In this document: positions 1 through 64,000 of the stretch, one piece after another
Position numbering within the stretch: the first letter of the stretch is position 1
Layout of the letters: the number at the start of each line of letters is the position of its first letter
Source: an uncultured Alphaproteobacteria bacterium
GTDB lineage: Bacteria > Pseudomonadota > Alphaproteobacteria > RF32 > CAG-239
NCBI GenBank assembly: GCA_934254585.1
Contig: CAKQLF010000001.1
Coordinates: 28,093 to 92,092, forward strand
Length of the DNA stretch: 64,000 bases
Reading direction: 5' to 3'
Translations under genes and position numbers: made by a program
The notes under the pieces: model-generated
The model's database searches: none
Told to the model about the DNA's origin: nothing
What the model saw: only the letters and a program-made list of their open reading frames with translations

Positions 1-691
1 AAGAATTATATCCTCGCAACATTCTTATAGATATTCCCATAAACTGTAATTGGATAATGCCGACAACTACAAAAATGATACAAAAAGAAAAAATTATGCT
101 AAAATTACGCCCTTCTGTTTTTTGTAAAATCATTGCGAAATCAATTTTCTTCACTCCATCTAAATAATAGCTGACGGCAGACGACAATCGCAAAGTTAAA
201 AACGGTAACCAACAGCAGCTGAAAGCCAACAGAAACCAACAAAATTCTATAAGCCAATCCGGATTAGGTTTTTTCAGCATAATTGTCATAAATATCATTA
301 TCGGTACGATAAACAATAAAAATTCTAAAAATAAAAATAACATTTTTAACAGCTTATCTTTGCTAAATTGAAAGACTGACTTAAAATAAAACTTTTGTTT
401 TCTGACCGTAGCGGCGAAAATATCTGTTCCAAATGAGCAATATAAAATCAACTGCAAAATCATATTAGCCAAAAACATACTAAACACTAACCACGCATTT
501 TCCGGCTTGATATTACACCACCAATTTTCATTGTCTATCATACAACTTTGCCGCCATTGTCCCAATGGCAATGAAATTAAAACCGATACAAACGCATAAG
601 CAGCAAAAAGCTTTAATTCTAAAAACATTGTCTTTATTAATGAAGTCATTTTGTTCAAAATTCGTAATAAAGATAATTTTTCTTCTGCCAT
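1..691 (-). CDS. polytopic membrane protein, partial (start at 691, 3' end beyond window edge)
   Basis: Open minus-strand frame from ATG (691-689) to position 1 with no in-frame stop. It is absent from the ORF track because it is unterminated. SD aaggag lies 9 nt upstream, 4 nt after the dnaE stop. Several hydrophobic segments are visible (FVSVLISLPLG, LLFIVPIMIFMTIML, IIFSFCIIFVVVGII). Confidence 0.4.
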   Translation of the reverse strand, partial: MAEEKLSLLRILNKMTSLIKTMFLELKLFAAYAFVSVLISLPLGQWRQSCMIDNENWWCNIKPENAWLVFSMFLANMILQLILYCSFGTDIFAATVRKQKFYFKSVFQFSKDKLLKMLFLFLEFLLFIVPIMIFMTIMLKKPNPDWLIEFCWFLLAFSCCWLPFLTLRLSSAVSYYLDGVKKIDFAMILQKTEGRNFSIIFSFCIIFVVVGIIQLQFMGISIRMLRGYNS

Positions 692-694
692 TTG

Positions 695-3600
695 CTATAT
701 CTCCTTTACTAATGTTACGCCGGCAATTGCCCTGATTGACGACAATAATGAACCATCGGCCAATGCATAGCCGTTTTTCAGCTCTATACGAATATTCCAA
801 TCTTCAATTTCAGGCTTGATATAAACTTTATTGGTGCCATATCTTTCGTGTGACAGAACTTGACGCAACGGGCGCACTGCCTCAACATTGTTTATAACAA
901 TAACCAGTCCTTTGGAATTTTCGGTAATTTCCTCGTCTAATGTTTTTATAACGTTAAACAACATCCGCGGCGGCATATCTTCGGCCTGCTTTTCTATTTT
1001 TACTTTGACATATAACGGCAAACCGCTGTTTATGGCGTGTTCAAATTTAGTTATGCCGTCTGAAAATAACAACCCCTCATAGGCTGAAGTTGTGTCAGAA
1101 AGCTTAACAAATGCAAAAGGTTTTCCGCTTTTACTGATTTTACGCTGAAAACTTTGCAGGCAACCGGCTAAGTTGGCATAAATAACATCTCCGGTTTTTA
1201 TACCTTTAACCGCTTCGGCATAAGTGCTGACACCCAAGCGTTCCATACTTTCCTTATACACATCAAGCGGGTGCGCCGACAAATAAAATCCAATGGCTTC
1301 CGCCTCAAGCTGCAAGCGTTCCAAAGCCGGAAAATCAGGTTTATCCTGCAACTTAACTTTAGCATTAAGCTCCTCATTGCCAAACAAAGAAGTCTGATTA
1401 CTGTTCTTTAATTCGGCCGCTGCCGCCATGTGACGCATTATATTTTCAATATTGGCGAAAAGCTTGCCGCGATTGGTGTCCAGACAATCAAAGGCTCCGG
1501 CTTTTATTAATTGCTCCAACTGCTTTCGGTTGATTTGTTTAACGTCCACACGATGAATAAAGTCGGAAACATCGCGGAATTTGCCGTTTTTTTCACGCTC
1601 CTCCACAATGGCGTTCATATTCGCTTCACCGACGCCTTTTAAGCCGGCCAAAGCAAAGCGGATATTGTTTCCCTCTACCTTAAACAGGGCGTTAGACATA
1701 TTGATATCCGGCGGCAAAACTTTATAGCCCATATTTTTAAACTCTTCGGTATAGAACAAAACCTTGTCGGTGTTTGTAATATCAAAGTCCATAATGGCGC
1801 ACATAAATTCAACCGGATAGTGGGCTTTTAAATACGCTGTTTGGTAAGAAATAAGCGAATATGCCGCGGCGTGGGATTTGTTAAAACCATAAGACGCAAA
1901 CTTTTCCATTTGGTCAAAAATAGTTTTTGCCACTTCACCATCAATACCTTTTTTGATAGCTCCTTCGGTAAACATTTCGCGCTGATGCGGAATTTCATCG
2001 CGCATTTTTTTACCCATAACCTTACGCAATTTATCGGCACCGCCCAAAGTGTAACCACCCAAAACCTGAGCAATTTTCATCACTTGCTCTTGGTAGACCA
2101 TAATTCCGTAGGTTTCACCGAGAATCGGCTCTAAATCAGGGTGTAGATATTTAATTTCTTCTCGCCCGTGCTTGCGGTTTATGTAAGTTGGAATATTATC
2201 CATCGGCCCCGGACGATATAGAGAAATAACCGCAATTAAATCTTCAAATCGGTCAGGTTTGATTTGCTTCATAACATCACGCATACCCGACGATTCAAAC
2301 TGGAAAATCGCACTGGTGTTGCCTTCCTGCATCAACTCGTATGTCGGTTTATCGTCTAAAGGAACCGATGCCATATCCAATTCAATACCGTGCGTTTTTT
2401 TAACCCAATCCACCGCGCGCTTGATAACCGTAAGGGTTTTCAACCCCAAAAAGTCGAACTTAATCAGACCGGTTTCTTCCACAAATTTCATATCATATTG
2501 AGTAACCGGCATTTCCGCCCGCGGATCTTTATAGAGCGGCACCAGTTGGTCAAGCGGTCTGTCGCCGATAACCACGCCGGCCGCGTGCATACCTGAGTTG
2601 CGGTATAACCCCTCCAACTTCATCGCAATATCAAACAATTTGTTAATCTGCGGGTCTTTTACGCGCATTTCTTCCAGTTCGGGCACTTGGTCAAGAGCCT
2701 CTTGCAAAGTCGGATTTTTTCCTCCTTGCCCAGGCGGAATCATTTTTGAAATTCTGTCAGCCTGACTATACGGCATTTGCAACACGCGCGCCACATCGCG
2801 AATAACGGCCTTAGACTGCAATTTACCATAAGTGATAATTTGCGCAACGTGATCGTAACCATATTTTTTTTGCACATATTCAATGGTCTTATGACGATTT
2901 TCCTGACACAAATCCACGTCGAAATCCGGCATATTAACACGTTCCGGATTCAAAAAACGCTCAAACAGTAAATCCAAACGAATCGGGTCAAGGTCGGTAA
3001 TTTTCAGTGCCCAAGCCACAATGGAACCGGCACCGGAACCTCGCCCCGGCCCAATCGGAACGCCGTGCGTTTTCGACCAACGAATGAAGTCCGACACAAT
3101 AAGGAAATACCCTGGGAAACCCATTTTCTTTATAACGCTTAACTCGTAATCCAAGCGTTCGTAATAGTGTCTGTCTGTTTCCGCCCGCTCTTCAGCCGTC
3201 ATTCCCTCGTGATAGACTTGGATTTTCATTCGCTCGTTTAAGCCTTTGTAGGCTTCTTCGGTAATAAACTCGTCTTGCGTTTTGCCATCAGGGCAAATGA
3301 AAATCGGTAGCAGCGGCTCCATTTTAGAAGACAGATAGTTGCAACGTTTAGCAATATTCACCGTATTTTCAACAGCTTCCGGAATATCCTTAAACAATTC
3401 CAACATTTCTGTTTCACTACGCCAATGGTTCCCCGGCAAATATTTGCGGCGGTTTTCATTCGCCACATATTCTCCGGCAGCAATACAGCATAGCGCGTCG
3501 TGCGCCTCATACATATTTTCATCAAAAAAGAACACATCGTTTGTGGCCACCAGCGGAATATTGTGCTTGTAAGCAAACTCCAAAAACACCGGTTCGGTTT

Positions 3601-4168
3601 TCTTTTCTTCTTCATAGCCCACGCGGGAAATTTCAATATAGAGTCTGTCGCCGAAAATTTCTTTATATTCAAGCAGTTTTTTTTCGGCTTCATCTTTACG
3701 ATTTTGCAAAATCAGACGACCGATAGGCCCCTCATAACCACCGGTAAGACATATTAAGCCCTCGTTAAAATCCCGCAAGTTTTGCATATTAAGCTGTGGC
3801 GTGTCGCTGTGTTCCATATTATCCAGATAGTAGCGGCGAAACATTTTCATAATAGATTTGTAGCCGTTTTCATTTTTAACTAAAAGGATAATCCTATCCG
3901 GCGGAAGTTCTTTGCCTTTTGACAGAGCTAAATTTTCCGAATCTTCGTTATGCACACAAAGTTCCGAGCCGAGAATCGGCTTAACGCCTTCATCTGAGGC
4001 ATATTTGGAAAAACATTTTCCCCCAAACAAATTGCCTCTATCGGTAATGGCGCAACTTGGTATTCCTAAATCGTGCATTTTGTGCACCAACTTTGGCACC
4101 AACATTGCTCCCAATGACAGCGAATAAGCGGTGTGAACGCGTAAGTGTATAAATTTTGGCTCGGACAT
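695..4168 (-). CDS. dnaE: DNA polymerase III alpha subunit
   Basis: 1157-aa ORF. N-terminal PHP domain (HLRVHTAYSL), followed by the palm/fingers region and an OB-fold-bearing C-terminus. Length and motifs are typical of DnaE. Confidence 0.95.
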   Translation of the reverse strand: MSEPKFIHLRVHTAYSLSLGAMLVPKLVHKMHDLGIPSCAITDRGNLFGGKCFSKYASDEGVKPILGSELCVHNEDSENLALSKGKELPPDRIILLVKNENGYKSIMKMFRRYYLDNMEHSDTPQLNMQNLRDFNEGLICLTGGYEGPIGRLILQNRKDEAEKKLLEYKEIFGDRLYIEISRVGYEEEKKTEPVFLEFAYKHNIPLVATNDVFFFDENMYEAHDALCCIAAGEYVANENRRKYLPGNHWRSETEMLELFKDIPEAVENTVNIAKRCNYLSSKMEPLLPIFICPDGKTQDEFITEEAYKGLNERMKIQVYHEGMTAEERAETDRHYYERLDYELSVIKKMGFPGYFLIVSDFIRWSKTHGVPIGPGRGSGAGSIVAWALKITDLDPIRLDLLFERFLNPERVNMPDFDVDLCQENRHKTIEYVQKKYGYDHVAQIITYGKLQSKAVIRDVARVLQMPYSQADRISKMIPPGQGGKNPTLQEALDQVPELEEMRVKDPQINKLFDIAMKLEGLYRNSGMHAAGVVIGDRPLDQLVPLYKDPRAEMPVTQYDMKFVEETGLIKFDFLGLKTLTVIKRAVDWVKKTHGIELDMASVPLDDKPTYELMQEGNTSAIFQFESSGMRDVMKQIKPDRFEDLIAVISLYRPGPMDNIPTYINRKHGREEIKYLHPDLEPILGETYGIMVYQEQVMKIAQVLGGYTLGGADKLRKVMGKKMRDEIPHQREMFTEGAIKKGIDGEVAKTIFDQMEKFASYGFNKSHAAAYSLISYQTAYLKAHYPVEFMCAIMDFDITNTDKVLFYTEEFKNMGYKVLPPDINMSNALFKVEGNNIRFALAGLKGVGEANMNAIVEEREKNGKFRDVSDFIHRVDVKQINRKQLEQLIKAGAFDCLDTNRGKLFANIENIMRHMAAAAELKNSNQTSLFGNEELNAKVKLQDKPDFPALERLQLEAEAIGFYLSAHPLDVYKESMERLGVSTYAEAVKGIKTGDVIYANLAGCLQSFQRKISKSGKPFAFVKLSDTTSAYEGLLFSDGITKFEHAINSGLPLYVKVKIEKQAEDMPPRMLFNVIKTLDEEITENSKGLVIVINNVEAVRPLRQVLSHERYGTNKVYIKPEIEDWNIRIELKNGYALADGSLLSSIRAIAGVTLVKEI

Positions 4169-4217
4169 AATGTCAATCGGGAGACTCAGTTTAGAGTCCC
4201 CCTCTCTCTCGGTTTAA

Positions 4218-4463
4218 TTATTTGTTGTCTTGACCGGCTTTCTGATAGCAGCGGCAATGACAAATACCATCGCGCTCAATATCACTGCGGCAAAGCTCGG
4301 AAATGCAATATCTTTTTTCGTTTGTTCCGTCACAAGGACAACGCTGCCATTCGGCATCGCCAAACATCATATTTTTTGCTTTTGCAATTTTTTCTATGTT
4401 CTGTGTCGGATAATAACCGGCTTTTTTGCAGTTTTCTAACATTTTTTCTAAAATCGTAGCCAT
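4218..4463 (-). CDS. ferredoxin-thioredoxin-reductase catalytic-subunit-like Cys-rich protein
   Basis: 81-aa ORF with SD aggaga 7 nt upstream. Cys pattern CPC...C....C....CHC resembles the FTR catalytic beta chain. Confidence 0.45.
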   Translation of the reverse strand: MATILEKMLENCKKAGYYPTQNIEKIAKAKNMMFGDAEWQRCPCDGTNEKRYCISELCRSDIERDGICHCRCYQKAGQDNK

Positions 4464-4473
4464 TTTGTTTCTC

Positions 4474-5388
4474 CTATCTTTGTTCTAAAATATCTAAAAG
4501 TGTGCTTAATTCAGCAGGTGTGTTGTAGTGCAATGTTATACTACCTTTACCTTTTTTTCCAGCATTTATTTTAACTTTAAGTTTTAATTTTGCTTCCAAA
4601 TCCGCCATAATTCTTTCAATATCTTTATCAATGGTTTTTTGTGCTTTCGGAGCAATATTTTTTACATCAAGTTCTTTGTAATTTGCAGCCAAGGCTTCCG
4701 CCTCGCGCACGCTTAAACCCTCGTTGATAATTTTTGCGGCGAGCTCCGCGGCATTATCTTTACCGACTAAAGTTCTGGCGTGACCGGCTGACAATTTATT
4801 TTCTTTTATCATTTGCTTTATTTCGTCCGGCAAGCTCAAAAGTCGCAAAGTGTTGGCAATGTGACTACGAGATTTGCCAATGACTTTGGCTATAACCTCT
4901 TGGGTGTATTCATATTCACTCATCAAGCGGTTAAGCCCCTCAGCCTCTTCTATTGCCGAGAGATTTTCACGCTGTAAATTTTCAATTAAGGCAATTTCAA
5001 GCGTTTCGCTATCCGTCAAATTTTTAATAACAGCTGGCACAGATTCTAAGCCGGCCAATTTAGCGGCTCGCCAACGACGCTCACCGGCAATAATTTCATA
5101 TTTTTCGCCTTTTTTACGCAAAAGAAGTGGCTGCAGAATACCTTTTTCTTTTATGGATTGCGCCAATGTTTCCAATGCTTCCTGATTAAATTCCGTTCGC
5201 GGTTGAAAACTGCAAGGCTCAATATTTTCTATATTTATTTCATTGGAGTTTTCGCTTTTAAATACACTGTTCTCCACAAAACTATTAACATCTGCAGTTT
5301 CATCATCTAAATTTAAGTTCAGGTCTTCATCACCCAACAAAGCCTCAAGACCGCGTCCCAGTCCGAACTTTTTATTATTTGTATTCAT
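4474..5388 (-). CDS. parB: chromosome partitioning protein ParB
   Basis: ParB/Spo0J motifs (GERRWRAA, HTH region KSRSHIANTLRLL). Lies immediately downstream of parA. Confidence 0.9.
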   Translation of the reverse strand: MNTNNKKFGLGRGLEALLGDEDLNLNLDDETADVNSFVENSVFKSENSNEINIENIEPCSFQPRTEFNQEALETLAQSIKEKGILQPLLLRKKGEKYEIIAGERRWRAAKLAGLESVPAVIKNLTDSETLEIALIENLQRENLSAIEEAEGLNRLMSEYEYTQEVIAKVIGKSRSHIANTLRLLSLPDEIKQMIKENKLSAGHARTLVGKDNAAELAAKIINEGLSVREAEALAANYKELDVKNIAPKAQKTIDKDIERIMADLEAKLKLKVKINAGKKGKGSITLHYNTPAELSTLLDILEQR

Positions 5389-5389
5389 T

Positions 5390-6157
5390 TTACAACTCCT
5401 TTTCCCTTTTTAAGACTTCTTTAGCCAATTGTATATAGGCTTGAGCTCCGGCACTTTTGAAATCATATATCAAAATAGGCTTTCCGTGCGATGGAGCTTC
5501 CGCAATACGCACACTACGCGGTATAACCGTTTGATACACCTTGTCGCCAAAATATTTTCTAACATCGGCTTCAATCATCTGACTTAAATTATTTTGTTTG
5601 CTGTACATCGTCAAAATAATTCCCTGCAAACTAAGCGAGGGATTAAAATTACGCTTGATAGCGTTAATATTTTTCATTAAATCAGCCAAGCCTTCCAAGG
5701 CTAAAAACTCACATTGCAATGGCACCATAACCGAATTTGAACTGACTAAGGCGTTAATTGTAATCAAGTTCAAAGATGGAGGGCAATCAATCAGCACATA
5801 ATCATAGATATGGGCTAAATTGCTCAACGCTTTTTTCAAAACAAACTCACGGTGTTCAACCTCAACCAATTCAATTTCAGCCGCGGCTAAATCAGGAGAA
5901 GAAGGAATCATATCAAATCGCGGTAAATCCGTATGAATTACGGCATCTTTGACATCACATTTTCCAATCAACACATCGTATGATGAAAAATGCTCTTTTT
6001 GCTTTGGGATTCCCATTGAGGTTGTGGCGTTGCCCTGCGGGTCAAAGTCTATAACCAAAACTTTCTTTTCAATTGCCGACAACGCTGTGGCAATATTAAT
6101 TGTGGTTGTTGTTTTTCCCACACCGCCTTTACGGTTCGCAACAGAAATTATTTTCAT
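5390..6157 (-). CDS. parA: chromosome partitioning ATPase ParA
   Basis: Deviant Walker A KGGVGKTT, 255 aa, in a parA-parB operon. Confidence 0.9.
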   Translation of the reverse strand: MKIISVANRKGGVGKTTTTINIATALSAIEKKVLVIDFDPQGNATTSMGIPKQKEHFSSYDVLIGKCDVKDAVIHTDLPRFDMIPSSPDLAAAEIELVEVEHREFVLKKALSNLAHIYDYVLIDCPPSLNLITINALVSSNSVMVPLQCEFLALEGLADLMKNINAIKRNFNPSLSLQGIILTMYSKQNNLSQMIEADVRKYFGDKVYQTVIPRSVRIAEAPSHGKPILIYDFKSAGAQAYIQLAKEVLKREKEL

Positions 6158-6780
6158 TTTATCTTCCTTAAATCAAAAATTTCATACAAATAACCATCTG
6201 CACAATATTTGTTGGCAAAGCTATTGACTTTGAATATCCATTTTTTTCTTGCTTCTTGCAATTCTTCATTTCCGCTTTTACCTTTAAGTAACAAATAGCG
6301 AGTATTTTTTGAGTATATAGTTTTTGTAAAGTTAAAAATCTTATCAATTGTCGCAACAGCGCGCGCTGTTATATAATCCGCATTTTTAAATACAATGTTT
6401 TCAGCACGATTATTAACAACTTCAACATTCGTTAAACCCAAACAACCGCAGACATCTTTTAAATACACTGTCTTTTTAGTTATACTTTCAACTAAAACAA
6501 TCTTCGCTTCCGGAATTTTTTCTTGTAAAGCTATTGCCAACACAATTCCGGGGAAGCCGGAACCGCTTCCGATATCTATAATTAATTTTGCATTATTATC
6601 TATATGTTCAAGCAATTGTAAAGAATCTAAAATATGCCGAAAATCCAATTCGTTTTCCGCGTTTTTACTGACAAGATTTATCTTTTGGTTCCACTCCAAT
6701 AGTTGAACCTTAAAATCTTTTAATTTTTGCAATGTTTCACGTGAAACATTATATTTTAAAACTTCTTCATCAAAACTCAT
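6154..6780 (-). CDS. rsmG: 16S rRNA m7G527 methyltransferase RsmG (GidB)
   Basis: SAM-binding motif IDIGSGSGFPGI. Adjacent to mnmG and parA in the conserved order. Confidence 0.88.
   Translation of the reverse strand: MSFDEEVLKYNVSRETLQKLKDFKVQLLEWNQKINLVSKNAENELDFRHILDSLQLLEHIDNNAKLIIDIGSGSGFPGIVLAIALQEKIPEAKIVLVESITKKTVYLKDVCGCLGLTNVEVVNNRAENIVFKNADYITARAVATIDKIFNFTKTIYSKNTRYLLLKGKSGNEELQEARKKWIFKVNSFANKYCADGYLYEIFDLRKIK
6733..6748. promoter_or_regulatory. parS site (perfect TGTTTCACGTGAAACA) inside rsmG
   Basis: The 16-bp palindrome was read directly. Confidence 0.9.
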
Positions 6781-6845
6781 TTTTGCCTCTGTCTAAAGAC
6801 TAATGGGGATTTTTTATTTATGCAACAAAATATCTTGGTTATTAA

Positions 6846-7691
6846 CTAAAACTTCAAACGATTCTTAATTTTGTGCGCGGCAAGTGTAGCTTCGGCCAAA
6901 TCAAAACTATCCCCCAATTCAGCAACGCTGTGAGCATCATCACTTATCACAAAACTAATGTTACGTTTTGCAGCTTCCGTCAGTATCCAGTCGCAAGGAT
7001 AAAAATCCCCTATCTTCCGCAAACCTTTGCTACTTATTTCCATAGGCATATTCTGTTTTTGCAGCGCGTTTAAAATTGATATCTTTTCGCTTTTATAATC
7101 GTCTTTTGCGCAAAACTCTTCACCAATCTTACGAGCATAGTCAAGATGAGCCAAAAATTTAAATACACCGCTTTCAACCGCCATTTTAATAGTGTTGAAA
7201 TGACGTTGCAATAAATCTTTCTGCAAACTTTTATCAGGACAGAGCACCGGTAAGTCAGTAATATCAAATAAATTTTCGCATTTTTCATCAAACAACATAT
7301 GATTTCCGGAGATTAAATAATCATAATCAAGTTTATTTAAAAAATCTTTTAATTCTTCCAACCAACCATCATAAGTAAAAAAATCAACCTCGAATCCAAC
7401 GTACAATTTAAAATTTTCTCGTTCGGACAGTTTGCGAATTTTTTCACAATGACGTTGATAATCACTTAAAACAGACTTAAAATCATTATTAAAAATATTA
7501 TATTTACCGCGCTTATGCCAATATGGCCAAGATAAGCTTTGCGCCATATTTTTATGCACTATCAGATGGTCGCTGATTCCAAGTTCTTTGAACCCGATTT
7601 TTTTAGCTTTCGCCACCATTTCTTCCAAACTATTATTACCATCAGAAAAATTTGTGTGCGAATGATAAGAAAAATTTTGAATATCCGTCAT
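6846..7691 (-). CDS. PHP-domain phosphoesterase (histidinol-phosphatase-like)
   Basis: N-terminal HSHTNFSDG followed by DHL, the PHP metal-binding signature. 281 aa. Confidence 0.65.
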
Positions 7692-9571
7692 TTTTTTAAA
7701 TAACCTAAAATCGCGGTTACAGCAGCCGGTGTTACACCGCGAATGCGAGCGGCCTCGCCAATTGTTTTTGGGCGCACCAGAGTAAATCTTTGAATCATTT
7801 CCGTAGAAAGACCACCGATTTTACTATAATCTATATCTTCCTTTATTTCCAAATTTTCATCACGCTTAAACACCGCAATATCTTCATATTCACGTTTCAA
7901 ATATCCAGAATATTTTGCATCAATCTCAACCTGTTCAAACACATCGTTTTCAACCTTGCCGGTTTCCGGAAACAGTGTAGAAATTGTTTCACGTGAAACA
8001 TCTTGATAGCCAAGCAAATCTTTTAACGTTTTTTTACCATTATGTTTTACGGTTATTCCCAGTTTTTCAATTTCCGGATATGACACAATTTTATCACAGC
8101 AAAACTCGTTAAACTTGGATATTTTTTCTTCTTTTATTTTAAATACACTGTATCTATTTTCTGAAACACAGCCAATATTGTAACCTAATTCCGTCAAACG
8201 ACTGTCCGCATTGTCGGCGCGCAACACCAAACGATATTCCGAACGAGAAGTAAACATTCGATATGGCTCATCAACGCCCTTGGTTATCAAATCATCAACC
8301 ATAACTCCGATATATCCCTGACTACGGTCAATTTTTAATTCCTTATTTTTATTTAGAGCAAACAGTGCCGCATTTACGCCGGCAAGCAATCCTTGGGCTG
8401 CCGCCTCTTCGTATCCGGTTGTTCCATTAATTTGTCCGGCCAAATATAATCCTCTGGTCTTTTTTACAGCCAAACAATGGTCAAGTTCTTGCGGGTCGAC
8501 ATAATCATATTCAATGGCATAGGCATAGCGCAAAATTTCAACATTTTCCAAACCCTTCATTGTGTGAATAAATTCATCTTGCACATCGGCGGGCAAAGAG
8601 GTTGAAATTCCATTTGGATAGACAACATTTGTGTCGTAACCCTCGGGCTCCAAAAATATCTGATGAGATGTTCTATCCGCAAAACGTACCAACTTATCTT
8701 CAATACTCGGGCAATAGCGCGGACCTTTACCGGTTATCAATCCGGAAAACAAAGCGCATTTAGAAAAATTATCACGAATAATCTTATGGGTAGTTTCGTT
8801 TGTATATGTAACACCGCAATCAATTTGCTTATTTGAAAGATTTTTTGTTAAAAATGAAAATGGTATCGGATTTTTATCGCCGCTTTGCTTTTCCAAAACA
8901 GCCCAATTAATCGTATCACCATTTAAGCGTGAAGGCGTTCCGGTTTTTAAGCGACCAAGTTTTAACCCCAAAGATTTTAAATACGGTGTTACGCCAGTAC
9001 AGGAAATATCTCCGACACGGCCTCCGATACTAGTTTGATGACCGGTAAACATTATGCCGTTCAAAAATGTTCCTGTTGTTAAAACAACAGCCTTTGCTCT
9101 GTATTCCGAATTGTCAGCCAACTGCACTCCGCAAACCTGTTTATTTTCATCAATAAGCAAACCTTCAACCGCTCCCTCTTTTAATTCAAGATTCGGAGTA
9201 TTAGCCAGTGCCTCTTGCATATATTTTTTGTAAAGACTCCTGTCTGCTTGAGCGCGAGGGCCTCGCACGGCCGGACCTTTGGAAAGATTCAACATTCTAA
9301 ATTGGATTCCGGCTTTATCAATAACTTGCCCCATTAAACCGTCAAGCGCGTCAATTTCTCTCACCAGATGACCTTTTCCCAAACCGCCAATTGCCGGATT
9401 GCACGACATTTCACCAATAGTGGATATTTTATGCGTTATTAATAAGGTTTTTGCTCCGGTTCTAGCCGCGGCCGCACAAGCTTCACATCCGGCATGACCG
9501 CCGCCGACAACAATAACATCAAATATATTATTCATCTTTTCCCTCATAAATTTTTTTATAATAAAGCACAA
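7688..9571 (-). CDS. mnmG: tRNA uridine-5-carboxymethylaminomethyl modification enzyme MnmG (GidA)
   Basis: FAD-binding [14 protein letters not shown], about 620 aa, conserved GidA core. The true start is probably internal (MNNIFDV). Confidence 0.95.
7985..8000. promoter_or_regulatory. parS site (perfect) inside mnmG
   Basis: Read directly. Confidence 0.9.
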
Positions 9572-9593
9572 ATATATTATAATTGCAAATTAA

Positions 9594-9625
9594 AATACGC
9601 TGTATAAATTTAAATACAGCGTATT
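9594..9625. repeat. perfect 12-bp inverted repeat aatacgctgtat-N8-atacagcgtatt between mnmE stop and mnmG start
   Basis: Read directly. The arms carry the AAATACAG core of the recurrent regional motif. It could also act as an mnmE terminator or an operator. Confidence 0.7.
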
Positions 9626-9657
9626 TATAAAAATATTTTTTAAATACATCGTTACAT

Positions 9658-11031
9658 TTATTTGCCAATGCAAAAACTACTGAAAATTTTATCTAAAATT
9701 TCATCAACTTCAACCTGTCCGGTAATTTTGCCAATAGCGCGGCAAGCCAGACGAATATCCTCGGCAGCCAATTCAATTTCTTTATGCAAATTAAAGCGAG
9801 ATAAATTTTGCAAACATTCGCCCAACGCCTCTTTATATCGCTGACGAGTTATAAGTTGGGCAGTGCCTTTTTCATACATATCCTGAAATGTTTTATAAAT
9901 AGTTTCGGTTATAACGGAAATATTTTTACTTTCTTTGGCCGATATTAAAGCACAACCATTTTTTATTAAGTCGGCTTTTTCAGCTTCATTAATCTTATCC
10001 ATTTTGTTAGCCACAAACAAATAAGGAACTTCTATTTTATTTAAGTATTCCGAAAATATTTCCGGCGTATCCACCGCGGCGTCAAACATAAACAAACAAA
10101 AATCAGCTTCGGCAATTTTATCCTTAGCTAATTTGACACCAATTTGCTCTATTTCATCAGCAGTTTCCCGCAAACCGGCCGTATCTGAAAAAATAACCGG
10201 AAAGCCTTGGATATCGACATAAGTTTCAATCACATCACGCGTTGTACCGGCAATGTCTGAAACAATAGCCACGTTGCGTTTAACAATAGCGTTTATCAAG
10301 CTTGATTTTCCGGCGTTGGTCGGTCCGGCAATCACAACCTTAAAGCCATCACGCAAGCGTTCTTCTATTTTATTATCCTGAATATGCTTTTCTATTTCCT
10401 CAGATATTTTAAATACACCATTTTCAATTTTAAATACAGTGTCCTCAGGTATATTTTCATCAGGAAAATCAATATACGCCTCAATATATGACAGTATCGA
10501 CACCAAACGCGAACGCCAATCATTATACAAATTAAACAGATTTCCGCCCATTTGCTGCAAAGCAACTTTTTGCTGCAAAGAAGTTTCAGCATCAATCAAA
10601 TCAGCCAAGCCATCAGCCTCGGTCAAATCCATTTTACCATTATAAAAAGAGCGGCGTGAAAATTCTCCGGGTTCAGCCAACCGAAAATCAGGCAAAGCCG
10701 ATAAAGCGGTGAGAAAGCTTCTTATAACTGCCTTCGAACCGTGGCAGTTTATTTCAACAGTGTCTTCACCGGTAAAAGAAGCCGGAGATTTAAAAGCCAC
10801 TAACAAAGAATTATCCAATGTTTCACGTGAAACAGGATTATAAAACTTTGTTAAATACATTTTACGGCTGACAATTTTAGAAACATCTAAATCCGTCATT
10901 TGTGAAATAACGTCAAAAGCTTTTGCTCCGGAAATTCGAATTACGGCAACTCCGGACTTTCCAAAAACCGTTGACAAGGCATAAATTGTTTTGTTATCCA
11001 TTTTTATCTTTCTTCTGTTATTAAAATTCAC
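9658..11031 (-). CDS. mnmE: tRNA modification GTPase MnmE (TrmE)
   Basis: G-domain motifs GPTNAGKSSL, DTAG and NKMD, with C-terminal CIGK. Likely start is at the internal MDNKTIYA. Confidence 0.9.
   Translation of the reverse strand: MNFNNRRKIKMDNKTIYALSTVFGKSGVAVIRISGAKAFDVISQMTDLDVSKIVSRKMYLTKFYNPVSRETLDNSLLVAFKSPASFTGEDTVEINCHGSKAVIRSFLTALSALPDFRLAEPGEFSRRSFYNGKMDLTEADGLADLIDAETSLQQKVALQQMGGNLFNLYNDWRSRLVSILSYIEAYIDFPDENIPEDTVFKIENGVFKISEEIEKHIQDNKIEERLRDGFKVVIAGPTNAGKSSLINAIVKRNVAIVSDIAGTTRDVIETYVDIQGFPVIFSDTAGLRETADEIEQIGVKLAKDKIAEADFCLFMFDAAVDTPEIFSEYLNKIEVPYLFVANKMDKINEAEKADLIKNGCALISAKESKNISVITETIYKTFQDMYEKGTAQLITRQRYKEALGECLQNLSRFNLHKEIELAAEDIRLACRAIGKITGQVEVDEILDKIFSSFCIGK
10819..10834. 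promoter_or_regulatory. parS site (perfect) inside mnmE
   Basis: Read directly. Confidence 0.9.
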
Positions 11032-11153
11032 ACTTCAAAAATAAGGCCGATTTTTTCATCATAGAAGCATATTTAATCTTTTTGTGACTAACTTATCATT
11101 TTTTATAAAATACACCCCTAAAAACCCATCTGACGAAGCCGATTTTTTAAGCA

Positions 11154-13064
11154 TTAACGACCGTGATTTATTCGTTGCAGACAATTATGTTGCGAATTTG
11201 CTGAATTATTCGGTTGCCTAACATTTAAGCATTTTTGCAAATCAGCTGCCGGAATATCTTTCATATTTTTCAACAACGTGAAATCTGTCGGTAAATTTCC
11301 TTTCATTTGACGCTTGTTCACAACACAAGCAACATAAAGTTTTAAGGCTTGTTCTTTAGTTAGGGTATCCTTAAAAATTATCGGCTTGTTTTTATTACTC
11401 GGTTCCTGTAATAATTTTATATACGCATTATATTCAGCATCTTTATTTAAGTTCACCTTGTTTTTTGCCTTATAAGATATTATGCTTTCATTTACGGCAA
11501 ATGTGTATTCGTTTTCTGTGCTTGCTAATTCTTTATATCCATCAATTTTCTGCCAATATTCTCTTAAATCTTTACTCCATTTGACAGGCTGAGGAGTCAC
11601 TATTGGCCGCGGCTGAACAAAATCGTCCGGCAAAGAGGAAATTTCCAAACCGTTTATTTGATTAATAAAACGCGGATTGTGAAGATTATCTCGCATTAAT
11701 CTTTTCGCTTCCGGCACTAACTCCGGATTAATTATTCCCCTGCTCTTATCACGATTATATTCCGTCAAACGGCGAGACAATTTTTGTTGAGACGGAATAA
11801 TTATATTTTGCCTTGCATCTGCGTCTATTTTAACCTCTTGTTCGGGACGAATCAGACTTGCTAAATTCTTTTCTTCGTAAGCTCCGGTTTGCGGATTATA
11901 TAACTTATAATGATATAAAAGCGAACGGCGAAGAAAAAATTCTTTTCTGTCATCATCACTTGGAACCGTAAGTGGAACTTTTTCCATTCGAATTAGTAAA
12001 TTATCTTTGAACTGTTGAGAATCATAGTCTTTATGATGATTTCTCTCGAATGATTTAAATGCCACATCCAGTAAAACCGGCAAATTTTGCACATATTGCA
12101 AACGCTGTCCGCGCGGCAAACCACTAACCGTCCGCACAAGCTCCTTAGCCTCGATATCAAACATCGTGAAATCATCAAGATTGCCGTTTTTCATATAGAC
12201 ATTTACCGCATTGATAATTTGCGAAAGATAGGCACTGCGTTCGTCCTCCACCTCCAGACGATAATAATCTTCAACCGACATCCTTTTTTCGGTGTCTTTC
12301 AGACTTAATCCCGCCATAAGAGCGTTATTCTTAATGTGTGTAAGCTCGTGCTTCAAAATCAATAGACGATGATTAACTGTGTTATATTCGTTTGCATAAA
12401 TATTAAATAAACTTCTCTCACGGGAATCACGAATCGAACTTACAAACTGAAAAACACTTAACGTCGGATTATTGCGCTTATTTCTTTCCCAAGAAGCAAT
12501 CAATCGCTGCATCGTAATATATTCTGCCGGCGGCAAAGTAAAATGATTTCGCACTAAAATAATTTTACGTTTATCCGTATTGACTGAAGCACGGCGTTTT
12601 GAAAAGTCTCGTATATCATATTCTTGACTAACATTGTCAAAATAAACATCATATAAATTATCTTCAGGCTCTATCTGAAAACCAAGATTTTTGATTAGTG
12701 GTGAAATTTCCATATCATCAATATGATTATCAAAGTGCAAAGTACAAGGTTTAGAGCGTATGTGTGCCGGAATATTATCGGTTGATACCTGATTTTCATA
12801 GTTATACTGTTGCTTGCGCAAATCCATACGGAATATTTCTTTATTTATAAAATTAGTATTATCAACGTCAAAGGAATCATACATTTCTTGTCCGGAATGT
12901 TGGTAGCGGACAAACAAATTAAAAAATTCAGATTGCGTGCGCTGTTCGCAAAATTGTTTATAGGCCAAAACCTTACGTCGCTTTTCAGCATCATTATTAT
13001 AGTCCAAGTTGAAAACGATAATACTATTATCTGCCGTATGCAGCAACAATTTTTCTTTGGTCAT
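11154..13064 (-). CDS. hypothetical protein with HExxH zinc-metallopeptidase-like motif (effector-like)
   Basis: 636 aa, no signal peptide. Motif LILKHELTHIKN with downstream acidic residues (SVEDYYRLEVEDE). No other recognisable domain. Inserted between mnmE and typA. Confidence 0.55.
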   Translation of the reverse strand: MTKEKLLLHTADNSIIVFNLDYNNDAEKRRKVLAYKQFCEQRTQSEFFNLFVRYQHSGQEMYDSFDVDNTNFINKEIFRMDLRKQQYNYENQVSTDNIPAHIRSKPCTLHFDNHIDDMEISPLIKNLGFQIEPEDNLYDVYFDNVSQEYDIRDFSKRRASVNTDKRKIILVRNHFTLPPAEYITMQRLIASWERNKRNNPTLSVFQFVSSIRDSRERSLFNIYANEYNTVNHRLLILKHELTHIKNNALMAGLSLKDTEKRMSVEDYYRLEVEDERSAYLSQIINAVNVYMKNGNLDDFTMFDIEAKELVRTVSGLPRGQRLQYVQNLPVLLDVAFKSFERNHHKDYDSQQFKDNLLIRMEKVPLTVPSDDDRKEFFLRRSLLYHYKLYNPQTGAYEEKNLASLIRPEQEVKIDADARQNIIIPSQQKLSRRLTEYNRDKSRGIINPELVPEAKRLMRDNLHNPRFINQINGLEISSLPDDFVQPRPIVTPQPVKWSKDLREYWQKIDGYKELASTENEYTFAVNESIISYKAKNKVNLNKDAEYNAYIKLLQEPSNKNKPIIFKDTLTKEQALKLYVACVVNKRQMKGNLPTDFTLLKNMKDIPAADLQKCLNVRQPNNSANSQHNCLQRINHGR

Positions 13065-13126
13065 TTTAGTTATCCCGTTAAATTTATAAGCACATTAGCA
13101 TATTCTTGACAAAAATTCAACAGAAT

Positions 13127-13690
13127 TTATACCCGACCATTTTCACGTTTTTGAACTTGCTGATTTTGCAGCTGATATTCTTGATAATGATAATCAAGTT
13201 CATATCGCACATTGCGAAGCAAACTTTCGTCTTTTGGAGCTCTGTCAATAGCTTGCAGCAAAGAGTTTCCTCCCTTGCTGTTTAATATTGATTGCATCAT
13301 ATTGCGCTCGGTAGCGTCCAACACCATATATAGATTTATAACCAAATTATTTAAATATGTATTACCGGCTAAAGGCGGCTTATCGCCATATCTATCCGCA
13401 AGAAAATCGGCAAATTTTTGGCGTATAGCCTCCTGCTCTCGTTTTTTACCAAGTTCAATCTCATTATGTTTTACCACAGCCTTTTGCCACATTTCTATAC
13501 GATTGTTCAAGGTTAACCCCAAAGATTTGTATGATTCCATACGCTGAGCCGGATTCAAACACTCTTCACACTTTTGCGGCAAACCAAAATGATTTTGCAA
13601 TGATTTTCTAAACAGCTCGCAAAATGTGTTCTTAGCCTTCAAAAAAGGGCAATATTCCGGACATAATTTATGATTTTCTTGCTCTGACAT
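13127..13690 (-). CDS. hypothetical Cys-rich protein
   Basis: The track ORF starts at a TTG (13720). The better start is ATG 13690 with SD gggaga 6 nt upstream. N-terminus carries CPEYCP...C...CEEC, a zinc-finger-like arrangement. It sits upstream of the HExxH gene on the same strand. Confidence 0.5.
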   Translation of the reverse strand: MSEQENHKLCPEYCPFLKAKNTFCELFRKSLQNHFGLPQKCEECLNPAQRMESYKSLGLTLNNRIEMWQKAVVKHNEIELGKKREQEAIRQKFADFLADRYGDKPPLAGNTYLNNLVINLYMVLDATERNMMQSILNSKGGNSLLQAIDRAPKDESLLRNVRYELDYHYQEYQLQNQQVQKRENGRV

Positions 13691-13742
13691 ATCATTCTCC
13701 CTATTTTCAGGGTAACGCAAAAATGCTTAATTTTCAATAAAT

Positions 13743-13768
13743 AAAAGCACCTTTCGGTGCTTTTTTAA
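13743..13768. terminator. terminator after typA (bidirectional)
   Basis: agcacc-tttc-ggtgct flanked by A and T runs. Confidence 0.75.
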
Positions 13769-13769
13769 T

Positions 13770-15620
13770 TTATTCCATAGCTTCCGGTTTAGCTCGCTTA
13801 CGGGCAATAGGATCCAAAATTCGTTTTCTTAAACGCAATGATTTCGGAGTAACCTCCAAAAGCTCGTCAGCCTGAATATAAGCCAAAGCCTGTTCCAAAC
13901 TCAATTTACGAGGCGGAATCAAATCTATGGCTTCATCTTTGCCGGCGGCGCGGATATTGGTCAATTGCTTAGATTTTGTCGGGTTAACTTCAATATCGTT
14001 ATATTTTGTATGTTCACCGATAATCATACCAACATACACCGGACTATTGTGCTCAACAAACATCGGGCCGCGGTCTTGCAGTTTCCACAAAGAATAAGCA
14101 ATTGCCTGACCGTTTTCGCTGGAAATCATCACCCCGTTGCGACGATCTTCAATTTCACCCTTATACGGCTCAAAAGCATAGAAAATACGGTTCATAACAC
14201 CGGTTCCGCGTGTATCTGTCAAAAATTCCGAATGATAACCAATCAAACCGCGGGAAGGAGCGTGGAAAATCAAACGCACTTTATTACCGACTTGAGACGG
14301 AATCATTTCTACCAATTCCGCACGGCGTTTGCTTAATTTTTCTACCACCGCGCCAGAAAATTCTTCATCTACGTCAACCACAACTTCTTCAACCGGCTCT
14401 AAAAGCTGACCATTTTCATCGCGTTTCATAATAACGCGCGGACGGGAAATTGAAAGTTCAAAGCCTTCGCGACGCATAGTTTCAATCAAAACACCAAGCT
14501 GCAACTCACCGCGACCGGCCACTTCAAAAGTGTCTGAATTATCGGTGCGAGAAATTTTAAGCGCGATATTACCTTCGGCTTCTTTTTCCAAACGTGCCCA
14601 AATCACACGGGATGTAACTTTATCACCTTCCTTGCCGGCCAAAGGCGAATCATTCACAGAAAAAGTCATTGCCAATGTCGGCGGGTCAATCGGCTGAGCT
14701 TTGATAAAATCTTTAACATCAACGTCTAAAGCGCAAATAGTGTCGGCAACCGTGCCTTTAACAATTCCGGCAACAGCAACAATATCTCCGGCGTGAGCCG
14801 AATCCAAAGCCACTCTTTCCAATCCTTTATAGGCCATAATTTTAGTAATTTTAGCCCGCTCTACTTCGCCACGCTCGTTAATAACTTTTACCGCATCGTT
14901 AACCTTAACGCTGCCGCTCTGAATCTTACCGGTCAAAATACGACCGACAAACTTATCAGATTCCAAAGTTGTCGCCAACATTCTAAATGGTTTATCAGGC
15001 TCGCAAACCGGCTCGCTGACATAAGACACAATGGTTTCAAACAGCGGCGTTAAATCTTTATGTTCATCACTAAGCTCGCGAACAGCCCAACCATTGCGGC
15101 CTGAAGCGTATAAAATAGGAAAATCCAATTGTTCATCACTTGCATTCAAGCTGACAAACAAGTCAAAGATTTCATTCAAAACTTCATCAGGGCGAGCGTC
15201 CGGCTTATCGGCTTTATTAATAACAACTATCGGTTTTAAGCCGATTTTTAAAGCTTTTCCCAACACAAATTTCGTTTGCGGCATCGGACCTTCAGAGGAG
15301 TCAACCAACAAAACAACGCCATCAACCATTGACAAAATACGTTCAACTTCACCACCGAAGTCAGCGTGTCCCGGAGTATCTACAATGTTTATATGAGTAC
15401 CGTGCCAGTCAACCGAGGTGCATTTTGAAAGAATTGTAATACCTCTCTCTCTTTCCAATGCGTTGCTATCCATAACACAATCAGCCACTTTTTGATTATC
15501 ACGGAATGTACCGCTTTGCCGCAACAAACCATCAACCAAAGTTGTTTTACCGTGGTCAACGTGGGCAATTATGGCAATATTTCTCATACTCATAAATTTA
15601 TCCTTTTTTAAAATCTCCAC
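13770..15620 (-). CDS. typA: translational GTPase TypA/BipA
   Basis: AHVDHGKTTL, DTPGHADF and NKADK G-motifs, with an EF-G-like C-terminal domain. About 600 aa. Confidence 0.9.
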   Translation of the reverse strand: MEILKKDKFMSMRNIAIIAHVDHGKTTLVDGLLRQSGTFRDNQKVADCVMDSNALERERGITILSKCTSVDWHGTHINIVDTPGHADFGGEVERILSMVDGVVLLVDSSEGPMPQTKFVLGKALKIGLKPIVVINKADKPDARPDEVLNEIFDLFVSLNASDEQLDFPILYASGRNGWAVRELSDEHKDLTPLFETIVSYVSEPVCEPDKPFRMLATTLESDKFVGRILTGKIQSGSVKVNDAVKVINERGEVERAKITKIMAYKGLERVALDSAHAGDIVAVAGIVKGTVADTICALDVDVKDFIKAQPIDPPTLAMTFSVNDSPLAGKEGDKVTSRVIWARLEKEAEGNIALKISRTDNSDTFEVAGRGELQLGVLIETMRREGFELSISRPRVIMKRDENGQLLEPVEEVVVDVDEEFSGAVVEKLSKRRAELVEMIPSQVGNKVRLIFHAPSRGLIGYHSEFLTDTRGTGVMNRIFYAFEPYKGEIEDRRNGVMISSENGQAIAYSLWKLQDRGPMFVEHNSPVYVGMIIGEHTKYNDIEVNPTKSKQLTNIRAAGKDEAIDLIPPRKLSLEQALAYIQADELLEVTPKSLRLRKRILDPIARKRAKPEAME

Positions 15621-15719
15621 AAAAAAGCTACGCGGAAAACCATTCCACGCGCAAAATTTGCCTTACCATAACGCATTTTTTTTAAATTTCAAGAGTTTTT
15701 ACGCTTTAATTTTAAGCAT

Positions 15720-17087
15720 TTAACGATAAAAAATTCTCTCAATATTTTTAATATCCACCGGAGAAACATAAATAATTAATATATCTTCTGCACAAAGCCT
15801 GTATTTTTTAGGATTATATAAATATTCGCCGTTGTGCTCCACCGCCATAACCGCGCTGTTATCAGAAATTTGCAAATCTTCAATATCGCGGTCAATATTG
15901 CTGCTGTCTTCTCCCAAGCGAATTTCCCAAATTTCCCCCATTTCTCGCCCAAGCGCGTAAGCCTCATTAATTCGAGCCCGCCGCAAATATTGCAAAATAC
16001 CGGAAACCGTGATTACCGAACGATCAATCAAAGTATTGTTACGAATATTGTTTGCCAACAGATTATATTCACGCGAATTTATCAATGAAACCGCCTGTGT
16101 ATCTTTGTTTTTTGATGCTAACAACGAAAGTAACAAATTATCCTTATCTTTTTCCGTCACGGCTATGCTGATATCCGACTGCGAGAAACCGACATCTTCC
16201 AATATCTTGTCACTCATCATTTCCCCGACAATTACCGACGCTTTGTTTAATTTTTCCGCTAATTTTCGAGCCTTTTTCACATCATTTTCCACAATGCTGC
16301 AATTTAAAATGTTTTCATCTTCTTCCAGTTGCTTAGCCAAATAATAAGAAATGGCGTTAGCTCCGAATAACACAACTTTTTCATACGGATTATGGTCAAC
16401 ACCGAACAGGCGCATAACTTCTATATTATGTTCCGGCAAACAGGCAATATAAATTAAATCATTCCGCTGTAAATAAATATCCTCATCCTTAGGTAAAATA
16501 CGATGATTTCCGCGCAAAATCATTACTACCGCCGCTGATAATTCCGCCAGTTTATTATTTATATGGCTAAGCGAAAATTTCATAAAAGGAATATCCGTAT
16601 CACGCTGCCGAAAACTAAACACATTTAATTTACCTGAAAAAAACGGATAAACAGCCGTGCTTCCCGGGAGCTTAAACAGTCCTTGCAAAACTTCGGCAAT
16701 TTCAATATCCGGTGTTATCACCAAATCAACCGGCAAACTTTTTTCATTATAAAGCTTATTCCATAACGGGTTCAAAAAATATTGCGAATCCACTCGGGCT
16801 ATTTTACGCGGAACACCGAATAAGGTATATGCCACCTGACAGGCAACCAGATTAACTTCATCATTTTCTGTAACGGCTATCAGCATATCTGCTTTTTTCA
16901 TTTCTACCGCTTCTTGAATATCCGGATTGGAAATTGAGCCTAAAACCGGTTGAATATCATATTCTCTGGCTATTTCATCAAGTTTTTCCGCATCTTCCGC
17001 CACCACAACAATATCGTTATTGCCTAAACTCAGATAACCAACCAAACTTTTTCCGACACTTGAAGCTCCGCCAATCACTATTTTCAT
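15720..17087 (-). CDS. trkA: potassium uptake protein TrkA
   Basis: Two Rossmann NAD-binding domains (GGASSVGKSL, FGANAISYYLA), 455 aa. Confidence 0.8.
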   Translation of the reverse strand: MKIVIGGASSVGKSLVGYLSLGNNDIVVVAEDAEKLDEIAREYDIQPVLGSISNPDIQEAVEMKKADMLIAVTENDEVNLVACQVAYTLFGVPRKIARVDSQYFLNPLWNKLYNEKSLPVDLVITPDIEIAEVLQGLFKLPGSTAVYPFFSGKLNVFSFRQRDTDIPFMKFSLSHINNKLAELSAAVVMILRGNHRILPKDEDIYLQRNDLIYIACLPEHNIEVMRLFGVDHNPYEKVVLFGANAISYYLAKQLEEDENILNCSIVENDVKKARKLAEKLNKASVIVGEMMSDKILEDVGFSQSDISIAVTEKDKDNLLLSLLASKNKDTQAVSLINSREYNLLANNIRNNTLIDRSVITVSGILQYLRRARINEAYALGREMGEIWEIRLGEDSSNIDRDIEDLQISDNSAVMAVEHNGEYLYNPKKYRLCAEDILIIYVSPVDIKNIERIFYR

Positions 17088-18046
17088 TATTCTAACCTCG
17101 AAAAATAATCATCTACTAATTTTAACGCAACGGACAACTCATTTAACTTTGTATATTGCTCACGAAACTTTTTGGCCTCGTATAAACTTTTGACATACCA
17201 ACCAATGTGTTTACGAGATATGGCCAATCCGCCTTTTTCACCATAATATTCAACAAGTAAATGCAAATGTTTAAGCAAAATTTGCTTAATTTCGGACACA
17301 GTCGGCACAGAAGAAAGTTTATTATGACGCAAATATTCATCTGTTTGGGCTAAAAGCCACGGATTTCCCAAAACCGCACGGCCAATCATCACTCCGTCAA
17401 CTCCGCTTTCTTCCATTCTTTGCTTAGCTTTTTGAGGAGAGTCAATGTCACCATTGCCGATTACAGGTATTTTTACGTTTTCTTTTACGACTTTTATGAT
17501 ATTCCAATCCGCTTCTCCGCTATATCCTTGAGAACGAGTTCTGCCGTGCACGGTGATATATGAAGCTCCGCTTTCTTCACACATTTTAGCAAACTCCACA
17601 GCGTTAACGTGTTCATTATCCCAACCTTTGCGAAATTTTACACTAACGCTGAGCGGCGTGGCTTTTGCCACTGTTTCAATAATTTTGGCAGCACGAGGCA
17701 AATCTTTCATCAACGCAGAACCGGCCTCATTGTTTACAATTTTTTTTACCGGACAGCCCATATTTATATCTAAAGAACGCGCTCCTAAATCCGCCACCAA
17801 TTTTGCCGCCTCGGCAAACAATTCGGCATCATTTCCCACCAATTGCACCACAACCGGATAGTTTTCTGACCGCACATCAGCAATTTGCCAACTCTTGGGG
17901 TTTTTACGTTGCAACGCATTTATGGCTGCCATTTCCGCATACATATTACCTTTTCCGCACGCGGCTAAAATTTCCCTAAACGGCCTGTCGGTAACTCCGG
18001 CCATCGGAGCCAAAAAAACTTGACTGTCAAACCCGCAAAATGACAT
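17087..18046 (-). CDS. dusB: tRNA-dihydrouridine synthase DusB (NifR3 family)
   Basis: LAPMAGVTDRPFR and DINMGCP TIM-barrel Dus signature. 319 aa. Confidence 0.85.
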   Translation of the reverse strand: MSFCGFDSQVFLAPMAGVTDRPFREILAACGKGNMYAEMAAINALQRKNPKSWQIADVRSENYPVVVQLVGNDAELFAEAAKLVADLGARSLDINMGCPVKKIVNNEAGSALMKDLPRAAKIIETVAKATPLSVSVKFRKGWDNEHVNAVEFAKMCEESGASYITVHGRTRSQGYSGEADWNIIKVVKENVKIPVIGNGDIDSPQKAKQRMEESGVDGVMIGRAVLGNPWLLAQTDEYLRHNKLSSVPTVSEIKQILLKHLHLLVEYYGEKGGLAISRKHIGWYVKSLYEAKKFREQYTKLNELSVALKLVDDYFSRLE

Positions 18047-28244: not shown

Positions 28245-28292
28245 TTTTATCTCCTTTAGCGTAACGATATGTTGTTATTACAAAAAAGGAGT
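28245..28292 (+). promoter_or_regulatory. possible SD-sequestering stem (RNA-thermometer-like) in leader of heat-shock operon
   Basis: Anti-SD ctcctt (28245-50) could pair with SD aaggag (28287-92) across about a 36-nt loop, upstream of the small peptide and Hsp20 genes. Confidence 0.25.
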
Positions 28293-28297
28293 AAAAA

Positions 28298-28444
28298 ATG
28301 AAAAAAGAATCTAAGTCATACGATAATAAAAAGTCATCTCAAAAAGCTCAACCAACTGTTTCTAAAGGCGGTTGCGGTTGTGGTTGCAGTGGTTCTTCCG
28401 TTTCGGAAATGGAAGAAATTGATGAAATTTCACTCAACAAATAG
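28298..28444 (+). CDS. small Cys/Gly-rich peptide (48 aa)
   Basis: Strong SD aaggag. Sequence MKKESKSYDNKKSSQKAQPTVSKGGCGCGCSGSSVSEMEEIDEISLNK. Ends 12 nt upstream of the Hsp20 gene. Confidence 0.4.
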   Translation: MKKESKSYDNKKSSQKAQPTVSKGGCGCGCSGSSVSEMEEIDEISLNK

Positions 28445-28456
28445 AGAGGCGTTTTT

Positions 28457-28936
28457 ATGAAAAATATGGCAGGTAACAGCCGGAGCCGCCATTCTGAAGT
28501 TGCCGCAGCTAATCGTCAAAACAATGACTTTGGCAGCCTTATGAATTATTTTTGGAATTATACAGATATGCCCGAAAGTTTTACCGAAGACTTGGAACCA
28601 AAAATTCAAGTAACGGAAACCAAAGACGCAATAAACGTTTCAGCAGAACTTCCGGGGATTGATGAAAATGATTTGGATTTGCAAATTTCCGCCAATGGTT
28701 ATTTAACTATTTGCGGCGAAAAGAAAAATTCAAACTCAAGTTCATCAAAAGATGCTTATTTTTCTGAAATTTCATACGGTATGTTCAAAAGAACAATTCC
28801 TTTGCCTTGGGATTTGGCTTTTGACAACGCTGACGCAACTTACAAAAACGGCGTGCTTAATGTTTTGATACCTAAAACACAGGTTGAAAAACAAAAATTC
28901 AAAAAAATTGCAATAAAAACAACTGATAAAAACTAA
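28457..28936 (+). CDS. small heat-shock protein (Hsp20 / alpha-crystallin family)
   Basis: Alpha-crystallin domain (LPGIDENDLDLQI....GVLNVLIPK). 159 aa. Confidence 0.85.
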   Translation: MKNMAGNSRSRHSEVAAANRQNNDFGSLMNYFWNYTDMPESFTEDLEPKIQVTETKDAINVSAELPGIDENDLDLQISANGYLTICGEKKNSNSSSSKDAYFSEISYGMFKRTIPLPWDLAFDNADATYKNGVLNVLIPKTQVEKQKFKKIAIKTTDKN

Positions 28937-28942
28937 AAGAAA

Positions 28943-28982
28943 AGTCTGTGTTTCAATTTTAATGGAACACAGACTTTTTTTT
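28943..28982 (+). terminator. rho-independent terminator
   Basis: agtctgtgtt-loop-aacacagact followed by T8. Confidence 0.8.
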
Positions 28983-29045
28983 ATGTGACACCCTCGCAAA
29001 CTTAATCAAAATTTAAATTATTTTATATAGATTACAGTTGAGTTT

Positions 29046-32000
29046 ATGTACAAAAACGAGGGTAAAATGTTTAAAAATAAAGTTTTAACAGAAACAACAG
29101 GTTTTGTAACGTTGATTTGTGTGGGGACATTAGCTTTGCCTACCAACTTAAAAGCCTATTATTTGCCGCCTGTTTCTTTTTCGGAAATGTATCGTTTAGC
29201 GCAAAGCGGTGATGTTGAAGCTTTAAGAGCCTCCGTCAGACGAGGATTAAATATTGATACAATTAACCAAAACGGTGATACCGGACTTTGTATAGCCGCA
29301 CGACGCCGTGATACCTATACTTACAATGCCTTTCGCGCTGCGGGTGCAAACCCTCACCACCCTTGTGTGCAGCGTATTGATTATTATAACAATTTTTTAA
29401 TTTCATCAAAGGCCGTACCTATTACCGCCACACCAAGAGAAGCTTACGGAGCTATTGGAAAAGAAACTTATAAAATTTCTTCAACAACGTGGTGGATTTT
29501 GGGAGGTCTGGCCGTTGGCGGTGGAATTGCCGCTTTAGCTATGGGCGGAGGAGGAGGCGGCGGTTCGTCTTCGGAAAAATCCAGTGAAAGCGGTATTGGC
29601 AACGTTATCGGTTCATCAGGTTCAACCCTAAAAACAACCTCTGGTTTGGCCACAAACAGTTCAGAGCTTAGTGTTGGCAATTCAAACTTATCTGAAGTCG
29701 CCGGAATAAATTTTAATAAAGATGTTATTTCCGCTGCAAAATCTCTAAATATTGCATTAAAAGCTGAAAACGGAGGTCAATATATAAACACTGCTGACAC
29801 AACCATAAATATAGGAGCCGGAGGAGCCGGTTTGGTTGCAGTTAATAACAGTAAGGTTATAAACAACGGTTATTTAAAATCAACTGAAACAGATTTTAAT
29901 GCGTCGGCAGGTATGATGGCCAGTAATAACTCCGAAGCCATAAACAATGGCAAGGGAATTATTGACAGAACAGGCGCAAACGGAATTGATTTAAAATTTT
30001 CCGGTTATAATGAAAACAACCTGATTATAGGTATGTACGCCGACACAAGTTCAAAAATAACCAACAACGGAGATATAAAAGGTTCGGCCACTCAAGCTAT
30101 TTCGGACCCGACAGCCGAAAACAAAAACAATTCTGAAAATTCTTCATCTTCCGGTTCGACAACGGCCGGCACTACTTCCGGCAACGGCACAATTGTCGGT
30201 ATGGAAACAATGATTATTAATGCCAACAAAGATTCAAGCGGAAATACTATCTATGCCATCAACGGCGAAAATGGCAATATTTCGCTGAGTGCCGGTGAGG
30301 GTATATCTTCCGGTACAGATGTAAAGCTAAACATTATTGGTATGAGTAGTTTTTTAGATAACTCTTTTCTTAATGGCAGTAAAAATATCCAACGTGCGGA
30401 AAAATCTTTTCTGGAAAATAATGGAAATATAACTCTGAGCTATACCGGTTCTTATTCCGCCGCGGCAGAAAACACTTTACGCAAAGGTCTGGGCGGAATT
30501 GTCGGTATAAGAGCTGATGCCAACACTACCGGCGTCAATAACGGCAATATAAACATAAAATTGACCGACACCACATCGTCAGCTGCAAACTCGGTTGATG
30601 TGGCGGCAGCTATGCAATCTGTTCACAGCGGTAACATAACCAATAAAAATAACATTAAAATTTCAACTTCTTCCACCAATGCCCGTATAACTTATGGTAT
30701 GATGGCCGTAGAAGGTGATGGTTCTGTTTCCGGATTATATACGGAAAATAAGCAAACTTTAGATAATATCGGCACAATAATAATGAATGCCAGTAATTCT
30801 TATGCTATGGCCTCATTCAACGGCGGAACGGTCGTCAACAATGGAACAATTACTATCGGCAACCAAGATGACAGTAATTTTGGTAAAAACACGGCAATGT
30901 ACGGTTCCGGCGACAGCTTTTTAACAACATTGAAAAATAATGGAACTATAAACGTTTACTCACAAAATTCTTACGCTATGCGCAACGACTTTAGCGGCGG
31001 AAACGTTATTTCTAATGATGGAACAATTTTTATTTCAAATTCAGCCAAAGGTTCAAATGTTTTCGGCGGAAATTACAGTAAAATTATTAATAACGGAACA
31101 ATTCAATATAAACCTGCAGCCTCAAATACTTCTGGTTCCGGCGGTTCTTCAGGTTCATCAACAACCGGCGGAACAGTTGGTGACAATTTGAATTTAACCC
31201 TTAATCAACACGTTATGGACACTAAATCTCCAACCGTTTCTTCCGTCACTTCAAGCGGTAACGAACAAGCTCTTAACAACGGAACTATTATTACAGAAAC
31301 TTCAAACACCTCGGCCATGAGTGTAGAAACTTCACAAGGTTCCGCTATTAACAACAATATTATTACAGTTGCGGCAAATAAATTAAAAGATAATGGAGTT
31401 AATGCCGGAATGTATCTTTCTGCAGATACTGAAAAATCCGCGAAAATTGTCAATAACGGACAAATAAACATTAATACTTCTTATTCCGTGGGAATGGGTA
31501 GCGCGTCTTCATATAATTCAAGAATCGAAAACGCCGAAAACGGAGTTATCAACCTTAATGCCGATAAAACCATCGGTCTTTATGCTTCGGGAAACAGCAA
31601 CTTGTTTAATAATGGCACTATAAATGTAAATAGTGATGACAGTATTGCTATTTTTTCGGCCGGAACAGGAACAGGGCAAAACAGCGCGCTTATATCCAAC
31701 AGTATTATCAATGTCAAAGGGAAAAATGCCATTATCTATCAAATTAACGGCTCTGCGGAAATAAATCAAAACGGGCGCATTAATATTGACGATTCCGTAA
31801 AATCAACTGCCACTTATTACTATGTAAACGGTTCTTTAAACTTAAAGAATATTGATTTAGGTATTGATTCCGGAAATTTTGTAAAAATCGGCTCTAACGG
31901 CAACGGAACTTTATCTATAGATGAAACAACTTCACTTTCAATCAGCAAGCAAGGAACAATTATAAACGCTGAAAACGGAGCAACATCTATCATTAATAAA

Positions 32001-33959
32001 GGAACATTAAGCTTACCAAGCGGTTCGGGAAGTTATGTTATGCTTTTAGATAAAAGTGCTAAAGCCGAAAATTATGGCACCATAAATGTTAATGGTGAAA
32101 ACAACTATGGTGTTTATATTAAGTCAGGTGAATTCAGCAATAAGAGTATAAGCACCGGCCCAGAACAACCAACTATAAATGTAAAAGGAAATAACAATTA
32201 CGGTATTTTTGCCATAAATGACGCCAAAATTACCAATGAAGGAAATATTAATGTTTCCGGAAACGATAATTACGGTTTATATTCTCAAAGCAGTGAAGAT
32301 ATAACCAATTCGGGAACAATTACCTTAACAGGTTCAAATAACTATGGTATTTATTCTGTTGCTGAAGGAAAAATAATCAACAGCGGCCGCATAAATGTTC
32401 AAGGTTCGGGAAATATTGGAATATACACCTCGCAAGCTAATGTTGAAAATAACGGAACAATTAATGTTTCCAGCGGGTCGACGGGAATAAAAGCGGAAAA
32501 AGCCGGATTAGTTAAAAATAACGGTGTTATCAACGGCAGCGGAACAGATATTGACCAACCAAGCGATGAAACTTCGCAAGCCTCTTTAGCCGCTAAAAAC
32601 TTTTTACAGGTTAAAACTAAAGGTATTATAAAAAACAATGGCCTTATTACCGCCAAAAATTTTAATTTTGACGAATCTAACGATGGAAGCGGACAAATTG
32701 TTGTTGGTAAAAACGGAACATACAAAGCACAATCACTAAGCGGAACTGTTGTTGCTGATGCCGACATTTCTCAAAACGGATTTAACACAGTCTATAGAAA
32801 TGATAATTCCTTTATCGGAAAAGACAATGGTTTAAATATCGTTTCCGGCTCTTATTTGTTTAATGCGCAAAAAGCTCTAAACAGTAATGGTAACACCGAT
32901 GTTGTTATGACAATGAAATCATTTAACGATGTAATAGATAATCAAGAATTTGCTGATTATTTAACTGAAAACTACCAAGCGCGTAAAGGTGAAGAAACAT
33001 TTAATTTGCTAAAAGGAGCAACTACCGCCCAAAGTTTTACAACTATAAAGAATAGAGAATTCGGGTTTAGTATGCTGCCAAACTTAGCAAAGCAGGATTT
33101 AGACATTTTAAACAATGTCAACCGCGCTATAAATGATGATGTTTTGGTTTCAACAACAGAAAACAGCCGCGCTAAAGTTAATGTTCTTACCTATCAGCAA
33201 AAAATAGGCAACAAGCAAGAAGTTTCCGGTTATAAAGATATGGTTAAAGCTGTTTACGGATTTAACGATTATCAAACAGCTGACAAATGGCGAGTTGGAT
33301 TTGGTGCCGCGGCGGCGCGTTCTGACACCAAATTTAACGATAATTCAAAACGTTATAACAATATATTGGAAATATTTACACCCTTAACTTATGTAAATGA
33401 CAATTTCCGCGCTATGACAAAACCTTTAATCGGTTTTGGAAAAGGTCATTATCGTCGCTTTGGCGGTAGCAATATTTATAAGGCCGACTTAACCAACTAT
33501 TATTACGGTATAAACACAGAAGCTCGTAAAACTTATGATTTAGATGCCGCACAGCTTGAACCGACTATCGGGTTTAATGTTACAAATATGCGAATTGACG
33601 GCATAAAGGAAAGCAATAACGGCTTAAAAACTGATGATGACAACGTATTGTCGGCGCAATCGGTTATAGGATTAGATATTAAAAAGGATTTTGAATTAAC
33701 TGAAAATCAAACAATTTATTTAACAGCCGGTGGAAAATATTTCTATGAATTTGGAAATAAATATTCTACACAAGCAACTTTGGGAGATTTAATAAATTCT
33801 TATAAAATAGAAAGTAATCGTTTACAGCGAAACAGCGGTTTATTAACCGTAAAAGCACAATATGAAAATAAAAATTTAGCAATAAGTGCTTCGCTTAATA
33901 AGCCTTTGGAACAAAAGAATAATACTTATTATTTGTTTAACTTAGGATATAAATTTTAA
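29046..33959 (+). CDS. autotransporter-like adhesin (type Va) with beta-helical passenger
   Basis: 1637 aa. Signal peptide (probable start at ATG 29067 after SD gaggg). One ankyrin-like repeat (NGDTGLCIAARRRD...AGANPHH), a hydrophobic Gly-rich segment and a Ser/Gly linker. About 1000 aa of N-N-G-(T/V)-I-N repeats are typical of parallel beta-helix passengers. The C-terminal roughly 300 aa beta-barrel-like region ends ...NLGYKF. Confidence 0.75.
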   Translation: MYKNEGKMFKNKVLTETTGFVTLICVGTLALPTNLKAYYLPPVSFSEMYRLAQSGDVEALRASVRRGLNIDTINQNGDTGLCIAARRRDTYTYNAFRAAGANPHHPCVQRIDYYNNFLISSKAVPITATPREAYGAIGKETYKISSTTWWILGGLAVGGGIAALAMGGGGGGGSSSEKSSESGIGNVIGSSGSTLKTTSGLATNSSELSVGNSNLSEVAGINFNKDVISAAKSLNIALKAENGGQYINTADTTINIGAGGAGLVAVNNSKVINNGYLKSTETDFNASAGMMASNNSEAINNGKGIIDRTGANGIDLKFSGYNENNLIIGMYADTSSKITNNGDIKGSATQAISDPTAENKNNSENSSSSGSTTAGTTSGNGTIVGMETMIINANKDSSGNTIYAINGENGNISLSAGEGISSGTDVKLNIIGMSSFLDNSFLNGSKNIQRAEKSFLENNGNITLSYTGSYSAAAENTLRKGLGGIVGIRADANTTGVNNGNINIKLTDTTSSAANSVDVAAAMQSVHSGNITNKNNIKISTSSTNARITYGMMAVEGDGSVSGLYTENKQTLDNIGTIIMNASNSYAMASFNGGTVVNNGTITIGNQDDSNFGKNTAMYGSGDSFLTTLKNNGTINVYSQNSYAMRNDFSGGNVISNDGTIFISNSAKGSNVFGGNYSKIINNGTIQYKPAASNTSGSGGSSGSSTTGGTVGDNLNLTLNQHVMDTKSPTVSSVTSSGNEQALNNGTIITETSNTSAMSVETSQGSAINNNIITVAANKLKDNGVNAGMYLSADTEKSAKIVNNGQININTSYSVGMGSASSYNSRIENAENGVINLNADKTIGLYASGNSNLFNNGTINVNSDDSIAIFSAGTGTGQNSALISNSIINVKGKNAIIYQINGSAEINQNGRINIDDSVKSTATYYYVNGSLNLKNIDLGIDSGNFVKIGSNGNGTLSIDETTSLSISKQGTIINAENGATSIINKGTLSLPSGSGSYVMLLDKSAKAENYGTINVNGENNYGVYIKSGEFSNKSISTGPEQPTINVKGNNNYGIFAINDAKITNEGNINVSGNDNYGLYSQSSEDITNSGTITLTGSNNYGIYSVAEGKIINSGRINVQGSGNIGIYTSQANVENNGTINVSSGSTGIKAEKAGLVKNNGVINGSGTDIDQPSDETSQASLAAKNFLQVKTKGIIKNNGLITAKNFNFDESNDGSGQIVVGKNGTYKAQSLSGTVVADADISQNGFNTVYRNDNSFIGKDNGLNIVSGSYLFNAQKALNSNGNTDVVMTMKSFNDVIDNQEFADYLTENYQARKGEETFNLLKGATTAQSFTTIKNREFGFSMLPNLAKQDLDILNNVNRAINDDVLVSTTENSRAKVNVLTYQQKIGNKQEVSGYKDMVKAVYGFNDYQTADKWRVGFGAAAARSDTKFNDNSKRYNNILEIFTPLTYVNDNFRAMTKPLIGFGKGHYRRFGGSNIYKADLTNYYYGINTEARKTYDLDAAQLEPTIGFNVTNMRIDGIKESNNGLKTDDDNVLSAQSVIGLDIKKDFELTENQTIYLTAGGKYFYEFGNKYSTQATLGDLINSYKIESNRLQRNSGLLTVKAQYENKNLAISASLNKPLEQKNNTYYLFNLGYKF

Positions 33960-34036
33960 CGATTATATATTTGTTAAGAAGTGTTTGTTATAATCAAGGT
34001 GTTTAATGATTCACCTAATTTTATGAGGAAAGAAAG

Positions 34037-34087
34037 ATGAAAAATAAGCTTAGCAAAGGTCTCTCTCTCTCTCTCTGCAAATCCTAA
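34037..34087 (+). CDS. 16-codon upstream ORF containing a (CT)8 tract
   Basis: SD gagga 7 nt upstream. Encodes MKNKLSKGLSLSLCKS. Speculative as a translated uORF. Confidence 0.2.
   Translation: MKNKLSKGLSLSLCKS
34060..34076. repeat. (TC)8 dinucleotide microsatellite
   Basis: tctctctctctctctct read directly. Only such tract in the window. Confidence 0.9.
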
Positions 34088-34475
34088 ATGTCTGATTAAA
34101 GGCATATTTTCTGCCGCTACAGACGTTTTTGCAAGTTTTTTCAGAAAAAATGACATATTAAAAAATAACAAGCACAGCACGAAACTGGCAGGCGGCACAA
34201 AGCAAGCAATTCTAGCACCAGTCATTATAGGCCCTGTGCCTAGAATCTTGTTGCAACAAGGTACTAACCTAGTCAATAAATTTGCCTTATTATTACATAA
34301 GTGTCGGTTCGCACAAGATTCTCGGGACAAGCCCGAGAATGACGGTAGCTGGAGGTGTTGGCTTAGTATTTGTTACAAGTTATTTAATTACCCCTCACCA
34401 GCAGACAAGTCTGCGACCGATAAGCCATCAAAGGGTTTGGATGTCGTGCGGCAATACGCCGTGCTTTTTGAACGA

Positions 34476-34495
34476 CGTGTACAGAGTAGTACACG
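34476..34495. repeat. palindromic element cgtgtac-N6-gtacacg (copy A)
   Basis: Perfect 7-bp arms. Lies within the conserved direct repeat cgacgtgtaca...agtacacgag. Confidence 0.8.
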
Positions 34496-34588
34496 AGTGA
34501 GAAAAGCGCAAGCAGTGAACGGACAGACAAAACATATTAGAAATCTTCTTCCGCAATGTGCGTCAGATGCGACGGGATTTTTAAGCGA

Positions 34589-34609
34589 CGTGTACAAAAA
34601 AAGTACACG
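34589..34609. repeat. palindromic element cgtgtac-N7-gtacacg (copy B)
   Basis: Same arms as copy A, about 113 bp downstream and 26 nt before the pilin-like GTG. Confidence 0.8.
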
Positions 34610-34634
34610 AGCGCGAAAATTCCTAGCAGATGGC

Positions 34635-35282
34635 GTGCAGTACGGTAGAAGTATGATTGAGATGTTGGGCGTTTTGGCCATCATCGCTGTTTTGAGCGTT
34701 GGCGGTATTGCCGGATATTCTAAGGCAATGGAAAAATTCAAACTTAATAAGGCTATGGATGAATACAGCTATCTTATTTATGGGTTGCTGGAACACTTAG
34801 ATGAAATTAAATATTCCACTAAATCCAGAGACGGAAATGATACTCCTGTTGTGGAATTAGCTAATAATTTGAATTTGGTTCCTCCGACATGGACAATGAT
34901 AGCAAACAATCTTAATGTTAGTCATAAAAATTTATTTGAAGACCCATATAACAATCTTTTATCTATTTACTCAAAAAACGGAAATTTGCGTTTTGATTTT
35001 ATTTTAGGCGGTTCGCAATTTAAGGACGAAGGTTCTTGGATAACTGAAAATTTTTCAACCAAATTCTGTATGGAATTGGTAAACAATGTTGTCAAACCAT
35101 TGCATTCTTCTTTGGAATTTTTATTTTTTTACAGGTCAAAAGGAAACTCATCCACTTTTTATGGTGATAAGAATTGTTCTTCCGGACGCAAATGTTTGAG
35201 TGATATCAGTATAAAAGAAGTGTATGATAATTGTAAACGTTGCTCAAAAAAAGAAGTTTGTTCAGTAACTATAGACTTTTAA
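34635..35282 (+). CDS. type IV pilin-like protein, paralog 1 (class-III-signal-like N-terminus)
   Basis: Track ORF 34236..35282. The start is reassigned to in-frame GTG 34635 because DNA conservation with paralog 2 begins exactly there (gtgcagtNcggNagaagtatgat). N-terminus ..G-RSMIEMLGVLAIIAVLSVGGIAGYSKAMEK has Glu at +5 of the hydrophobic segment. The C-terminal Cys motif CSSGRKCL...CKRC...EVCSV is shared with paralog 3. Confidence 0.55.
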   Translation: MQYGRSMIEMLGVLAIIAVLSVGGIAGYSKAMEKFKLNKAMDEYSYLIYGLLEHLDEIKYSTKSRDGNDTPVVELANNLNLVPPTWTMIANNLNVSHKNLFEDPYNNLLSIYSKNGNLRFDFILGGSQFKDEGSWITENFSTKFCMELVNNVVKPLHSSLEFLFFYRSKGNSSTFYGDKNCSSGRKCLSDISIKEVYDNCKRCSKKEVCSVTIDF

Positions 35283-35394
35283 ATTGTATATAATAGATAT
35301 CCACCAGTAATGATGAACTTCTTCCTTAAAGGTGGGTTTCCACTTTCTGGGGTACAGTTCAAAATCGGGTGATTTCTGTAACGAATGTATTAAA

Positions 35395-35424
35395 AGCTCG
35401 TGTAACACTGAATTTACACGAGCT
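35395..35424. terminator. bidirectional hairpin terminator; also third copy of cgtgta...tacacgag palindrome family
   Basis: agctcgtgtaa-cactgaat-ttacacgagct, then ttcattttt on plus and T-rich on minus. Between convergent pilin-like gene and rho. Confidence 0.6.
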
Positions 35425-35445
35425 TTCATTTTTATCATTCAAACT

Positions 35446-36699
35446 TTAAGAATTCATATTTTGGAAAAAGTCAGCATTATTTTTAGTTTGACGAAGTTTA
35501 TCCAATAAAAATTCCATACCGTCAGTCATACCCATTTGCATAAGCACACGGCGCAAAACCCACATTTTGGTCAATGTAGCCCTATCAACCAACATTTCTT
35601 CCTTACGGGTGCCGGAACGAGTGATATCAATGGTAGGGAACAATCGTTTATCGGTTAATTTTCTATCCAAAATTATTTCCGAATTACCTGTTCCTTTAAA
35701 TTCTTCAAAAATAACTTCGTCCATACGCGAACCGGTATCAATCAATGCTGTGGCAATAATGGTTAAAGAACCGCCTTCTTCCACATTTCGAGCCGCACCT
35801 AAAAGACGCTTAGGACGTTGCAGAGCGTTGGCATCAACACCACCTGTTAAAACCTTACCAGATGATGGAACAACCGCGTTATACGCTCTTCCTAGACGAG
35901 TAATTGAATCTAAAAGAATTACAACATCTTTTTTATTTTCAACCAAACGCTTAGCTTTTTCAATACACATTTCCGCAACTTGAACGTGTCGTGTTGATGG
36001 TTCGTCAAAAGTTGAAGAAATAACTTCGCCTTTAACCGAACGTGTCATATCCGTAACTTCTTCCGGACGCTCATCAATCAACAACACCATTAAATATACT
36101 TCAGGGTGATTAGTGGAAATGGCGTGGGCTATATTTTGCAGCATCACGGTTTTACCGGTGCGCGGCGGTGCCACAATCAAACCGCGCTGCCCTTTGCCTT
36201 GCGGAGCTATCAAATCAATAACGCGTGTTGTATAATCCTTATCCTTGCATATAATGTCAAAATTAAGCTTTTCTGTCGGATATAACGGAGTTAAATTATC
36301 AAAATTCACACGCAATTTAGATTTTTCAGGGTCATCAAAATTAATGGCATTAACCTTGGTTAAGGCAAAATAGCGTTCATTATCTTTTGGCGCGCGAATT
36401 TCACCTTCCACAGTGTCCCCCGTGCGTAATCCATATTTTTTAACCTGAGCCGGAGAAACGTATATATCATCAGGACTGGCTAAATAATTTGATTTTGAAG
36501 AACGTAAAAAACCAAACCCGTCTTGCAAAACTTCTATTACTCCGTCACCGCAAATAACCGTGTCTACTTCTGACAGTTTTTTCATTATGGCGAATATTAA
36601 ATCTTGAACACGCATAGAAGATGCGTCTTCAACTCCCAAATCTTCTGCTTGAGTTAACAACTCAGTCGGAGATTTCTCCTTTAATTCTTTTAAATGCAT
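35446..36699 (-). CDS. rho: transcription termination factor Rho
   Basis: 417 aa. N-terminal RNA-binding domain, Walker A GKT and RecA-like core. Confidence 0.95.
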
Positions 36700-36872
36700 T
36701 TTTACCTTAAATTTTGTATGATTGTTAAAAATAGAATGTGAAACATTGAAATGTTTGTTGGTTTGCTTATATAAAAGATGAAGTTAAAAGTCAAATGTTT
36801 TTTATGCACATTTCTTTTCCCTTATTAATATTTTAAATTTAAATAGTTATTGTTATATATGCTTGCGAAATA

Positions 36873-36894
36873 TGTGGATAAATTTATATCCACA
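36873..36894. promoter_or_regulatory. inverted pair of DnaA boxes (tgtggataa / atatccaca)
   Basis: The 9-mer TTATCCACA is perfect on the minus strand at 36873-81. It matches 8 of 9 on the plus strand at 36886-94. Confidence 0.6.
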
Positions 36895-36927
36895 GAGTTA
36901 ATAACATTAATAAATTGTTTAACAAAG

Positions 36928-36969
36928 TTAATAAATAGTTAATTATTCAATAAGTTAAAAAATAGTTAA
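36928..36969. promoter_or_regulatory. two CtrA-box-like sites TTAA-N7-TTAA within an 18-bp direct repeat AGTTAAnAAATAGTTAAT
   Basis: ttaataaatagttaa (36928-42) and ttaaaaaatagttaa (36955-69). The region is about 80% A+T with several gttaataa repeats. Confidence 0.35.
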
Positions 36970-37097
36970 TATTTTTTTCAACATATCTTAATAAAATTTA
37001 TCTGATGTTAATAAGTTTGTATAATATTTTTACAAAAAGTTGATACTTTGTTAAAAACTAAAGTTGTAATAAAGTTATGCACATTTTGGGGTGTGTT

Positions 37098-37106
37098 TGT
37101 GGATAA
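37098..37106 (-). promoter_or_regulatory. DnaA box (perfect TTATCCACA) 30 nt upstream of coaE
   Basis: tgtggataa read directly. Confidence 0.6.
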
Positions 37107-37136
37107 GCATTATAACTTTTTGATATAAGGCAAAAG

Positions 37137-37724
37137 ATGAAAATAATTGCGATTACAGGTTCAATTGGGTGTGGTAAAACATTCTTAACCAATATCATAA
37201 GAAATCTTGGATTTGTGGTTTATAATATGGATAAATGGGTTAAATATTTATATTATAAGCCGGCGTTTCTTAATGTGGTAAAACAAAATTTTCCTGAAGT
37301 TTTTGAGGCAGACGGCAGTTTTAATAAACGAAAATTAAGAAATTTAGTGTTTAATGACAGTAAACGTTTAAAAAAGTTAGAAGCTTTGATTTATCCGTTT
37401 TTAAAACAAAAATTATTGAATATTATTCGTAAAAATTCACAAAGCGATAAAATTTTCTTTTTGGAAGCGGCTTTGCTGTTTGAATGTAATTGGAATGTTT
37501 ATTGTCAAACGGTTATTTTGGCTGATGTCGCTAAAAATGTTCAAAAAGAAAGAGTTATGGCAAGAGATAATATAAGTGCCGAAGATTTTGAAAAAATTAT
37601 TGCCTTACAAATGGATAATGAACAAAAAAAACAATATGCCGATGTTGTGATTAATACGGATAAAACTGAAAACTTATTAAAAGTCGAACTTATAAAAATA
37701 ATAGAAGAGTTAACAAATGCGTGA
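37137..37724 (+). CDS. coaE: dephospho-CoA kinase
   Basis: P-loop ITGSIGCGKT. 195 aa. In a coaE-dnaQ pair. Confidence 0.85.
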   Translation: MKIIAITGSIGCGKTFLTNIIRNLGFVVYNMDKWVKYLYYKPAFLNVVKQNFPEVFEADGSFNKRKLRNLVFNDSKRLKKLEALIYPFLKQKLLNIIRKNSQSDKIFFLEAALLFECNWNVYCQTVILADVAKNVQKERVMARDNISAEDFEKIIALQMDNEQKKQYADVVINTDKTENLLKVELIKIIEELTNA

Positions 37725-38436
37725 AATATGTTTTGATACGGAAACAACAGGTTTAGACCCTGATACCGGTGATAGATTGGTGGAAATAGGCGCGGTCGAG
37801 CTTATTAATCATTTGCCAACAGGAAAGATTTATCACGAATATATAAATCCGGAAAGAGATGTTCCCGAAGAAGTTGTAAAAGTGCACGGTTTGGACAATG
37901 AATTTTTAAAAGATAAACCGGTTTTCAGAGATGTGGCACAATCTTGGGTTGATTTTATAGGCGATGACGGAATTTTGGTGGCTCATAATGCCTCATTCGA
38001 CTTGAAATTTATTAATTTTGAACTGAAAAAATGCGGTTTTAAAACTTATGATTGGGACAGAGTTGTTGATACGTTGGCAATTGCCAGAAATGAATTTCCG
38101 GGGGCTCGTAATAATTTGGACGCCTTGTGCCGTCGTTTTAATGTAGATAATTCAGCGCGTACATATCACGGAGCTTTGTTAGATGCGCAATTGCTTGCCG
38201 AAGTATATTTGCAGTTATTGGGAGGCGATGAGCCAAGTATAAATTTTGTTAAATCATCGGCAGAAAATTCTCAAAAACACGGCGAAAATATCAGTTTTAC
38301 GGCGCAAAACGTGCAAAAAAGAGTGTTTGCTTTATCAGAAGAAGAACAGCAGGCTCACTTAGATTTTCTTGAAAAAAAAATTAAGAACGCTTTATGGTTA
38401 AAAAATACTGAAAGTGATATAAATAATGATGCTTAA
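37717..38436 (+). CDS. dnaQ: DNA polymerase III epsilon subunit (3'-5' exonuclease)
   Basis: Exo I motif FDTETTGLD, Exo II HNASFD and Exo III YHGALLDAQLLAEVY. Confidence 0.85.
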   Translation: MREICFDTETTGLDPDTGDRLVEIGAVELINHLPTGKIYHEYINPERDVPEEVVKVHGLDNEFLKDKPVFRDVAQSWVDFIGDDGILVAHNASFDLKFINFELKKCGFKTYDWDRVVDTLAIARNEFPGARNNLDALCRRFNVDNSARTYHGALLDAQLLAEVYLQLLGGDEPSINFVKSSAENSQKHGENISFTAQNVQKRVFALSEEEQQAHLDFLEKKIKNALWLKNTESDINNDA

Positions 38437-39697
38437 CCAACTCAATAATGTTTATAAAACTTACATAAATAAAAGAATGCTTATATTATTGGCCTTGGGT
38501 TTTACCAGCGGTTTTCCTTTTTTATTAGTGTTCGGAACTTTGAGTTTTTGGTTAAAAGATTTGGATATTTCCTATACTTTAATAGGTACTTTTTCTTTGG
38601 TTAAAATTCCGTATTCGTTAAAATGGGCTTGGTCACCCATAATTGATAATGTGAAAATACCTTTTTTATATAAGTTAGGACGCCGCCGTTCTTGGGCCGT
38701 TTTTATTCAAATTTTATTGTTTTGCGCTTTGATTGCTATGGCCTTAACTAAGCCGGAAATACACACTTTATATATGGCGATGTTTGCATTGCTTGCCAGT
38801 TTTTTGTCAGCTTCTCAAGATATTGTTTTGGACGCATTCAGAGTTGAAAGCTTTGAAAATGAACCCGAAAAACAAGCATCTGGTGTGGCTATTTATGTTT
38901 TGGGGTATAGATTGGGATTGATTTTTTCAGGTGCCGGCGCAATTTATTTAGCCTCGGTAATTGATTGGTCTGAAGTGTATATGATTATGGCTTGCGGTTT
39001 GCTTGTCGGATTAACCGCGATTTTATTGGCAAAAGAACCGCAAAAATATATTTATAAAAAATATAAATTTAAGTTTAAAGACAGTGTTCTGTTTTTTAAA
39101 AATTCAATAATAAACCCTTTTAAGGATTTTATTAAACATCAGCATTGGTATTGGATATTATTTTTTATTTTTACATATAGATTAAGCAACGCTTATTTTG
39201 CACCTATGAGTTTTCCTTTTTATGTGGATTTAGGTTTTACAAAAGCGGAAATTGCTTCAGTTATAAAAGTTTATGGTATGGTCGCGGCTATTTTAGGCGG
39301 GTTAACCGGTGGTTTGATTATTATGAAAATAGGTTTGAAAAAAAGCTTGATGTTTTTTGGTTTGGCTCAATGTTTGACAACATTTTTGTTTGCGTTGCAA
39401 GCAGAATACGGGCATAATATGCCGCTGTTTATGATTATAATAACTTTAGAAAATTTTTCTTCAGGTTTGGCCACTACGGCTCTGGTTGCTTATATATCAT
39501 CGCTATGCAACAAACTATATACGGCAACACAATATGCATTGCTGTCATCGGTAATAAGCTTATCAAGAGATATTTTTGCTTCAACAAGCGGTATGCTTGC
39601 GCAAATGGTTTCGTGGCAGGTGTTTTTTATTATTTGCGGATTTTTAAGTTTACCAAGCTTGTTTGTTGTGTGGTTTTGTTTTAAAACCGATAAATAA
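38426..39697 (+). CDS. ampG: MFS transporter, AmpG-like (muropeptide permease)
   Basis: About 12 TM segments. 423 aa. N-terminal FPFLLVFGTLSFWLKD resembles AmpG. Confidence 0.6.
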   Translation: MMLNQLNNVYKTYINKRMLILLALGFTSGFPFLLVFGTLSFWLKDLDISYTLIGTFSLVKIPYSLKWAWSPIIDNVKIPFLYKLGRRRSWAVFIQILLFCALIAMALTKPEIHTLYMAMFALLASFLSASQDIVLDAFRVESFENEPEKQASGVAIYVLGYRLGLIFSGAGAIYLASVIDWSEVYMIMACGLLVGLTAILLAKEPQKYIYKKYKFKFKDSVLFFKNSIINPFKDFIKHQHWYWILFFIFTYRLSNAYFAPMSFPFYVDLGFTKAEIASVIKVYGMVAAILGGLTGGLIIMKIGLKKSLMFFGLAQCLTTFLFALQAEYGHNMPLFMIIITLENFSSGLATTALVAYISSLCNKLYTATQYALLSSVISLSRDIFASTSGMLAQMVSWQVFFIICGFLSLPSLFVVWFCFKTDK

Positions 39698-39752
39698 GTG
39701 ATTGTCAAAAATGAAAAAATAGACTATACTCTATATTGTTTATTGGAAAGAT

Positions 39753-40883
39753 TTGAAAATGACTGAAAATAATAAAAATAAGTTTGAAACCGGAAAATAT
39801 AATAGTGAAAGTGCTGATAATATTTTAGAACGCAGCGAATCTTGGCAGGCAGTGGCAAAACAATTTGACAAGTATTCCGAAAAATCCGGTGGAAAAGGAC
39901 AAATAAGCAACGATATAATATTTTCAGGTAAAATGCTGCAAGGCGGAAGTTTTAACGGCGAAAATTTTGAAAATGCCGATTTTAGCGGCAGTAATATGCA
40001 AGAATGCAGTCTAAAAAACGCTAATCTGCAAAATGTTAATTTTACGGGAGCGGATTTGAGCGGCGCGGATTTAAGCGGCGCAAATTTAGACGGAGCAATT
40101 TTTATAGGTGCTCAGCTTATAGGTACAAATTTTACCGGTGCACATATGCACGGCGTAAAGTTTCAAAATGCCGATTTACAAGACGCGATATTGCTTGATG
40201 CCGATTTGGATAATCTTTCAATTGAAGAATTGCAGGAATTGGTTGAGTATTTGGCTAAATATTATCCGCATAAGCTTAATTTAACCAGACTTAATTTGAC
40301 TTTGCTTGATTTGAAACGTATTGATTTAACTCAAGTAAATTTACGCGGAGTTGATTTTACGGGATGTGATTTTACCGGTGTAAATATTTATGAACTTGAT
40401 TTAAGTGAATGTGTTATTTCTCCGGCGCAAATTGAACAGGCAATCGGACATATTCCAACAGCTTTGGAACTGAAGAAAATTTTGGCACCGAAAAAGAAAA
40501 GTATAAAATCAAAACAGATGGGAATCGATTTTGAAGATTTTTTTACCGGTGGAAGAGGTGGTTTTGATTTAGATACAACAAAAATGAGTCTTGATGTTTC
40601 CGGTTTGTATAAAAAAGGAAAAAATTTTGTTAAAAGTTTTACCCGTGATGCTTCCGATAATAAAATTATAGAAAATTTTGATAAAGAAAAATCTGAACAT
40701 AAAACGGATAAAAAAGAAAGTAATATTGATGAATTAAGAAAAACAATTGAAGAACATAAACGTGAAGTGTTAGAACGCCGACAAGAAGAACTTAATAGAG
40801 AATCTAAAGAAAAAATGCGTGAACAAATTCGTGAAAAAATAAATGAAAATAAAGCAATGTTAAGAACTTCTCGAGAAAGATAA
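39753..40883 (+). CDS. pentapeptide-repeat protein with charged C-terminal tail
   Basis: Tandem A(D/N)LSG pentapeptides (ADFSGSNMQECSLKNANLQNVNFTGADLSGADLSGANLDGA...). C-terminal K/E-rich region. Confidence 0.8.
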   Translation: MKMTENNKNKFETGKYNSESADNILERSESWQAVAKQFDKYSEKSGGKGQISNDIIFSGKMLQGGSFNGENFENADFSGSNMQECSLKNANLQNVNFTGADLSGADLSGANLDGAIFIGAQLIGTNFTGAHMHGVKFQNADLQDAILLDADLDNLSIEELQELVEYLAKYYPHKLNLTRLNLTLLDLKRIDLTQVNLRGVDFTGCDFTGVNIYELDLSECVISPAQIEQAIGHIPTALELKKILAPKKKSIKSKQMGIDFEDFFTGGRGGFDLDTTKMSLDVSGLYKKGKNFVKSFTRDASDNKIIENFDKEKSEHKTDKKESNIDELRKTIEEHKREVLERRQEELNRESKEKMREQIREKINENKAMLRTSRER

Positions 40884-42202
40884 TGGAAGACACTTTATTT
40901 TCAAATAAAATAAAAAGACCTTTAGCAGACAGGTTACGGCCGACAAAACTTGAAGATGTTGTTGGGCAAAAACAAGTTGTTGGTGATAATGCTCCGTTGG
41001 GGCGTATGTTAAAATCAGGTAAAATCAGTTCTTTTATTTTGTGGGGACCTCCAGGATGCGGAAAAACCACAATAGCGCGCTTGATTGCCGAATACACAAA
41101 CTTATATTTTGAACAAATTTCCGCTGTTTTTTCAGGGGTTGCCGATTTAAAGCGAGTTTTTCAATATGCACAGGAACGTAGGGCTAATCAAGGAAAAGGC
41201 ACTCTGTTGTTTGTTGACGAAATTCATCGTTTTAATAAATCTCAGCAAGATGGTTTTTTACCTTATGTCGAAGATGGTACGGTTATTTTAGTTGGTGCAA
41301 CCACCGAAAATCCGTCATTTGAATTAAATTCGGCTTTACTTTCGCGTTGTCAGGTTTTTGTTTTGAATCGTTTAACTGCTGATGATTTTGAAATTCTTTT
41401 GGAGCGTGCCGAAAAAGAAGAAGGTAAAAAGTTACCGATTGATGACGAAGCCAGAGATTTTATTAAGGAAATTGCCGACGGAGATGGTCGCTATATTTTG
41501 AATATTGCGGAAAATATTTGGTCATATGCGCAAAATGGAGAAATTTTTAATAAAGAACAAATTTTGAATATTATTCGTTCGCGAGCTCCTATATATGATA
41601 AAGGTCGCGACGGACATTATAATTTGATTTCCGCCGTACATAAATCTTTGCGCGGTTCAGATGTTGATGCGGCTTTATATTGGGTGGCGAGAATGCTTGT
41701 AGCCGGTGAAGACCCGCGCTATATTTTAAGACGATTATTAAGATTTTCGGTTGAGGATGTTTCTTTAGCTGATCCAAACGCCGTCAGCCAAGCGATTTCG
41801 TGTAGTGAAACTTATGAACGCTTGGGTTCACCGGAAGGAGAACTAGCTATTATGCAATTAACAGCCTATTTGGCAACAGCTCCTAAATCTGCAAGTGTAT
41901 ATAAAGCGATGCATAAAGCATTTGACGCGGCGCGTCAGACAGGTTCATTGATGCCGCCAAAACATATTTTAAATGCACCGACTAAGCTGATGAAAAATTT
42001 GGGATATAAAGATGGATATATCTACGACCAAGATTTGGAAGACGGATTTTCCGGTCAAAATTATTTTCCGGATGGTATGAGCCGCGCTAAATTTTATAAT
42101 CCGGTTGAGCGCGGTTTTGAACGGGAAATTAAAAAGCGTATAGAATATTTTGATAAGCTGCGTAAAGAAAAACAAGCCAAAATGAAAGAAAAAAATGATT
42201 GA
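40883..42202 (+). CDS. rarA: replication-associated recombination protein A (AAA+ ATPase)
   Basis: Walker A GPPGCGKTT and Walker B LFVDEIHRFNK. 439 aa. MgsA C-terminal domain. Confidence 0.9.
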   Translation: MEDTLFSNKIKRPLADRLRPTKLEDVVGQKQVVGDNAPLGRMLKSGKISSFILWGPPGCGKTTIARLIAEYTNLYFEQISAVFSGVADLKRVFQYAQERRANQGKGTLLFVDEIHRFNKSQQDGFLPYVEDGTVILVGATTENPSFELNSALLSRCQVFVLNRLTADDFEILLERAEKEEGKKLPIDDEARDFIKEIADGDGRYILNIAENIWSYAQNGEIFNKEQILNIIRSRAPIYDKGRDGHYNLISAVHKSLRGSDVDAALYWVARMLVAGEDPRYILRRLLRFSVEDVSLADPNAVSQAISCSETYERLGSPEGELAIMQLTAYLATAPKSASVYKAMHKAFDAARQTGSLMPPKHILNAPTKLMKNLGYKDGYIYDQDLEDGFSGQNYFPDGMSRAKFYNPVERGFEREIKKRIEYFDKLRKEKQAKMKEKND

Positions 42203-42250
42203 TTATCTTTATGATAATAGGAAAAATTAACATAAAAAAGGTGGAAGATA

Positions 42251-43180
42251 ATGTCAGGTGTAACAATTGTTAAAATAAAAGCTGAAGATGACGGAATCAG
42301 ATTAAATCGTTGGTTTTTGAGAGAATATCCGTCTTTAAGCTTGGGGCGTTTGCAAAAACTGCTGCGTACCAAGCAGATAAAAGTTGACGGCAAGCGAGCT
42401 GAAACATCTACCAGATTAACCACAGGGCAGGAATTGCGCCTGCCTCCTTTGGATAATGAAAAAGCTGTTAAAACGGCAGAAAATATAAGTAAAAATGATA
42501 CAGACTATATTATGTCGTTGGTTATTTATAAGGATAAAGATATTATTGCCCTTAACAAGCCATCAGGTTTAGCGGTGCAGGGCGGAACCAACACAACTCG
42601 TCACATTGACGGGTTTTTAGAAGCTCTAAAATTTGAGAATAATGAAAAACCGAAACTTGTTCACCGTATTGATAAGGAAACCAGCGGAATTTTATTGTTG
42701 GCGCGTAATCGTAAGTCAGCCGATGTTTTAACTAAAGCTTTTAGGGAACATAATTTGCAAAAGACTTATTTGGCCTTAGTGCGCGGATGTCCGCAACAAT
42801 TAAGCGGTGAAATTAATTTACCTTTAGAAAAAGTCGGTGAAAAAATGGAAGTTGTAAAGGGTGGTAAAAAAGCATTGACAACTTATAATGTTTTAGACAA
42901 CGCCGGCAAAAAATATGCTTTACTCGAGGCTTTTCCGCAAACCGGTCGTACTCATCAAATCAGAGCTCATTTAGAGGCGATAGGCTGCCCGATTTTGGGA
43001 GATAATAAATATTATGGTTTGGAACGCGTCCGTTTAAAAGAGGTTGCAGATAAATTATATTTACACGCATATAAAATAGATTTATCGGAAATTTATGGAA
43101 AAAATATGGTAATTTGCGCTGAATTGCCTAAATATTATAAGGAAACTTGTGATTTTTTTGGATTGGAGTATAAAAAATGA
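42251..43180 (+). CDS. RluA-family 23S rRNA pseudouridine synthase (RluC/RluD-like)
   Basis: N-terminal S4-like region. Catalytic motif HRIDKETSGILLLA. Confidence 0.8.
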   Translation: MSGVTIVKIKAEDDGIRLNRWFLREYPSLSLGRLQKLLRTKQIKVDGKRAETSTRLTTGQELRLPPLDNEKAVKTAENISKNDTDYIMSLVIYKDKDIIALNKPSGLAVQGGTNTTRHIDGFLEALKFENNEKPKLVHRIDKETSGILLLARNRKSADVLTKAFREHNLQKTYLALVRGCPQQLSGEINLPLEKVGEKMEVVKGGKKALTTYNVLDNAGKKYALLEAFPQTGRTHQIRAHLEAIGCPILGDNKYYGLERVRLKEVADKLYLHAYKIDLSEIYGKNMVICAELPKYYKETCDFFGLEYKK

Positions 43181-45003
43181 AAAAATTTTTTGTAATTTTA
43201 TTGTTGATAATCTTAATTCCTATAATTGGTTTGGTAGTATTTTTAAAATTTGCCAATTTTAATAATTATAAACCGCAAATAGAAGCCTTGGCTTTGAAAT
43301 ATGCCAATATGATTGTTAAAATCAATGGTGATTTGAAAATGGGAGTTTCTTTGAAACCGAGAATTGAATTAAATGATGTTTCAATTGCTCAAGCCGAAAA
43401 TAATAAACAAGTGGCGCAAATTGGTCAGGCTCAAGTAAAATTTTCGCTGTTGCCGCTTTTGAAAAAAGAAATTGTTTTGGATTCAATAACCACATCGGAA
43501 ACCAGTGTTTTTTATAGTGATAAAGACAGCGTAGATATTAAAAATTTAAGTGTGGCTATGAGCAGCTTTGATTCGCCGGTTAATTTAAGCTTTGATACGA
43601 TGGTTATGGGAACTCAAATAACAGGTGAGGGTGAAACATCTTCTTTTAAATCAATTCAAGATTCCGGCTATAATGATGTGACAGCAAAGCTTGAAGTTAA
43701 CAGTTTGGGATATACTTTGAATTTTGACGGCGAAATAAAAGGTATTTTGAAAGGCTTAAACGTTAAGGGAACTTATGATGTTGAATATAAAACAAATAAA
43801 ATTAATGGTGATGTTTTAGTCGATATGACCAAAGATTTGCCATATCTCAAACTTTTTGCCGGTAGTGAAAATTGGAGTTTGGCAGATTTGACGTCGGTTA
43901 AACAAGCAAATAATAATCTGTTTATTTCAGAAGCTCAAGCTTCGACTTTAATTAAAAATACACCAATTCCGTATGATAGTCTGAAAATGGCAAATGCTGA
44001 TGTTTCTTTAGATGTAAAAAGATTGGAAGTTTTGCCGGAAATGGTTTTGACTAATATTTTAGGCGATGTAAGCTTAAAAAACGGAGTTTTAAAAGCAAAT
44101 ATTAAAAATATTGACGGCGGAGAGGGTAAAATTAACGGCGGTGTAACTGTAAAAGCTAACGAAAAGTCGGCGGCAGCTTCATTGAAAGCCAATAACGTGG
44201 TTCTGCAAAAACTTTACACTTCTTTTGCTGACCAAAATAATGAAATTTTATCAGTTAAAGACGGCGGAAAAATTACGGCGGATATAGATTTATTGACCGC
44301 AGGAGTTAATACTGACCAATATTTAGCTAATTTGGGCGGACAGGCTGTTATTTTTATAGACCCTTCTGTTTTAAGAATAAAAAGCTTAGAGCGTTTGCAG
44401 GGGAATATTATTGTTCAAATTTTGAATAATCTTAAATTAAATATTGTTAATAAAGATATGAATTTGAATTGCGCGGTGGTGCGTACGGACATTAAAAACG
44501 GTGTAGCTGAATTTCCGAAAGGTATAGCTTTTGACGCCAGCGATTTTTATGTTGTGGCTGAAGGTGATGTTAATTTGTATAATGACAAAATTAATCTTAA
44601 TTTACAGCCGTTTTCCGGACGTATTAGCGATACAAACGTTTCATCGGTTTTGGGTTCATTGCTGAGTATTAATGGAACAATATCTAATCCGAGTGTGGGG
44701 CTAAATAAAACTCAAACTGCCAAAACAGTGGTTGGAATCATTGCCACAGGCGGACTTTATAACGCCGGAGATATGCTTTTAAGCGCAGATTCCTCACCTT
44801 GTCACACCGCTCTGAAAGGAACTGTATATGCAAATCATTTTAAGGCTGCAGACAATGGAGTTAAAGATGATGCGTCTAAAACTTATACGGATACAAAAGA
44901 AGTTGTTTCAAAATCTTTGGTCGACACTAAAGACGCGGTGAAGGATTTGGGAAATCAAGCCTCGGGTTTATTAAAAGGTTTGGTAAAGGATATTAAAAAA
45001 TGA
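43177..45003 (+). CDS. AsmA-family outer-membrane biogenesis protein
   Basis: N-terminal signal-anchor KKFFVILLLIILIPIIGLVVFL. 608-aa beta-rich periplasmic protein. Confidence 0.6.
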   Translation: MKKFFVILLLIILIPIIGLVVFLKFANFNNYKPQIEALALKYANMIVKINGDLKMGVSLKPRIELNDVSIAQAENNKQVAQIGQAQVKFSLLPLLKKEIVLDSITTSETSVFYSDKDSVDIKNLSVAMSSFDSPVNLSFDTMVMGTQITGEGETSSFKSIQDSGYNDVTAKLEVNSLGYTLNFDGEIKGILKGLNVKGTYDVEYKTNKINGDVLVDMTKDLPYLKLFAGSENWSLADLTSVKQANNNLFISEAQASTLIKNTPIPYDSLKMANADVSLDVKRLEVLPEMVLTNILGDVSLKNGVLKANIKNIDGGEGKINGGVTVKANEKSAAASLKANNVVLQKLYTSFADQNNEILSVKDGGKITADIDLLTAGVNTDQYLANLGGQAVIFIDPSVLRIKSLERLQGNIIVQILNNLKLNIVNKDMNLNCAVVRTDIKNGVAEFPKGIAFDASDFYVVAEGDVNLYNDKINLNLQPFSGRISDTNVSSVLGSLLSINGTISNPSVGLNKTQTAKTVVGIIATGGLYNAGDMLLSADSSPCHTALKGTVYANHFKAADNGVKDDASKTYTDTKEVVSKSLVDTKDAVKDLGNQASGLLKGLVKDIKK

Positions 45004-45500
45004 TAGATTTTAAACAAGCTGAAAAAGATATTAAAGAGCATCACTCTGAAGTTATTGAAAAACTTGTTGAATTTTCATTTACTGATGTCATTTTATTTTG
45101 GAGTGCAAATGAAGATGTTAAAAAATTGCAAGCCGAGCAATGGCTTCCGGTTTTAAAATGGCTTAACAATCGTTTTAAGATAACACTCAAAGAAACCGAT
45201 GGTTTAACGCCACTTCCGCAAAATGAAAATAATCGCGCTGTATTTACACAAATTTTAGAAAAAATGAGTTTGAAAACTCTTACGGCGTATTATTTGGCGG
45301 CGGTACGTTTGAAATCTCCGCTGCTGGCTCTGGCCTTTGCCGAAAAGAAAATATCGGCAGCAGAAGCCTTTGATTTAGCATATTTGGAAGAGCTTTATCA
45401 AAGTAAATCGTGGGGTGTAGATGAGGAAGCCGAACAGGGGCGGCAATGCCTTAAAAAAGAACTTCTGGAAATAGAAGATTTTTTGCACGGTAAAAATTGA
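45000..45500 (+). CDS. ATP12-family F1-ATPase assembly chaperone (short form)
   Basis: C-terminal LALAFAEKKISAAEAFDLAYLEELYQSKSWGVDEEAEQ matches the ATP12 C-terminal signature. Overlaps the upstream stop by 4 nt. Confidence 0.45.
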   Translation: MIDFKQAEKDIKEHHSEVIEKLVEFSFTDVILFWSANEDVKKLQAEQWLPVLKWLNNRFKITLKETDGLTPLPQNENNRAVFTQILEKMSLKTLTAYYLAAVRLKSPLLALAFAEKKISAAEAFDLAYLEELYQSKSWGVDEEAEQGRQCLKKELLEIEDFLHGKN

Positions 45501-45781
45501 TGCAGCAATGTTATATAATAAGCGGCAGAGTTCAGGGCGTTGGATTTCGCTTTTGGACTCTGCGGCGAGTTAAAGAAATCGGAGAAATTTCCGGTTATGT
45601 TTGTAACTTGTCAAACGGAGATGTTTTGGTGTTGGCGGCCGGTAAGGAAGACAATATTCAACAATTGGAGCAGGCTTTACATAAAGGGCCTGTGTTTGCA
45701 AGGGTTGATATGGTTAAATCGGCTCCGGAAATGACATCTTATTTCCCTTCAATTGTCGAGGGAGTGTTTAAACGCTTATAA
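45497..45781 (+). CDS. acyP: acylphosphatase
   Basis: VQGVGFR motif. 94 aa. Confidence 0.75.
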   Translation: MMQQCYIISGRVQGVGFRFWTLRRVKEIGEISGYVCNLSNGDVLVLAAGKEDNIQQLEQALHKGPVFARVDMVKSAPEMTSYFPSIVEGVFKRL

Positions 45782-45852
45782 CTCTTGATTAGGTTGTTAA
45801 GCTCCTCTTTAGGCTTATATGAATTTTGTGAAAAATAAAGAGGAGGCTTCAA

Positions 45853-46131
45853 ATGCAAGTAGATAAAACAGCTGAAAATATTAAATTATGCCGTTGTATG
45901 ACCTGTCCGTCGTATTCGGAACATTGTAAATTAAAAAATGCACCGGAGAATTTTTTGAAATCTTTAGAAAATTTACAAAAAATACAACATTATGAAAAAT
46001 TGTATTGCGCGTTTGAAAAAAGCAAATGTATTTATCAGGACAAAGGTTGTATTTGCAGTAAGTGTGAGGTTTATAAAAAATATAATTTGCAAAATCACGA
46101 CTATTGTTTGCATAACGGTGGAATTATGTAA
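45853..46131 (+). CDS. small Cys-rich protein (putative metal-binding)
   Basis: Strong SD agaggagg. 12 Cys in 92 aa, including CRCMTCP and CICSKC. Confidence 0.5.
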   Translation: MQVDKTAENIKLCRCMTCPSYSEHCKLKNAPENFLKSLENLQKIQHYEKLYCAFEKSKCIYQDKGCICSKCEVYKKYNLQNHDYCLHNGGIM

Positions 46132-46192
46132 ACAAATTAATGGCTTGACAACAGTAATTATAGGTGTTAAACCTATATAAATTTTAATAATT

Positions 46193-46438
46193 ATGGGTGG
46201 TATAATTTTATTTTTCTCATTTATTATCGGACTTATAATAATTTATTTGTCCTTTATTTATTTTGAAAAGTTTAGAGTTGCCGCGAATATAAATAAATGG
46301 GTTGTTTCTATACTCAACCGCTTAAAATGGGAAGCTGTTGAAAGTTTTAACGACCTAATGAAAACAGGTGTGGGCCTATTGAGTTCAGGTCTGGATTTTA
46401 CACCTGACATTTTCCCTAATGTTCGTTCGCCAACTTGA
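46193..46438 (+). CDS. small membrane protein (uncertain)
   Basis: One N-terminal TM helix. No clear SD. Confidence 0.25.
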   Translation: MGGIILFFSFIIGLIIIYLSFIYFEKFRVAANINKWVVSILNRLKWEAVESFNDLMKTGVGLLSSGLDFTPDIFPNVRSPT

Positions 46439-46473
46439 GATTATTTTTTATAATAATCTTTGTCAGAAAACTA

Positions 46474-46514
46474 CCGCATTGTTCTTCTTTTTAGGGGAAC
46501 ATTGCGGTTTTTTT
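46474..46514 (+). terminator. rho-independent terminator
   Basis: ccgcattgtt-loop-aacattgcgg followed by T7. Confidence 0.7.
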
Positions 46515-46601
46515 GTTTCAAGACATTAATAAACCCCCATTTTAGGCGAACGGTTTATCACACTTTTCAAGTGACAGTTCATTATTTGGGGGTTTATATA
46601 A

Positions 46602-47447
46602 TTAGGCTTTAATTTCAGTTTTATCTGTTTTTAAGTTTTTTTCATACACGGATTTGTCGTGTAAAAATTTGATAACCGTGAAAGGTATGGTTAAAACATA
46701 AAACAGAGTAAATAAACCAAGTGTCAGCCAAGGCTGAGTTAAAAGACAGCTTACAAGTAAGGCGAAAACTATCATCAGCGGCAGAAAATAGTCCGCACTG
46801 ATGCGAGTTTTTTTGAGAGATAAAGTTGGTATGCGGCTGACCATTAAATAGGCCACAAACAACATTATGACACTGCAGAGATATTTGTTGCGCAAAATAA
46901 AATCATATTCCGGATAGGCAAAAGAAATTAACAGGGGCATAACCGCAATTGCCGCTGCCATCGGAGCCGGTACGCCAACAAAGTAGTGCGACCAATATTC
47001 CGGAATAGAAGCATCTTCCAACATTGTGTTAAAGCGAGCTAAACGCATAGCCATTCCGGCAGCGAACATTAAAGTAAAAATCCACCCCCAGTGAGGAATG
47101 CTGTTTAAACACCATTGATACATTAATACGGCAGGAGCCACGCCAAAACTTACAAAATCGGATAAAGAATCCAATTCGGCACCAAATTTTGAGGAAGCCT
47201 TCAATTTGCGGGCAACGCGTCCGTCCAAACCGTCAAAAACGCAAGCTAAAAATAAGCAGACAATGGCATAAGTCCAGTTTTGCAAAATAGCAAATTTTAT
47301 GGTGGTAACACCGGAGCATAAAGCCATTAAAGTTACAATGTTTGGAGCCATTTTACGGAAAGGAACATCTTTTAATTTACCAATGGCTTTTTTTTTGATA
47401 CCTGTGCGTACAGGGTAAGAATAGTTATTTTGATAGTTTTTAGTCAT
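46602..47447 (-). CDS. pssA: CDP-diacylglycerol--serine O-phosphatidyltransferase
   Basis: CDP-alcohol phosphatidyltransferase motif DGLDGRVAR...G...D...D. Multi-TM. Paired with psd. Confidence 0.85.
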   Translation of the reverse strand: MTKNYQNNYSYPVRTGIKKKAIGKLKDVPFRKMAPNIVTLMALCSGVTTIKFAILQNWTYAIVCLFLACVFDGLDGRVARKLKASSKFGAELDSLSDFVSFGVAPAVLMYQWCLNSIPHWGWIFTLMFAAGMAMRLARFNTMLEDASIPEYWSHYFVGVPAPMAAAIAVMPLLISFAYPEYDFILRNKYLCSVIMLFVAYLMVSRIPTLSLKKTRISADYFLPLMIVFALLVSCLLTQPWLTLGLFTLFYVLTIPFTVIKFLHDKSVYEKNLKTDKTEIKA

Positions 47448-48154
47448 TATCTGATTTCTCCTTCAAGACGGGGAGCGTCTGATTTTATATCGGCAATAAT
47501 TGTTTCGCCGCCGATTAAGTATTGTCCGACACAAACCTGTGGTTCTACTTTTTCAGGCAAATATAGGTCAATATATCCACCGAAACGTATAAAACCAAAG
47601 CGTTGTCCGGCTATGAATTCGTCACCTTTTTTCAGCTTGTCAATAATTCTTCGGCTACAAAACAAAGATGTTTGCTGCAAAACAAATTCCAAACCGCTAT
47701 TGTGTTTTAGGGTAATATACATTTTTTCATTGTAAATATCGTTTTTAGCGGTTGAGGCGGAAAAATTTTTTCCGGCATCGTAAAAGGTTTTACTAATAAT
47801 TCCTTTAAGCGGAATTCGATTAATATTAACATCAAAAGGGCTTATATAAATACTCACTTTAGTATAGTTTTTACGGTCAAGACCGAAAATTTCCGGACCT
47901 TTTTCGCGATTGATAGATATTATGTGGCCATCGGCAGGAGCTATAACTGCACCTGATAATATTGGCGTAACACGCAACGGATCGCGAAAACTATAAAAAC
48001 ACCAAACAGTAAGTAAAAACGAAAAACAGCCAAGCGGAAACCATATAACTGCCAATATAAAGGTTATAAAAGCCAGTAGGCTGACAAATTTCCACCCGTC
48101 TTCATTTATATTTGGAAAAAAATAATGATGAAGAGACGTGTCGACAAATTTCAT
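47447..48154 (-). CDS. psd: phosphatidylserine decarboxylase proenzyme (short form)
   Basis: 235 aa. N-terminal TM. C-terminal Gly-rich region ...FGGYIDLY...GGE typical of short Psd. Start overlaps the pssA stop. Confidence 0.75.
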   Translation of the reverse strand: MKFVDTSLHHYFFPNINEDGWKFVSLLAFITFILAVIWFPLGCFSFLLTVWCFYSFRDPLRVTPILSGAVIAPADGHIISINREKGPEIFGLDRKNYTKVSIYISPFDVNINRIPLKGIISKTFYDAGKNFSASTAKNDIYNEKMYITLKHNSGLEFVLQQTSLFCSRRIIDKLKKGDEFIAGQRFGFIRFGGYIDLYLPEKVEPQVCVGQYLIGGETIIADIKSDAPRLEGEIR

Positions 48155-48316
48155 TTTTTTCTCCCCAAGAATACCGAAACGCTGTTTCTGTCGTATTCCA
48201 AAGTTAAACAGAGGAATTTTTTCCTCTTTCCACCAGATAATTAAACATATTTTGTAAAAAATTACAAGTTTTATGTTGCAAATATAAAAAAATTTATGTA
48301 TATAAGACTTTGTAAT

Positions 48317-48403
48317 GCGCTTGTGGCGGAATCGGTAGACGCTGCAGACTTAAAATCTGTTGGGATTTATCCCGTGCCAGTTCAAGTCTGGCCTAGCGCA
48401 CCA
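48317..48403 (+). tRNA. tRNA-Leu (anticodon UAA)
   Basis: Hand-folded. Anticodon stem GCAGA/TCTGT with loop CTTAAAA. Long variable arm. T-arm GCCAG-TTCAAGT-CTGGC. CCA encoded. One acceptor-stem mismatch. Confidence 0.85.
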
Positions 48404-48409
48404 ATAAAG

Positions 48410-48437
48410 AATGCTTTCCTGACGGAGAGCATTTTTT
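48410..48437 (+). terminator. weak hairpin terminator after tRNA-Leu
   Basis: aatgct...agcatt then T6. Confidence 0.4.
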
Positions 48438-48585
48438 GTGAACAACTAACAACTAATACTTTGATTTTTTTCCGCTGTATAAAGGCGGATTTTTTTTGTT
48501 TTTAACGATTAACTTAAAATCTGTTTTAAAATAGTAAAAAATAAAACATATTTAGATAAAACAATTAATTAAAACGCGGTTTAAA

Positions 48586-48627
48586 GTCCGTTTTAAACCA
48601 CCGTTTAAAACGGACTCTCAAAAATGG
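48586..48627. repeat. left inverted repeat (contains perfect 12-bp palindrome gtccgttttaaa/tttaaaacggac)
   Basis: Read directly. Its reverse complement matches 48726-48766 at about 75% identity (shared core ttaaaccaccgtt...ggactct). Confidence 0.75.
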
Positions 48628-48679
48628 AAAATCAAAAAAATCACCAAACCCGAAAAAATGTTGAAAATATAAAAAGTTA

Positions 48680-48708
48680 TTGCAATATTGGCACCTTTTT
48701 CCTATACT
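48680..48708 (+). promoter_or_regulatory. sigma70-like promoter TTGCAA-17-TATACT inside the IR-flanked segment, facing pilin-like paralog 2
   Basis: The hexamers and 17-bp spacer were read directly. Confidence 0.4.
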
Positions 48709-48725
48709 CAAAAAAACAGCAAAAA

Positions 48726-48766
48726 AGAGTCCAAAAATAACGGTGGTTTAAATTGGACTTTAAAAG
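48726..48766. repeat. right inverted repeat (inverse copy of 48586-48627)
   Basis: agagtccaaaaataacggtggtttaaattggactttaaaag. Confidence 0.7.
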
Positions 48767-48997
48767 AAGAAAAAATAAAGGAGAATCAAAGTGTTAGAAA
48801 ATGGCAAAATGGGGCTTTTAAGACGGGTTTTTGAGGTGATTTTTGGGCACAATGTCATTAATCGGCATTTTTTCAAGGTTATTAGTGAGATTTTGGGTAC
48901 CATTCGCGGGCTCCGACCTGCGAATCTGGATTGCCGGATTACGTCTGGCAATGACAGTAAGGTGGAGTGCGTCACGTTCGGCAATGACTATAGAGTT

Positions 48998-49636
48998 GTG
49001 CAGTCCGGAAGAAGTATGATAGAAATGCTCGGCGTTTTGGCTATAATTGCGGTTCTTTCCGTTGGCGGAATTGCCGGATATTCCAAGGCCTTAATGAAAT
49101 GGAAATCAAATGTTCAAAAAAATATGTTGGCAGAATTGTTAACTAATATGATAAAAATTAGACCTAATCTCGATAAAAAATCTACATCATTTGATAACAT
49201 AACCTATGTTTTTGAGGCTATGGGAGCATTACCGGAAGGAATAACTTATAAAAATAATTATATGTATGATAAAGAAGATAATTTGATTTGGATTGATTAT
49301 GGTTTATCGTCGTGGACTAATGAAGATGGTTCCATTGGCACGATGTTTGCTTATGTTTTACGTTTTAATTATAAAATAGGTACTGGTAATCTAACGGTTC
49401 CGGCTAAGGATTTTTGCTTGAATTTGCTTGAGGCTGCTAAAACTATTGCGGAAGAGGTTGTTTGTGTAAAAACAAATTATAGTGATTCTTCCAGTTGGAA
49501 TGGTTCAGGTCAAAATGTAATGTATACAAAAAGGTCTTTAGAAACGGCAACAATGGCAGATATGCAACAGAAATGCAATATGGTAATTAAAGAAGAGGGC
49601 GGAGTTCGTTTTTCATTAATGCTAAATCCTTATTAA
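48998..49636 (+). CDS. type IV pilin-like protein, paralog 2
   Basis: Track ORF 48791..49636. Start reassigned to in-frame GTG 48998 (MQSG-RSMIEMLGVLAIIAVLSVGGIAGYSKALMK). The C-terminal domain is diverged (3 Cys) and not alignable by eye with paralogs 1 and 3. Confidence 0.5.
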   Translation: MQSGRSMIEMLGVLAIIAVLSVGGIAGYSKALMKWKSNVQKNMLAELLTNMIKIRPNLDKKSTSFDNITYVFEAMGALPEGITYKNNYMYDKEDNLIWIDYGLSSWTNEDGSIGTMFAYVLRFNYKIGTGNLTVPAKDFCLNLLEAAKTIAEEVVCVKTNYSDSSSWNGSGQNVMYTKRSLETATMADMQQKCNMVIKEEGGVRFSLMLNPY

Positions 49637-49691
49637 AAAAACTCCCCGCTAAATTGATAACGGGGAGTTTTTTGTAGTCAATCTCTAAAGA

Positions 49692-52370
49692 TTAAGCAGC
49701 TTTCTTTTCTGCGTGGTCTTTTTGAGTTTTACCATATTTGATAGCAGCTTGAGCTGCAGCCAAACGAGCTACCGGTACACGGAACGGTGAGCAAGACACA
49801 TAGTCTAAACCACACTGTTGGAAGAACTCGATGGATTTAGGGTCACCACCGTGTTCACCGCAAACACCCAACAACAAGTCTGGGTTAGTTTGACGACCGC
49901 ATTCGCAAGCGCGTTTAACCAATTTACCAACACCATCAACATCAATAGAAGCAAACGGATCTGCAACATAAATGCCTTTAGCGCGATAGCAATCCAAGAT
50001 GGCACCGGTATCGTCACGGCTCATACCCAAAGTTGTTTGAGTCAAGTCGTTTGTACCAAAACCAAAGAATGCAGCAGAAGCGGCAATTTCTTCAGCCATC
50101 AAAGCGGCTCTTGGCAATTCAATCATTGTACCAACTTCATATTCAATAGATTTGCCTTTTTCAGCAAACAAAGCTTGAGCAGTTGTATCAATGATGTTTT
50201 TAACAATATCCAATTCTTTCTTAGAACCAACCAATGGAACTTCGATTTCAGGCATAACATTAACGCCTTCTTCACGGCATTCCATAGCAGCTTCCAAGAT
50301 AGCGCGGGTTTGCATTTCGCAGATTTCCGGATAAGTAATCGGCAAACGGCAACCACGATGACCCAACATAGGGTTCATTTCGTGCAAAGAGTTAGCGCGG
50401 TTTTTAACTTCGGCTAAAGTTTTGCCCATTTTATCAGCCAATTCCTGCATTTCTGCATCTGTATGAGGCAAAAATTCATGGAGCGGTGGATCCAACAAAC
50501 GAATAACTACCGGATAGCCGTTCATTGTTCTGTACAATTCTTTGAAATCTTCTTTTTGGTATGGCAACAATTTAGCCAAAGCAGCACGGCGGCCGGCTTC
50601 GTCATCAGACAAAATCATTGTGCGCATATCAGAAATTCTTTTAGCGTCAAAGAACATATGTTCGGTACGAGCCAAACCAATACCTTCAGCACCAAAGGCT
50701 AAAGCTTGTTTAGCGTCTGCCGGAGTTTCAGCGTTGGCGCGAACGTGCATTGTGCGGATTTCATCAACCCAACCCATAAATGTACCGAAATTACCGGTCA
50801 TAGATGCGCTGACAGTTGGAATTTCGCCTTCAATGATTTGACCTTTGGCACCATCCAAAGATACCCAATCGCCTTCTTTAATTACAACGCCGGATTTTGT
50901 TGACATTGTTTTAGTTTTGTAGTCGATGGTGATATCTGTTGAACCGGATACGCAAGGAGTACCCATACCACGAGCAACCACAGCAGCGTGAGAAGTCATA
51001 CCGCCGCGAGCAGTAATCACACCTTGAGAAGCATGCATACCGCCAATATCTTCCGGAGAAGTTTCGTTACGGATAAGGATAACTTTTTCACCTTTAGCGG
51101 CCCAAGCTTCTGCATCTTCAGCGCAGAATACGGCACGGCCAACAGCGGCACCAGGAGAAGCTGGCAAACCGGTAGCAATTACTTTTTTGTTGGCTTTAGG
51201 GTCCAACATCGGGTGTAACAATTGGTCTAATTGGTCAGCACCAACGCGCATAATAGCTTCTTCTTTAGTCAACAAACCTTCGTTAACCATTTCAACAGCC
51301 ATTCTTACAGCAGCGGCGGCAGTTCTTTTACCGTTACGGCATTGTAACATCCACAATTTTTTGTGTTCAATGGTGAATTCCATATCTTGCATATCTTTGT
51401 AGTGTGCTTCCAAAGCGTTGCGAACATCTACAAGTTGTTGATACAAATCAGGCCACAATTCTTCCAAAGAGTTGCCTTTGCCTTCAGAACCCATAGGTTG
51501 CGGAGTACGAATACCGGCCACAACGTCTTCACCTTGAGCGTTGATTAAGTATTCACCATAATATCTGTTTTCACCGGTTGCAGGGTCACGAGAGAAGCAT
51601 ACACCGGTTGCAGAATCGTCACCGGCATTACCGAATACCATAGTTTGAACGTTACAAGCTGTACCCCAATCACCAGGGATGTTGTTCAATTTACGATAGG
51701 TGATGGCGCGAGCTGCGTTCCAAGAACCGAATACGGCACCGATACCAAGCCACAATTGTTCCCAAGGGTCTTGCGGAACAACTTTGCCTAATTTTTTACC
51801 GATTTCTTTGTATTCGTTTACCAATTCTTTCAAGTCATCGGTTGTCATATCTGTATCAGATTTATAACCTTTGGCTTTTTTCATAGCTTCAAGAGCACCT
51901 TCATATTCATCAAGGTCTGCACCCAAAACTACATCAGAGAACATTTGGATAAAACGACGATAAGAGTCATAAGCGAATCTTTCATTACCCGAAACTTTAG
52001 CCAAACCTTTAACGCTTTCATCGTTCAAACCAAGGTTTAAAACGGTGTCCATCATACCAGGCATAGAAATTCTTGCGCCGGAACGAACAGAGAATAAAAG
52101 CGGATTTTCTGGATCAGCAAATTTTTTACCCATAATGGCTTCAACACCGGCAACAGCTGCTTTAACTTGGTCTTTCAAGTCGGCAGGATATGTGTTGTTG
52201 TTTGCATAGTAATATGTGCAAACGTCTGTTGTAACGGTGAATCCAGGAGGAACAGGCAAGCCAACTTTGTTCATTTCTGCCAAGTTAGCACCTTTACCGC
52301 CCAGGAGATTACGCATGTTGGCATCGCCTTCTGCTTTGCCATTTCCAAATGTATATACCCATTTACTCAT
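49692..52370 (-). CDS. ppdK: pyruvate, phosphate dikinase
   Basis: 892 aa. PEP-utilising enzyme motifs (GGMTSHAAVVARGMGTPCVSG, phosphohistidine domain). N-terminal ATP-grasp. Confidence 0.95.
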   Translation of the reverse strand: MSKWVYTFGNGKAEGDANMRNLLGGKGANLAEMNKVGLPVPPGFTVTTDVCTYYYANNNTYPADLKDQVKAAVAGVEAIMGKKFADPENPLLFSVRSGARISMPGMMDTVLNLGLNDESVKGLAKVSGNERFAYDSYRRFIQMFSDVVLGADLDEYEGALEAMKKAKGYKSDTDMTTDDLKELVNEYKEIGKKLGKVVPQDPWEQLWLGIGAVFGSWNAARAITYRKLNNIPGDWGTACNVQTMVFGNAGDDSATGVCFSRDPATGENRYYGEYLINAQGEDVVAGIRTPQPMGSEGKGNSLEELWPDLYQQLVDVRNALEAHYKDMQDMEFTIEHKKLWMLQCRNGKRTAAAAVRMAVEMVNEGLLTKEEAIMRVGADQLDQLLHPMLDPKANKKVIATGLPASPGAAVGRAVFCAEDAEAWAAKGEKVILIRNETSPEDIGGMHASQGVITARGGMTSHAAVVARGMGTPCVSGSTDITIDYKTKTMSTKSGVVIKEGDWVSLDGAKGQIIEGEIPTVSASMTGNFGTFMGWVDEIRTMHVRANAETPADAKQALAFGAEGIGLARTEHMFFDAKRISDMRTMILSDDEAGRRAALAKLLPYQKEDFKELYRTMNGYPVVIRLLDPPLHEFLPHTDAEMQELADKMGKTLAEVKNRANSLHEMNPMLGHRGCRLPITYPEICEMQTRAILEAAMECREEGVNVMPEIEVPLVGSKKELDIVKNIIDTTAQALFAEKGKSIEYEVGTMIELPRAALMAEEIAASAAFFGFGTNDLTQTTLGMSRDDTGAILDCYRAKGIYVADPFASIDVDGVGKLVKRACECGRQTNPDLLLGVCGEHGGDPKSIEFFQQCGLDYVSCSPFRVPVARLAAAQAAIKYGKTQKDHAEKKAA

Positions 52371-52610
52371 GGTTATTTAAGCTCCTATTAGCTATTTTGT
52401 TAAAACGAAGTTACAGCCCGCAAGCGAACCATAACTAAAATTAAAAAAACTTCAATTTGCCTTGAATGTATAACACAAAATGTCAGACTTCAAGCAAAAT
52501 ATCACATTTTTCGGGAAAAAAATATGGACATAATTGCTTATTTTTACGCAAAAAATAAAAAGGTTGTCAAAATACAGACAACCTTTTTCAAATACACTTT
52601 TTCAAAGGGC

Positions 52611-53123
52611 TTATTTAGCCAAAATATCCAACAATTTTTTGTTTGCTTCTTCCATTGAACAATTGCTGTAAACCGAAACTTCGCTTGCCAAGCGGTTTAC
52701 CGCCTGTTCGTAAATTTGACGTTCACTGTAAGATTGTTCGGCAATATTTTCATTGCGGTACAAATCGCGTATAACTTCGGCAATAGCCACCGGATTTCCG
52801 GAATTGATTTTGTTTTCATATTCCTGAGCGCGGCGCGACCACATAATTTTACGAATTTTAGCTTTGCCTTTTAAGGTTGTAAAAGCTTCATTCATCGTTT
52901 TGTCGTCAGAAATCTTACGCAAACCAACGTGCTGAATTTTGGAAGTCGGAATACGCAAAGTCATTTTGTCTTTGTCAAAATTTACCACCAGAAGCTCAAG
53001 TTCTGAACCGGCAATATTTTGTTTGGTTACGTCAGCAACTTTTCCAACTCCGTGGGTTGGATAAACTACATATTCGCCGGCGTTGAAAGTTAGTGATGGT
53101 AATTTTTTAATACTCATATTCAC
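52611..53123 (-). CDS. cdnL: CarD/CdnL-family transcriptional regulator
   Basis: N-terminal RNAP-interacting domain FNAGEYVVYPTHGVGKV. 170 aa. Confidence 0.8.
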   Translation of the reverse strand: MNMSIKKLPSLTFNAGEYVVYPTHGVGKVADVTKQNIAGSELELLVVNFDKDKMTLRIPTSKIQHVGLRKISDDKTMNEAFTTLKGKAKIRKIMWSRRAQEYENKINSGNPVAIAEVIRDLYRNENIAEQSYSERQIYEQAVNRLASEVSVYSNCSMEEANKKLLDILAK

Positions 53124-53219
53124 TCCAGAAAAATAAAATTTATTACGAAAACATTAATGAATATAGCACATTTTTAGAGCTAAATCCAGAGCAAAATGTG
53201 AAAAAAGATAAAATTTTTA

Positions 53220-53696
53220 CTATTTTTTTATTTTTGGAAACAGATTTGTCTGGCGGAGAGCTTCGGTTAAAGCCATTGCGGCTGAAACCGCCATATTTAT
53301 GGAGCGAGCTTCCGGCGACATCGGAATCAAAAGCTGTGCGTCGGCCAGTTGGTGAATTTCTTCAGGTACGCCCGCACTCTCTCGTCCCATAAGAATGATG
53401 TCGTTAGGTTTAAAGGAAAAATCTAAAAACGAATCCGCGCCATGAGTTGTCATTAAAACCAATCGCCCATATTCTTCGGGGTGTTGGCGGCGATATTCCA
53501 TAAAGTCCGTCCAACTGTTGTGGCGACGGCAATTAACAAAATCCAAATAGTCCATACCGGCACGGCGCATAGCTTTTTCGTTAAATATGAAACCGCAAGG
53601 TTCAATGATATCCAATTCAAGATTCAAACAGGCACCCAAACGCAAAAGCGTACCTGTGTTTTGCGGTATATCCGGTTGATATAAAGCTAAGCGCAT
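53220..53696 (-). CDS. trmL: tRNA (cytidine/uridine-2'-O)-methyltransferase TrmL (SpoU family)
   Basis: SPOUT motifs (LIPMSPEARSINMAVSAAMAL). 158 aa. Confidence 0.75.
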   Translation of the reverse strand: MRLALYQPDIPQNTGTLLRLGACLNLELDIIEPCGFIFNEKAMRRAGMDYLDFVNCRRHNSWTDFMEYRRQHPEEYGRLVLMTTHGADSFLDFSFKPNDIILMGRESAGVPEEIHQLADAQLLIPMSPEARSINMAVSAAMALTEALRQTNLFPKIKK

Positions 53697-53725
53697 AGCG
53701 GTATTTCCTTTTTTTGTTTTACGAA

Positions 53726-54208
53726 TTATGCCGATTTTTTCGCTTCTTCGGCTTCTTTGGCTTTTTTAGCATTGTACAAAGCCACAAAATCTACCGGACT
53801 TAACAACATCGGCGGTAAACCTGCTGCAGACAAGCTGTTGGCAATAATGCTGCGAACAAACGGGAACAGCAAACGAGGCATTTCAATATACAAAACAGGT
53901 TCCAAATGTTCTTCCGGAACATTTACGGAAACTACGGAGGCGTAAGTCAATTCAACAATAAACAGAGTCTTGCCGTTTACATCAGCGTTCATTTTTGCGT
54001 TGAGAGTAACGTTATAGTTTCCATCGTCCATTTTTTTGCTGTTCATACCCATATCAACGTTTACATTGGGATTTTGTGTTAATTCCTTAAAAATTTCCGG
54101 TGCCAAAGGAACTTCCAAAGACATATCCTTTATATATTGGCTGTGAATTACAATTCCGCTTGGTTGTTGATTGTTGGTTTGATTATTTTCCATTTTTTTC
54201 TCCTTCAA
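53726..54208 (-). CDS. secB: protein-export chaperone SecB
   Basis: 160 aa. Core YIEMPRLLFPFVRSIIANSLSAAGLPPMLLSPVDF matches SecB. Confidence 0.8.
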   Translation of the reverse strand: MKEKKMENNQTNNQQPSGIVIHSQYIKDMSLEVPLAPEIFKELTQNPNVNVDMGMNSKKMDDGNYNVTLNAKMNADVNGKTLFIVELTYASVVSVNVPEEHLEPVLYIEMPRLLFPFVRSIIANSLSAAGLPPMLLSPVDFVALYNAKKAKEAEEAKKSA

Positions 54209-54321
54209 ATTTCAGTTTAATAAGAAATAATACGAAAAAAGCTAATCGTCAAACATTTATATTGATAAAATTTTTATTTGTTTTATATTATTAGCGTATA
54301 TATAGTGAGGTAGAAAAAAAG

Positions 54322-54945
54322 ATGGTTGATATAATTTTTTTGTTAGTGTTGGTTGCCGCAGTTGCTGTACGTCTTTATAGTGTTTTTGGAAAAAACAGCG
54401 AAGAGAAAAATGTTCGCGTTATCTTGAGACCTGTACAAAAAAGTTCTGACGAGCAGGTTGTTGATAACATAATGGAAATTGTTCGGCCAGAGCAGGTTAA
54501 AACCAAAACGGAAGAAAAAAGTTCTGTTTCCGACGAATTTAATAAAGAAATGTTCTTACAAGGCGCGCGTCGTGTGTTTGAGCTTGTTTTGAACGCTTTT
54601 AGCCGTGGCGACTTGCTGCCGGTAAAAGATTTGGTGAGTAAAAAAGTTTTTGAAGCTATCAATGGCGTGATTACCGAGCGGAAAGAAAATAATATAACCT
54701 CGGAAGTTGATTTTATTTGCTTTGATAAAAGCGAAGTTAAAGATGTAAAAATGCTGAAAAACAGTATTAAAGTGGTGGTAGAGTTTGTAAGCGAACAAGT
54801 TAATTTGTTGCGCAACGCTAAAGGCGAGGTGGTTGAAGGTGATGAAAATTTCGTGCAAAAAATCACTGATGTTTGGACTTTTGAAAGAATGTTAAATGCA
54901 AAAAACAATAATTGGGTGCTGGTTTCCACTAAAAAAACAGCTTAG
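54322..54945 (+). CDS. Tim44-like domain protein
   Basis: N-terminal TM helix plus Tim44-like C-terminal domain. Conserved position between secB and mltA in alphaproteobacteria. Confidence 0.65.
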   Translation: MVDIIFLLVLVAAVAVRLYSVFGKNSEEKNVRVILRPVQKSSDEQVVDNIMEIVRPEQVKTKTEEKSSVSDEFNKEMFLQGARRVFELVLNAFSRGDLLPVKDLVSKKVFEAINGVITERKENNITSEVDFICFDKSEVKDVKMLKNSIKVVVEFVSEQVNLLRNAKGEVVEGDENFVQKITDVWTFERMLNAKNNNWVLVSTKKTA

Positions 54946-56104
54946 TTTTATCTTTTTAACCACATTTTTATTGCTTCTGAACGGTTGTTTTCAAGAAAAA
55001 AAAGAAGTTCCGACAACCGAAAAAGGCAAGGTTGTGTTGAAAAAGGTCGGATATTCACAACTTTCAGGTTGGAAAAACGATGATTTTGCTGAGATTATTC
55101 CGGTTTTTGCTAAAAACTGTCAGGCTGTTTTGAAAAATAAAAATACCTATTTATATACTTCAAAAATAAAATTAATAACTGCTGATTATCAGCGAGTGTG
55201 CAAAAAATTTAATGCGGCCGCCATAAAAAACGGTTCGCAGATGAAAAAATTTATTGAAAATGAATTTGTGCCATATTCGGTGAGTAATAACGGAGTGGAA
55301 AACGGCAAGTTTACTTCTTATTATGAGGCAGTAATTTATGCGTCTTGGGAAAAAACGGCAAAATATAAATTTCCGATTTATGGCAGACCTCAAGATTTAA
55401 TAGAGATAAATTTGAAAGATTTTGACAGTTCGTTGCCTAATACTCGCTTAGTGGGGAGGGTAGATGGTAAGAAGTTTGTTCCCTATTATAATCGCCGCGA
55501 AATTGAACAAAACGGGGTGGAGGCTCCGGTTTTGATGTGGGGTGATGATTTGGTCGATATTCATTTTATGCAAATTCAGGGTTCGGCGATAGCTATTATG
55601 AATGACGGTACGGAACAGCGAATCGGTTTTGCCGACAGTAACGGCCGAAAATTTAAAGGTATTGGTTCTATTTTGCTGCAAAAAGGGTTGATTAAACAAG
55701 GCGAAGCCTCAATGACCAAAATCAGAGAATGGTTACGGAAAAATCCGCAAAAAGCCGCCGAGATAATGGCCGAAAACGAACGTTTTATTTTTCAGAGGGC
55801 TGTGGATGCCGATGGTCCGATTGGAGCGATGGGACTTTCTTTGACGGCCGGCCGCAGTATGGCCGTTGACAATCAATTCATTCCTTTGGGAGCTATGCTG
55901 TGGCTTGATACGGTTAATCCCGATAATGATAAAATAGAAAAAGTGGTGTTTGCTCAAGATATTGGCAGTGCTATAAAAGGTGTTGTGCGCGGCGACTATT
56001 TTTGGGGGCACGGCGAAGAAGCGTTGGCTGAAGCCGGACGAATGAATTCCGTCGGTAAATATTATTTGCTTGCGCCTAAATATTCGACACCAAAGGTTAA
56101 CTGA
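54896..56104 (+). CDS. mltA: membrane-bound lytic murein transglycosylase A (lipoprotein)
   Basis: Lipobox LLLNGC. MltA core including GDDLVDIHFMQIQGSA and the 3D domain. The track start overlaps the Tim44-like gene by 50 nt, so the true start may be downstream. Confidence 0.75.
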   Translation: MQKTIIGCWFPLKKQLSFIFLTTFLLLLNGCFQEKKEVPTTEKGKVVLKKVGYSQLSGWKNDDFAEIIPVFAKNCQAVLKNKNTYLYTSKIKLITADYQRVCKKFNAAAIKNGSQMKKFIENEFVPYSVSNNGVENGKFTSYYEAVIYASWEKTAKYKFPIYGRPQDLIEINLKDFDSSLPNTRLVGRVDGKKFVPYYNRREIEQNGVEAPVLMWGDDLVDIHFMQIQGSAIAIMNDGTEQRIGFADSNGRKFKGIGSILLQKGLIKQGEASMTKIREWLRKNPQKAAEIMAENERFIFQRAVDADGPIGAMGLSLTAGRSMAVDNQFIPLGAMLWLDTVNPDNDKIEKVVFAQDIGSAIKGVVRGDYFWGHGEEALAEAGRMNSVGKYYLLAPKYSTPKVN

Positions 56105-56643
56105 TGACAGAACAAAACGACGATGAAAAATTTTGGCTTGAAGTGGTTGAAGGTATTAAACCAATGCAATCCACTCAGGTTGTTTCACGTGAAAAAAAAT
56201 TAAAACCGGTGCAAAAAGAAAAAATTTATTATGCTGTAAAGCAGGAGTTTTCTACTTATTCCAAATTTTTAGATGATTTTGAAAACGGTGGAATAGACAA
56301 GTCTACTTTGCGTAAATTTAAGCGTGAAGAGTTTAGAGTGGAAGCTGTTTTGGATTTGCACGGGCTGACGGAAGACGAGGCTTTTGCCAAGGTTGACAGT
56401 TTTATTCCGCAAAGTTATGCTTTAGGCCGTCGCTGTGTGATGATTATAACCGGAAAAGGAATCAGAGTTCATCCGAATGACGATATTTTTACTTCTAAAG
56501 GCGTCTTACGCAAGCAAGTGCCGCAATGGCTGAATATGGCACGTTTGCGGGCTATGATATTGATTTATAAACACGCTTCGGAAAAAATGGGAGGTGAGGG
56601 AGCTCTCTATATTTTGTTACGGAGAAATAAAGATATTCAATAG
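56104..56643 (+). CDS. Smr-domain protein
   Basis: C-terminal Smr motif LDLHGLTEDEA...ITGKG. Conserved mltA-smr adjacency. Confidence 0.7.
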   Translation: MTEQNDDEKFWLEVVEGIKPMQSTQVVSREKKLKPVQKEKIYYAVKQEFSTYSKFLDDFENGGIDKSTLRKFKREEFRVEAVLDLHGLTEDEAFAKVDSFIPQSYALGRRCVMIITGKGIRVHPNDDIFTSKGVLRKQVPQWLNMARLRAMILIYKHASEKMGGEGALYILLRRNKDIQ

Positions 56644-57731
56644 GAGCGGCGTAAGGATTTTTCTAAATGTTTTTGCGCAATGGCGTATTCGGTATTATAA
56701 TAGGTTTCGTTTGTTTTTAGCTGTAGTTTATCGGCAAGTTGTTTTTGAAATCGTTTTTCCAAATTGTAAGTCACAACTTCCATTGGAATGGATAAATAGG
56801 TTTCGGAATGATCTTGTAAATAATTTAAGCGGTGGCTGAATAGTTCTTCCATTTCCGGAAAATCAGGATAATCGGCGTTTGTTTGTGCAATGTGCGTGGT
56901 TTCGTGAAAGGCCAGAGTTAAACATTCTATACCGGTGTATTTGGGAAAAAAATCTTTATTCAAGTAAATATTCTGATAATCGGAAAAGGCGTCGGTTTGC
57001 ACCCATTGTGAAATTTGTTGGTCATTATTTACTTGTTTTTGGCTTAAATAGTAAACTTTTGGCGGATTAATTCCATTTACCTCGGCAGTTATTCGGCTTG
57101 TTTCATTAAGAATATAACGCCTGTCTTTTTCACGTAGCGAACTGAAATTTTCTAATTTTTCTTTTATATTCGGGATAGACGCTATTTTAGCAACGATTTG
57201 CTGTAATTTTTGATATTCAGCTTCCATAAAACGTGACGGAATTTTAAGTTGAAGCACCGCCTTAAATTTTTCGCTGTTTTCTTCAATAAAATTATATTGA
57301 TTTTGGCGTATTTTTTCAGTCGGAAACAATGTTTGAGCATAAGAAAAAATAATGTCTAATTTTTTGCGATTACTTAAATTTGCTAAAAGTTTGGGCGAAG
57401 ATTTGCGTAAGATTCTTTTGTTTCTTCGTCTGTTTTCAGGCATAAAATATATACCGTGTTCATAGCTGTCATAAATCATATCACCAAAATATTGAAAAGC
57501 CGTATCATTTAAGTTATCAAGGGTAAAACCATTTATTTTAATCCAAATATCTTTTTTATTTTGCCCGCAGGTGCACTTATAATTTTTGAATATTTCTTTG
57601 ATTTTGTTGATATGGTTAGGACGAAATACCTTAAATTTTACAGACTCAGAAGCGTAATCGTCGAGGTTGGGGACGATATTCAGGATATCTGTGTGGCGTT
57701 CAAGCCATTTATAGTCAGCTTCTTTTATCAT
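56637..57731 (-). CDS. hypothetical protein with HExxH motif (second member of HE[LT]THI family in window)
   Basis: 364 aa, no signal peptide. Motif LAFHETTHIAQ with downstream PEMEE acidic cluster, in the same arrangement as the protein at 11154. Confidence 0.5.
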   Translation of the reverse strand: MIKEADYKWLERHTDILNIVPNLDDYASESVKFKVFRPNHINKIKEIFKNYKCTCGQNKKDIWIKINGFTLDNLNDTAFQYFGDMIYDSYEHGIYFMPENRRRNKRILRKSSPKLLANLSNRKKLDIIFSYAQTLFPTEKIRQNQYNFIEENSEKFKAVLQLKIPSRFMEAEYQKLQQIVAKIASIPNIKEKLENFSSLREKDRRYILNETSRITAEVNGINPPKVYYLSQKQVNNDQQISQWVQTDAFSDYQNIYLNKDFFPKYTGIECLTLAFHETTHIAQTNADYPDFPEMEELFSHRLNYLQDHSETYLSIPMEVVTYNLEKRFQKQLADKLQLKTNETYYNTEYAIAQKHLEKSLRRSY

Positions 57732-57848
57732 AATATCAGTCTAACACTTTTTATGCTAAAAATAAACAAACTTTTTAAATTTTTAATTTTAACAACTTTT
57801 TAACCGGAATTTTTGCATAATATTCGTCAGATATTCAGGAGGACTAAG

Positions 57849-58124
57849 ATGAAAAAATTATTTATGTTGGGTATAGTGGCAATGGTTGCGGCTTGTTCTT
57901 CCTCGCCAAAAGAAACTTATCCGTATGGTTTAAGCGAATCTGAATGGAATCAGCTTTCGATTAAAGATAAAACGAGAATTCGTCGGGATTTTTACTTTTA
58001 TGAAAAAGGACAGGTAAATTTTGTAAATCCGGATATGGATATTGAGGGTAAAAAAGAGCAGCCAAACATCTATCAAAAGAAAATTCAGGGAAAAGTTGAA
58101 ACAAAAAGCTTAGAAAACGAATAG
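57849..58124 (+). CDS. small lipoprotein
   Basis: Track ORF starts at 57813. The better start is ATG 57849 with SD aggagg 7 nt upstream. Lipobox MVAACSS. Confidence 0.6.
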   Translation: MKKLFMLGIVAMVAACSSSPKETYPYGLSESEWNQLSIKDKTRIRRDFYFYEKGQVNFVNPDMDIEGKKEQPNIYQKKIQGKVETKSLENE

Positions 58125-58218
58125 AATGATTTAGCATAACTTTGCTGTTTATAAGAACTCCGGTTAATATTTTGGTTATTAACCGCGAGTTTTTTTGTAA
58201 GCTTACAATAAAATTATC

Positions 58219-58247
58219 TTGCTAATTTTCAGCAAATTAGTTAGAAT
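58219..58247 (+). promoter_or_regulatory. sigma70-like promoter TTGCTA-17-TAGAAT with overlapping 7-bp inverted repeat (ctaattt/aaattag)
   Basis: Read directly. Drives the structured region upstream of pilin-like paralog 3. Confidence 0.45.
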
Positions 58248-58254
58248 GTTTCTT

Positions 58255-58467
58255 GAGTTGGTTGTAACCGGCTTAGGGCGTCAGAAACCCTTTATTCAGA
58301 TATACAGTCGTTAAGCATAAGCGACTTTAAATATGTATGCCGACTTCTGCTCTTTTGGACGGATGTCGGTTTTATAAGGCTATAAGCACGAAAATGCCGA
58401 GCCGTTTTTTGTATATCTGATACGGTTTCTGAACATCCGCCCGCCAACAGGTGGGTTTTGTTTTTTT
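58255..58467 (+). ncRNA. candidate structured RNA (sRNA or cis-regulatory leader/attenuator) ending in an intrinsic terminator
   Basis: A long imperfect inverted repeat, tcagaaaccctttattcagatatac (58281-305) paired with gtatatctgatacggtttctga (58411-432), encloses about 105 nt with an internal stem ccgac...gtcgg. The terminator cccgcc-aaca-ggtggg plus U-run lies at 58440-67. Confidence 0.35.
58440..58467 (+). terminator. rho-independent terminator/attenuator 24 nt upstream of pilin-like paralog 3
   Basis: Stem cccgcc/ggtggg (one G-U pair) followed by ttttgttttttt. Confidence 0.7.
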
Positions 58468-58490
58468 ATAATTATACAGGTGTTTAGAAT

Positions 58491-59111
58491 ATGGGATATT
58501 TTTACAATCAAACAGGTCGTTCAATGATAGAAATGTTAGGCGTTTTGGCTATTATCGCCGTTTTATCCGTGGGAGGTATTGCCGGATATTCTAAGGCAAT
58601 GGAAATGTATAAAGAAGATAAAGTTATTGAAGAATATAGCTATATGCTGACAGGTTTTATTGAACATTTGGATAATTTAAAGCGAAATAAATATGAAAGA
58701 CAAACAGGTATGGTTGATTTTGCTCTATCTGCCAATATTGTACCATCTGTATGGACCAGACTAAGCAGTGATTATATAAATGATAGCTTTGGAAATAAAT
58801 TAAGAATATATATGGGAACAAGTGGTATTTTGGTTATTGATTTTTGGATGGGTGGAAAAACTAAAAAATTTGATACAAAATTTTGCCGTAAATTTTTAAA
58901 TAAAGTTGCTTTTCCCTTACATCAGACATTAAAGCAAATTGATGTGCATCGTAATGAAAATGGAAACTTAAATGGTCTAATATGGAAAGGAGATAATTTT
59001 TGCAGTGCGGGGCAAAAATGTCTTAGAGATATTACGTTGACGGAAATAGATGCGGCTTGCAAAACTTGTGTGGAAGATAGAGAAGTTTGTGCAGTTATTT
59101 TCTGGTTATAG
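58491..59111 (+). CDS. type IV pilin-like protein, paralog 3
   Basis: Sequence MGYFYNQTG-RSMIEMLGVLAIIAVLSVGGIAGYSKAMEMYK has a 9-aa leader ending in Gly, then the conserved block. The C-terminal CSAGQKCL...CKTC...EVCAV is homologous to paralog 1. Confidence 0.6.
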   Translation: MGYFYNQTGRSMIEMLGVLAIIAVLSVGGIAGYSKAMEMYKEDKVIEEYSYMLTGFIEHLDNLKRNKYERQTGMVDFALSANIVPSVWTRLSSDYINDSFGNKLRIYMGTSGILVIDFWMGGKTKKFDTKFCRKFLNKVAFPLHQTLKQIDVHRNENGNLNGLIWKGDNFCSAGQKCLRDITLTEIDAACKTCVEDREVCAVIFWL

Positions 59112-59129
59112 AATTGTCTGATAATAGCG

Positions 59130-59170
59130 TAAAAAGCTAAAAAATGGGGTTAGATTTTGCCCTAACCCTT
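59130..59170. terminator. bidirectional terminator between pilin-like paralog 3 and tRNA-Thr
   Basis: gggttag-loop-ctaaccc flanked by an A-run (a T-run on the minus strand). Confidence 0.65.
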
Positions 59171-59179
59171 TGAAAAGAA

Positions 59180-59255
<76 letters not shown>

Positions 59256-59304
59256 AAACACAATAATACATAAAGCACTTTTCTTTAATTTGCAAGTATT
59301 AACT

Positions 59305-61722
59305 TTATTCTGCGTCACCTTTTTTAAGTGCGTAAAATTGATTGTCTTGCGCCACTTTTTCACCAGAGTGGACAACAATTTGCGGAAACGGAATTTCTAT
59401 TCCTTCTTCAATAAAACGCTTATTGATGGAAAAACGCAAGTCGCTTGGCACAATCCAGCCCTTCCAAATATCATTGGTATAGCAACGTAGTTCAAAGTTC
59501 AAACTGCTGTCGGCAAAGTCTTTGAACAGCACATAAGGTGCCGGATTTTTCATAACATATTTATGAGCAAGCGCACATTCAAGCAAAATTTTACGCACTT
59601 TTTCCACATCAGAACCATAAGCAACCCCGACGGAAATGCTTTGGCGAGAAATATTATCGCCGTGTGTGAGGTTGACAATAGAGCTGGATAACAATGTGGC
59701 GTTTGGCACAATCACACTGGTGCGGTTAAAGCTTTCCATTTCGGTCGAACGAATGTTAATTTGTTTAATTTTGCCTTCTGTGCCGTTCATTATTACCCAA
59801 TCGCCCACCTTAAATGGACGCTCAAATAAAATGATGATACCGGATACAAGGTTTTTAATCACATCTTGCAGACCGAAACCGATACCAACTGAAAGAGCAC
59901 CGGCGATAAAGGCGAGGTTGGTTAAATCAACACCGACAGCAATAATGGCCAATAAACACGATATTATGAAACCGACAAAGCTTATACCGGAAATCAGGGA
60001 GTGTTTAATGCCATCATCAATATCCATATTGTTAAAAACATTGGAGGCCAGATGTTTTTTTATCAGTTTAACCACAGTCAGGGAAATGAAAAATACCATA
60101 ATGCCAAAAGCAATGGCAATTAAAGAAATTTGCACTCCGCCGATTTTGAAACCGAATAAAAGCTTTTTACCCATTTGCAACATAAAGTCACCTGGGAGAC
60201 CCCAGAGATTCAGTAAAATAAAAATGAGTGCCAAAACTAAAACCGGATTAATCAGCGAAGTAAGCCAAAATTCTATCTTACTGACGTTGCGTTTGCTCAC
60301 TTTTATGGATTTCATCCACGGGCTGGCCAAAACTATGCGTTTTAAAATATCAATAAAAGCACGGCGAAACAGCTCGAAAACGCCAATGATAATCATAGAT
60401 AAAATAAGGTTTCGTAAAATAAAAGACGACAGCTCCGGATAGCCTACAAGCGATAAACCGAAAATTGTGGCTAAAAGCAAATTACTGGCAACCATAATTT
60501 TAAATCCGCTGTCAAGAGTGTCTGTTTCTTCTTCAGTTTCTTCAATGGTTTCAGATGTAATACCATTCATTTCCCGATAAGTGTCAACGGCTATTTTGAT
60601 AATCCAAATCAAGAAAAAGGCCTTAACCGCACACGATATCATTGTCAGAAAGTGAATTGTATCAATCGGATATTTAGCTTTTTGCGCCACAATAACCTGA
60701 ATAAGAGCAATGGCGTTAAAGATAATAAACATAAATATTACACGGGTAAAACGCAAAGCTTTTTCGTTGGGAATATTTATCAGTCGCCATTGTTCATAAT
60801 TCGGCGCAAAAGTCACTCGGGAAATGGTGGCTTCAATAATGGCTAAAAATGAGGAAAAACCGGTAATCATTAAAACGTGACCGAGCAGACTGTCTCCAAA
60901 AATTTTGGTGCTGACCATCCAAATCATACCCGCGCCGACAAACGCATCCGGAATTAATCCGCGGGCAATGGCAACGGCAATGGCTGCCACCACCTTACGG
61001 CTGAAATGCGGCAACTCCACATCTTCTTTATATCCCCAGTGGGTTAAAATATATTTACGCAAAATAATGGCCACGGCCAAAGCCGCAATTAAAATCAAAG
61101 CCATAGAAACTATGCTTAAAATGGTGTAACTACGGTCACTTTTAGGGATACTTTGATACCAATCAATCGGGGATTTGGTTATGTCCCAAAAGAAAATAGC
61201 ATAGAGTTTTAAGCTGTTGAAAAAAACCATTGGGTTAATCAAGGCCGATTGTTTGGTGATTAAATCACCATAAACTTTTTTGCTTCGGGCGTTTAAAACC
61301 TGCGTGGTTAAATCTTCTATTTTAACAATAAGCAAATCCGCTTCTTTTAAAACACGGTCTTCAGCGGTTAATTCTTTGGTCAGGGTGTTACGTTGTTTGG
61401 TAATAACCTTGTCCTCAGCGGCTCCGTCTTTAGGTTCTCCAAGCGCGTCTAATTGTTTTTGGATATATTTTATATCCTTATCCAAATCTTTGCGGGTAGC
61501 ACTTATTTGTGCTTCTTGATTACTCAGATAATTGACATATTCATTTATGTTGTCTTCGGTCAGATTCTCGCTTTTTAGGGCGTTGTCTATTTGTTCGAGT
61601 TTTTTATTAATCTTATTAAAATCAATGCTGTTTTGCGTATCTGAGCTATCGGCAAAAGCCGGTAACAAAAACAAGAAAGCTGCAAAAATGGCAATAGAGG
61701 CTGTTTTGAAAAATTTAAGCAT
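59305..61722 (-). CDS. mechanosensitive channel, MscK/KefA-like (MscS family)
   Basis: 805 aa. Signal peptide, periplasmic coiled-coil, about 11 TM helices. MscS core ...FKVGDWVIMNGTEGKIKQINIRST. Confidence 0.85.
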   Translation of the reverse strand: MLKFFKTASIAIFAAFLFLLPAFADSSDTQNSIDFNKINKKLEQIDNALKSENLTEDNINEYVNYLSNQEAQISATRKDLDKDIKYIQKQLDALGEPKDGAAEDKVITKQRNTLTKELTAEDRVLKEADLLIVKIEDLTTQVLNARSKKVYGDLITKQSALINPMVFFNSLKLYAIFFWDITKSPIDWYQSIPKSDRSYTILSIVSMALILIAALAVAIILRKYILTHWGYKEDVELPHFSRKVVAAIAVAIARGLIPDAFVGAGMIWMVSTKIFGDSLLGHVLMITGFSSFLAIIEATISRVTFAPNYEQWRLINIPNEKALRFTRVIFMFIIFNAIALIQVIVAQKAKYPIDTIHFLTMISCAVKAFFLIWIIKIAVDTYREMNGITSETIEETEEETDTLDSGFKIMVASNLLLATIFGLSLVGYPELSSFILRNLILSMIIIGVFELFRRAFIDILKRIVLASPWMKSIKVSKRNVSKIEFWLTSLINPVLVLALIFILLNLWGLPGDFMLQMGKKLLFGFKIGGVQISLIAIAFGIMVFFISLTVVKLIKKHLASNVFNNMDIDDGIKHSLISGISFVGFIISCLLAIIAVGVDLTNLAFIAGALSVGIGFGLQDVIKNLVSGIIILFERPFKVGDWVIMNGTEGKIKQINIRSTEMESFNRTSVIVPNATLLSSSIVNLTHGDNISRQSISVGVAYGSDVEKVRKILLECALAHKYVMKNPAPYVLFKDFADSSLNFELRCYTNDIWKGWIVPSDLRFSINKRFIEEGIEIPFPQIVVHSGEKVAQDNQFYALKKGDAE

Positions 61723-61730
61723 AGGTTCTC

Positions 61731-62735
61731 CTATTTTTTTAGAAGAGTTTTTAAGATGTTATAGGCGTTCTTCGCTGTTCCGGCGCGCAAATCGTCGGCG
61801 ACGCACCAAAAACTGAAACCGTTTTCTACGGATACATCTTGTCGCAACCGACTGACGTAAACATCATTTTCGCCTTGAACATCATTGATTGATACATATC
61901 CGCAGTCAACGTGTTTATCAAAAACTACCACGTCTTTAGTGTCGCGCATTTGGTTGCGAATATTGTCAATATCAACATCATCGGCACATTCAACGTTGAC
62001 AAACTCGCCAATTCCGATAAAGGCCGGAATCACGGCACAATTGGCGTGGACTTTGACATCCGCCCCCAAAATTTTTTTGATTTCAACGTTGGCTGCCCAT
62101 TCATATTTTGTTTCATCGCCGATAAATTCACCAACTTGAGGCAGTACATTGAAAGCAATTTGCTTATGAAAAATTTTTTCATCGTCAACAATAGGTTCGT
62201 TCATAAATATTTTGCGGGTTTGAACAAATAATTCGTCCATTGCTTCGCGACCATAAATTGAGGCCGCCATATAGGTGTTAATAACCAAACGTTTAATTTT
62301 ATGCGTTTCCGCAACTTTTTGCAATGGCAGCATAACTTGAGTTACTTGCGGTGAGGGAACGGCAATAATACCTTTTTGAGCATCAGAAATTTTTTCATCA
62401 TTTAATCCGGCAATAATCAAAGGTACGTCAGAATCCGCCGCATAAGCGGAAGAACAGTCAATAACCGTTACTTTTTTCGCCGTAGCGTGCGGAATATAGC
62501 GTTTGGCTATTTCGTCAGAAGTGGCAAAAACAGCTAATTTAACAGAAGAAAAATCAAAATCATCTAAGTTCCAAACGTCCATATCAACATCTTCGCCGTA
62601 AGACACTTGTGTGCCCAGTGGACTGTTGACGTCAACAGCAAAAATGCTGTCGGCGGAAGTTCCGTTTTCTTCTAAAATATTTAATAATTCACGACCTAAG
62701 CTGTTGTTCACACCTACTATGGCAATTTTATTCAT
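61731..62735 (-). CDS. aspartate-semialdehyde dehydrogenase homologue lacking catalytic Cys/His (USG-1-like)
   Basis: N-terminal Rossmann IAIVGVNNSLG. Overall alignable by eye to short-type Asd. At the active-site position, CPNCST is replaced by VPSPQVT, and the SAHSES His region is replaced by FIGIGEF. Confidence 0.55.
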   Translation of the reverse strand: MNKIAIVGVNNSLGRELLNILEENGTSADSIFAVDVNSPLGTQVSYGEDVDMDVWNLDDFDFSSVKLAVFATSDEIAKRYIPHATAKKVTVIDCSSAYAADSDVPLIIAGLNDEKISDAQKGIIAVPSPQVTQVMLPLQKVAETHKIKRLVINTYMAASIYGREAMDELFVQTRKIFMNEPIVDDEKIFHKQIAFNVLPQVGEFIGDETKYEWAANVEIKKILGADVKVHANCAVIPAFIGIGEFVNVECADDVDIDNIRNQMRDTKDVVVFDKHVDCGYVSINDVQGENDVYVSRLRQDVSVENGFSFWCVADDLRAGTAKNAYNILKTLLKK

Positions 62736-62887
62736 AACACGCCTCTTTAAAAAATTTTAAACTATAGCGGCATAATAAAACAAAAATGTTTATAAATAAA
62801 TAAGATTTACGAAAAAATTATCAATATGTTGCAGTAAGATTTTGGAAACAAGTTGTTTTTTTGTTGTTTGGAATTAAATAAAAAAAA

Positions 62888-62913
62888 GCACTCGTGCGGC
62901 GAGTGCTTTTTTT
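62888..62913. terminator. bidirectional rho-independent terminator
   Basis: A7-gcactcg-tgcgg-cgagtgc-T7. Confidence 0.8.
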
Positions 62914-62928
62914 AGTTAGTGCTTTGAT

Positions 62929-63495
62929 TTAATCTTCAAAACCAAGCTCATCTTCCCCAATATAATACTCAGACTCTTCATTTGGCAATGGGTCCATTTC
63001 GGCGGCTTTTTCCTCCAAATCGGCTTTTTGCATTGCCTCTTCTTCTATAACAGCATAAACAGCCGCCTTAGAATTAGGAGTAAGTCGCTGACGAGGCTTG
63101 CGTGGCTCTACAGAAAGCGGACAATAACGTTTGAACCCGTTAACAGTGTCCTGCAGACCATAAGTCACTCCATTGATGCGGAATTTTTTGCCGGCATCTG
63201 TTTCTGAATCGATAATTGAGTTTTCAATCACCTTTGCCGCGCCGGTAATCACGTCAACAACAATGATATATCCGTTATCGGCACTTTTTACAAACGCGTA
63301 AAAAGGCACACCAGAGTTTTTCTTGAACAGCGGTTGTTTCAGCGTCAGTTTCATCAGGTGAGGTTTTTCATCGGTCAGAAATTGTATGGCATCAATATTT
63401 TTCCGCTTGTTCTTCTGATTAAAGTCTTTAATAGCTTCATCAGATTTAATGTTAGCAAGAATTGCATTCAACTTCTCAAGAGCAATAACATTCAT
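62929..63495 (-). CDS. hypothetical protein with acidic C-terminus
   Basis: 188 aa. No recognisable motif. C-terminal EEEAMQKADLEEKAAEMDPLPNEESEYYIGEDELGFED. Confidence 0.5.
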   Translation of the reverse strand: MNVIALEKLNAILANIKSDEAIKDFNQKNKRKNIDAIQFLTDEKPHLMKLTLKQPLFKKNSGVPFYAFVKSADNGYIIVVDVITGAAKVIENSIIDSETDAGKKFRINGVTYGLQDTVNGFKRYCPLSVEPRKPRQRLTPNSKAAVYAVIEEEAMQKADLEEKAAEMDPLPNEESEYYIGEDELGFED

Positions 63496-63576
63496 AAGTA
63501 AAATAATTAAAGAGTTAATAATAAAATCAATGGTTATTGTATATCATAACTTTTTGGCAAAAGCAAGTACAATTTG

Positions 63577-64000
63577 TCAATTTTGGTTTGTTTTTTTACA
63601 TTTAGCAGTTAAATCAAGCTGTTGTTTATATTCTGAAGTAGAAATTCCGCCAATACTCAGCAACGTGTGAAAAAGGTTATCGTGTGAAATCTTTTTATTT
63701 TTCGCGCTTTCGAGGCATTGTTTGTCTAAATTTAGATTTTGAAATGACGAATCATCGGCCCAAATAAAAAACGGAATATGTTTTTGTTCTTGCGGAGCAA
63801 TACGATATGGAGCCGAATGCAGATAAACATTATATTCGCCTAAAGATTCTCCGTGGTCGGACACATAGAATAACATACTGTTATATTCCGGCTTTTTTTG
63901 TAATATTGAAATGATATCGGCCAAATTTTGCGAGGTGTAAAGAATGGTGTTGTCGTAGGTGTTGACAATTTCTTCGGCCGAACATTTATTCAGTTTTTCG
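63577..64000 (-). CDS. phosphoethanolamine transferase (EptA/sulfatase family), C-terminal part; N-terminus beyond window
   Basis: YVSDHGESLGE...YLHSAPY...P signature of the EptA catalytic domain. The frame stays open upstream of the track start (a TTG at 63924) through to position 64000. Confidence 0.75.
   Translation of the reverse strand, partial: EKLNKCSAEEIVNTYDNTILYTSQNLADIISILQKKPEYNSMLFYVSDHGESLGEYNVYLHSAPYRIAPQEQKHIPFFIWADDSSFQNLNLDKQCLESAKNKKISHDNLFHTLLSIGGISTSEYKQQLDLTAKCKKTNQN

Follow-up and report, generated by a model that had tools for sequence, protein, structure and literature searches.

A co-oriented 17-nt motif array interleaved with parS: putative second docking sites at the centromere of uncultured gut Alphaproteobacteria

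The parS/ParB system is regarded as the main sequence-specific component of the bacterial centromere, and in other bacteria ParB loads SMC at the parS region. Likewise, proteins that organise or anchor the chromosome can be directed to a single region by an array of specific sites, as in RacA/ram, Noc/NBS, SlmA/SBS and MatP/matS, whose sites are palindromic, spread over hundreds of kilobases and free of any orientation rule. Here we describe a motif array in a 64-kb stretch of DNA from an uncultured gut alphaproteobacterium, which was analysed as a whole and is called the window below. The motif shares with parS its multi-copy 16–17 bp sites inside mnmE, mnmG and rsmG, its synonymous conservation and its confinement to a few kilobases. 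In contrast to parS, which is a perfect palindrome and needs no orientation, it is asymmetric, strictly co-oriented and has no half-site in common with it, and unlike the ram, NBS, SBS and matS arrays it spans 5–9 kb, lies atop parS and is polar. Judged by its sequence features, the array looks like a second, hitherto undescribed set of putative docking sites at the bacterial centromere, an element that shares the few kilobases of parS and is conserved as strictly, but has an obligatory direction.

All 11 copies of the core 9-mer TTTAAATAC in the window are on the plus strand, within the 8.6 kb between 1827 and 10437, and none lies on either strand of the other 53 kb. Extended to the full motif, which reads on the minus (gene) strand, the array comprises ten copies of a single orientation in and between the genes around the parS sites. 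One lies in parB (5257–5273, AGAACAGTGTATTTAAA, frame V-F-K), within the disordered NSVFKS linker that joins the N-terminal peptide to the CTPase domain, and has an orthologous copy in the W-group relatives. Two are in rsmG, at 6385–6401 (AAAACATTGTATTTAAA, frame V-F-K, kept in relatives) and 6458–6474 (AAGACAGTGTATTTAAA, frame Y-L-K), and one is in a PHP/HisJ-family gene (7158–7174, AAAGCGGTGTATTTAAA). Copies in mnmG cover codons 472–477 (8138–8154, GATACAGTGTATTTAAA) and codons 194–198 (8976–8992, GTAACACCGTATTTAAA). The mnmE-mnmG spacer holds a copy at 9609–9625 (AATACGCTGTATTTAAA) that forms one arm of a 13-bp hairpin, the second arm (9590–9606) being a weaker mirror image of the motif, and another directly past the mnmE stop codon (9639–9655, GTAACGATGTATTTAAA). 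The remaining two, at 10408–10424 (AAAATGGTGTATTTAAA) and 10429–10445 (AGGACACTGTATTTAAA), are 21 bp apart within mnmE.

As the preliminary description had claimed, the coding copies fall in different codon frames, six as V-F-K and three as Y-L-K; the third frame would carry a TAA stop. The motif thus uses both stop-free frames, and it also occurs in protein linkers and spacers. All sites listed in that description (5257, 6457, 8137, the hairpin arms at 9594–9625, 9638, 10407 and 10428) are present, but its list was incomplete, lacking the copies at 6385–6401, 7158–7174 and 8976–8992 as well as a motif-like copy on the minus strand of dnaE (1827–1843, CAAACAGCGTATTTAAA). The latter is probably fortuitous and outside the selected array, because the key G of the motif wobbles freely among relatives: the peptide QTAYLKAHYP is fixed, with its Ala codon appearing as GCG, GCC or GCA. 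The partial copy reported near 52590 is real, with two mismatches, and one further copy, with a single mismatch, lies at 39074–39087; by an estimate from base composition, about 0.5 such matches would arise by chance. The contigs retrieved for the latter site all encode the identical protein.

On the gene strand the consensus is aaaACRnYGTATTTAAA, 17 nt of about 22 bits with sharp edges. An invariant AAA closes an imperfect inverted repeat of 7-1-7 layout, AAAwACR-n-YGTATTT, whose right half-site is invariant and whose left one is weaker. The symmetry extends to the core ACRnYGT, in which the two degenerate positions are mirror counterparts (R versus Y) and vary by transitions only. Such a core is typical of two-fold recognition of duplex DNA. 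Across about 50 independent site positions the 17-nt element is the sole shared sequence, and the 30 nt to its left and right contain no further conserved box; sites thus turn over while selection maintains an array. Its roughly 22 bits would be about enough to specify some 10 sites in a genome of ~2 Mb (an assumed size), suggesting a dedicated locus marker, as parS is.

Scanning 33 loci from related species (~30 species) with a weight matrix revealed 6–11 copies per genome, interleaved with 2–3 parS sites and confined to the mnmE-mnmG-rsmG-parA-parB stretch. The motif is absent from ~230 kb of flanking sequence in relatives; its confinement is defined over the window and the loci and flanks of relatives. 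When k-mers in the mnmE-parB zone were compared with those in the flanks of 17 genomes, the top two enriched 8-mer families were the motif and parS. Among 21 genomes, 25 of the 355 conserved degenerate codon columns of mnmG keep one codon in at least 95% of sequences, eight of them belonging to the two motif sites and three to the parS site, so that motif sites are frozen at synonymous positions just as the parS site of the same gene. At 8138–8154 the codons AGA TAC nnT GTA TTT AAA are frozen in 20 of 21 clade genomes. At 8976–8992, ACA and TTA are frozen in all 21; the next codon reads CCG in 18, the others having TCG or GTG with the G retained, and TAT is conserved in 20. Amino-acid changes at the mnmG sites therefore keep the motif base, and the variable codon is always nnT. 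Non-preferred codons (CCG, TAC, GTG and CTG) are among those frozen at motif sites. Outside coding sequence, the spacer copy at 9609–9625 is kept in 6 of 8 aligned sequences, the hairpin in only 4 of 8, and the copy past the mnmE stop is found at the same position in all 8. The motif is under purifying selection as DNA, not as peptide.

Three perfect parS sites are interleaved with the array: TGTTTCACGTGAAACA in rsmG (6733–6748), one in mnmG (7985–8000), whose codons GTT TCA .. GAA are as frozen as the motif codons, and one in mnmE (10819–10834), adjoined by a weak motif-like 14-mer with two mismatches (10850–10863). The array zone runs from mnmE to a few hundred base pairs past parB and extends by ~2 kb past the last parS at either end. 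Co-localisation with the parS cluster, already proposed in the preliminary description, was seen in every relative examined. The label "origin-proximal" given there did not hold, as the array is tied to the parS/ParB zone: oriC lies at 36.8–37.1 kb, with canonical DnaA boxes clustered at 36802–37106, about 26 kb from the array. In relatives with oriC directly upstream of rho-mnmE the array occupies the same genes (mnmE-parB), so the ~24 kb between rho and mnmE in the window are absent from those relatives; here the array is on the mnmE-parB side of this stretch. The position of the array is linked to the parS zone and not to oriC.

All 201 copies in the 33 loci have one orientation and none the other. 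In L008, L009, L011 and L018, two to three copies are antisense within the 3′ part of a convergent gene for the CCA-adding enzyme, and L147 carries three copies just past parB at matching positions. In L011 and L018 the antisense copies are found past a strong intrinsic terminator that follows parB, and GTG and CTG codons preserve the motif there. A convergent gene breaks up the stretch into separate units in L011, L018 and L021, with motif polarity unchanged. Wherever oriC is visible in a locus, the motif is on the lagging-strand template, and orientation relative to the oriC-to-parB direction is the sole property true of all 201 copies, the ones within convergent genes among them. The polarity tracks the chromosome axis rather than the host gene. 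This strict single orientation is the most unusual feature of the array and was absent from the preliminary description.

The motif does not match several described classes of sites. Its consensus lacks the half-site GTTTCAC of the parS palindrome TGTTNCACGTGAAACA, and genuine parS sites are separate and nearby. Compared with the DnaA box TTATNCACA, the opposite strand (TTAAATACA) matches at 6 of 9 positions, with the conserved C at position 6 replaced. The CtrA box of Alphaproteobacteria, TTAA-N7-TTAA, whose spacer is not conserved, would correspond on the opposite strand to TTAA-ATACRnY-GTTT, with a wrong second half and a "spacer" that is the most conserved part. Iterons and DnaA-box arrays share an obligatory direct-repeat orientation, which arises from head-to-tail stacking of their proteins, but iterons are contiguous, have a period of ~22 bp and sit at an origin, whereas the motif forms dispersed direct repeats, 21 bp to more than 1 kb apart, inside genes and 26 kb from oriC. 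DUS/USS elements occur about once per kilobase throughout the genome and frequently form inverted pairs in terminators; the motif lacks such a genome-wide distribution and has one inverted pair (the hairpin at 9594–9625), which is not conserved as a hairpin. A sigma-70 or other bipartite promoter, with its two boxes ~17 bp apart, is contradicted by the missing second box within 30 nt and by a TG in the wrong register for an extended −10, and a mobile repeat (REP/MITE) by unrelated flanks across the ~50 site classes and by most copies being in frame in essential genes. We also compared IHF sites, the NrdR box, the marbox, Fur-type 7-1-7 boxes, dif/XerCD arms, LexA boxes, PUF elements, −1 frameshift heptamers and the PAM-plus-seed of Cas12/TnpB, none of which fits the conservation profile. 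RNA-guided recognition is disfavoured because the free N falls inside the would-be seed. A translational role through MnmEG-dependent codons is ruled out by the two frames, the spacer copies and the antisense copies.

Building on the observed motif, its confinement, the DNA-level selection, the link to parS and the polarity, we infer binding by a protein, duplex DNA as the bound form and a role at the centromere. Our tentative preference, which we hold at somewhat under an even chance, is that the array represents putative recognition sites of a clade-specific DNA-binding factor acting direction-sensitively on the ParB/parS centromere. A dedicated sequence-specific factor limited to this clade would recognise the copies in double-stranded DNA. 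The invariant right half and weaker left half point to a dimer or two-module protein seated in one defined orientation. Bound sites may add a second nucleoprotein layer to the centromere, which could hold, organise or anchor the ParB-bound region or modulate ParB or SMC loading. As all sites point from oriC to parB along the chromosome, the bound complex would have to meet something directional, possibly a head-to-tail assembly of bound proteins or a process travelling along this arm. Occupancy of duplex sites alone needs no single orientation, so this binding model requires an extra assumption to account for the 201:0 ratio. A strong polar roadblock at the array is unlikely in either direction, because transcription of the operon meets the sites from one side and that of the convergent genes from the other.

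Other explanations have to be weighed against this one. The array could lack function and be a by-product of a recurrent peptide (VFK/YLK), codon bias, a small mobile repeat or chance. The genome is AT-rich, and the dnaE copy is explained by a fixed peptide and codon usage; against this, searching the window for a 15-mer with up to two mismatches gave 16 matches where 2.08 are expected, a count reached in none of 100 shuffles, and protein-preserving synonymous-codon shuffles yielded on average 1.04 copies (maximum 5 in 1000) versus 9 observed. VFK and YLK tripeptides number 12 in the array genes versus 0 in six neighbouring genes. Add the frozen non-preferred codons, the spacer copies and the dissimilar flanks, which argue against a mobile element, and the probability of a functionless array becomes minute. 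The codon shuffles and the frozen codons of mnmG also bear out the earlier claim that the motif is maintained at the DNA level. A different proposal is a co-transcriptional element of the mnmE-parB units, read on nascent RNA or on the non-template strand of the transcription bubble, that would act on elongation, pausing, antitermination or RNA processing in the manner of ops/RfaH, boxA/NusB-NusE or an RNase site. It would account for the ~90% of site classes on the sense strand of co-directional genes, for the spacer copies directly past the mnmE stop and beside a terminator-like hairpin, and for degenerate positions that vary by transitions only, as wobble pairing would tolerate; UGUAUUUAAA may loosely resemble AU-rich boxA cores. 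However, ops and boxA/nut elements are always on the sense strand, upstream of the terminators acted on and few per operon, whereas the motif has 6–11 copies per genome, some of them past the terminator of parB, on the antisense strand of a convergent gene whose codons are still constrained. As polarity also survives the splitting of the units and Rfam finds nothing in the region, we regard a co-transcriptional element as unlikely.

The two remaining proposals take the polarity as their starting point. A replication-coupled, strand-specific signal could be read as the fork from oriC passes the centromere, either as a helicase-specific polar pause of the Tus-Ter/RTP-Ter type or as a mark by which the two sister centromeres could be told apart. 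The oriC-to-parB orientation common to all copies is in keeping with this, and Ter sites are likewise asymmetric, multi-copy, often intragenic and of one orientation per replichore, RTP sites even pairing a strong with a weak half-site. Ter sites, however, are dispersed around the terminus, whereas the array lies next to oriC and parS and, if homologous, would turn its blocking face to origin-derived forks, which seems harmful. Between the segment TGTATTTAAA and the E. coli Ter core, TGTAACTAAA, 8 of 10 bases agree, a likeness that is not significant given the many comparisons made. No Tus-like or RTP-like gene was seen within the 64-kb window, no mirrored motif set lies on the other arm of oriC within 27 kb, and the symmetric core speaks for duplex over single-strand recognition; a replication signal is distinctly unlikely. 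Alternatively, the motif might serve as a polar guide or barrier for a DNA-tracking motor starting at the centromere, ParB-loaded SMC or a translocase of the FtsK/SpoIIIE/TraB type, and act like KOPS, SRS, clt repeats or the oriented CTCF sites met by cohesin. Strict co-orientation, clustering exactly where ParB loads SMC in other bacteria and the zone reaching beyond parS on both sides are in keeping with such a guide. KOPS/FtsK, SRS/SpoIIIE and clt-TRS/TraB also function in an orientation-dependent manner along the chromosome, clt as a local cluster of direct repeats. These known guides, though, are G-rich sequences of ~8 bp, KOPS and SRS being genome-wide, whereas the motif is a 17-nt, AT-rich, local element that neither the remaining 53 kb of the window nor the flanks of relatives contain. 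The sites are not mirrored around parS, contrary to what a symmetric barrier predicts, and no translocase gene is linked to the array, which makes a motor guide quite improbable.

The search for a partner covered the conserved neighbouring genes, none of which is a plausible DNA binder. The small ORF after parB encodes a weak FtrB/FTR-like Cys-rich protein without a solved-structure match, the PHP gene a HisJ-family phosphatase, and the insertion in L013 comprises genes for HD-domain and MurA-like proteins. Two family-less ORFs beside mnmE were rejected as universal partners, being present in only 8 of 23 loci compared. Literature searches gave unrelated matches for the motif string and nothing fitting for a second oriented motif at parS. 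Rfam identified three tRNAs in the whole window and nothing in the array region. Scanning viral contigs with AACASTGTATTTAAA returned at least 120 stretches; the 80 inspected were each single-copy, as background, and gave no link to a phage or plasmid.

If a protein binds the motif, it would be a newly recognised component of the machinery that segregates the chromosome or organises the origin region in a widespread group of uncultured gut and rumen Alphaproteobacteria. A bolder reading, which we consider rather unlikely, is that the array is a direction-encoding centromere element, read by the travelling replisome or by parS-loaded SMC, that would make sister centromeres or loop-extrusion directions unequal. 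It would then be a bacterial counterpart of oriented CTCF sites or a centromere-proximal fork pause, with a factor of no described family. Should the polarity stem from replication or from loop extrusion, this element would provide a system for investigating how direction is sensed at centromeres. More generally, frozen synonymous codons can reveal cis elements hidden in housekeeping genes. In other lineages, no dispersed, oriented in-gene arrays of another sequence were found around parB; L225, L199 and L186 showed only local iteron-like or tandem repeats there. ParB itself looks ordinary.

The array falls within a series of genes on the minus strand, from dnaE through mnmE: dnaE (695-4168), a small Cys-rich ORF (4218-4463), parB (4474-5388), parA (5390-6157), rsmG (6154-6780), a HisJ-family PHP gene (6846-7691), mnmG (7688-9571) and mnmE (9658-11031). 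Three perfect parS sites (TGTTTCACGTGAAACA) occur at positions 6733, 7985 and 10819. Every motif copy listed in the preliminary description was recovered in the window, but its inventory had overlooked good copies at 6385, 7158 and 8976, plus one at 1827 in dnaE. Allowing up to two mismatches, a 15-mer of the motif gave 16 matches against 2.08 expected, a number reached by none of 100 shuffles. The core 9-mer TTTAAATAC is present 11 times between 1827 and 10437, exclusively on the plus strand, and is absent from the rest of the window on both strands.

An iteratively refined weight matrix yielded the gene-strand consensus aaaACRnYGTATTTAAA (about 22 bits). Twelve gene-strand sites score at least 15 within 1827-10445, including the weaker mirror arm of a spacer hairpin. 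Outside this interval, only two gene-strand sites were found at a 12-bit threshold: a weak one (12.2) near 631 and a one-mismatch copy, ACACTGTCTTTAAA, at 39074-39087 (minus strand), antisense within an MFS transporter gene 2 kb to the right of oriC. The A-to-C variant of the latter recurs in relatives' copies above the matrix threshold, and we estimate from base composition that about 0.5 one-mismatch matches would be expected by chance. Across about 50 independent site positions with equal weights, the motif edges are sharp and no second box accompanies the motif within 30 nt.

The coding copies read V-F-K six times and Y-L-K three times, which bears out the earlier statement that the motif falls in different frames; both stop-free frames are used, while the third would give TAA. 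The accompanying claim, that the motif is maintained as DNA rather than as a peptide, is supported by codon shuffles and by frozen codons in mnmG. Within-gene shuffling of synonymous codons left 1.04 copies compared with the 9 observed, and no shuffle among 1000 retained more than 5. When the mnmG codons of 21 genomes are aligned, both motif sites, ACA CCG TAT TTA AAR and AGA TAC nnT GTA TTT AAA, are near-invariant, while the codons flanking them vary freely. Amino-acid changes at these sites spare the motif base: TCG or GTG takes the place of CCG, and the third base of the variable codon is always T. A single codon is used in at least 95% of genomes in 25 of 355 conserved degenerate columns, eight of which lie in the two motif sites and three in the parS site. 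The mnmG parS thus provides a positive control within the gene itself, frozen at the codon level with the same signature as the motif. VFK and YLK tripeptides together number 12 in the array genes and 0 in six neighbouring genes, and the parB copies sit in disordered segments (an N-terminal linker in one group, a C-terminal tail in another). The peptide appears to be dictated by the DNA element, not the DNA by the peptide. We treated the dnaE copy (1827) as fortuitous; there, the peptide QTAYLKAHYP is fixed and its Ala codon varies between GCG, GCC and GCA, so that the motif G is lost in four relatives.

The nearest genomes by MnmG (68-96% identity) are uncultured gut and rumen Alphaproteobacteria. 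Of 25 genome loci retrieved with MnmG, 22 carried the 9-mer, with 159 copies on the gene strand and two on the other, one of these two being the mirror arm of a spacer repeat. A metagenome scan with ParB added ten further clade loci (ParB at least 51% identical) with an unchanged pattern, while more distant ParB loci from the same scan had no such cluster, eight of them carrying a single stray 9-mer. In all, roughly 30 species bear the motif; sister Alphaproteobacteria without it include the lineages of L023 and L153-L225. At a matrix threshold of 17 bits, the 33 clade loci hold 201 copies in one direction and none reversed. The array extends in relatives from mnmE across parB and a few hundred bp beyond it, and orthologous copy positions are conserved in mnmE, mnmG, rsmG and parB. 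Among the 8-mers most enriched in the mnmE-parB zone relative to its flanks (17 genomes), there are only two families, the motif and parS. Their sites are interleaved in every genome, and the motif zone reaches about 2 kb past the outermost parS on each side. Viral contigs showed only single background copies among the matches listed.

Five DnaA boxes cluster at 36802-37106 in the rho / coaE-dnaQ interval (two perfect TTATCCACA, two TTATGCACA and one ATATCCACA). This cluster, which lies about 26 kb from the array, probably represents oriC, in agreement with the cumulative GC skew, which is lowest at 20-36 kb and climbs steeply beyond about 38 kb. Three loci from relatives (L005, L011 and L013) have DnaA boxes directly upstream of rho-mnmE, and there the array starts about 3 kb from oriC. 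In the window lineage, rho and mnmE are about 24 kb apart, and the array is in mnmE-parB, its location in both oriC arrangements. Searches with the core 9-mer and the 17-bit matrix found no copies beyond oriC in either. It is with the parS zone, and not with oriC, that the array is associated. Across oriC from it, smr contains a fourth parS at 56181-56196, near-perfect with a single mismatch (TGTTTCACGTGAAAAA) and with no motif copies near it.

The 24 kb between mnmE and rho (about 11100-35400) are missing in relatives with rho directly upstream of mnmE. They encode a 1637-aa BigA-like protein, an EF-hand protein, a double zinc-ribbon protein, HSP20 and many ORFs of no recognized family. A contig with an identical MFS protein (L229) carries other genes to the left of rho, which shows that the region varies between strains at least in its rho-proximal part.

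The truly unusual feature of the array is its strict polarity. Downstream of parB, four relatives (L008, L009, L011 and L018) have two or three copies within the 3' portion of a CCA-adding-enzyme gene that runs convergently; these copies are antisense to that gene and in the orientation of the array. Another locus, L147, has three copies past parB at matching positions. In L011 and L018, a clear and conserved intrinsic terminator (ATATGCC...GGCATAT with a T run after it; 14250-14285 and 14240-14275, respectively) separates parB from the antisense copies, whose codons, ACA GTG or ACA CTG, preserve the motif although such codons are uncommon in an AT-rich genome. Another convergent gene parts mnmE from mnmG in L011, L018 and L021, leaving the polarity unaltered. 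Taken together, the convergent-gene copies and the split loci show that all copies share one orientation along the oriC-to-parB axis, but not one orientation relative to their host genes. This makes an RNA-borne or transcription-bubble signal less likely. A strong polar roadblock at the motif is unlikely, because RNA polymerases arrive from both sides.

The core ACRnYGT is symmetric, its degenerate positions R and Y mirroring each other, and the extended element forms an imperfect 7-1-7 inverted repeat, AAAwACR-n-YGTATTT, with an invariant AAA after it. Judged from the sequence, this symmetry points to two-fold recognition of duplex DNA, and the information content would suit a factor with about ten targets in a small genome. 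We tentatively regard the array as putative binding sites of a clade-specific DNA-binding factor decorating the ParB/parS zone, a reading we hold at somewhat less than even probability; no plausible gene for such a binder is encoded near the array. A second class of binding sites beside parS, as proposed in the preliminary description, is thus kept as the likeliest, still putative reading, with its centre moved from the origin to the centromere. The strong right half and weak left half of the element would fix the orientation of the putative bound protein, and such proteins might assemble head-to-tail. That the array constitutes a new, direction-encoding component of the centromere seems to us rather unlikely. 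Among the remaining options for the direction, a helicase-specific or replication-coupled effect would accord with the motif strand being the lagging-strand template in loci with a locatable oriC; the other is that SMC or a different tracking motor is affected.

Literature searches returned no published description of the motif. In membership tests, it fell outside parS, DnaA boxes, CtrA boxes, KOPS-type sequences, uptake sequences, transcript-borne antitermination elements, bipartite promoters, iteron arrays and mobile repeats. In its logic the array resembles Ter sites (asymmetric, multi-copy, with a single orientation on each arm), and in its location parS and other locus-marking arrays. 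It is a clear match to neither, whether in sequence, in placement or in distribution.

The motif in the mnmE-mnmG spacer is kept in six of eight aligned sequences. The 13-bp hairpin at 9594-9625, with two motif-like arms and a U-rich tail, occurs in only four of the eight. Its presence in the window and three of seven relatives marks it as a lineage-specific terminator or attenuator, not a conserved feature. The whole 91-nt spacer has a minimum free energy of -18.2 kcal/mol (z = -2.7).

The Cys-rich ORF after parB (4218-4463, minus strand) encodes an 81-aa protein with a CPC...C...C...CHC pattern and only a weak FtrB/ferredoxin-thioredoxin-reductase-like match; it directly follows parB in 14 loci and is 70-95% conserved. 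Two minus-strand ORFs without a family match adjoin mnmE (11154-13064 and 13127-13720), one of 636 aa with a HELTH metalloprotease-like motif and one of 197 aa with a Cys-rich N-terminus, and both were found in only 8 of 23 loci compared. Unrelated lineages show other repeats near parB: AACTCGACA occurs seven times at 21-bp spacing beside the parS sites of L225 (8165-8795), GGAAATGCACA forms tandem arrays in L199 (11068-11354), and L186 (7737-9990) carries seven repeats resembling CAGAATGGAAATTAA.

Follow-up and report, generated by a model that had tools for sequence, protein, structure and literature searches.

A CT-repeat tract at the 5' end of a type IVb-pilin-like gene in an uncultured gut alphaproteobacterium as a probable slipped-strand contingency switch

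The CT tract and its surroundings

The window analyzed here is a 64-kb stretch of DNA from an uncultured alphaproteobacterium. In it, the gene for a 1637-aa BigA-like, autotransporter-like surface protein (29046–33959) is followed by a pilin-like gene that ends at position 35282, a hairpin, and the convergent rho gene. In other strains, the autotransporter-like protein has 1638 aa and its synteny with the pilin gene is conserved. The hairpin is a terminator-like stem-loop with a T-run (35393–35426, forward strand; 13-bp stem with five GC pairs) that lies between the pilin gene and rho and is kept in six of six aligned strains. The spacer between rho and coaE (36700–37000) has a GC content of 17 to 22% and carries imperfect 11-nt and 21-nt tandem repeats at 36896–36971 (AGTTAATAAAT).

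The longest simple-sequence tract of the window is a perfect 17-nt TC/CT run, TCTCTCTCTCTCTCTCT, at positions 34060–34076 (TRF: period 2, 8.5 copies, 100% matches). In 100 dinucleotide-preserving shuffles of the window, the expectation for a TC run of at least 12 nt was 0.00. The original prediction called this the only simple-sequence tract in the 64 kb, which is essentially right, the next best being a (CT)5 run (15443–15452) and A9/T9 runs at 38372 and 47388. It also described a (CT)8 tract inside a short ORF with the Shine–Dalgarno (SD) sequence gagga 7 nt before its ATG, and these features are present: the ATG (34037–34039) precedes the tract by 23 nt, GAGGA (34025–34029, forward strand) stands 5' of this ATG with a 7-nt spacer, and in the 17-nt allele of the window, reading from ATG 34037 gives a 16-codon ORF, MKNKLSKGLSLSLCKS, with the stop codon TAA at 34085–34087. 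The pilin-like start had been placed about 550 bp downstream, in good agreement with the G(–1) codon of the GRSMIE motif (34644–34646), which lies about 555 nt 3' of the short ORF.

A candidate extended –10 element, TGTTATAAT, was read from the sequence at 33986–33994 on the forward strand, about 45 nt 5' of the ATG; it is the sole –10-like element, and the CT tract lies about 65 nt 3' of it. A two-hexamer promoter scan 5' of ATG 34037 called no promoter on the forward strand, having skipped this element because a good –35 hexamer is absent. In 157 family copies among the matches listed, the equivalent position is 50 to 80% conserved (tgtt.taaAat, TGnTATAAT-like), and the context of the SD sequence, AGAGGAAAGAAAGATG, is more than 80% conserved.

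The pilin frame is free of stops from 34041 to 35282, meaning that it is open right behind the ATG, with which a TGA (34038–34040) overlaps. In silico, adding one CT unit joins ATG 34037 to the pilin frame and yields a protein of 415 aa, and removing two units yields 413 aa. Hence, what looks like a small ORF is the beginning of the main gene, read out of frame. Codon 34037–34039 is the true start, opening the family head MKNKLSKG; in-frame homologs begin here, and the DNA of two natural alleles described later (L179 and L180) agrees. Counted from this start, the tract spans codons 8 to 14 and is out of frame in the window, lengths of 13 or 19 nt being in frame. It is followed, always on the forward strand, by a conserved pre-sequence head of about 45 codons, ANPKCLIKGIFSAATDVFASFF... 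(34077–34211), in which the pilin frame is open, by a mosaic, GC-rich (42–49%), and hairpin-rich part of the extension with no stop in the pilin frame (34212–34643), and by the prepilin-type cleavage motif G↓RSMIE (34644–34661; Gly–1, Arg+1, Glu+5). The mature type IVb-pilin-like domain of 211 aa, with its stop codon, occupies 34647–35282. Judged from its reading frame, the long "leader" of the pilin-like gene is coding.

The pilin-like domain and its N-terminal extension

The segment G↓RSMIEMLGVLAIIAVLSVGG is nearly invariant in the 53 homologs, the residues G, S, E, M, L, and G being fully invariant. Profile scores lie below the cut-offs: Pfam N_methyl gave 13.6 to 15.5 bits (13.6 for the tract-linked gene) versus a cut-off of 21.2, and TIGR02532 gave 15.3 for paralog 2 and 14.6 for paralog 3 versus a cut-off of 16.3. 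A structure predicted from the 53-sequence alignment (pLDDT 85.7, pTM 0.78) has a 46-residue N-terminal helix packed on a β-sheet, and the modeled fold, a helix on an antiparallel β-sheet, is closest to that of type IVb pilins. Type IVb pilins are characterized by a long leader, a mature length of about 200 aa, variation at residue 1, and the absence of Pro22 (PMC10710030). The mature part of the pilin-like protein (211 aa; Arg1, Glu5, Gly19, Ala22) fits this description in its length, its residue 1, and its lack of Pro22, and the leader is long as well, by far exceeding any known example. No prepilin peptidase or pilus machinery was found within the 64-kb window, and a crude motif test across 1.35 Mb of related loci was negative for Walker A motifs of the PilB/GspE type. 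The absence of a nearby peptidase and of T4b machinery from the window and these loci lowers the likelihood that the protein belongs to the IVb pilins.

Two further pilin-like genes lie on the forward strand of the window. Paralog 2 (48791–49636) starts with GTG behind a strong SD sequence (AAGGAG), and its 72-codon extension is uninterrupted and free of a CT tract, which argues that extensions are translated in this family. Its extension shares the module RPANLDCRITSGNDSKVEC with an insert found in paralog 1, the tract-linked gene, on contig L002, and its MLENGKM head recurs in the homologs P0022, P0023, P0031, P0035, and P0039. Alternative N-terminal heads of at least two types, M[LF]KS[MI][NE]FF.GKSRG... 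and MLENGKM..., occur in the family (among P0003–P0005, P0036, P0037, P0041, and P0042). The leader of paralog 3 (58491–59111), MGYFYNQTG↓RSMIEML, is short and ordinary. The gene for tRNA-Leu(taa) (48317–48403) lies about 390 nt 5' of paralog 2, and about 70 nt separate the end of paralog 3 from tRNA-Thr(cgt), which is on the opposite strand (59180–59255); tRNA genes are common landmarks of integration and recombination.

The GC content of the "leader" is 42 to 49%, compared with 17 to 27% in neighboring spacers, and its fold has a z-score of –6.2. It contains direct repeats (34454–34515 and 34567–34629) and a 55-nt inverted repeat (34197–34251 and 34313–34367). Perfect hairpins are eightfold enriched in the modules of the extension. 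Strains differ in which modules they carry, and these differences are always in frame; modules were seen in more than one of the reading frames, and none interrupts the pilin frame. In the examples GATTCTCGGGACAAGCCCGAGAATGAC and GATTGCCGGATCACGTCCGGCAATGAC (window 34197–34643, L002, and L006–L178), modules have common flanks and different self-complementary stems. A search for the leader repeats elsewhere in the window found only the helix-coding segment that the paralogs share, so the modules are no general genomic repeat in the window, and a wider test indicated that they are specific to this pilin-like gene family. The high GC content and the z-score had raised the idea of a structured RNA in the leader, which was dropped because the frame is open and the stability was traced to the palindromic modules. 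Rfam models, applied to the whole window at the gathering threshold, identified three tRNAs only and nothing in the leader.

Rickettsia palindromic elements are palindromic elements inserted in frame in protein-coding genes of Rickettsia. The modules described here resemble them in being short, GC-rich, palindromic, in frame within alphaproteobacterial ORFs, and present or absent between strains. The Rickettsia elements are, however, scattered over unrelated genes, whereas the present modules are restricted to the 5' extensions of one family. We know of no precedent for a pre-sequence of 50 to 300 aa in front of a prepilin cleavage site.

Tract length at the orthologous locus and across the family

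Relatives of the locus were collected by an exact-match look-up of the adjacent Rho protein, which led to human-gut metagenome contigs with the same gene order. The tract measures 17 nt in L002 and 15 nt in L001, and both alleles are out of frame, in two different frames. Compared with the window, the extensions of L002 and L001 differ by a 55-codon insertion and a 70-codon deletion, respectively, and the pilin frame is fully open in both. In the window, L001, and L002, this frame has no stops from the tract to the end of the gene, compared with about 20 in each of the other two frames, and the 567 nt from tract to pilin motif are stop-free in the pilin frame in every strain compared. Changing the tract in silico by +1 or –2 units (window and L002) or by –1 or +2 units (L001) gave ORFs of 347 to 470 aa from the same ATG.

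A search with the engineered in-frame protein retrieved a natural homolog, P0001, which aligns over 100% of the query at 82% identity and begins with MKNKLSKGLSLSANPK. P0001 is encoded on contig L179, where the gene order (autotransporter, gene, rho, coaE) is unchanged and the flanks of the tract are nearly identical; the tract of L179, with 13 nt, is in frame, and the gene was called as one 388-aa ORF from the same ATG. A natural in-frame allele with a 19-nt tract is found in L180 (protein P0060). From the L179, L001, and L002/window alleles it follows that the orthologous locus occurs with 13 nt (in frame) and with 15 and 17 nt (out of frame). The comparison across strains that the original prediction proposed thus revealed variation at the orthologous locus and, as described later, whole-unit differences between near-identical alleles.

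In one relative, L004 (7417–8433, reverse strand; orthologous to window positions around 34400–35282), the switch head and most of the extension have been replaced by a transposase gene. The transposase is IS110-family-like, lies in divergent orientation, has the N-terminus MTETKNKFFIGIDVAKAKLDIF..., and is inserted beside the palindromic modules. L004 keeps a 209-aa pilin ORF starting VECG↓RSMIEM, and the contig ends inside the insertion sequence. The helix-coding segment at window positions 34641–34740 has 12 to 19 mismatches per 100 nt with L004, L005, and L179, and there are two to three in the next 542 nt (<0.6%). By its mismatch pattern, this segment marks an apparent gene-conversion or recombination breakpoint at which 5' regions are exchanged between paralogs.

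Repeat length was also compared between near-identical alleles, orthologs being defined as near-identical C-terminal domains in different assemblies. A stricter definition by the tract-proximal flank yielded four pairs only, because the mosaic extension breaks alignments. The tract differs in length in six of eight pairs whose C-terminal domains are at least 99.5% identical, and in 15 of 28 pairs at 98% or more; the extension differs in length in 18 of the 28. In the pair L119/L146 (15 versus 17 nt), the flanks have 0 mismatches in 120 nt upstream and 4 in 987 nt downstream, and in L063/L139 (17 versus 15 nt), 0 in 62 and 13 in 1089. Three genes that are out of frame in bin CAKQDU01 are in frame, with 13 nt, in sample ERZ1034949. 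Some of the allelic tract differences could stem from 5' recombination instead of slippage, although the pairs with identical flanks argue otherwise. The locus thus has three of the features by which simple-sequence contingency loci are defined, namely a repeat between start codon and domain, natural in-frame alleles, and polymorphism with conserved flanks.

When public genomes and metagenomes were scanned with the tract and its flanks as query, the head proved to be multicopy in genome bins of related uncultured gut Alphaproteobacteria, with at least 58 copies in CAKQRZ01, at least 25 in CAKQDU01, and at least 20 in CAVKTH01. Among the matches listed, 181 distinct copies have tracts of 11, 13, 15, 17, and 19 nt in 1, 7, 118, 54, and 1 cases, respectively; over this range, the ATG shares the pilin frame at 13 and 19 nt only, and each of the two common out-of-frame lengths is one unit away from an in-frame length. 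Out-of-frame alleles make up 163 of about 171 scorable copies among the matches listed (about 96% of consensus alleles), a deficit of in-frame alleles relative to the expected one-third with p = 1.4e-21, to be read with the caveat that copies are not independent. Bin CAKQRZ has at least 57 pilin-linked copies, all of them out of frame.

In 123 of 132 complete copies among the matches listed, the extension is open over 52 to 303 codons (median 116) as far as G[RK]SM[IVL]EM and the end of the pilin-like domain, whereas over these extensions (14,852 codons) the two alternative frames contain 792 and 1253 stops. The words ANP[KE]HLIKG and FAGFGRKN recur in the conserved head of about 45 aa across 125 copies among the matches listed. 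At the protein level, seven of the best 120 clusters (P0001, P0012, P0044, P0057, P0060, P0103, and P0113) are in-frame homologs that start at MKNK, with MKNK..KGLSLS(LS)[AV]NP fused to the extension and the pilin domain.

Proposed mechanism, alternatives, and related systems

Considering these observations together, the CT tract is quite likely a slipped-strand contingency switch within the coding sequence, near the 5' end, of a type IVb-pilin-like gene. Transcription would probably start from the extended –10 element near 33990, and ribosomes would initiate at ATG 34037, read MKNKLSKG, and then read the tract as (Leu-Ser)n. A tract of 13 or 19 nt would let them translate about 190 codons of basic pre-sequence before reaching G↓RSMIEML and the pilin domain, for a precursor of 413 or 415 aa; with 15 or 17 nt, they would stop after 16 to 18 codons, and no pilin would be made. 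Replication slippage would alter the number of units, and the 17-nt allele of the window would be in the off state, one CT unit from on. Such switching may be frequent and reversible within a clone. In the off state, pilin expression would be lost, and Rho-dependent polarity on the structured RNA, left untranslated, might add to this loss; in the on state, a prepilin peptidase would presumably remove the long pre-sequence. As to the excess of out-of-frame alleles, each locus may be on in a small minority of cells, such that consensus assemblies read off, and if bulk selection disfavors the on state, lengths could become confined to 15 and 17 nt, the pair flanked by an in-frame length on either side. 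The excess fits sparse stochastic expression, and it also fits a mostly silent family or unconventional decoding.

Where the original prediction foresaw a phase-variation switch for the downstream surface protein, the comparative alleles uphold the slipped-strand part, and the two routes suggested for it, a uORF and altered promoter spacing, both fall away. On those routes, a regulatory uORF in a non-coding leader, or a repeat that sets promoter spacing, would tune a pilin gene that starts independently near 34640. The present allele does contain a short ORF with a good SD sequence, and GTG 34635 (V-Q-Y-G↓RSM) could in principle start a four-residue leader, but this internal GTG has no SD sequence, the residues before G(–1) vary, and neither a start codon nor an SD sequence near G(–1) is conserved in the window and the family homologs. 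The short peptide reads MKNKLSKGLSLSLCKS and ends at TAA in the 17-nt class, reads ...LSLQILNI and ends at TGA after 18 codons in the 15-nt class, and is absent from in-frame alleles; with a different stop codon in the 15-nt class, it is not conserved, and the locus thus lacks what defines a uORF-controlled leader, a conserved small ORF ahead of an independently initiated main ORF. Moreover, 123 of 132 copies among the matches listed have no pilin-frame stop in the "leader", whose indels are strain-specific and in frame, and in-frame alleles are single ORFs from the same ATG. A role in promoter spacing is excluded because the tract lies 23 nt 3' of the ATG, and hence also 3' of the SD sequence, rather than between or upstream of –35 and –10 elements. 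Taken together, these data make a uORF or promoter-spacing repeat highly improbable. It is next to negligible that the length differences are assembly or sequencing errors at a low-complexity site: many metagenome contigs do end at or near the repeated head, where assemblers struggle, but the differences are whole 2-nt units only, the distribution is sharp and reproducible over 27 independent assemblies from different pipelines among the matches listed, and the flanks are clean. A 17-nt dinucleotide run is also short for Illumina error.

The predominance of out-of-frame alleles (163 of about 171 scorable copies among the matches listed) could also be explained by a decaying or silent gene, the frameshift being a pseudogene mutation or the family a silent archive of recombination donors, with no switching role for the tract. 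The exchange of 5' segments between paralogs (12 to 19 mismatches in the first 100 nt versus two to three in the next 542 nt) and the differing extension lengths in 18 of 28 ortholog pairs are in line with such an archive. Pseudogenes gain stops, yet 93% of the complete copies among the matches listed keep 250 to 420 codons open past the tract. SD sequence, ATG, and head are conserved in every copy among the matches listed, unlike in promoterless silent cassettes; tract lengths are almost exclusively 15 and 17 nt, each one unit from an in-frame length, without drift, and intact in-frame alleles exist at orthologous loci; a silent family is therefore unlikely. Alternatively, the 15-nt and 17-nt alleles might be functional and be decoded inefficiently, by +2/–2 ribosomal re-pairing or RNA polymerase slippage, resulting in constitutive low expression of all copies. 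The extreme excess of exactly two out-of-frame lengths speaks for recoding, and a dinucleotide repeat would permit perfect tRNA re-pairing after a +2 or –2 shift, 15 and 17 nt needing opposite, equal shifts. The need for two opposite shifts is at the same time a difficulty, and in-frame DNA alleles exist that are called as normal ORFs. Programmed frameshifting is further disfavored because no conserved RNA structure was found 3' of the tract, the RNAalifold consensus of 127 distinct copies among the matches listed being empty. The transcriptional slippage known to us occurs on homopolymer runs rather than on dinucleotide repeats. Recoding is thus very unlikely.

Within the contingency-switch interpretation, a broader model may be put forward tentatively. 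The head (promoter, SD sequence, ATG, MKNK..KG, (CT)n, ANPK...) and the hairpin-module extension would form a dedicated 5' cassette of at least 50 type IVb-pilin paralogs, giving sparse, stochastic expression of a few of many genes, with nearly all copies one slip from on. The pre-sequence of 50 to 300 residues would be a translated, disposable leader, colonized by family-specific in-frame palindromic modules that would in addition promote the exchange of 5' segments among paralogs by recombination.

Mechanisms of this kind are already known; the unusual part is the long modular leader on IVb-like pilins combined with a scale of dozens of copies. In Helicobacter pylori, CT dinucleotide repeats are present at the 5' ends of sabA, sabB, hopZ, and babB. 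In the H. pylori gene oipA (hopH), slipped-strand mispairing changes the number of 5' CT units and thereby places the reading frame on or off (PMC10564699). The present locus shares with oipA the CT unit, its position just past the start codon in pre-sequence coding DNA, the frame logic, and the setting of a host-facing surface protein in a gut-associated bacterium. The oipA product is a β-barrel outer-membrane protein, whereas the present one is type IVb-pilin-like. Further differences from H. pylori are that a mosaic pre-sequence of 52 to 303 codons separates the repeat from the functional domain and that the head is common to dozens of paralogs per genome, compared with a handful of genes.

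The opa genes of Neisseria carry (CTCTT)n in the leader-peptide coding region, and the resemblance extends to a multigene family of surface proteins, a separate promoter and start per copy, a pyrimidine repeat in leader-coding DNA, copies that switch independently and are mostly off at any time, and recombination between paralogs. The repeat is a pentamer in opa and a dimer here, and opa leaders are ordinary Sec signal peptides, in contrast to the long pre-sequence in the present family. Neisseria gonorrhoeae has 11 phase-variable opa genes (PMC11868660), compared with at least 58 copies in one bin here.

Known leaders of type IVb pilins such as TcpA, CofA, and the PilS proteins of S. typhi and R64 have about 13 to 30 residues. 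The present leaders differ from these in their length (52–303 residues), modularity, and hypervariability; in addition, HMM scores are below threshold, and no cognate peptidase or assembly genes were seen in the window and related loci. Known variation in IVb systems concerns the PilV shufflon of R64 and S. typhi, where C-terminal segments undergo site-specific inversion, whereas here variation resides in a 5' repeat. The (TA)n repeat of H. influenzae hif represents the promoter-spacer type of simple-sequence switch. A limited literature search retrieved nothing specific on this gene family or on pilin phase variation in gut Alphaproteobacteria.

If the cassette model is correct, this would be a new kind of pilin precursor, and we know of no larger single-family repertoire under repeat control. 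An uncultured, widespread human-gut alphaproteobacterial lineage would then diversify its surface as Helicobacter and Neisseria do, but on type IVb pilins, which would bear on colonization, immune and phage evasion, and strain persistence in the gut. A mosaic, hairpin-rich pre-sequence of 50 to 300 residues challenges the current view of class III signal peptides.

There are also consequences for annotation. ORF finders mis-annotate these genes as truncated proteins from an internal GTG (MPRILLQQ...) plus a stray upstream mini-ORF. Many other clusters among the best 120 start at such an internal GTG, as naive ORF calling does in the window, and these MPRILLQQ... starts would seem to be the annotation footprint of out-of-frame alleles. 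Many metagenome contigs (L114, L116, L120, L127, L142, L147, L152, L155, L157, L168, and L174) start or end within a few bases of the head; the shared head fragments assemblies, and the copy numbers per bin are therefore likely underestimates. Two bins with head copies, CAVKTH01 (at least 20 copies) and CAVIDY01 (one copy), carry the label "Bacteroidaceae bacterium" (L008, L022, L033, L038, L062, L080, and others) and are probably mislabelled or contaminated.

Follow-up and report, generated by a model that had tools for sequence, protein, structure and literature searches.

A pilin-like gene on a contig of an uncultured alphaproteobacterium is accompanied by three palindromes of the form CGTGTA-N(5-10)-TACACG, and the question raised by this locus is whether these are copies of a single element bracketing the gene, and what role they have there. 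The window, i.e. the whole 64,000-nt stretch of DNA that was analysed, contained exactly three matches to this pattern (34476-34495, 34589-34609 and 35399-35420). The pattern was absent from all 100 dinucleotide-preserving shuffles, and allowing one mismatch per palindrome arm revealed no further sites in the window. Thus, the palindrome described in the first-pass annotation is real and occurs three times within the window. The half-site CGTGTAC was not over-represented (2 observed cf. 2.3 expected; GTGTAC, 2 cf. 13), and a reading as a DNA-uptake sequence was therefore rejected; avoidance or methylation of GTAC was also rejected, as the observed/expected ratio of this tetranucleotide was 0.89.

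The palindromes do not represent one element in three independent copies. The first two, copies 1 and 2, form the tips of long hairpins; they were located inside ~62-nt direct repeats (34454-34515 and 34567-34629; ~80% identity, spacing 113-114 nt) and were readily recognised by a covariance model (CM R1) of the hairpin family described below, with scores of 70.4 bits (E = 2e-14) and 98.2 bits (E = 3e-21), respectively. Copy 3 scored 16.6 bits (E = 0.36) with the same model, an unrelated terminator at 25304-25345 scored 17.2 bits, and the only sequence common to copy 3 and copies 1 and 2 was CGTGTA/TACACGAG. The earlier proposal that three copies of one element bracket the gene was thus not upheld, as the family model did not recognise the third. 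Instead, copy 3 forms a 34-nt hairpin (35393-35426) with a perfect 13-bp stem and an 8-nt loop, preceded by an A-run and followed by a T-run (CATTTTTATC), and is positioned between the pilin gene and its convergent neighbour rho (35446..36699, minus strand; Pfam Rho_N, Rho_RNA_bind and ATP-synt_ab). It is the ordinary bidirectional intrinsic terminator of the pilin gene and rho, in agreement with the terminator function that had been proposed for it, and every strain retained it, L005 with a single substitution. A distant relationship of copy 3 to the hairpin family may still exist, because chance sharing of 8-nt arms is improbable (~0.01 or less by our own estimate).

Each of the two upstream palindromes forms the conserved apical stem of a hairpin repeat of ~110 nt; the two repeats lie in tandem and are here called U1 (34426..34539, plus strand; tip CGACGTGTACAGAGTAGTACACGAG at 34473-34497) and U2 (34540..34655, plus strand; tip CGACGTGTACAAAAAAAGTACACGAG at 34586-34611). 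The region from 34440 to 34660 folded with a predicted dG of -84.4 kcal/mol (z = -7.1), and the 3' arm of U2 held a GTG at 34635, the G-R-S codons of the pilin and an ATG at 34653. Searching with an exact 19-base tip pattern identified more than 112 loci, mostly in metagenome-assembled genomes (MAGs) of Alphaproteobacteria, cf. ~17 expected by chance (our own estimate), and 109 of 112 exact-tip copies carried arms of ~41 and ~39 nt. The family model returned 110 matches in 100 loci. The conserved tip of the family reads C-GA-CGTGTAC / loop / GTACACG-A-G, although part of this conservation is imposed by the exact-tip search pattern itself, and the stems vary among genomes yet stay complementary. 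Across 60 sequences, 580 stem cells had changed on both sides cf. 237 in shuffles (none of 500 shuffles reached 580), and the covariation score of 0.42 exceeded those of shuffles (0.15) and of slid partners (0.14-0.20). Compensatory variants were also found in the tip (CATGTAC/GTACATG and CGTTTAC/GTAAATG), and the tip and internal loops were conserved across orders. A consensus of per-sequence folds was used for these comparisons, since RNAalifold on a plain MAFFT alignment recovered the tip only. Of 58 copies, 46 were more stable as the plus strand, yet the count of G-U pairs was 80 for the plus and 115 for the minus strand. A G(T/C)A(G/T) motif was also seen to recur in the 3' arm of the family; REP/REPIN-type repeats are characterised by a conserved GTAG/CTAC tetranucleotide and a cognate RAYT (Y1) transposase.

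Most family copies directly adjoin a stop codon. In ~45 of 97 copies, the distance between the right end of the element and a stop codon on the opposite strand was -3 to +5 nt; 58 of ~70 informative right neighbours were convergent gene ends, and the genes behind which the element lies were diverse housekeeping genes. Several near-identical copies occurred on contigs of single MAGs (e.g. L006, L011 and L026 of CAKQUE01). A pilin lay downstream of only 20 of 122 exact copies, which does not support a reading of the palindrome as a pilin-specific motif; the hairpin-forming and REP/MITE-like options raised at the same time were borne out by the U1/U2 folds and by the dispersal of the family. These results indicate that the family is REP-like and dispersed over alphaproteobacterial chromosomes. 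In relatives, the 5' UTR of bipA held the same element, between a conserved promoter and the start codon and with the Shine-Dalgarno (SD) sequence in its 3' arm, and the bipA of the window was without it; empty-site comparison, performed for bipA only, revealed no clear target-site duplication. Terminal inverted repeats and target-site duplication, as expected of MITEs, were not found in the family, in which outer stems differed between subfamilies and the centre was conserved; the G-R-S codon pairs flanking the element were likewise not identical in sequence (e.g. GGTAGAAGT vs GGCCGGTCT in L080). No match was obtained in Rfam (gathering and E-value thresholds) for the window region or eight family loci, in a plasmid collection for U1+U2 or a high-GC copy, or among viral contigs (0 matches). 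General literature searches returned no description of the hairpin family, and the literal motif string was found in the literature only in primers and shRNAs.

Amongst known repeats, the family resembles the REP/BIME/REPIN elements of Gammaproteobacteria in being composed of dispersed hairpins that occur several times per genome, in most cases immediately after genes. PMC12306157, citing Liang et al. 2015, states that many E. coli REPs are no more than 15 nt away from a stop codon, where they stall ribosomes. The present elements differ in length (~105 nt cf. 35 nt for REPs) and in their conserved part, which is an apical stem with purine-rich internal loops; the extragenic 3'-end location of REPs was seen for most of the family but not for U1 and U2, which lie inside a stop-free open reading frame. 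The Caulobacter/Brucella CIR elements, which PMC2229807 describes as ~110-bp hairpin repeats shared by alphaproteobacterial species and exposing a conserved motif at a loop, are similar in size, hairpin form and loop-exposed motif. CIR elements are, in contrast, defined by the CcrM site GANTC, which was absent from U1, U2 and the tips and loops of the family, and have two arms joined by a linker. With its class-wide tip, covarying stems, precise juxtaposition to stop codons and absence from Rfam, the family lends itself to study as a candidate REP-like element that has a defined partner.

At the pilin locus, the position of U1 and U2 relative to the gene depends on where translation starts. 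The two palindromes had been described as lying just before the start codon, a placement that we do not sustain: the best-supported start is ATG 34037, ~600 nt further upstream, and therefore both palindromes would be inside the reading frame. This ATG is preceded by the strong SD sequence GAGGAAAG (34025..34032, plus strand, 4 nt before the ATG), where the string GAGGAAAGAAA(G/A)ATGAAAAATAAGC was conserved in 97 distinct loci, and by an extended -10-like element TGTTATAAT (33986..33994, plus strand, ~45 nt 5' of the ATG), a promoter candidate by consensus match that was replaced at the same position in related species by TGGTATAGAAT, TGGTGTAGAAT or TGGTGTAAAAT. No sigma-54 promoter was found upstream, and a sigma-70 scan of 33900-35500 returned no more sites than in shuffles. 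The proposed start encodes a short leader, MKNKLSKG (34037..34060, plus strand), which had the form MKNK(L/Q)(S/F)KG in all related loci, and a (CT)8 repeat follows directly after codon 8 (34061..34076, plus strand). In the window, the predicted product of this start is a short peptide, MKNKLSKGLSLSLCKS, that ends at the stop codon 34085..34087 (plus strand).

The pilin frame, +1 relative to the ATG, was stop-free over 201 codons (34041..34643, plus strand), running through U1 and U2 up to the G↓RS cleavage motif, whereas the other two frames of the leader region contained 11 and 16 stops. None of 20000 shuffles of the leader frame was stop-free, and non-pilin copies of the family were stop-free in a given frame in only 20-28% of cases. 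L001, with a deletion of ~200 bp, kept an open frame of 132 codons, and L002, with an insertion of 165 nt, one of 256 codons; leaders were stop-free in 53 of 54 complete loci. Alleles of the same locus carried (CT)6, (CT)7 or (CT)8, the latter two out of frame, and the (CT)6 allele from another sample (L120) had a 388-aa ORF from the ATG that was also predicted by the gene caller. The number of CT units predicted the frame in 53 of the 54 complete loci (n = 6, in frame in 5/5; n = 7, +2 in 36/36; n = 8, +1 in 12/13). Thus both features of a simple-sequence-repeat contingency locus were found, namely a tract in the 5' coding region and a repeat-number polymorphism that sets the frame. Only 5 of 54 loci were ON, all compared sequences being metagenome consensus assemblies. 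We infer with considerable confidence, from these sequence comparisons, that the palindromes most likely lie within the long leader-coding part of a (CT)n-switched pilin-like gene. A GTG in the hairpin tip (leader MYKKSTRARK...) was considered as the true start and set aside, as it was not separable from hairpin geometry; the 348-aa ORF that begins at a GTG had no exact match on record.

The region downstream of the leader (34644..35282, plus strand; G codon at 34644-34646) encodes a prepilin-type motif, G↓RSMIEML, and a type IVb-pilin-like mature domain of 211 aa ending at a stop codon. Gly(-1), Glu(+5) and a hydrophobic N-terminal helix were all present (G↓RSMIEMLGVLAIIAVLSVGG), and a structure model predicted a 47-residue helix and a pilin fold. 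A Foldseek search of PDB found no significant match for this model, and N-terminal methylation profiles scored below their cut-offs (Pfam N_methyl, 14.5 cf. 21.2 bits; TIGR02532, 15.8 cf. 16.3 bits). Similarly to type IVb pilins (TcpA, CofA, PilS) and Neisseria pilE/pilS, the predicted proteins combine a conserved N-terminal helix with a variable C-terminal domain; they differ in having Arg at residue +1 and a leader up to ~10x the known length. To our knowledge, prepilin leaders are 5-30 aa long, and ~200 aa would be far beyond this range.

Taken together, we consider it probable that the hairpin repeats U1 and U2 lie within an in-frame leader read from ATG 34037 and that the (CT)n tract is a phase switch; the third palindrome is an ordinary terminator. 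Translation would start at the SD-ATG (MKNKLSKG), immediately followed by the tract, and slipped-strand changes in CT number would bring the start into frame with the pilin at (CT)6 and, as predicted, at (CT)9, and out of frame at (CT)7 and (CT)8, so that the window would represent an OFF allele. The ~200-codon leader, apparently built of translated palindromic repeats, ends at the prepilin-type G↓RSMIE site and therefore would be cleaved off. Besides U1 and U2, it contains a REP-like module (34197..34367, plus strand) with inverted 55-nt arms and a small hairpin (TTCTCGGG..CCCGAGAA), the translated signature of which (PRIL..NLVNKFALLLHKC..DKPEND) recurred in the leaders of homologues. In the OFF phase, the U2 hairpin may bury the internal GTG and ATG and so keep the OFF state tight, and in the ON phase, ribosomes arriving from the ATG may unwind U2. 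In the DNA itself, exchange of leader modules and whole pilin bodies may take place at homology junctions provided by the repeat modules together with the conserved N-terminal codons.

Two known systems offer parallels for these proposals. Ogata et al. are said to have described, in 2000, palindromic elements (RPE) of an alphaproteobacterium inserted in frame in protein-coding genes. The Rickettsia palindromic elements are reviewed by Delihas (PMC2229807) as palindromic repeats inserted in frame into genes and translated, and in-frame coding insertions without stops were likewise found at the pilin leaders, a likeness at the level of description. The insertions here accumulate in a cleavable leader, whereas RPEs are found in mature proteins, and the hairpin family is mainly extragenic. 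In H. pylori, the outer-membrane protein genes oipA, sabA and hopZ carry a (CT)n tract near the 5' end, where the signal sequence is encoded, and slipped-strand mispairing at this tract switches the frame (PMC10564699); both cases involve CT-tract switching of a multigene surface-protein family. Here, in contrast, the genes are pilin-like, and the tract follows an 8-codon leader and precedes 66-315 codons of repeat-derived leader before the mature protein.

The strongest competing explanation is that U1 and U2 are selfish or neutral insertions without a function of their own, tolerated as the leader is removed, of which only those that are in frame and stop-free survive. This is compatible with everything in our preferred explanation except the gating and junction roles, and we regard it as a serious possibility, albeit one that we do not favour. 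Several unrelated repeat families shared these leaders, with the hairpin in only 18 of 54; L120 was ON without the hairpin; and the bipA of the window did without an element that its relatives possess. Against it, the outer stems are matched to the local G-R-S codons and kept by compensatory change, and the tip and internal loops are preserved across orders. A more ambitious and tentative proposal, which we would rate as unlikely as a whole, is that the ~65-nt hairpin core, comprising the tip and the purine-rich internal loops, acts as a functional nucleic-acid module to which a conserved factor of Alphaproteobacteria binds. Such a module would be deployed at gene boundaries (stop codons, and ribosome-binding sites as in bipA, yidC and the pilin genes); in pilins it would gate translation to phase-ON ribosomes and provide portable homology for shuffling bodies onto expression sites.

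If the gene instead started at GTG 34635, giving a conventional short leader (MQYG↓RS) in frame, U1 and U2 would be RNA hairpins of a 5' UTR, U2 would cover the start codon as a thermometer, an RNase III substrate or a protein-controlled switch, and the ATG-(CT)n would be an unrelated short ORF. Consistent with this, the GTG and the first six codons lie in the 3' arm of U2, the bipA 5' UTR of relatives holds its SD in the same arm of the same element, and L091 showed a compensatory change from CTTCTTCC/GGAAGAAG to CTTTTTCC/GGAAAAAG. A 5' UTR leaves unexplained, however, the 201-codon stop-free frame kept through large indels, the relation between CT number and frame, and the 388-aa (CT)6 allele; moreover, L077 and L080 had no in-frame start codon near the cleavage site, and no SD was seen before GTG 34635. 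We therefore consider a 5'-UTR location improbable and retain the in-frame leader.

Comparison of strains suggested that leader modules and whole pilin bodies are swapped at the U1/U2 boundaries. Inter-strain homology broke at 34141, at 34418/34419 (8 nt before U1), at 34531 (the end of U1) and at 34634/34635. In L004, a mature pilin of 99.5% identity was paired with a different leader module; L118, L119 and L123 shared the same 5' module with different pilin bodies, and in L123 the U1 element was joined directly to a different pilin. Downstream genes changed along with the pilin body, which points to homologous exchange between paralogous loci. Exchange via conserved 5' sequence is also a property of Neisseria pilE/pilS, from which the present loci differ in that whole genes and downstream flanks vary between strains. 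Of the recombination anticipated in the first-pass annotation, a hot spot in the broad sense was retained, given the homology breaks at 34418/34419, 34531 and 34634/34635, but bracketing by three copies was not, and the predicted 113-bp deletion or duplication polymorphism was found in none of the contigs covering both upstream copies. It is very unlikely that the palindromes are site-specific recombination sites for inversion or excision of a pilin cassette (integron-, shufflon- or Xer-like). Palindromic arms with a 6-10-nt centre do resemble tyrosine-recombinase core sites, and leader modules and pilin bodies do differ between strains, but the downstream copy is a standard terminator kept with rho in every strain, also where modules have been swapped, and is not a family member; no inverted or excised alleles were seen, the breakpoints were at module edges and in conserved N-terminal codons rather than at palindrome centres, and the downstream genes changed together with the pilin body. 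The least credible option, also from the first-pass annotation, is that a dimeric DNA-binding regulator of the pilin gene uses the palindromes as operators. CGTGTAC/GTACACG is a perfect dyad, present twice near the 5' end of the gene, but family members differed in half-site spacing (loops of 4-9 nt), compensatory arm changes preserved pairing rather than sequence, the tips were borne on covarying 35-bp stems and ~80% of copies were at the 3' ends of unrelated housekeeping genes.

The conserved start was carried by at least ~24 contigs of one assembly, all at ~10x coverage. Under the preferred explanation of a phase-switched gene with a repeat-encoded leader, this suggests that uncultured Alphaproteobacteria of the human gut possess a large family of type IVb-like pilin genes, each phase-variable independently of the others. 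The predominance of OFF members, with few ON, is the hallmark of adhesin switching or of evasion of immunity or phages. The palindromic-repeat leaders, as read from the assemblies, would widen the known tolerance of prepilin processing and would be the second clear case, after the Rickettsia RPEs, of palindromic repeats inside coding sequence; were the more tentative proposal of a functional hairpin module true, that module and prepilins with repeat-encoded leaders of 70-300 aa would together represent an undescribed form of surface-organelle diversification in an uncultured gut lineage. The real annotation unit is apparently SD-ATG-(CT)n-leader-pilin; for these genes, gene callers choose arbitrary internal GTGs as starts or predict proteins of 240-400 aa.

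The pattern CGTGTA-N5-10-TACACG occurred at only three sites in the window (34476-34495, 34589-34609 and 35399-35420), as the first-pass annotation had correctly reported, and had no match in any of 100 dinucleotide-preserving shuffles. Tolerating one mismatch per arm yielded no extra site in the window, and the half-sites were singly not over-represented. Palindromes 1 and 2 lie in direct repeats of ~62 nt that were ~80% identical and 113–114 nt apart. RNA folding of 34440-34660 gave two long hairpins (ΔG −84.4 kcal/mol, z = −7.1), of which these short palindromes are mere tips; the corresponding tandem repeats of ~110 nt are termed U1 (34426-34539) and U2 (34540-34655). The 3′ arm of U2 holds GTG 34635, the G-R-S codons and ATG 34653, and blastn within the window detected no further copy of the U1/U2 element. 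The window (37% G+C) derives from a human-gut metagenome bacterium; an identical Rho was encoded on contigs from Hadza and other gut samples, and the source names of the homologues were Alphaproteobacteria. It encodes three pilin-like paralogues, all with the N-terminus G|RSMIEMLGVLAIIAVLSVGGIAGYSKA.

The third palindrome lies inside a perfect 13-bp hairpin (35393-35426), with an A-run 5′ and a T-run 3′, 20 nt away from the stop codon of rho, and this hairpin was kept in all strains irrespective of their leader module. It had been counted as a third copy of the same element. R1, a covariance model of the hairpin family, gave it 16.6 bits (E = 0.36), which does not exceed the 17.2 bits of an unrelated terminator at 25304-25345; U2 reached 98.2 bits and U1 reached 70.4. 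Palindrome 3 is an ordinary bidirectional terminator; its 8-nt identity to the family tip is unlikely to be due to chance, yet does not suffice for membership.

Palindromes 1 and 2 had been placed upstream of the gene, and most likely lie inside a phase-variable reading frame. A strong Shine-Dalgarno sequence, GAGGAAAG (34025-34032), precedes ATG 34037, which encodes MKNKLSKG and is followed directly by a (CT)8 tract (34061-34076). Counted from this ATG, the pilin frame is +1; its 201 stop-free codons (34041-34643) run across REP-like modules, U1 and U2, and the two other frames contain 11 stops and 16 stops. Of 20000 shuffles, none was open over that whole stretch, and 2 were open across the 128 codons that precede U1. 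In non-pilin hairpin copies a given frame was stop-free in 20–28% (n = 79), and thus openness of the leader is not intrinsic to the element. Gene callers ran many homologues to 240–357 aa through the repeats, and the region holding U1 and U2 is probably coding. Other small palindromic repeat families were also seen in the same leaders, always in frame (34197-34367, and an insertion in L002, a locus of the same species); one translates as LLRR(Y/C)TPRND, a peptide that resembles Rickettsia RPE-type peptides, and others as HKILGTGPSMTG and YPSPDAKASPSP.

With (CT)8 the ATG frame stops after 16 codons (MKNKLSKGLSLSLCKS, then stop), and (CT)9 or (CT)6 would place the ATG in the pilin frame. The predicted in-frame allele was found in L120, which carries (CT)6 at the window's locus; its ORF of 388 aa starting at the ATG was also called by the collection's gene caller. 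Within the species, L001 had (CT)7 and 132 open codons in spite of a ~200-bp deletion, and L002 combined (CT)8 with 256 open codons and an insertion of 165 nt that keeps the frame. Strains carried 6, 7 or 8 CT units at the same locus. In five more loci, from other species, SD-ATG-MKNK(L/Q)(S/F)KG-(CT)7/8 likewise led into a long open frame.

Scanning metagenomes for the conserved start GAGGAAAGAAA(G/A)ATGAAAAATAAGC returned 83 stretches, and 97 distinct loci were analysed overall, with 4 (1 locus), 5 (4), 6 (7), 7 (53) or 8 (22) CT units. Among the 54 loci complete to the pilin N-terminus, n = 6 was in frame in 5/5, n = 7 was in frame +2 in 36/36 and n = 8 was in frame +1 in 12/13. Leaders were stop-free in 53 of these 54, measured 66–315 codons (median 154), and contained one or two hairpin tips in 18 cases. 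In a single assembly, ERZ1034855, ~24 contigs with the conserved start all had 8.7–11.7x coverage, which argues for a large family within one genome; many conserved-start loci were situated at contig ends, and together these findings point to a large multigene family at which assemblies break. The CT count would set the frame of the pilin-like gene and hence produce phase variation, a proposed mechanism matching the CT-repeat switching of outer-membrane protein genes in H. pylori (PMC10564699).

The hairpin itself was widely dispersed. In one genome per species, more than 112 stretches matched the tip pattern CGACGTGTACA-N5-8-TACACGAG (19 specified bases), for which we estimated ~17 chance matches; those listed were mostly from uncultured gut/rumen Alphaproteobacteria, Rhizomicrobium, Asticcacaulis, Paracaedibacteraceae and Rickettsiales. 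Hairpins with arms of ~41 and ~39 nt underlay 109/112 copies, giving an element of ~105 nt whose stems varied in sequence among genomes and kept their complementarity. When 60 sequences were aligned, with the consensus structure built from per-sequence folds of those same sequences and a tip imposed by the search pattern, 73.7% of cells were paired (55.5% in shuffles), both-side changes numbered 580 cells (237 in shuffles; 0/500 as high), and the covariation score was 0.42 against 0.15 for shuffles and 0.14–0.20 for slid partners. R1 gave 110 hits on 100 loci, including compensatory tip variants such as CATGTAC/GTACATG and CGTTTAC/GTAAATG. Neither Rfam nor viral contigs and plasmids contained a match to the element. 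Exact tip matches were also seen in a few Betaproteobacteria (L045 325-348, Aquitalea; L014 and L049, Methylotenera-like), one of them within a 16S-23S spacer between tRNA-Ile and tRNA-Ala; these may be either kin of the family or chance matches.

The element had been framed as pilin-specific, and of 122 exact copies only 20 lay ahead of a pilin N-terminus, in most cases at a constant +58 or +66 nt. Oriented as CGACG...CACGAG, the right end lay −3 to +5 nt from an opposite-strand stop codon in ~45 of 97 copies; right neighbours were convergent gene ends in 58 of ~70 informative cases and left neighbours were variable. Genes preceding the element were diverse housekeeping genes, including cytidylyltransferase, thyA, pnp and mutL, and in one subfamily the element was followed, on the strand of the gene, by a canonical terminator and so belongs to a 3′ UTR. 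This stop-codon-adjacent position is REP-like; E. coli REPs ≤15 nt from a stop codon stall ribosomes (PMC12306157). With its orientation reversed, the element lay 1–6 nt 5′ of the start of typA/bipA (six loci) and yidC (one), with the Shine-Dalgarno sequence within its 3′ arm. In the bipA loci, one to three tandem elements separated the start from a conserved promoter (TTGAAA-N17-TATGGT), and their BipA was 81–85% identical to that of the window. The window's bipA (13770-15620, minus strand) has this promoter and lacks the element; its 5′ region (15594-15720, minus) shows a small hairpin and T6 where relatives carry the element.

Where a species lacks the CT module, the element begins just past a first G-R-S and closes with a second, as in L091 (MYNNFEKGRS[35 codons]SG|KSMIEML) and L080 (MRENGRS[...]CG|RSMVEML). 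The second G-R-S codons pair with the element's 5′ end in the outer stem, and in L091 a compensatory CTTTTTCC/GGAAAAAG accompanies the R-to-K change. We infer that the hairpins may have a gating role. The tip (G/A)TGTACAAAAA reads Met/Val-Tyr-Lys-Lys/Asn, the canonical short leader MYKN.. of hairpin-less family members, and 10/10 copies of the +58 class had their tip GTG in the pilin frame.

Comparison of homologous loci showed exchange of modules. The mature pilins of L004 and L120 are 99.5% identical to that of the window, and the leader segment 34419-34634 is replaced in both by a REP-type module resembling that of paralogue 2. The promoter/ATG/(CT)n module that follows the autotransporter gene (window 33856-34531) is common to L118 (up to 34141), L119 (to 34418) and L123 (to 34531), past which these loci have other pilin-like bodies and other downstream genes (gpsA-like; thioredoxin plus UvrD/AddA-like; and a gene with a tRNA-synthetase anticodon-binding domain), which points to rearrangements between pilin loci. 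In L123, U1 is joined straight to its pilin; the window's U1 is therefore a hairpin that was once pilin-proximal and has come to be stacked on U2. Several contigs terminated in this region. The hairpins may act as junctions. The 113-bp deletion or duplication that the first-pass annotation had anticipated from recombination between the upstream repeats was not seen as an indel between U1 and U2; its view of a hairpin-forming, REP-like, recombination-prone locus held, its view of a pilin-specific element in three copies did not, and its placement of the element upstream of the gene is most likely wrong.

In the window as a whole, GATC (11 sites against 151 expected) and CATG (12 against 148) were both depleted ~13-fold, and CTAG (0.28) and TCGA (0.49) were likewise low; this suggests strong restriction avoidance. 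Paralogue 2 (48791-49636) has the Shine-Dalgarno sequence AAAGGAG and GTG 48791, then a long in-frame leader of 73–76 stop-free codons, composed of REP-type repeats (..ANLDCRITSGNDSKVECVTFGNDY..), up to G|RSMIEML, without a CT tract. Upstream of paralogue 3, a strongly structured segment of ~190 nt (58255-58470; ΔG −78 kcal/mol, z = −5.9) closes in a terminator-like hairpin and T-run, and scored below threshold against Rfam sRNA-Xcc1 (26.4 bits, cut-off 53; E = 0.012). L091 has a closely similar sequence ahead of a pilin gene.

Follow-up and report, generated by a model that had tools for sequence, protein, structure and literature searches.

An expanded type IVb-pilin-like gene family with putative gene-by-gene ON/OFF switching in uncultured gut Alphaproteobacteria

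Three pilin-like genes, here called par1, par2 and par3, lie on the + strand of the analysed 64,000-nt stretch of DNA (the window). Each encodes a Gly at position −1 followed by an identical 28-residue block (G|RSMIEMLGVLAIIAVLSVGGIAGYSKA), and GRSMIEMLGVLAIIAVLSVGGIAGYSKA is present once in each of the three ORFs, with Gly codons at 34644, 49007 and 58515; no fourth copy of this block occurs in the window. The Gly, the block (34644–34730) and the mature part of par1 span 34644–35282 including the stop codon, and par3 (58491–59111, block at 58515–58601) starts at an ATG with an 8-residue leader (MGYFYNQTG); both encode apparently type IVb-pilin-like proteins with a six-Cys head, that of par1 being a member of alignment A2. 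The corresponding part of par2 (49007–49636 including the stop codon) encodes a similar protein with a two-Cys head. An initial annotation of this DNA had recognized the common N-terminal block and described a Gly before the helix, a Glu at position 5 and an atypical Arg at +1, and all three proteins indeed have Gly(−1), Arg(+1) and Glu(+5).

However, the family is not confined to the three genes described at that time. Three MAGs contain no fewer than 46, 32 and 26 different copies, GTDB representatives give over 576 matches to the family profile, and 5,522 clusters at 50% identity match it, none of them named or assigned a Pfam domain. Every copy is a full-length gene with an intact ORF and has an SD and ATG of its own. 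By sequence, the genes thus belong to a greatly expanded and hitherto unannotated family in uncultured gut Alphaproteobacteria, in line with the earlier suggestion of scattered genes forming one family, whose products are probably surface proteins. In 237 distinct copies, conservation is 100% at Gly(−1), Ser(+2), Met(+3), Glu(+5) and Met(+6), 97% at Arg(+1) and 95–97% for an AxA-like S-K-A just past the hydrophobic stretch; outside the block the paralogs are only 17–40% identical. The DNA of the block, first given as 85–90% identical, was measured at 77–82% among par1, par2 and par3 over 87 nt, and all differences within the 28 residues are synonymous. Across the 237 copies every synonymous codon family is used and synonymous sites are saturated, with about 14 synonymous vs. 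2 non-synonymous codon differences per pair, suggesting that the block is kept by selection at the protein level and would be a poor recombination substrate.

The C-terminal Cys motif common to par1 and par3, initially described with four Cys, was recovered, and six Cys do not vary among 46 homologs. The C-terminal domain of par2 had been regarded as unrelated, which was ruled out by a profile–profile comparison that left out the N-terminal 44 residues (97.9% probability, E 5.7e-13), identifying the par2 head as a remote sequence homolog of the par1/par3 head. AF2 models are confident except for the membrane helix (pLDDT 83 and 88) and predict α1 helices of 53 and 49 residues, which run on into a head matching T4b pilins. 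The subunits are 197–211 aa long, and their size and fold fit both major and minor T4b pilins.

The N-termini align residue by residue with canonical T4 pilins. The searches that the initial annotation had proposed, for pilin N-terminal models and for assembly machinery, gave mixed outcomes. The only consistent HMM matches of the window proteins are N_methyl (13.8–15.5 bits vs. a cut-off of 21.2), TIGR02532 (10.9–15.8 bits vs. 16.3), PpdD and PRK10506, all below threshold, and the three proteins pass no curated pilin model and match no Pfam pilin head model. However, the thresholds of both Bundlin (41.6 bits, GA 22.3) and PilS (30.1 bits, GA 22) are exceeded by a paralog from a related genome whose block is identical. 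This paralog lies two genes from a T2SSE (PilT/GspE-type) ATPase, a PilT/ComGA/GspE-like protein of only 317 aa that is 80–94% conserved across the clade, stands as a lone gene and meets no NCBIfam equivalog cut-off. While this ATPase was found in relatives, neither the 2.09 Mb of fetched lineage DNA nor the window yielded a prepilin peptidase (A24), a GspF/PilC-type platform or a secretin, and Pfam and phmmer searches with E. coli GspD/E/F/O found no pilus machinery in the window, as had been noted before. The invariant Gly(−1) and Glu(+5), together with the Bundlin/PilS-positive paralog bearing the same block, support the assignment of the three proteins as type IVb-pilin-like, and the earlier reading of a type IV pilin-like N-terminus with an atypical Arg was sustained.

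The sub-threshold HMM scores, the conserved S-K-A past the hydrophobic stretch, the Arg at +1 and the lack of peptidase, platform and secretin in the 2.09 Mb would also be consistent with a Sec-type signal peptide or anchor, either uncleaved or cut at SKA|M by signal peptidase I, in which case the proteins would be periplasmic or membrane-anchored without forming a filament and the likeness to pilins would be convergent or vestigial. However, leaders of 30–250 residues before the hydrophobic segment misfit a Sec n-region, Sec signals are not near-identical across paralogs so divergent elsewhere, and full conservation of a Gly directly ahead of the helix and of a Glu at its position 5 is the signature of prepilin peptidase processing and assembly. 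The predicted helix of about 50 residues leading into a T4b-matching head and the block-bearing paralog above the Bundlin and PilS thresholds also argue against this explanation, which we regard as unlikely.

The initial annotation dismissed the long ORF extensions upstream of the block in favor of GTG starts at 34635 (par1) and 48998 (par2). Neither GTG start is supported, given the SD sequences and start codons further upstream and the conservation of frame. In par2, a strong SD (AAGGAG, 48778–48783) precedes GTG 48791 with a spacing of 7 nt and opens a 72-residue leader (MLENGKMGLLRRVFEV...; 48778–49006 with the SD), and in par1 the frame is open back to a start module at 34025–34039, consisting of the SD GAGGAAAGAAAG and the ATG at 34037–34039 (MKNKLSKG...), which recurs upstream of other pilin-like genes. 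Another SD-ATG module, encoding MFKGIEFF, is in frame with the pilin in 20/20 copies at distances of 84–558 nt, and strain-to-strain leader indels are multiples of 3. The conservation of frame in these 20 copies and in 82/83 loci carrying the par1-type module (see below) shows the long upstream ORFs to be, in all likelihood, translated leaders. Leader lengths range from 30 to about 250 residues across the family, with about 203 in par1, 72 in par2 and 5–8 in par3. The upstream regions are mosaics of common modules, and strains differ by whole modules, suggesting recombination among copies; contigs frequently break within leaders.

The par1 leader region (34041–34643) consists of GC-rich palindromic modules (43% GC vs. 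33% in the mature part), through which the pilin frame is open for 201 codons, and its length across strains is 393, 591 or 756 nt excluding the repeat tract, with all differences in frame. Within its coding region lies a (TC)8 simple-sequence repeat (34060–34075), with which the frame from the ATG ends at a TAA (34085–34087) after 16 codons, i.e., the gene is OFF; the addition of one TC unit or the removal of two was computed to give an ORF of 415 or 413 aa, respectively. The same arrangement, GAGGAAAGAAAG-ATGAAAAATAAGC...GG(TC)n, recurs 5′ of pilin-like genes, 38 of them from GTDB loci and 45 from metagenome contigs, and (TC) tracts of at least 5 units are nearly confined to regions 5′ of these genes. 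The relation (d−2n) mod 3 = 0 with an open frame holds in 38/38 of the former and 44/45 of the latter, so that in 82 of the 83 loci the pilin is in frame exclusively when n is a multiple of 3. Tracts of n=7 were counted in 30 and 45 loci (two sets), n=8 in 7 and 16, and n=6 in 5; n stays within 6–8, narrower than free slippage would predict, and 79/83 alleles are OFF. Complete in-frame ORFs at n=6 are represented by alleles L096, L126, L149 and L152 and protein P0095, and such alleles occur at several distinct loci. The par1 locus itself carries n=8 in the window and in L086 and n=7 in L085 from another sample, the length variation being one between assemblies. The frame rule and the length polymorphism suggest ON/OFF phase variation of par1, which would be translated only if the number of TC units after ATG 34037 is divisible by three; a single slipped-strand event, giving n=9, would suffice to turn the gene ON, as would two events leading to n=6.

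Upstream of par2, two recombination sites on the + strand (48580–48618 and 48726–48764), the left one consisting of two inverted half-sites flanking a 7-bp core (GTCCGTTTTAAA-CCACCGT-TTAAAACGGAC), delimit an invertible 135-bp segment (48605–48739). This segment is forward in the window and five other assemblies (six in all) and inverted in five assemblies of the same species, a comparison made between assemblies. The inverted assemblies carry exactly the hybrid arms predicted for a crossover in the core, and four short contigs end at or close to the right arm. Inside the segment, a putative sigma-70-like promoter (TTGCAA-N17-TATACT, 48680–48708, + strand), recognized by its match to the consensus, points toward par2 in the window. 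par2 may therefore be subject to ON/OFF variation by promoter inversion through a site-specific recombinase, with the window in the ON orientation; no recombinase gene is adjacent to the segment, and none was identified. A related repeat class, found in relatives between divergent pilin genes, was seen in one orientation only. The 281-aa par2 product is called identically on 23 contigs, strain variants of its leader (+15 and +24 nt) are in frame, and its start module recurs in P0085 and P0069. No switch was detected at par3, where the upstream 420–600 nt are invariant in 9 contigs; this gene has an ordinary start.

The initial annotation likened the layout to pilin antigenic-variation systems, and most copies could be silent donor cassettes converting into one expression locus, as with Neisseria pilS/pilE, the block and upstream modules being recombination tracts and the OFF frames a sign of silence. 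This is consistent with the 79/83 out-of-frame alleles, with the recombination implied by whole-module strain differences in the upstream mosaics and with the frequent contig breaks in leaders. However, every copy is a complete gene with its own SD and ATG and an uninterrupted ORF, and 82/83 loci keep the frame beyond the tract, which would be pointless in a silent cassette; in-frame n=6 alleles lie at several different loci, and par2 carries its own promoter switch. The block, at 77–82% DNA identity with saturated synonymous sites, is conserved as protein, as the roughly 14 to 2 codon differences indicate, and the cassette explanation appears very improbable.

Two independent ON/OFF mechanisms combined with extreme head diversification suggest selection from outside the cell, and hence exposure. 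This argues against pseudopilin-like parts or substrates of an envelope-confined secretion or DNA-uptake filament, in which the paralogs would serve as alternatives for a tip or minor subunit, as in the R64 PilV shufflon. Such a role would agree with the lack of a secretin, with a sole ATPase that is short and PilT/ComGA/GspE-like, and with the possibility that the Bundlin-like paralog at its conserved site near this ATPase is the lone major pilin; however, the subunit size and fold match major T4b pilins equally well, and we give this explanation little credence. An expanded type IVb-pilin-like family with a class III N-terminus and stochastic expression set gene by gene is probably the best explanation.

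In such a system, the leader would be a disposable N-terminal part, long and modular in par1 and par2, and the near-invariant G|RSMIEMLGVLAIIxVLSVGGIAGYSKAM, with a single variable position, would combine a class III-type signal and the α1N helix. A prepilin-type peptidase would cut after the Gly, the remainder would form the hydrophobic core of a filament, and the variable, disulfide-stabilized α/β head would be the exposed part. If so, any one cell would display a few pilin heads out of dozens of alternatives, a variety that would suit adhesion to varied partners, or escape from antibodies or phages.

The closest likeness is to type IVb pilins (TcpA of Vibrio cholerae, CofA/LngA of ETEC, BfpA bundlin, PilS of Salmonella Typhi and plasmid R64), which share a non-Phe +1 residue, Gly(−1), Glu(+5), a mature protein of about 200 aa, leaders exceeding those of T4a pilins and a long α1 helix, in addition to the Bundlin and PilS matches of one paralog. 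The N-terminal stretch VLAIIGVLSVGGIAGY resembles VLGIMGVVSAGVVTLA of TcpA. In contrast, the present family is distinguished by its Arg at +1, by leaders that consist of repeated modules and reach about 250 residues, and by dozens of dispersed paralogs instead of one pilin in a 10–14-gene operon, and the window proteins match no Pfam pilin head and have no linked peptidase, platform or secretin. To our knowledge, neither Arg at +1 nor leaders of 70–250 residues have a precedent among prepilin peptidase substrates. The Helicobacter pylori outer-membrane protein genes oipA, sabA and hopZ contain CT repeats in the signal-sequence coding region, and Neisseria opa genes contain CTCTT in leader peptides. 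As in par1, a pyrimidine repeat a few codons past the ATG in a cleaved leader sets the frame by repeat number, and the multigene families are mostly OFF; however, the cargo here is pilin-like and carries a class III signal, as much as 600 nt (200 codons) separate the repeat from the mature part downstream, and the tract length of 6–8 units is unusually narrow. The par2 inverton resembles E. coli fimS (FimB/FimE) and the capsule/fimbrial invertons of Bacteroides in its short promoter segment 5′ of a gene for a (here putative) surface structure, its inverted repeats and the occurrence of both orientations in nature, and differs in its compound arms (two 12-bp half-sites, 7-bp core) and the absence of an adjacent recombinase gene. 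The Planctomycetes DUF1559 and Elusimicrobium minutum PilE-like genes form families of tens to hundreds of paralogs per genome, in which the class III N-terminus is likewise nearly invariant and the C-terminal domains vary, but they have the canonical GFTLIEL and pass N_methyl; we know of no description of per-gene SSR or inverton control or long modular leaders in them. Finally, Neisseria pilE/pilS and the R64 PilV shufflon also join one constant N-terminal pilin part to many alternative C-terminal parts. However, the present family uses neither 5′-truncated silent cassettes nor clustered invertible C-terminal segments, and each alternative would instead be a complete, separately switched gene.

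Each of the three + strand genes par1, par2 and par3 encodes GRSMIEMLGVLAIIAVLSVGGIAGYSKA, with Gly(−1) codons at 34644, 49007 and 58515, respectively, confirming the open reading frames described in the initial annotation, and a six-frame motif scan found no fourth copy of this 28-residue N-terminal block in the window. The 87-nt block is 77–82% identical between copies at the DNA level, lower than the 85–90% first given, and all differences inside the 28 shared residues of the three copies are synonymous. Among 237 distinct copies, Gly(−1) is located immediately before the hydrophobic helix in 100% (each of the four Gly codons occurs there), and Glu(+5), after which MLGVLAIIxVLSVGGIAGY follows, is equally invariant, as are Ser(+2), Met(+3) and Met(+6); Arg(+1) is conserved in 97%. 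All synonymous codons are used in the block, including both Ser and both Arg codon families, and a random pair of copies shows 14.4 synonymous vs. 2.0 non-synonymous codon differences over 29 codons. The invariance of the residues together with the saturation of synonymous codons shows that the block, including the G-R-S preceding Met, is translated and under extreme protein-level selection. The conserved 5′ ends and variable 3′ ends had also been likened to pilin antigenic variation, but a gene-conversion layout of the pilE/pilS type does not fit this block divergence, with its synonymous saturation, or the observation that every copy is a full-length gene with a start of its own; neither promoterless 5′-truncated silent cassettes nor long tracts of DNA identical to an expression locus were found.

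The prepilin N-terminal models are the only consistent HMM matches of the three window proteins, although none of the proteins passes the curated thresholds, scoring 13.8–15.5 bits against N_methyl (PF07963; threshold 21.2) and 10.9–15.8 bits against TIGR02532 (threshold 16.3). The proteins likewise depart from the classical signature, in which the leader is short and basic and the residue at +1 is hydrophobic (Phe/Met/Leu) and N-methylated; here the +1 residue is Arg and the leaders comprise 8, 72 and ~203 aa. No match to Bundlin (PF05307) or PilS (PF08805) was obtained for par1, par2 or par3 at E values up to 1. A 263-aa paralog carrying an identical N-terminal block (context …SGRSMIEMLGVLAIIGVLSVGGIAGYSKAM…) occurs in two loci of relatives, L186 and L187, and the copy at L186:12057–12848, from a related genome, scores 41.6 bits against Bundlin (GA 22.3) and 30.1 bits against PilS (GA 22). 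By Pfam criteria this paralog is a type IVb pilin, and it is the strongest indication of pilin identity for the family. From the sequence signature, the predicted fold and the presence of phase variation, we infer cleavage between Gly(−1) and Arg(+1), filament assembly and surface exposure; the range of class III signals would then widen to include Arg(+1) and leaders hundreds of residues long.

The C-terminal cysteine motif common to par1 and par3 was borne out, with six cysteines invariant in an alignment of 46 homologs. The variable C-terminal part (head) of par2 had been called unrelated, but hhalign, run with the N-terminal 44 residues removed, aligned it to the par1/par3 head over 147 columns with 97.9% probability (E = 5.7e-13). 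AlphaFold models of par2 (pLDDT 88, pTM 0.80) and par3 (pLDDT 83, pTM 0.76), built with family alignments and confident outside the membrane helix, both predict a lollipop fold, in which an N-terminal helix of 49–53 residues (alpha1, residues 6–54 in par2 and 12–64 in par3) is attached to an alpha/beta head, and this predicted fold is closest to that of the solved T4b pilins. A Foldseek search against the PDB returned no significant match, and the family profile searched against PDB sequences gave chance matches to the gp41 coiled coil only, plus one fimbrial protein at E = 0.44.

The search for further copies outside the window, which the initial annotation had called for, revealed a large family. 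With par3 as the query, 6,974 proteins were matched at E ≤ 1e-3, none of which carries a Pfam domain, and the few named matches, which come from gut MAGs, are described as "hypothetical protein [Alphaproteobacteria bacterium]". When 1.84 billion representatives were searched with a profile, the matching clusters at 50% identity numbered 5,522 at E ≤ 1e-3, including 3,697 at E ≤ 1e-10 and 480 at E ≤ 1e-30, and a scan of GTDB species representatives gave at least 576 family matches. The sources of the GTDB matches listed are all uncultured Alphaproteobacteria MAGs from the human and animal gut, with a few bins under other labels; several public bins with many family copies (L007, L013, L083 and others) are labelled Bacteroidaceae, Eubacteriales or Lachnospiraceae, which probably reflects mislabelling or contamination in the source records. 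Counted over the 80 loci kept, the distinct copies in three individual MAGs number at least 46, 32 and 26, and the genome size of related MAGs is ~1.7 Mb by our own estimate from contig sizes. Several per cent of the genes of this lineage would be devoted to one switchable surface repertoire, which bears on partner attachment or on the evasion of IgA and phage in an uncultured gut lineage. Neither the family nor its block motif was found in the searchable literature, and the ~5,500 clusters at 50% identity stand without a Pfam domain or a name. The remaining content of the window (36.9% G+C) consists of housekeeping and other genes, including DnaE, ParAB, MnmEG, Rho, PPDK, SecB, AlaRS and a BigA-like giant protein.

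The family falls into two kinds by leader, i.e., the residues ahead of Gly(−1). Approximately 40% of the copies (74/178), par3 among them, possess a leader of 5–8 residues with a Shine–Dalgarno (SD) sequence and ATG (e.g., MKQNQFG or MYKNFEKG, the last residue being Gly(−1)), and in the remaining copies a long region (median 63 codons) is open in frame ahead of the block. The sequence of these long leaders is a mosaic of recurring GC-rich palindromic modules, with 43–46% G+C vs. 33% in the mature parts. In the par1 leader, modules lie at 34215–34260 (reverse), 34310–34350, 34475–34510 and 34588–34620, and they also occur in the leaders of most homologs. Examples are caagattctcgggacaagcccgagaatgac and cgtgtac-N7-gtacacg, which are found at fixed distances from the Gly codon in frames that differ between genes; hairpin-forming repeats are a puzzling material for disposable leaders.

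Since one module is read in different frames in different genes, the upstream extensions were first taken as non-coding, REP/MITE-like repeats. Rfam identified only three tRNAs in the window, and thus no known RNA element in the long upstream regions. A purely non-coding nature as the whole story is ruled out by the measured conservation of frame. In 20/20 copies, the start module GAGGAGGAATAAG-ATG (MFKGIEFFKGKSRG…) lies 84–558 nt from the Gly codon and in its frame, and length differences between the orthologous leaders of different strains are multiples of three, as exemplified by par1 (393, 591 and 756 nt excluding the repeat tract) and par2 (variants of +15 and +24 nt). In par2, AAGGAG is located 7 nt before GTG 48791, giving a 72-residue leader and a 281-aa product that is called identically on 23 contigs. 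Together, the in-frame start modules, the multiple-of-three indels and the par2 SD sequence make the GTG starts at 34635 and 48998, favoured in the initial annotation, very unlikely, the leader frame being conserved in those 20/20 copies and in 82 of 83 loci of the repeat-tract set described below. The start codons of this family are miscalled by current annotation pipelines. Furthermore, 7 of the 10 rho-carrying contigs end inside the par1 leader (ends at window ~34230–34500; the set L087–L094 and L190–L196 covers the contig ends at par1 and at par2), and many GTDB family copies are located at contig ends. Family loci thus systematically fragment assemblies as well as causing wrong start calls, which explains where the assemblies of these genomes break.

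The par1 open frame reaches back 201 codons toward an SD-ATG at 34037, and a (TC)8 tract on the + strand (34060–34075) follows MKNKLSKG in this leader. The same SD-ATG-(TC)n module was found ahead of 38 pilin-like genes among the GTDB loci and ahead of 45 on independent metagenome contigs, which were retrieved with a 23-nt pattern, and is found in ~38% of family copies. When d is the distance from the ATG to the Gly codon (80–947 nt) and n is the number of TC units, (d − 2n) mod 3 = 0 with the pilin frame open from the tract onward in 82/83 loci, and the pilin is therefore in frame only when n is a multiple of three. Tracts of n = 7 occur at 30 and 45 loci of the two sets, tracts of n = 8 at 7 and 16 and tracts of n = 6 at 5, with a few short or interrupted tracts. 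Complete ORFs of 268–343 aa occur at n = 6 in four alleles, and protein P0095 is another such case. The par1 locus itself shows n = 8, 7 and 8 in three samples of the same species, and a preprotein of 415 or 413 aa results in silico when one unit is added or two are taken away. Programmed frameshifting at the tract was rejected, as the n = 7 and n = 8 alleles would need opposite shifts. Tracts of at least 5 TC units number ~45 in 1.27 Mb and are almost confined to the upstream regions of pilin-like genes. With a repeat in the 5′ coding region, a frame set by n, and an n that varies between alleles and includes ON alleles, these loci, par1 among them, have the architecture of simple-sequence-repeat contingency loci. 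The strong excess of OFF alleles (79/83) points to any one gene being ON in only a minority of cells. A putative giant adhesin of 1,637 aa (29046–33959), with BigA-type domains taken from precomputed Pfam on an ortholog, stops 78 nt short of the par1 start module, and the two genes are neighbours on the same strand.

A different switch was observed upstream of par2, where two 39-nt inverted repeats (48580–48618 and 48726–48764) form the arms of an inverton, each arm being a compound site of 12-bp half-sites around the core CCACCGT/ACGGTGG. In the segment between them, a putative promoter, TTGCAA-N17-TATACT (48680–48708), recognised by consensus match only, points toward par2 in the window. This forward orientation is shared by five other assemblies of the same species, and five further assemblies and one partial contig of that species carry the inverted orientation. 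In the inverted contigs the flanks are unchanged, and both arms have become the exact hybrids predicted for a crossover in the core, so both orientations exist at one locus between inverted repeats. The breakpoints of four short contigs coincide with the right arm or lie close to it (window ~48700–48740). No recombinase was found near par2 or in the window, and a search with FimB and FimE gave three FimB-like matches at unrelated loci, none of them linked. Both the frame rule of the (TC)n tract and the hybrid-arm signature of the inverton can be read directly from metagenomes.

A second class of inverted repeat, GTGTAAAAAAAACGACCGTT - 134 nt - AACGGTCGTTTTTTTTACAC, whose core resembles that of the par2 switch, occurs in 34 instances in relatives (e.g., L017:9535–9704, L009:9480–9650 and L040:9528–9697). 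It sits just upstream of a start module encoding MFKGIEFF and lies between divergent pilin-like genes in 14 of the 34. The spacer orientation relative to the MFKGIEFF gene is constant (26/26), its TTGCAA-N17-TAGACT points away from that gene, and no flipped copy was found among the 34. This class looks like an inverton family.

For par3, an inverton was considered on the basis of an 11-nt perfect inverted repeat (58296–58306 and 58410–58420, 103-nt spacer), but the 420–600 nt upstream are the same in nine contigs, and the candidate was rejected. A terminator-like hairpin, cccgcc-aaca-ggtggg with a T run (58437–58470), lies 20 nt before the par3 start region. In some strains, a DUF6088/AbiEii toxin–antitoxin-like pair (L002:7023–8334, L205 and L207) is located between par3 and tRNA-Thr(CGT), at the position orthologous to window ~59112–59180, where the window is without the pair. 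Elsewhere, a duplicate of the first 36 nt of tRNA-Thr(GGT) lies exactly 195 nt upstream of the gene (20337–20372 and 20532–20567), perhaps left behind by an integration or rearrangement at this tRNA.

As the initial annotation had stated, no pilus machinery is encoded in the window. A search by regular expression and by phmmer with E. coli seeds, over 1.3 Mb and then 2.09 Mb, found no A24 peptidase, GspF/PilC-type platform protein or secretin in the window or in the 2.09 Mb of fetched DNA, which consists of sampled loci, perhaps a fifth of the best-covered MAG. The relatives possess a 317-aa T2SSE-family ATPase, 80–94% identical across many MAG clusters, with best PDB matches to PilT, GspE, DotB and PilB. 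Two genes downstream of this ATPase in L186 and L187 is the Bundlin/PilS-positive pilin, with an FxLYD-domain membrane protein in between; in L070 the ATPase is ~800 bp from a par2-type gene. The resulting cluster of a divergent FadL-like porin, ATPase, FxLYD membrane protein and pilin (L186:10001–12848, L187 and L070:16818–19239), whose pilin is Bundlin/PilS-positive in L186 and of par2 type in L070, is a candidate for the system's core locus. No operon around the ATPase was found in the contexts of two clades. Among reduced-genome gut Alphaproteobacteria (Rs-D84/Enterousia), type IV pilus genes have been reported only for UBA9783, another lineage, and many hypothetical membrane proteins were mentioned for Rs-D84 (PMC12306168).

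A joint reading of these observations, which we consider rather improbable, is a new class of type IV filament with alternative subunits, stochastic gates and unrecognised machinery. Dozens of alternative T4b-like major subunits would be made as preproteins with an Arg(+1) cleavage site and disposable leaders of up to ~250 residues composed of mobile palindromic modules. Two stacked gates, the frame switch at the (TC)n tract in the leader and Xer-like invertons, some of them common to divergent gene pairs, would choose which subunits are made. Processing and assembly would fall to machinery not recognisably PilD, PilC or secretin, in which a minimal, orphan ATPase of PilT-like type has an FxLYD-domain protein as its partner.

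What is new here is the dual control of pilin-like genes, together with the size of their family, its modular leaders and its unannotated status. Two mechanisms of phase variation act here on one gene family, a clean example from nature and of high interest to the type IV filament and gut phase-variation fields. Compared with known systems, the window proteins are like type IVb pilins, but differ from them in failing the curated sequence thresholds, in Arg(+1) and in their very long leaders. The control of par1 and par2, in turn, resembles known contingency loci and invertons, the (TC)n tract in the par1 leader having the translational phase-variation architecture of the H. pylori CT repeats and the Neisseria opa leaders.

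Follow-up and report, generated by a model that had tools for sequence, protein, structure and literature searches.

The window, i.e. the whole 64-kb stretch of DNA that was analysed, harbours a 437-bp intergenic region from which rho is transcribed leftwards and coaE-dnaQ rightwards. The spacer and its border genes are the following:

36700-37136, no strand: rho-coaE spacer, predicted oriC; 437 bp, G+C 0.20
35446-36699, minus strand: rho, left border gene, reading away from the predicted origin (NCBIfam TIGR00767, 684 bits)
37137-37724, plus strand: coaE (dephospho-CoA kinase), right border operon (NCBIfam TIGR00152, over the cut-off)
37717-38436, plus strand: dnaQ (DNA polymerase III epsilon), right border operon (NCBIfam TIGR01406, over the cut-off)

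The identities of rho, coaE and dnaQ come from NCBIfam equivalog models, all three of which exceeded their cut-offs, and transcription of coaE and dnaQ is also directed away from the spacer. A first, sequence-only reading of this DNA had described a divergent rho-coaE spacer of about 80% A+T; the equivalogs confirm the flanks, the length is 437 bp, and the measured G+C content of 0.20 agrees with the earlier estimate. An Rfam search of the spacer yielded no matches at E<=1, and its ORFs are short (46 aa for the longest) and unconserved; it was therefore not taken for an RNA gene or for an overlooked protein-coding gene.

A Rho protein of identical sequence is encoded on metagenome contigs of the human gut, those from Hadza samples among others. 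CoaE relatives, 49-79% identical, were found in 13 metagenome-assembled genomes, mostly labelled Alphaproteobacteria or Rhodospirillales and originating from human gut, rumen and deer gut. The G+C content of these relatives' loci is 30-40%. In all 13 of them, rho is followed by a spacer of 435-528 bp and then by coaE-dnaQ. Five sister species, with CoaE proteins 73-79% identical to that of the window, were used for the closest comparisons.

The genes around the spacer are an origin-proximal set. The gene order is dnaE-parB-parA-rsmG-(PHP phosphatase)-mnmG-mnmE ... rho on one side, and coaE-dnaQ-ampG-pentapeptide-rarA ... ppdK-carD-trmL-secB-Tim44-mltA-smr on the other. Perfect parS sites mark the origin-proximal domain:

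6733, 7985 and 10819 (span 6733-10834), no strand: three perfect parS sites, TGTTTCACGTGAAACA

With up to three mismatches allowed (<=3), four parS matches were found versus 0.49 expected, and none of 100 shuffles gave four. We searched the 64-kb window for hemE and for the COG1806/DUF299 gene and found neither; dnaA is also absent from the 64-kb window, and no ctrA/phosphorelay genes are present within it. In Azospirillum sp. B510, the origin is located at the GC-skew shift, within a cluster that comprises rho-hyp-hemH-hemE on one side and hyp-maf-aroE-coaE-dnaQ on the other, and the same origin cluster is common to Magnetospirillum (PMC2818188). Of this published Rhodospirillales cluster, the present lineage retains the outer genes, with their order and orientation unchanged, but not the inner five. 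Thus, the absence of hemE, already remarked upon in the sequence-only reading, holds for the window and stems from the lack of the inner genes of the cluster in this lineage. The predicted origins of Azospirillum sp. B510 and Magnetospirillum sp. AMB-1 likewise have rho on one side and coaE-dnaQ on the other and coincide with the GC-skew shift, as here. They differ in that hemH, hemE, the hypothetical gene, maf and aroE are gone from the present locus, whose predicted origin abuts rho and coaE. The inner flanking genes (hemH, hemE, the COG1806 gene, maf and aroE) would have been lost or moved in this lineage, and rho and coaE would therefore have become the border genes. The parAB genes are found on the rho side here, ~31 kb off, whereas in B510 they are downstream of dnaQ.

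Raw cumulative GC skew drops to ~21 kb, remains flat to ~36 kb, because accessory plus-strand genes sit in that interval, and rises steeply from 37 kb. As the raw curve is confounded by gene orientation, we regressed per-gene skew on orientation and side, trying every possible breakpoint in the 64-kb window. The best breakpoint, 36918, is inside the spacer, whether all sites or just third codon positions are used, and the third-position regression gave terms of 0.003 for coding and 0.188 for replication. Because the cumulative curve is flat between 21 and 36 kb, the exact breakpoint depends on the regression, and rival breakpoints at 34098 and 35364 give fits nearly equal to that of 36918; the intergenic regions at these two positions contain no DnaA boxes. 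Across the spacer, the sign of the skew changes from negative to positive. The skew data cover the 64-kb window and 8-13 kb pieces of the relatives, and in the latter GC3 skew steps up across the homologous spacer in 13/13 related species, with genes of either strand: for instance, it is negative for left plus-strand genes in the relatives L006-L010 and positive for right minus-strand genes in L011-L018. GC skew, which the earlier reading had put forward as a check, therefore switches in the spacer within the 64-kb window, with a similar step in all 13 relatives. That the locus might be a terminus rather than an origin was rejected, given the direction in which the skew changes sign, the outward orientation of the genes and the presence of parS sites. 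Other intergenic candidates (20158-20937, 21947-22517, 24951-25353, 33960-34235 and 35283-35445) sit where the skew curve is flat; they have no TTATNCACA box and were rejected as origins.

The spacer contains the following predicted DnaA boxes:

36802-36810, plus strand: DnaA box 1, TTATGCACA, fits TTATNCACA; same place and orientation in the five sister species, only N differing (G or A)
36873-36881, minus strand: DnaA box 2, perfect TTATCCACA; invariant in the five sister species
36886-36894, plus strand: DnaA box 3, ATATCCACA (8/9); inverted relative to box 2
37006-37014, minus strand: weak DnaA box, TGTTAATAA on the top strand, one mismatch to TGTGNATAA; invariant in the sister species
37075-37083, plus strand: DnaA box 4, TTATGCACA; first of a proximal pair
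37098-37106, minus strand: DnaA box 5, perfect TTATCCACA; 14 bp beyond box 4

The two perfect boxes (36873-81 and 37098-106) and the 8-of-9 box (36886-94), inverted with respect to the first perfect one, had been identified in the sequence-only reading, and all three are present as described, the perfect ones on the minus strand. Overlooked at that stage were the TTATGCACA boxes at 36802-36810 and 37075-37083 and the weak box at 37006-37014.

The perfect boxes are 225 bp apart, both read TGTGGATAA on the top strand, and they are the only two perfect TTATCCACA sequences of the 64-kb window. Boxes 1 and 4 lie within an exact 12-nt repeat, TTATGCACATTT. Boxes 4 and 5 constitute the proximal pair, TTATNCACA-N14-TGTGNATAA, located 31-62 bp upstream of the coaE start. 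In addition to boxes 1 to 5, there are one-mismatch boxes at 37006 (the weak box listed above) and 37016. The chance baseline was the spacer's own sequence, shuffled 5000 times with its dinucleotides preserved: TTATNCACA is present four times versus 0.066 expected, and none of the shuffles reached four. Other intergenic regions between 20 and 46 kb have no TTATNCACA boxes, and TTATNCACA is likewise absent from the other 6563 bp of intergenic DNA of the window. Over 13 species, there are 47 TTATNCACA in 6.15 kb of spacers and 4 in 151.8 kb of flanks, i.e. DnaA boxes are ~290-fold denser in the spacers than in the flanks.

In the five sister species, each of the five boxes is found at the same position and in the same orientation; N differs (G, A or T) in two boxes. 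Among six species, none of the 39 specified box positions shows a change (39/39), compared with 65% invariant columns in the background (P=2e-8), and variation is seen at two of the five N. Box 3 reads CTATCCACA in the sister species. Box 2 is kept by most of the distant relatives, with one- or two-mismatch versions in L014, L016, L017 and L018, and the aligned block around the weak box at 37006 is conserved family-wide, with TGTGAATAA in L012. In 12 species, with CoaE identities down to 49%, the specified positions of the proximal pair show little or no variation. In box 4, the 8/8 specified positions are invariant in 12/12 aligned species and only N varies, and in box 5 T399, T401, G402 and T405 are invariant over the 12 species and conservation of G400, A404, A406 and A407 is 90% or more. 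As a whole, the spacer is 77-80% identical to those of the five sister species; for rho, coaE and dnaQ, the identity at third codon positions is 56-64%. Conspecific strains differ at 3 of the 437 spacer positions, none of which is within a box. This footprint across relatives fits the predicted DnaA boxes.

With the skew switch in the spacer and its recurrence in 13/13 relatives, the main proposal of the sequence-only reading, a candidate oriC, is supported. Very probably, the rho-coaE spacer is the chromosomal oriC of an uncultured, low-G+C gut alphaproteobacterium. The predicted origin is of the ordinary DnaA-dependent kind, at the ancestral alphaproteobacterial position. In size and A+T content the spacer matches the predicted origins of alphaproteobacteria, which are intergenic, 383-620 bp long, richer in A+T than the respective genomes and endowed with DnaA, CtrA and IHF motifs (PMC1914354). 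From the general working of DnaA-dependent origins, we propose that DnaA would bind the two perfect boxes (36873 and 37098) and the three near-consensus ones (36802, 36886 and 37075), then spread to weaker sites such as 37006 and open the adjoining AT-rich stretch, most likely 36821-36860 or alternatively 36929-37029. The forks would exit both ways, co-directionally with rho on the left and with coaE-dnaQ on the right.

The elements that might take part in unwinding are the following:

36821-36860, no strand: candidate DNA-unwinding element, with the least stable 30-mer of the spacer and the T-rich TTATTGTTAT
36861-36867, no strand: G+C-rich spacer GCTTGCG, separating box 2 from the AT-rich stretch
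36929-37029, no strand: central AT-rich segment, alternative candidate unwinding region, with GTTAA units phased ~10.5 bp on the same strand

The nearest-neighbour dG of 36821-36851 is -27.3, the fourth lowest of all 30-mers in the 64 kb, and 36929-37029 is tied as the least stable 100-mer in the 64 kb. Duplex-stability arithmetic is the basis for choosing between the two stretches, of which 36821-36860 is proposed as the more likely site of unwinding. The T-rich TTATTGTTAT stretch is conserved family-wide as TTGTTATTTGTTTAT, and it resembles the TT[A/G]T(T) motifs through which E. coli DnaA contacts single-stranded DNA. The counterpart of GCTTGCG in the sister species is CCCTGCG or CCTTGCG, and there is one strain-level SNP in it here. 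Between 36821 and 36881, an AT-rich stretch, a G+C-rich spacer and a top-strand TGTGGATAA box thus follow each other; the E. coli DUE-R1 region has the same order of an AT-rich element, a G+C-rich spacer and a top-strand box.

We also looked for DnaA-trios. The strand orientation of the trio rule was reconstructed from the origins of E. coli and B. subtilis. All boxes with at most one mismatch were scanned in 12 species for at least three NAN trios 0-16 bp 5' of top-strand TGTGNATAA, following published rules (PMC8287927). No conserved array of at least three NAN was detected within 0-16 bp of the boxes in the 12 species: there was none beside the two perfect boxes, and the scattered matches at other boxes are unconserved between species. 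The B. subtilis-type basal unwinding system (PMC8287927, PMC6669920) likewise has a DnaA box beside a G+C-rich spacer and an AT-rich stretch; the present locus differs from it, since neither the window nor the relatives show a conserved run of three or more NAN trios 0-16 bp from the best boxes. Exact WATCAANNNNTTR matches to the IHF consensus are present at 37033 and 37113. We did not retain them as evidence, as the former is unconserved in the sister species and the latter overlaps the ribosome-binding region of coaE.

The central part of the spacer harbours two CtrA-type sites:

36927-36942, minus strand: CtrA-type site 1, TTAACTATTTATTAAC, full TTAA-N7-TTAAC match
36954-36969, minus strand: CtrA-type site 2, TTAACTATTTTTTAAC, full TTAA-N7-TTAAC match; footprint like that of site 1

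Several claims of the sequence-only reading bear on these sites. It had reported a pair of TTAA-N7-TTAA sites within a direct repeat (36928-69). This repeat was found again, with a length of 19 nt (36925-36943 and 36952-36970, 95% identical), and it encloses both sites. The proposed scan for full CtrA sites showed that both are complete TTAA-N7-TTAAC sequences on the minus strand, so that on the top strand they appear as tandem GTTAA-N6-GTTAA. Full TTAA-N7-TTAAC is present twice in the spacer versus 0.086 expected (P=0.006, shuffles), and GTTAA is in excess, with 10 occurrences versus 3.0 expected (P=0.0014, shuffles). The shorter TTAA-N7-TTAA, without the final C, is marginally enriched (P=0.05, shuffles). 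In the sequence-only reading, an equal density of such sites throughout AT-rich intergenic DNA had been named as part of a refutation. They are sparser elsewhere: four in the other 6563 bp of intergenic DNA of the window as compared with two in the 437-bp spacer, which is ~7 times denser. Nine of the ten GTTAA are on the top strand, and TTAA motifs in the spacer show helical phasing (13/32 pairs, P=0.01).

In six species, the GTTAA cores of sites 1 and 2 are invariant at 20/20 positions (P=1.4e-4), and the N6 spacers between them vary like the background. Both sites are kept in the five sister species, but L011-L018 do not have them at the corresponding position; a single full TTAA-N7-TTAAC is found elsewhere, at a non-homologous position, in each of the L013, L015 and L018 spacers. 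Altogether, the spacers of the relatives contain 14 full sites, compared with one in 151.8 kb of flanks. The tandem GTTAA-N6-GTTAA units appear to be selected protein-binding sites. That they bind a CtrA-type regulator is a serious but tentative proposal, a little short of an even chance. Such a response regulator, bound to the GTTAA-N6-GTTAA units, would occlude the origin, as in Caulobacter. In a protein-database search with Caulobacter CtrA, the 120 matches listed were all Caulobacter-like, the best of them being 100% identical. A literature search for RF32 and CtrA retrieved nothing relevant. S. meliloti speaks against the CtrA reading, as an example showing that alphaproteobacterial origins may have no CtrA sites (PMC4433202).

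It is possible, if rather less than probable, that the spacer is an origin whose GTTAA repeats are not CtrA sites, and that they represent instead a low-affinity DnaA array, sites for another architectural or regulatory protein, or phased curvature. The absence of sites 1 and 2 from the homologous place in L011-L018 is in keeping with such a role, whereas the match of both sites to the full CtrA consensus, TTAA-N7-TTAAC, and the recurrence of full sites at other positions of the L013, L015 and L018 origins, with hardly any in flanks, point to CtrA. In the case of a DnaA array, AGTTAATAA-AT-AGTTAATTA and AGTTAAAAA-AT-AGTTAATAT would be 9-mers with 2-bp gaps, as in the arrays of E. coli oriC, giving an 11-bp phasing that suits the geometry just as well; their GTTAA cores, on the top strand, are oriented like both perfect boxes, GTTAATAA is one specified position off GTGNATAA, and the related 37006 block, TGTTAATAA, aligns with TGTGAATAA in L012. 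Substitutions in the sister species argue against this array, since GTTAA is invariant in 4/4 units but positions 7-9 of the would-be 9-mers vary in 3/4; by contrast, the proximal DnaA pair of the family is invariant or nearly so at specified positions in 12 species. The share of probability that remains after these two readings goes to GTTAA units without specific binding.

Returning to the CtrA-type regulator, a joint reading may be envisaged in which a strictly host-associated, low-G+C gut lineage that lost the flanking heme genes retains a Caulobacter-like CtrA-gated origin with two tandem CtrA sites in its AT-rich core, the proximal DnaA pair doubling as an operator for coaE/dnaQ. Taken with all its parts, it seems rather unlikely. 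If true, it would couple DnaA occupancy to the expression of coaE and of dnaQ, which encodes the proofreading subunit.

Outward promoters might be present in the same DNA, and two candidates were read by eye:

36766-36794, minus strand: candidate rho promoter, -35 TTGACT at 36794-36789, 17-bp gap, -10 TATAAG at 36771-36766
37048-37075, plus strand: candidate coaE promoter, -35 TTGTTA at 37048-53, 16 bp, -10 TAAAGT at 37070-75

In the sister species, 11/12 hexamer positions of the candidate rho promoter are invariant. A sigma-70 promoter scan of the spacer found sites no more common than in shuffles, and it did not list the candidate rho promoter because it demands T at the sixth -10 position. 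Box 1 adjoins the -35 of the latter, and boxes 4 and 5 would roughly coincide with the transcription start of coaE, given the candidate coaE promoter. As outward rho and coaE promoters would be inside the same DNA, the proximal pair may also tune coaE-dnaQ expression, and DnaA boxes may more generally regulate rho and coaE-dnaQ as a second function of the spacer.

Taken further, this would make the spacer a DnaA-controlled divergent promoter and nothing else, for coaE-dnaQ and/or rho, the true origin being elsewhere. We consider this quite improbable. DnaA-box clusters away from oriC are known in other bacteria, e.g. B. subtilis, and the fixed location of TTATNCACA-N14-TGTGNATAA just upstream of the coaE start in 12/12 aligned species, where it would coincide with or closely follow a plausible coaE promoter read by eye, favours such a reading, as does the contact of box 1 with the -35 of a plausible rho promoter. 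However, the skew switches in the spacer itself, in the window and in 13/13 relatives; no other intergenic TTATNCACA box exists between 20 and 46 kb; the surroundings have origin-type synteny and parS sites; and seven boxes over 300 bp, together with selection on the whole 437 bp, exceed the needs of an operator. That the box and CtrA motifs are chance matches in A+T-rich intergenic DNA, with no special function, is hardly credible: the marginal enrichment of TTAA-N7-TTAA without the final C and the promoter-like and IHF-like matches, which are at chance level or unconserved, would suit this reading, but it is already contradicted by the 0/5000 shuffles with four TTATNCACA, by the ~290-fold box density relative to flanks across 13 species, by the invariance of specified box positions while N varies, and by a spacer conservation that exceeds that of third codon positions.

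Among experimentally defined origins, Cori of Caulobacter crescentus lies between hemE and CC0001/COG1806 (PMC1914354). Like the spacer, it is an A+T-rich intergenic region of several hundred bp with approximately five DnaA boxes, TTAA-N7-TTAAC sites, matches to the IHF consensus and a border-gene promoter reading outward, which in the spacer is a candidate. Unlike Cori, which has five CtrA-type sites, the spacer has two, which are located between DnaA boxes without overlap; its DnaA boxes are near-perfect, of the E. coli type TTATNCACA; and its borders are rho and coaE, with neither hemE nor the COG1806 gene. The in-silico origins of Rickettsia, Wolbachia, Ehrlichia and Anaplasma are of similar size (383-620 bp), A+T-rich and with DnaA, CtrA and IHF motifs, and they show that boundary genes can change by rearrangement and the origin persist (PMC1914354). 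All of them retain hemE as one boundary, in contrast with the present lineage.

The predicted origin is thus placed for a family of gut and rumen alphaproteobacteria known from metagenome-assembled genomes only. It may serve as the zero point for genome orientation and for coverage-based (peak-to-trough) estimates of growth rates in metagenomes, and as a candidate replicon for vector construction. The hemE rule for locating alphaproteobacterial origins fails in lineages without the heme genes, and the outer synteny, rho on one side and coaE-dnaQ on the other, still indicates the origin where these genes are missing. The conserved GTTAA-N6-GTTAA pairs also make a testable case of whether CtrA controls initiation in non-dimorphic gut anaerobes.

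In E. coli oriC, boxes of the TTATNCACA type include high-affinity ones at both ends, and R1 and R4 are opposed. The spacer differs in that its two perfect boxes have the same orientation, in having no GATC clusters or 13-mer repeats, and in its gene neighbourhood. It shares with E. coli oriC the TTATNCACA consensus, the high-affinity boxes at both ends and the succession of an AT-rich element, a G+C-rich spacer and TGTGGATAA on the top strand. The low-affinity arrays of E. coli have an 11-bp spacing, as do the GTTAA units here.

The stretch of ~13 kb that adjoins the predicted origin (21947-35445) looks like accessory DNA inserted beside oriC. Its G+C content is 0.30-0.38, the majority of its genes belong to no family, and the block's genes are mostly on the plus strand, where they would run head-on into a leftward replication fork. 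The raw skew curve is flattened by this block. Among its products are an Hsp20 protein, one protein with an EF-hand and one with a zinc ribbon, together with a BigA-like protein. The latter is listed here with the other features of the window discussed below:

29046-33959, BigA-like protein of 1637 residues
6733-6748, 7985-8000 and 10819-10834, perfect parS sites, TGTTTCACGTGAAACA, inside rsmG, mnmG and mnmE
56181-56196, parS copy with one mismatch
26613-26628 and 57789-57804, full TTAA-N7-TTAAC sites outside the spacer, both intergenic
36742-36757, perfect palindrome AAACATT-GA-AATGTTT, in the presumed rho leader

Gene content directly 3' of rho differs from strain to strain among conspecifics (34236-35282 in the window, about 7417-8629 in the strain loci L001-L005). 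The products of this variable slot are 278, 403, 348, 209 and 229 residues long, and no family matches were found for the conspecific-strain proteins encoded there. Rho is 100% identical in all of these strains, although the gene in the slot is a different one in each.

The three perfect parS sites are located 26-30 kb from the origin on its left side, and the degenerate copy is 19 kb to its right. Outside the rho-coaE spacer, the window harbours only two full CtrA-type sites. One of them lies between a zinc-ribbon protein gene and the divergently oriented gene of an FAD oxidoreductase, and the other is upstream of a 103-residue ORF; if CtrA exists in this organism, the genes at these sites are possible regulon members.

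GATTC sequences, which correspond to the GANTC target of CcrM, are conserved in the origin spacers of the sister species, with three in each of L006-L009 (for example, at spacer positions 181, 243 and 407 in L006) and two in L010. Two of these conserved sites directly adjoin DnaA boxes. The window's own spacer (36700-37136) contains no GANTC. In the block 36741-36759, which surrounds the palindrome of the presumed rho leader, the sister species show no variation in 18 of the 19 columns (P=0.003). This palindrome may function as an operator or, in the RNA, as a 5' hairpin. Of these species, L008 (CAVGVF010000001.1) is recorded under the title 'uncultured Eubacteriales bacterium'. It shares 99% identity in Rho with the window and has the same gene order at the locus, and the 'Eubacteriales' label is probably wrong.

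Elsewhere in the window, an ORF on the minus strand (63577-63924) codes for the C-terminal ~115 residues alone of an EptA/MCR-type phosphoethanolamine transferase; it probably represents a gene fragment or pseudogene. A protein of 703 residues (18046-20157, minus strand) scores 34 bits for the anti-phage ZorA family, below the cut-off of 190. This match is weak, and the protein is more likely to be a MotA/ExbB-like membrane protein than a ZorA.
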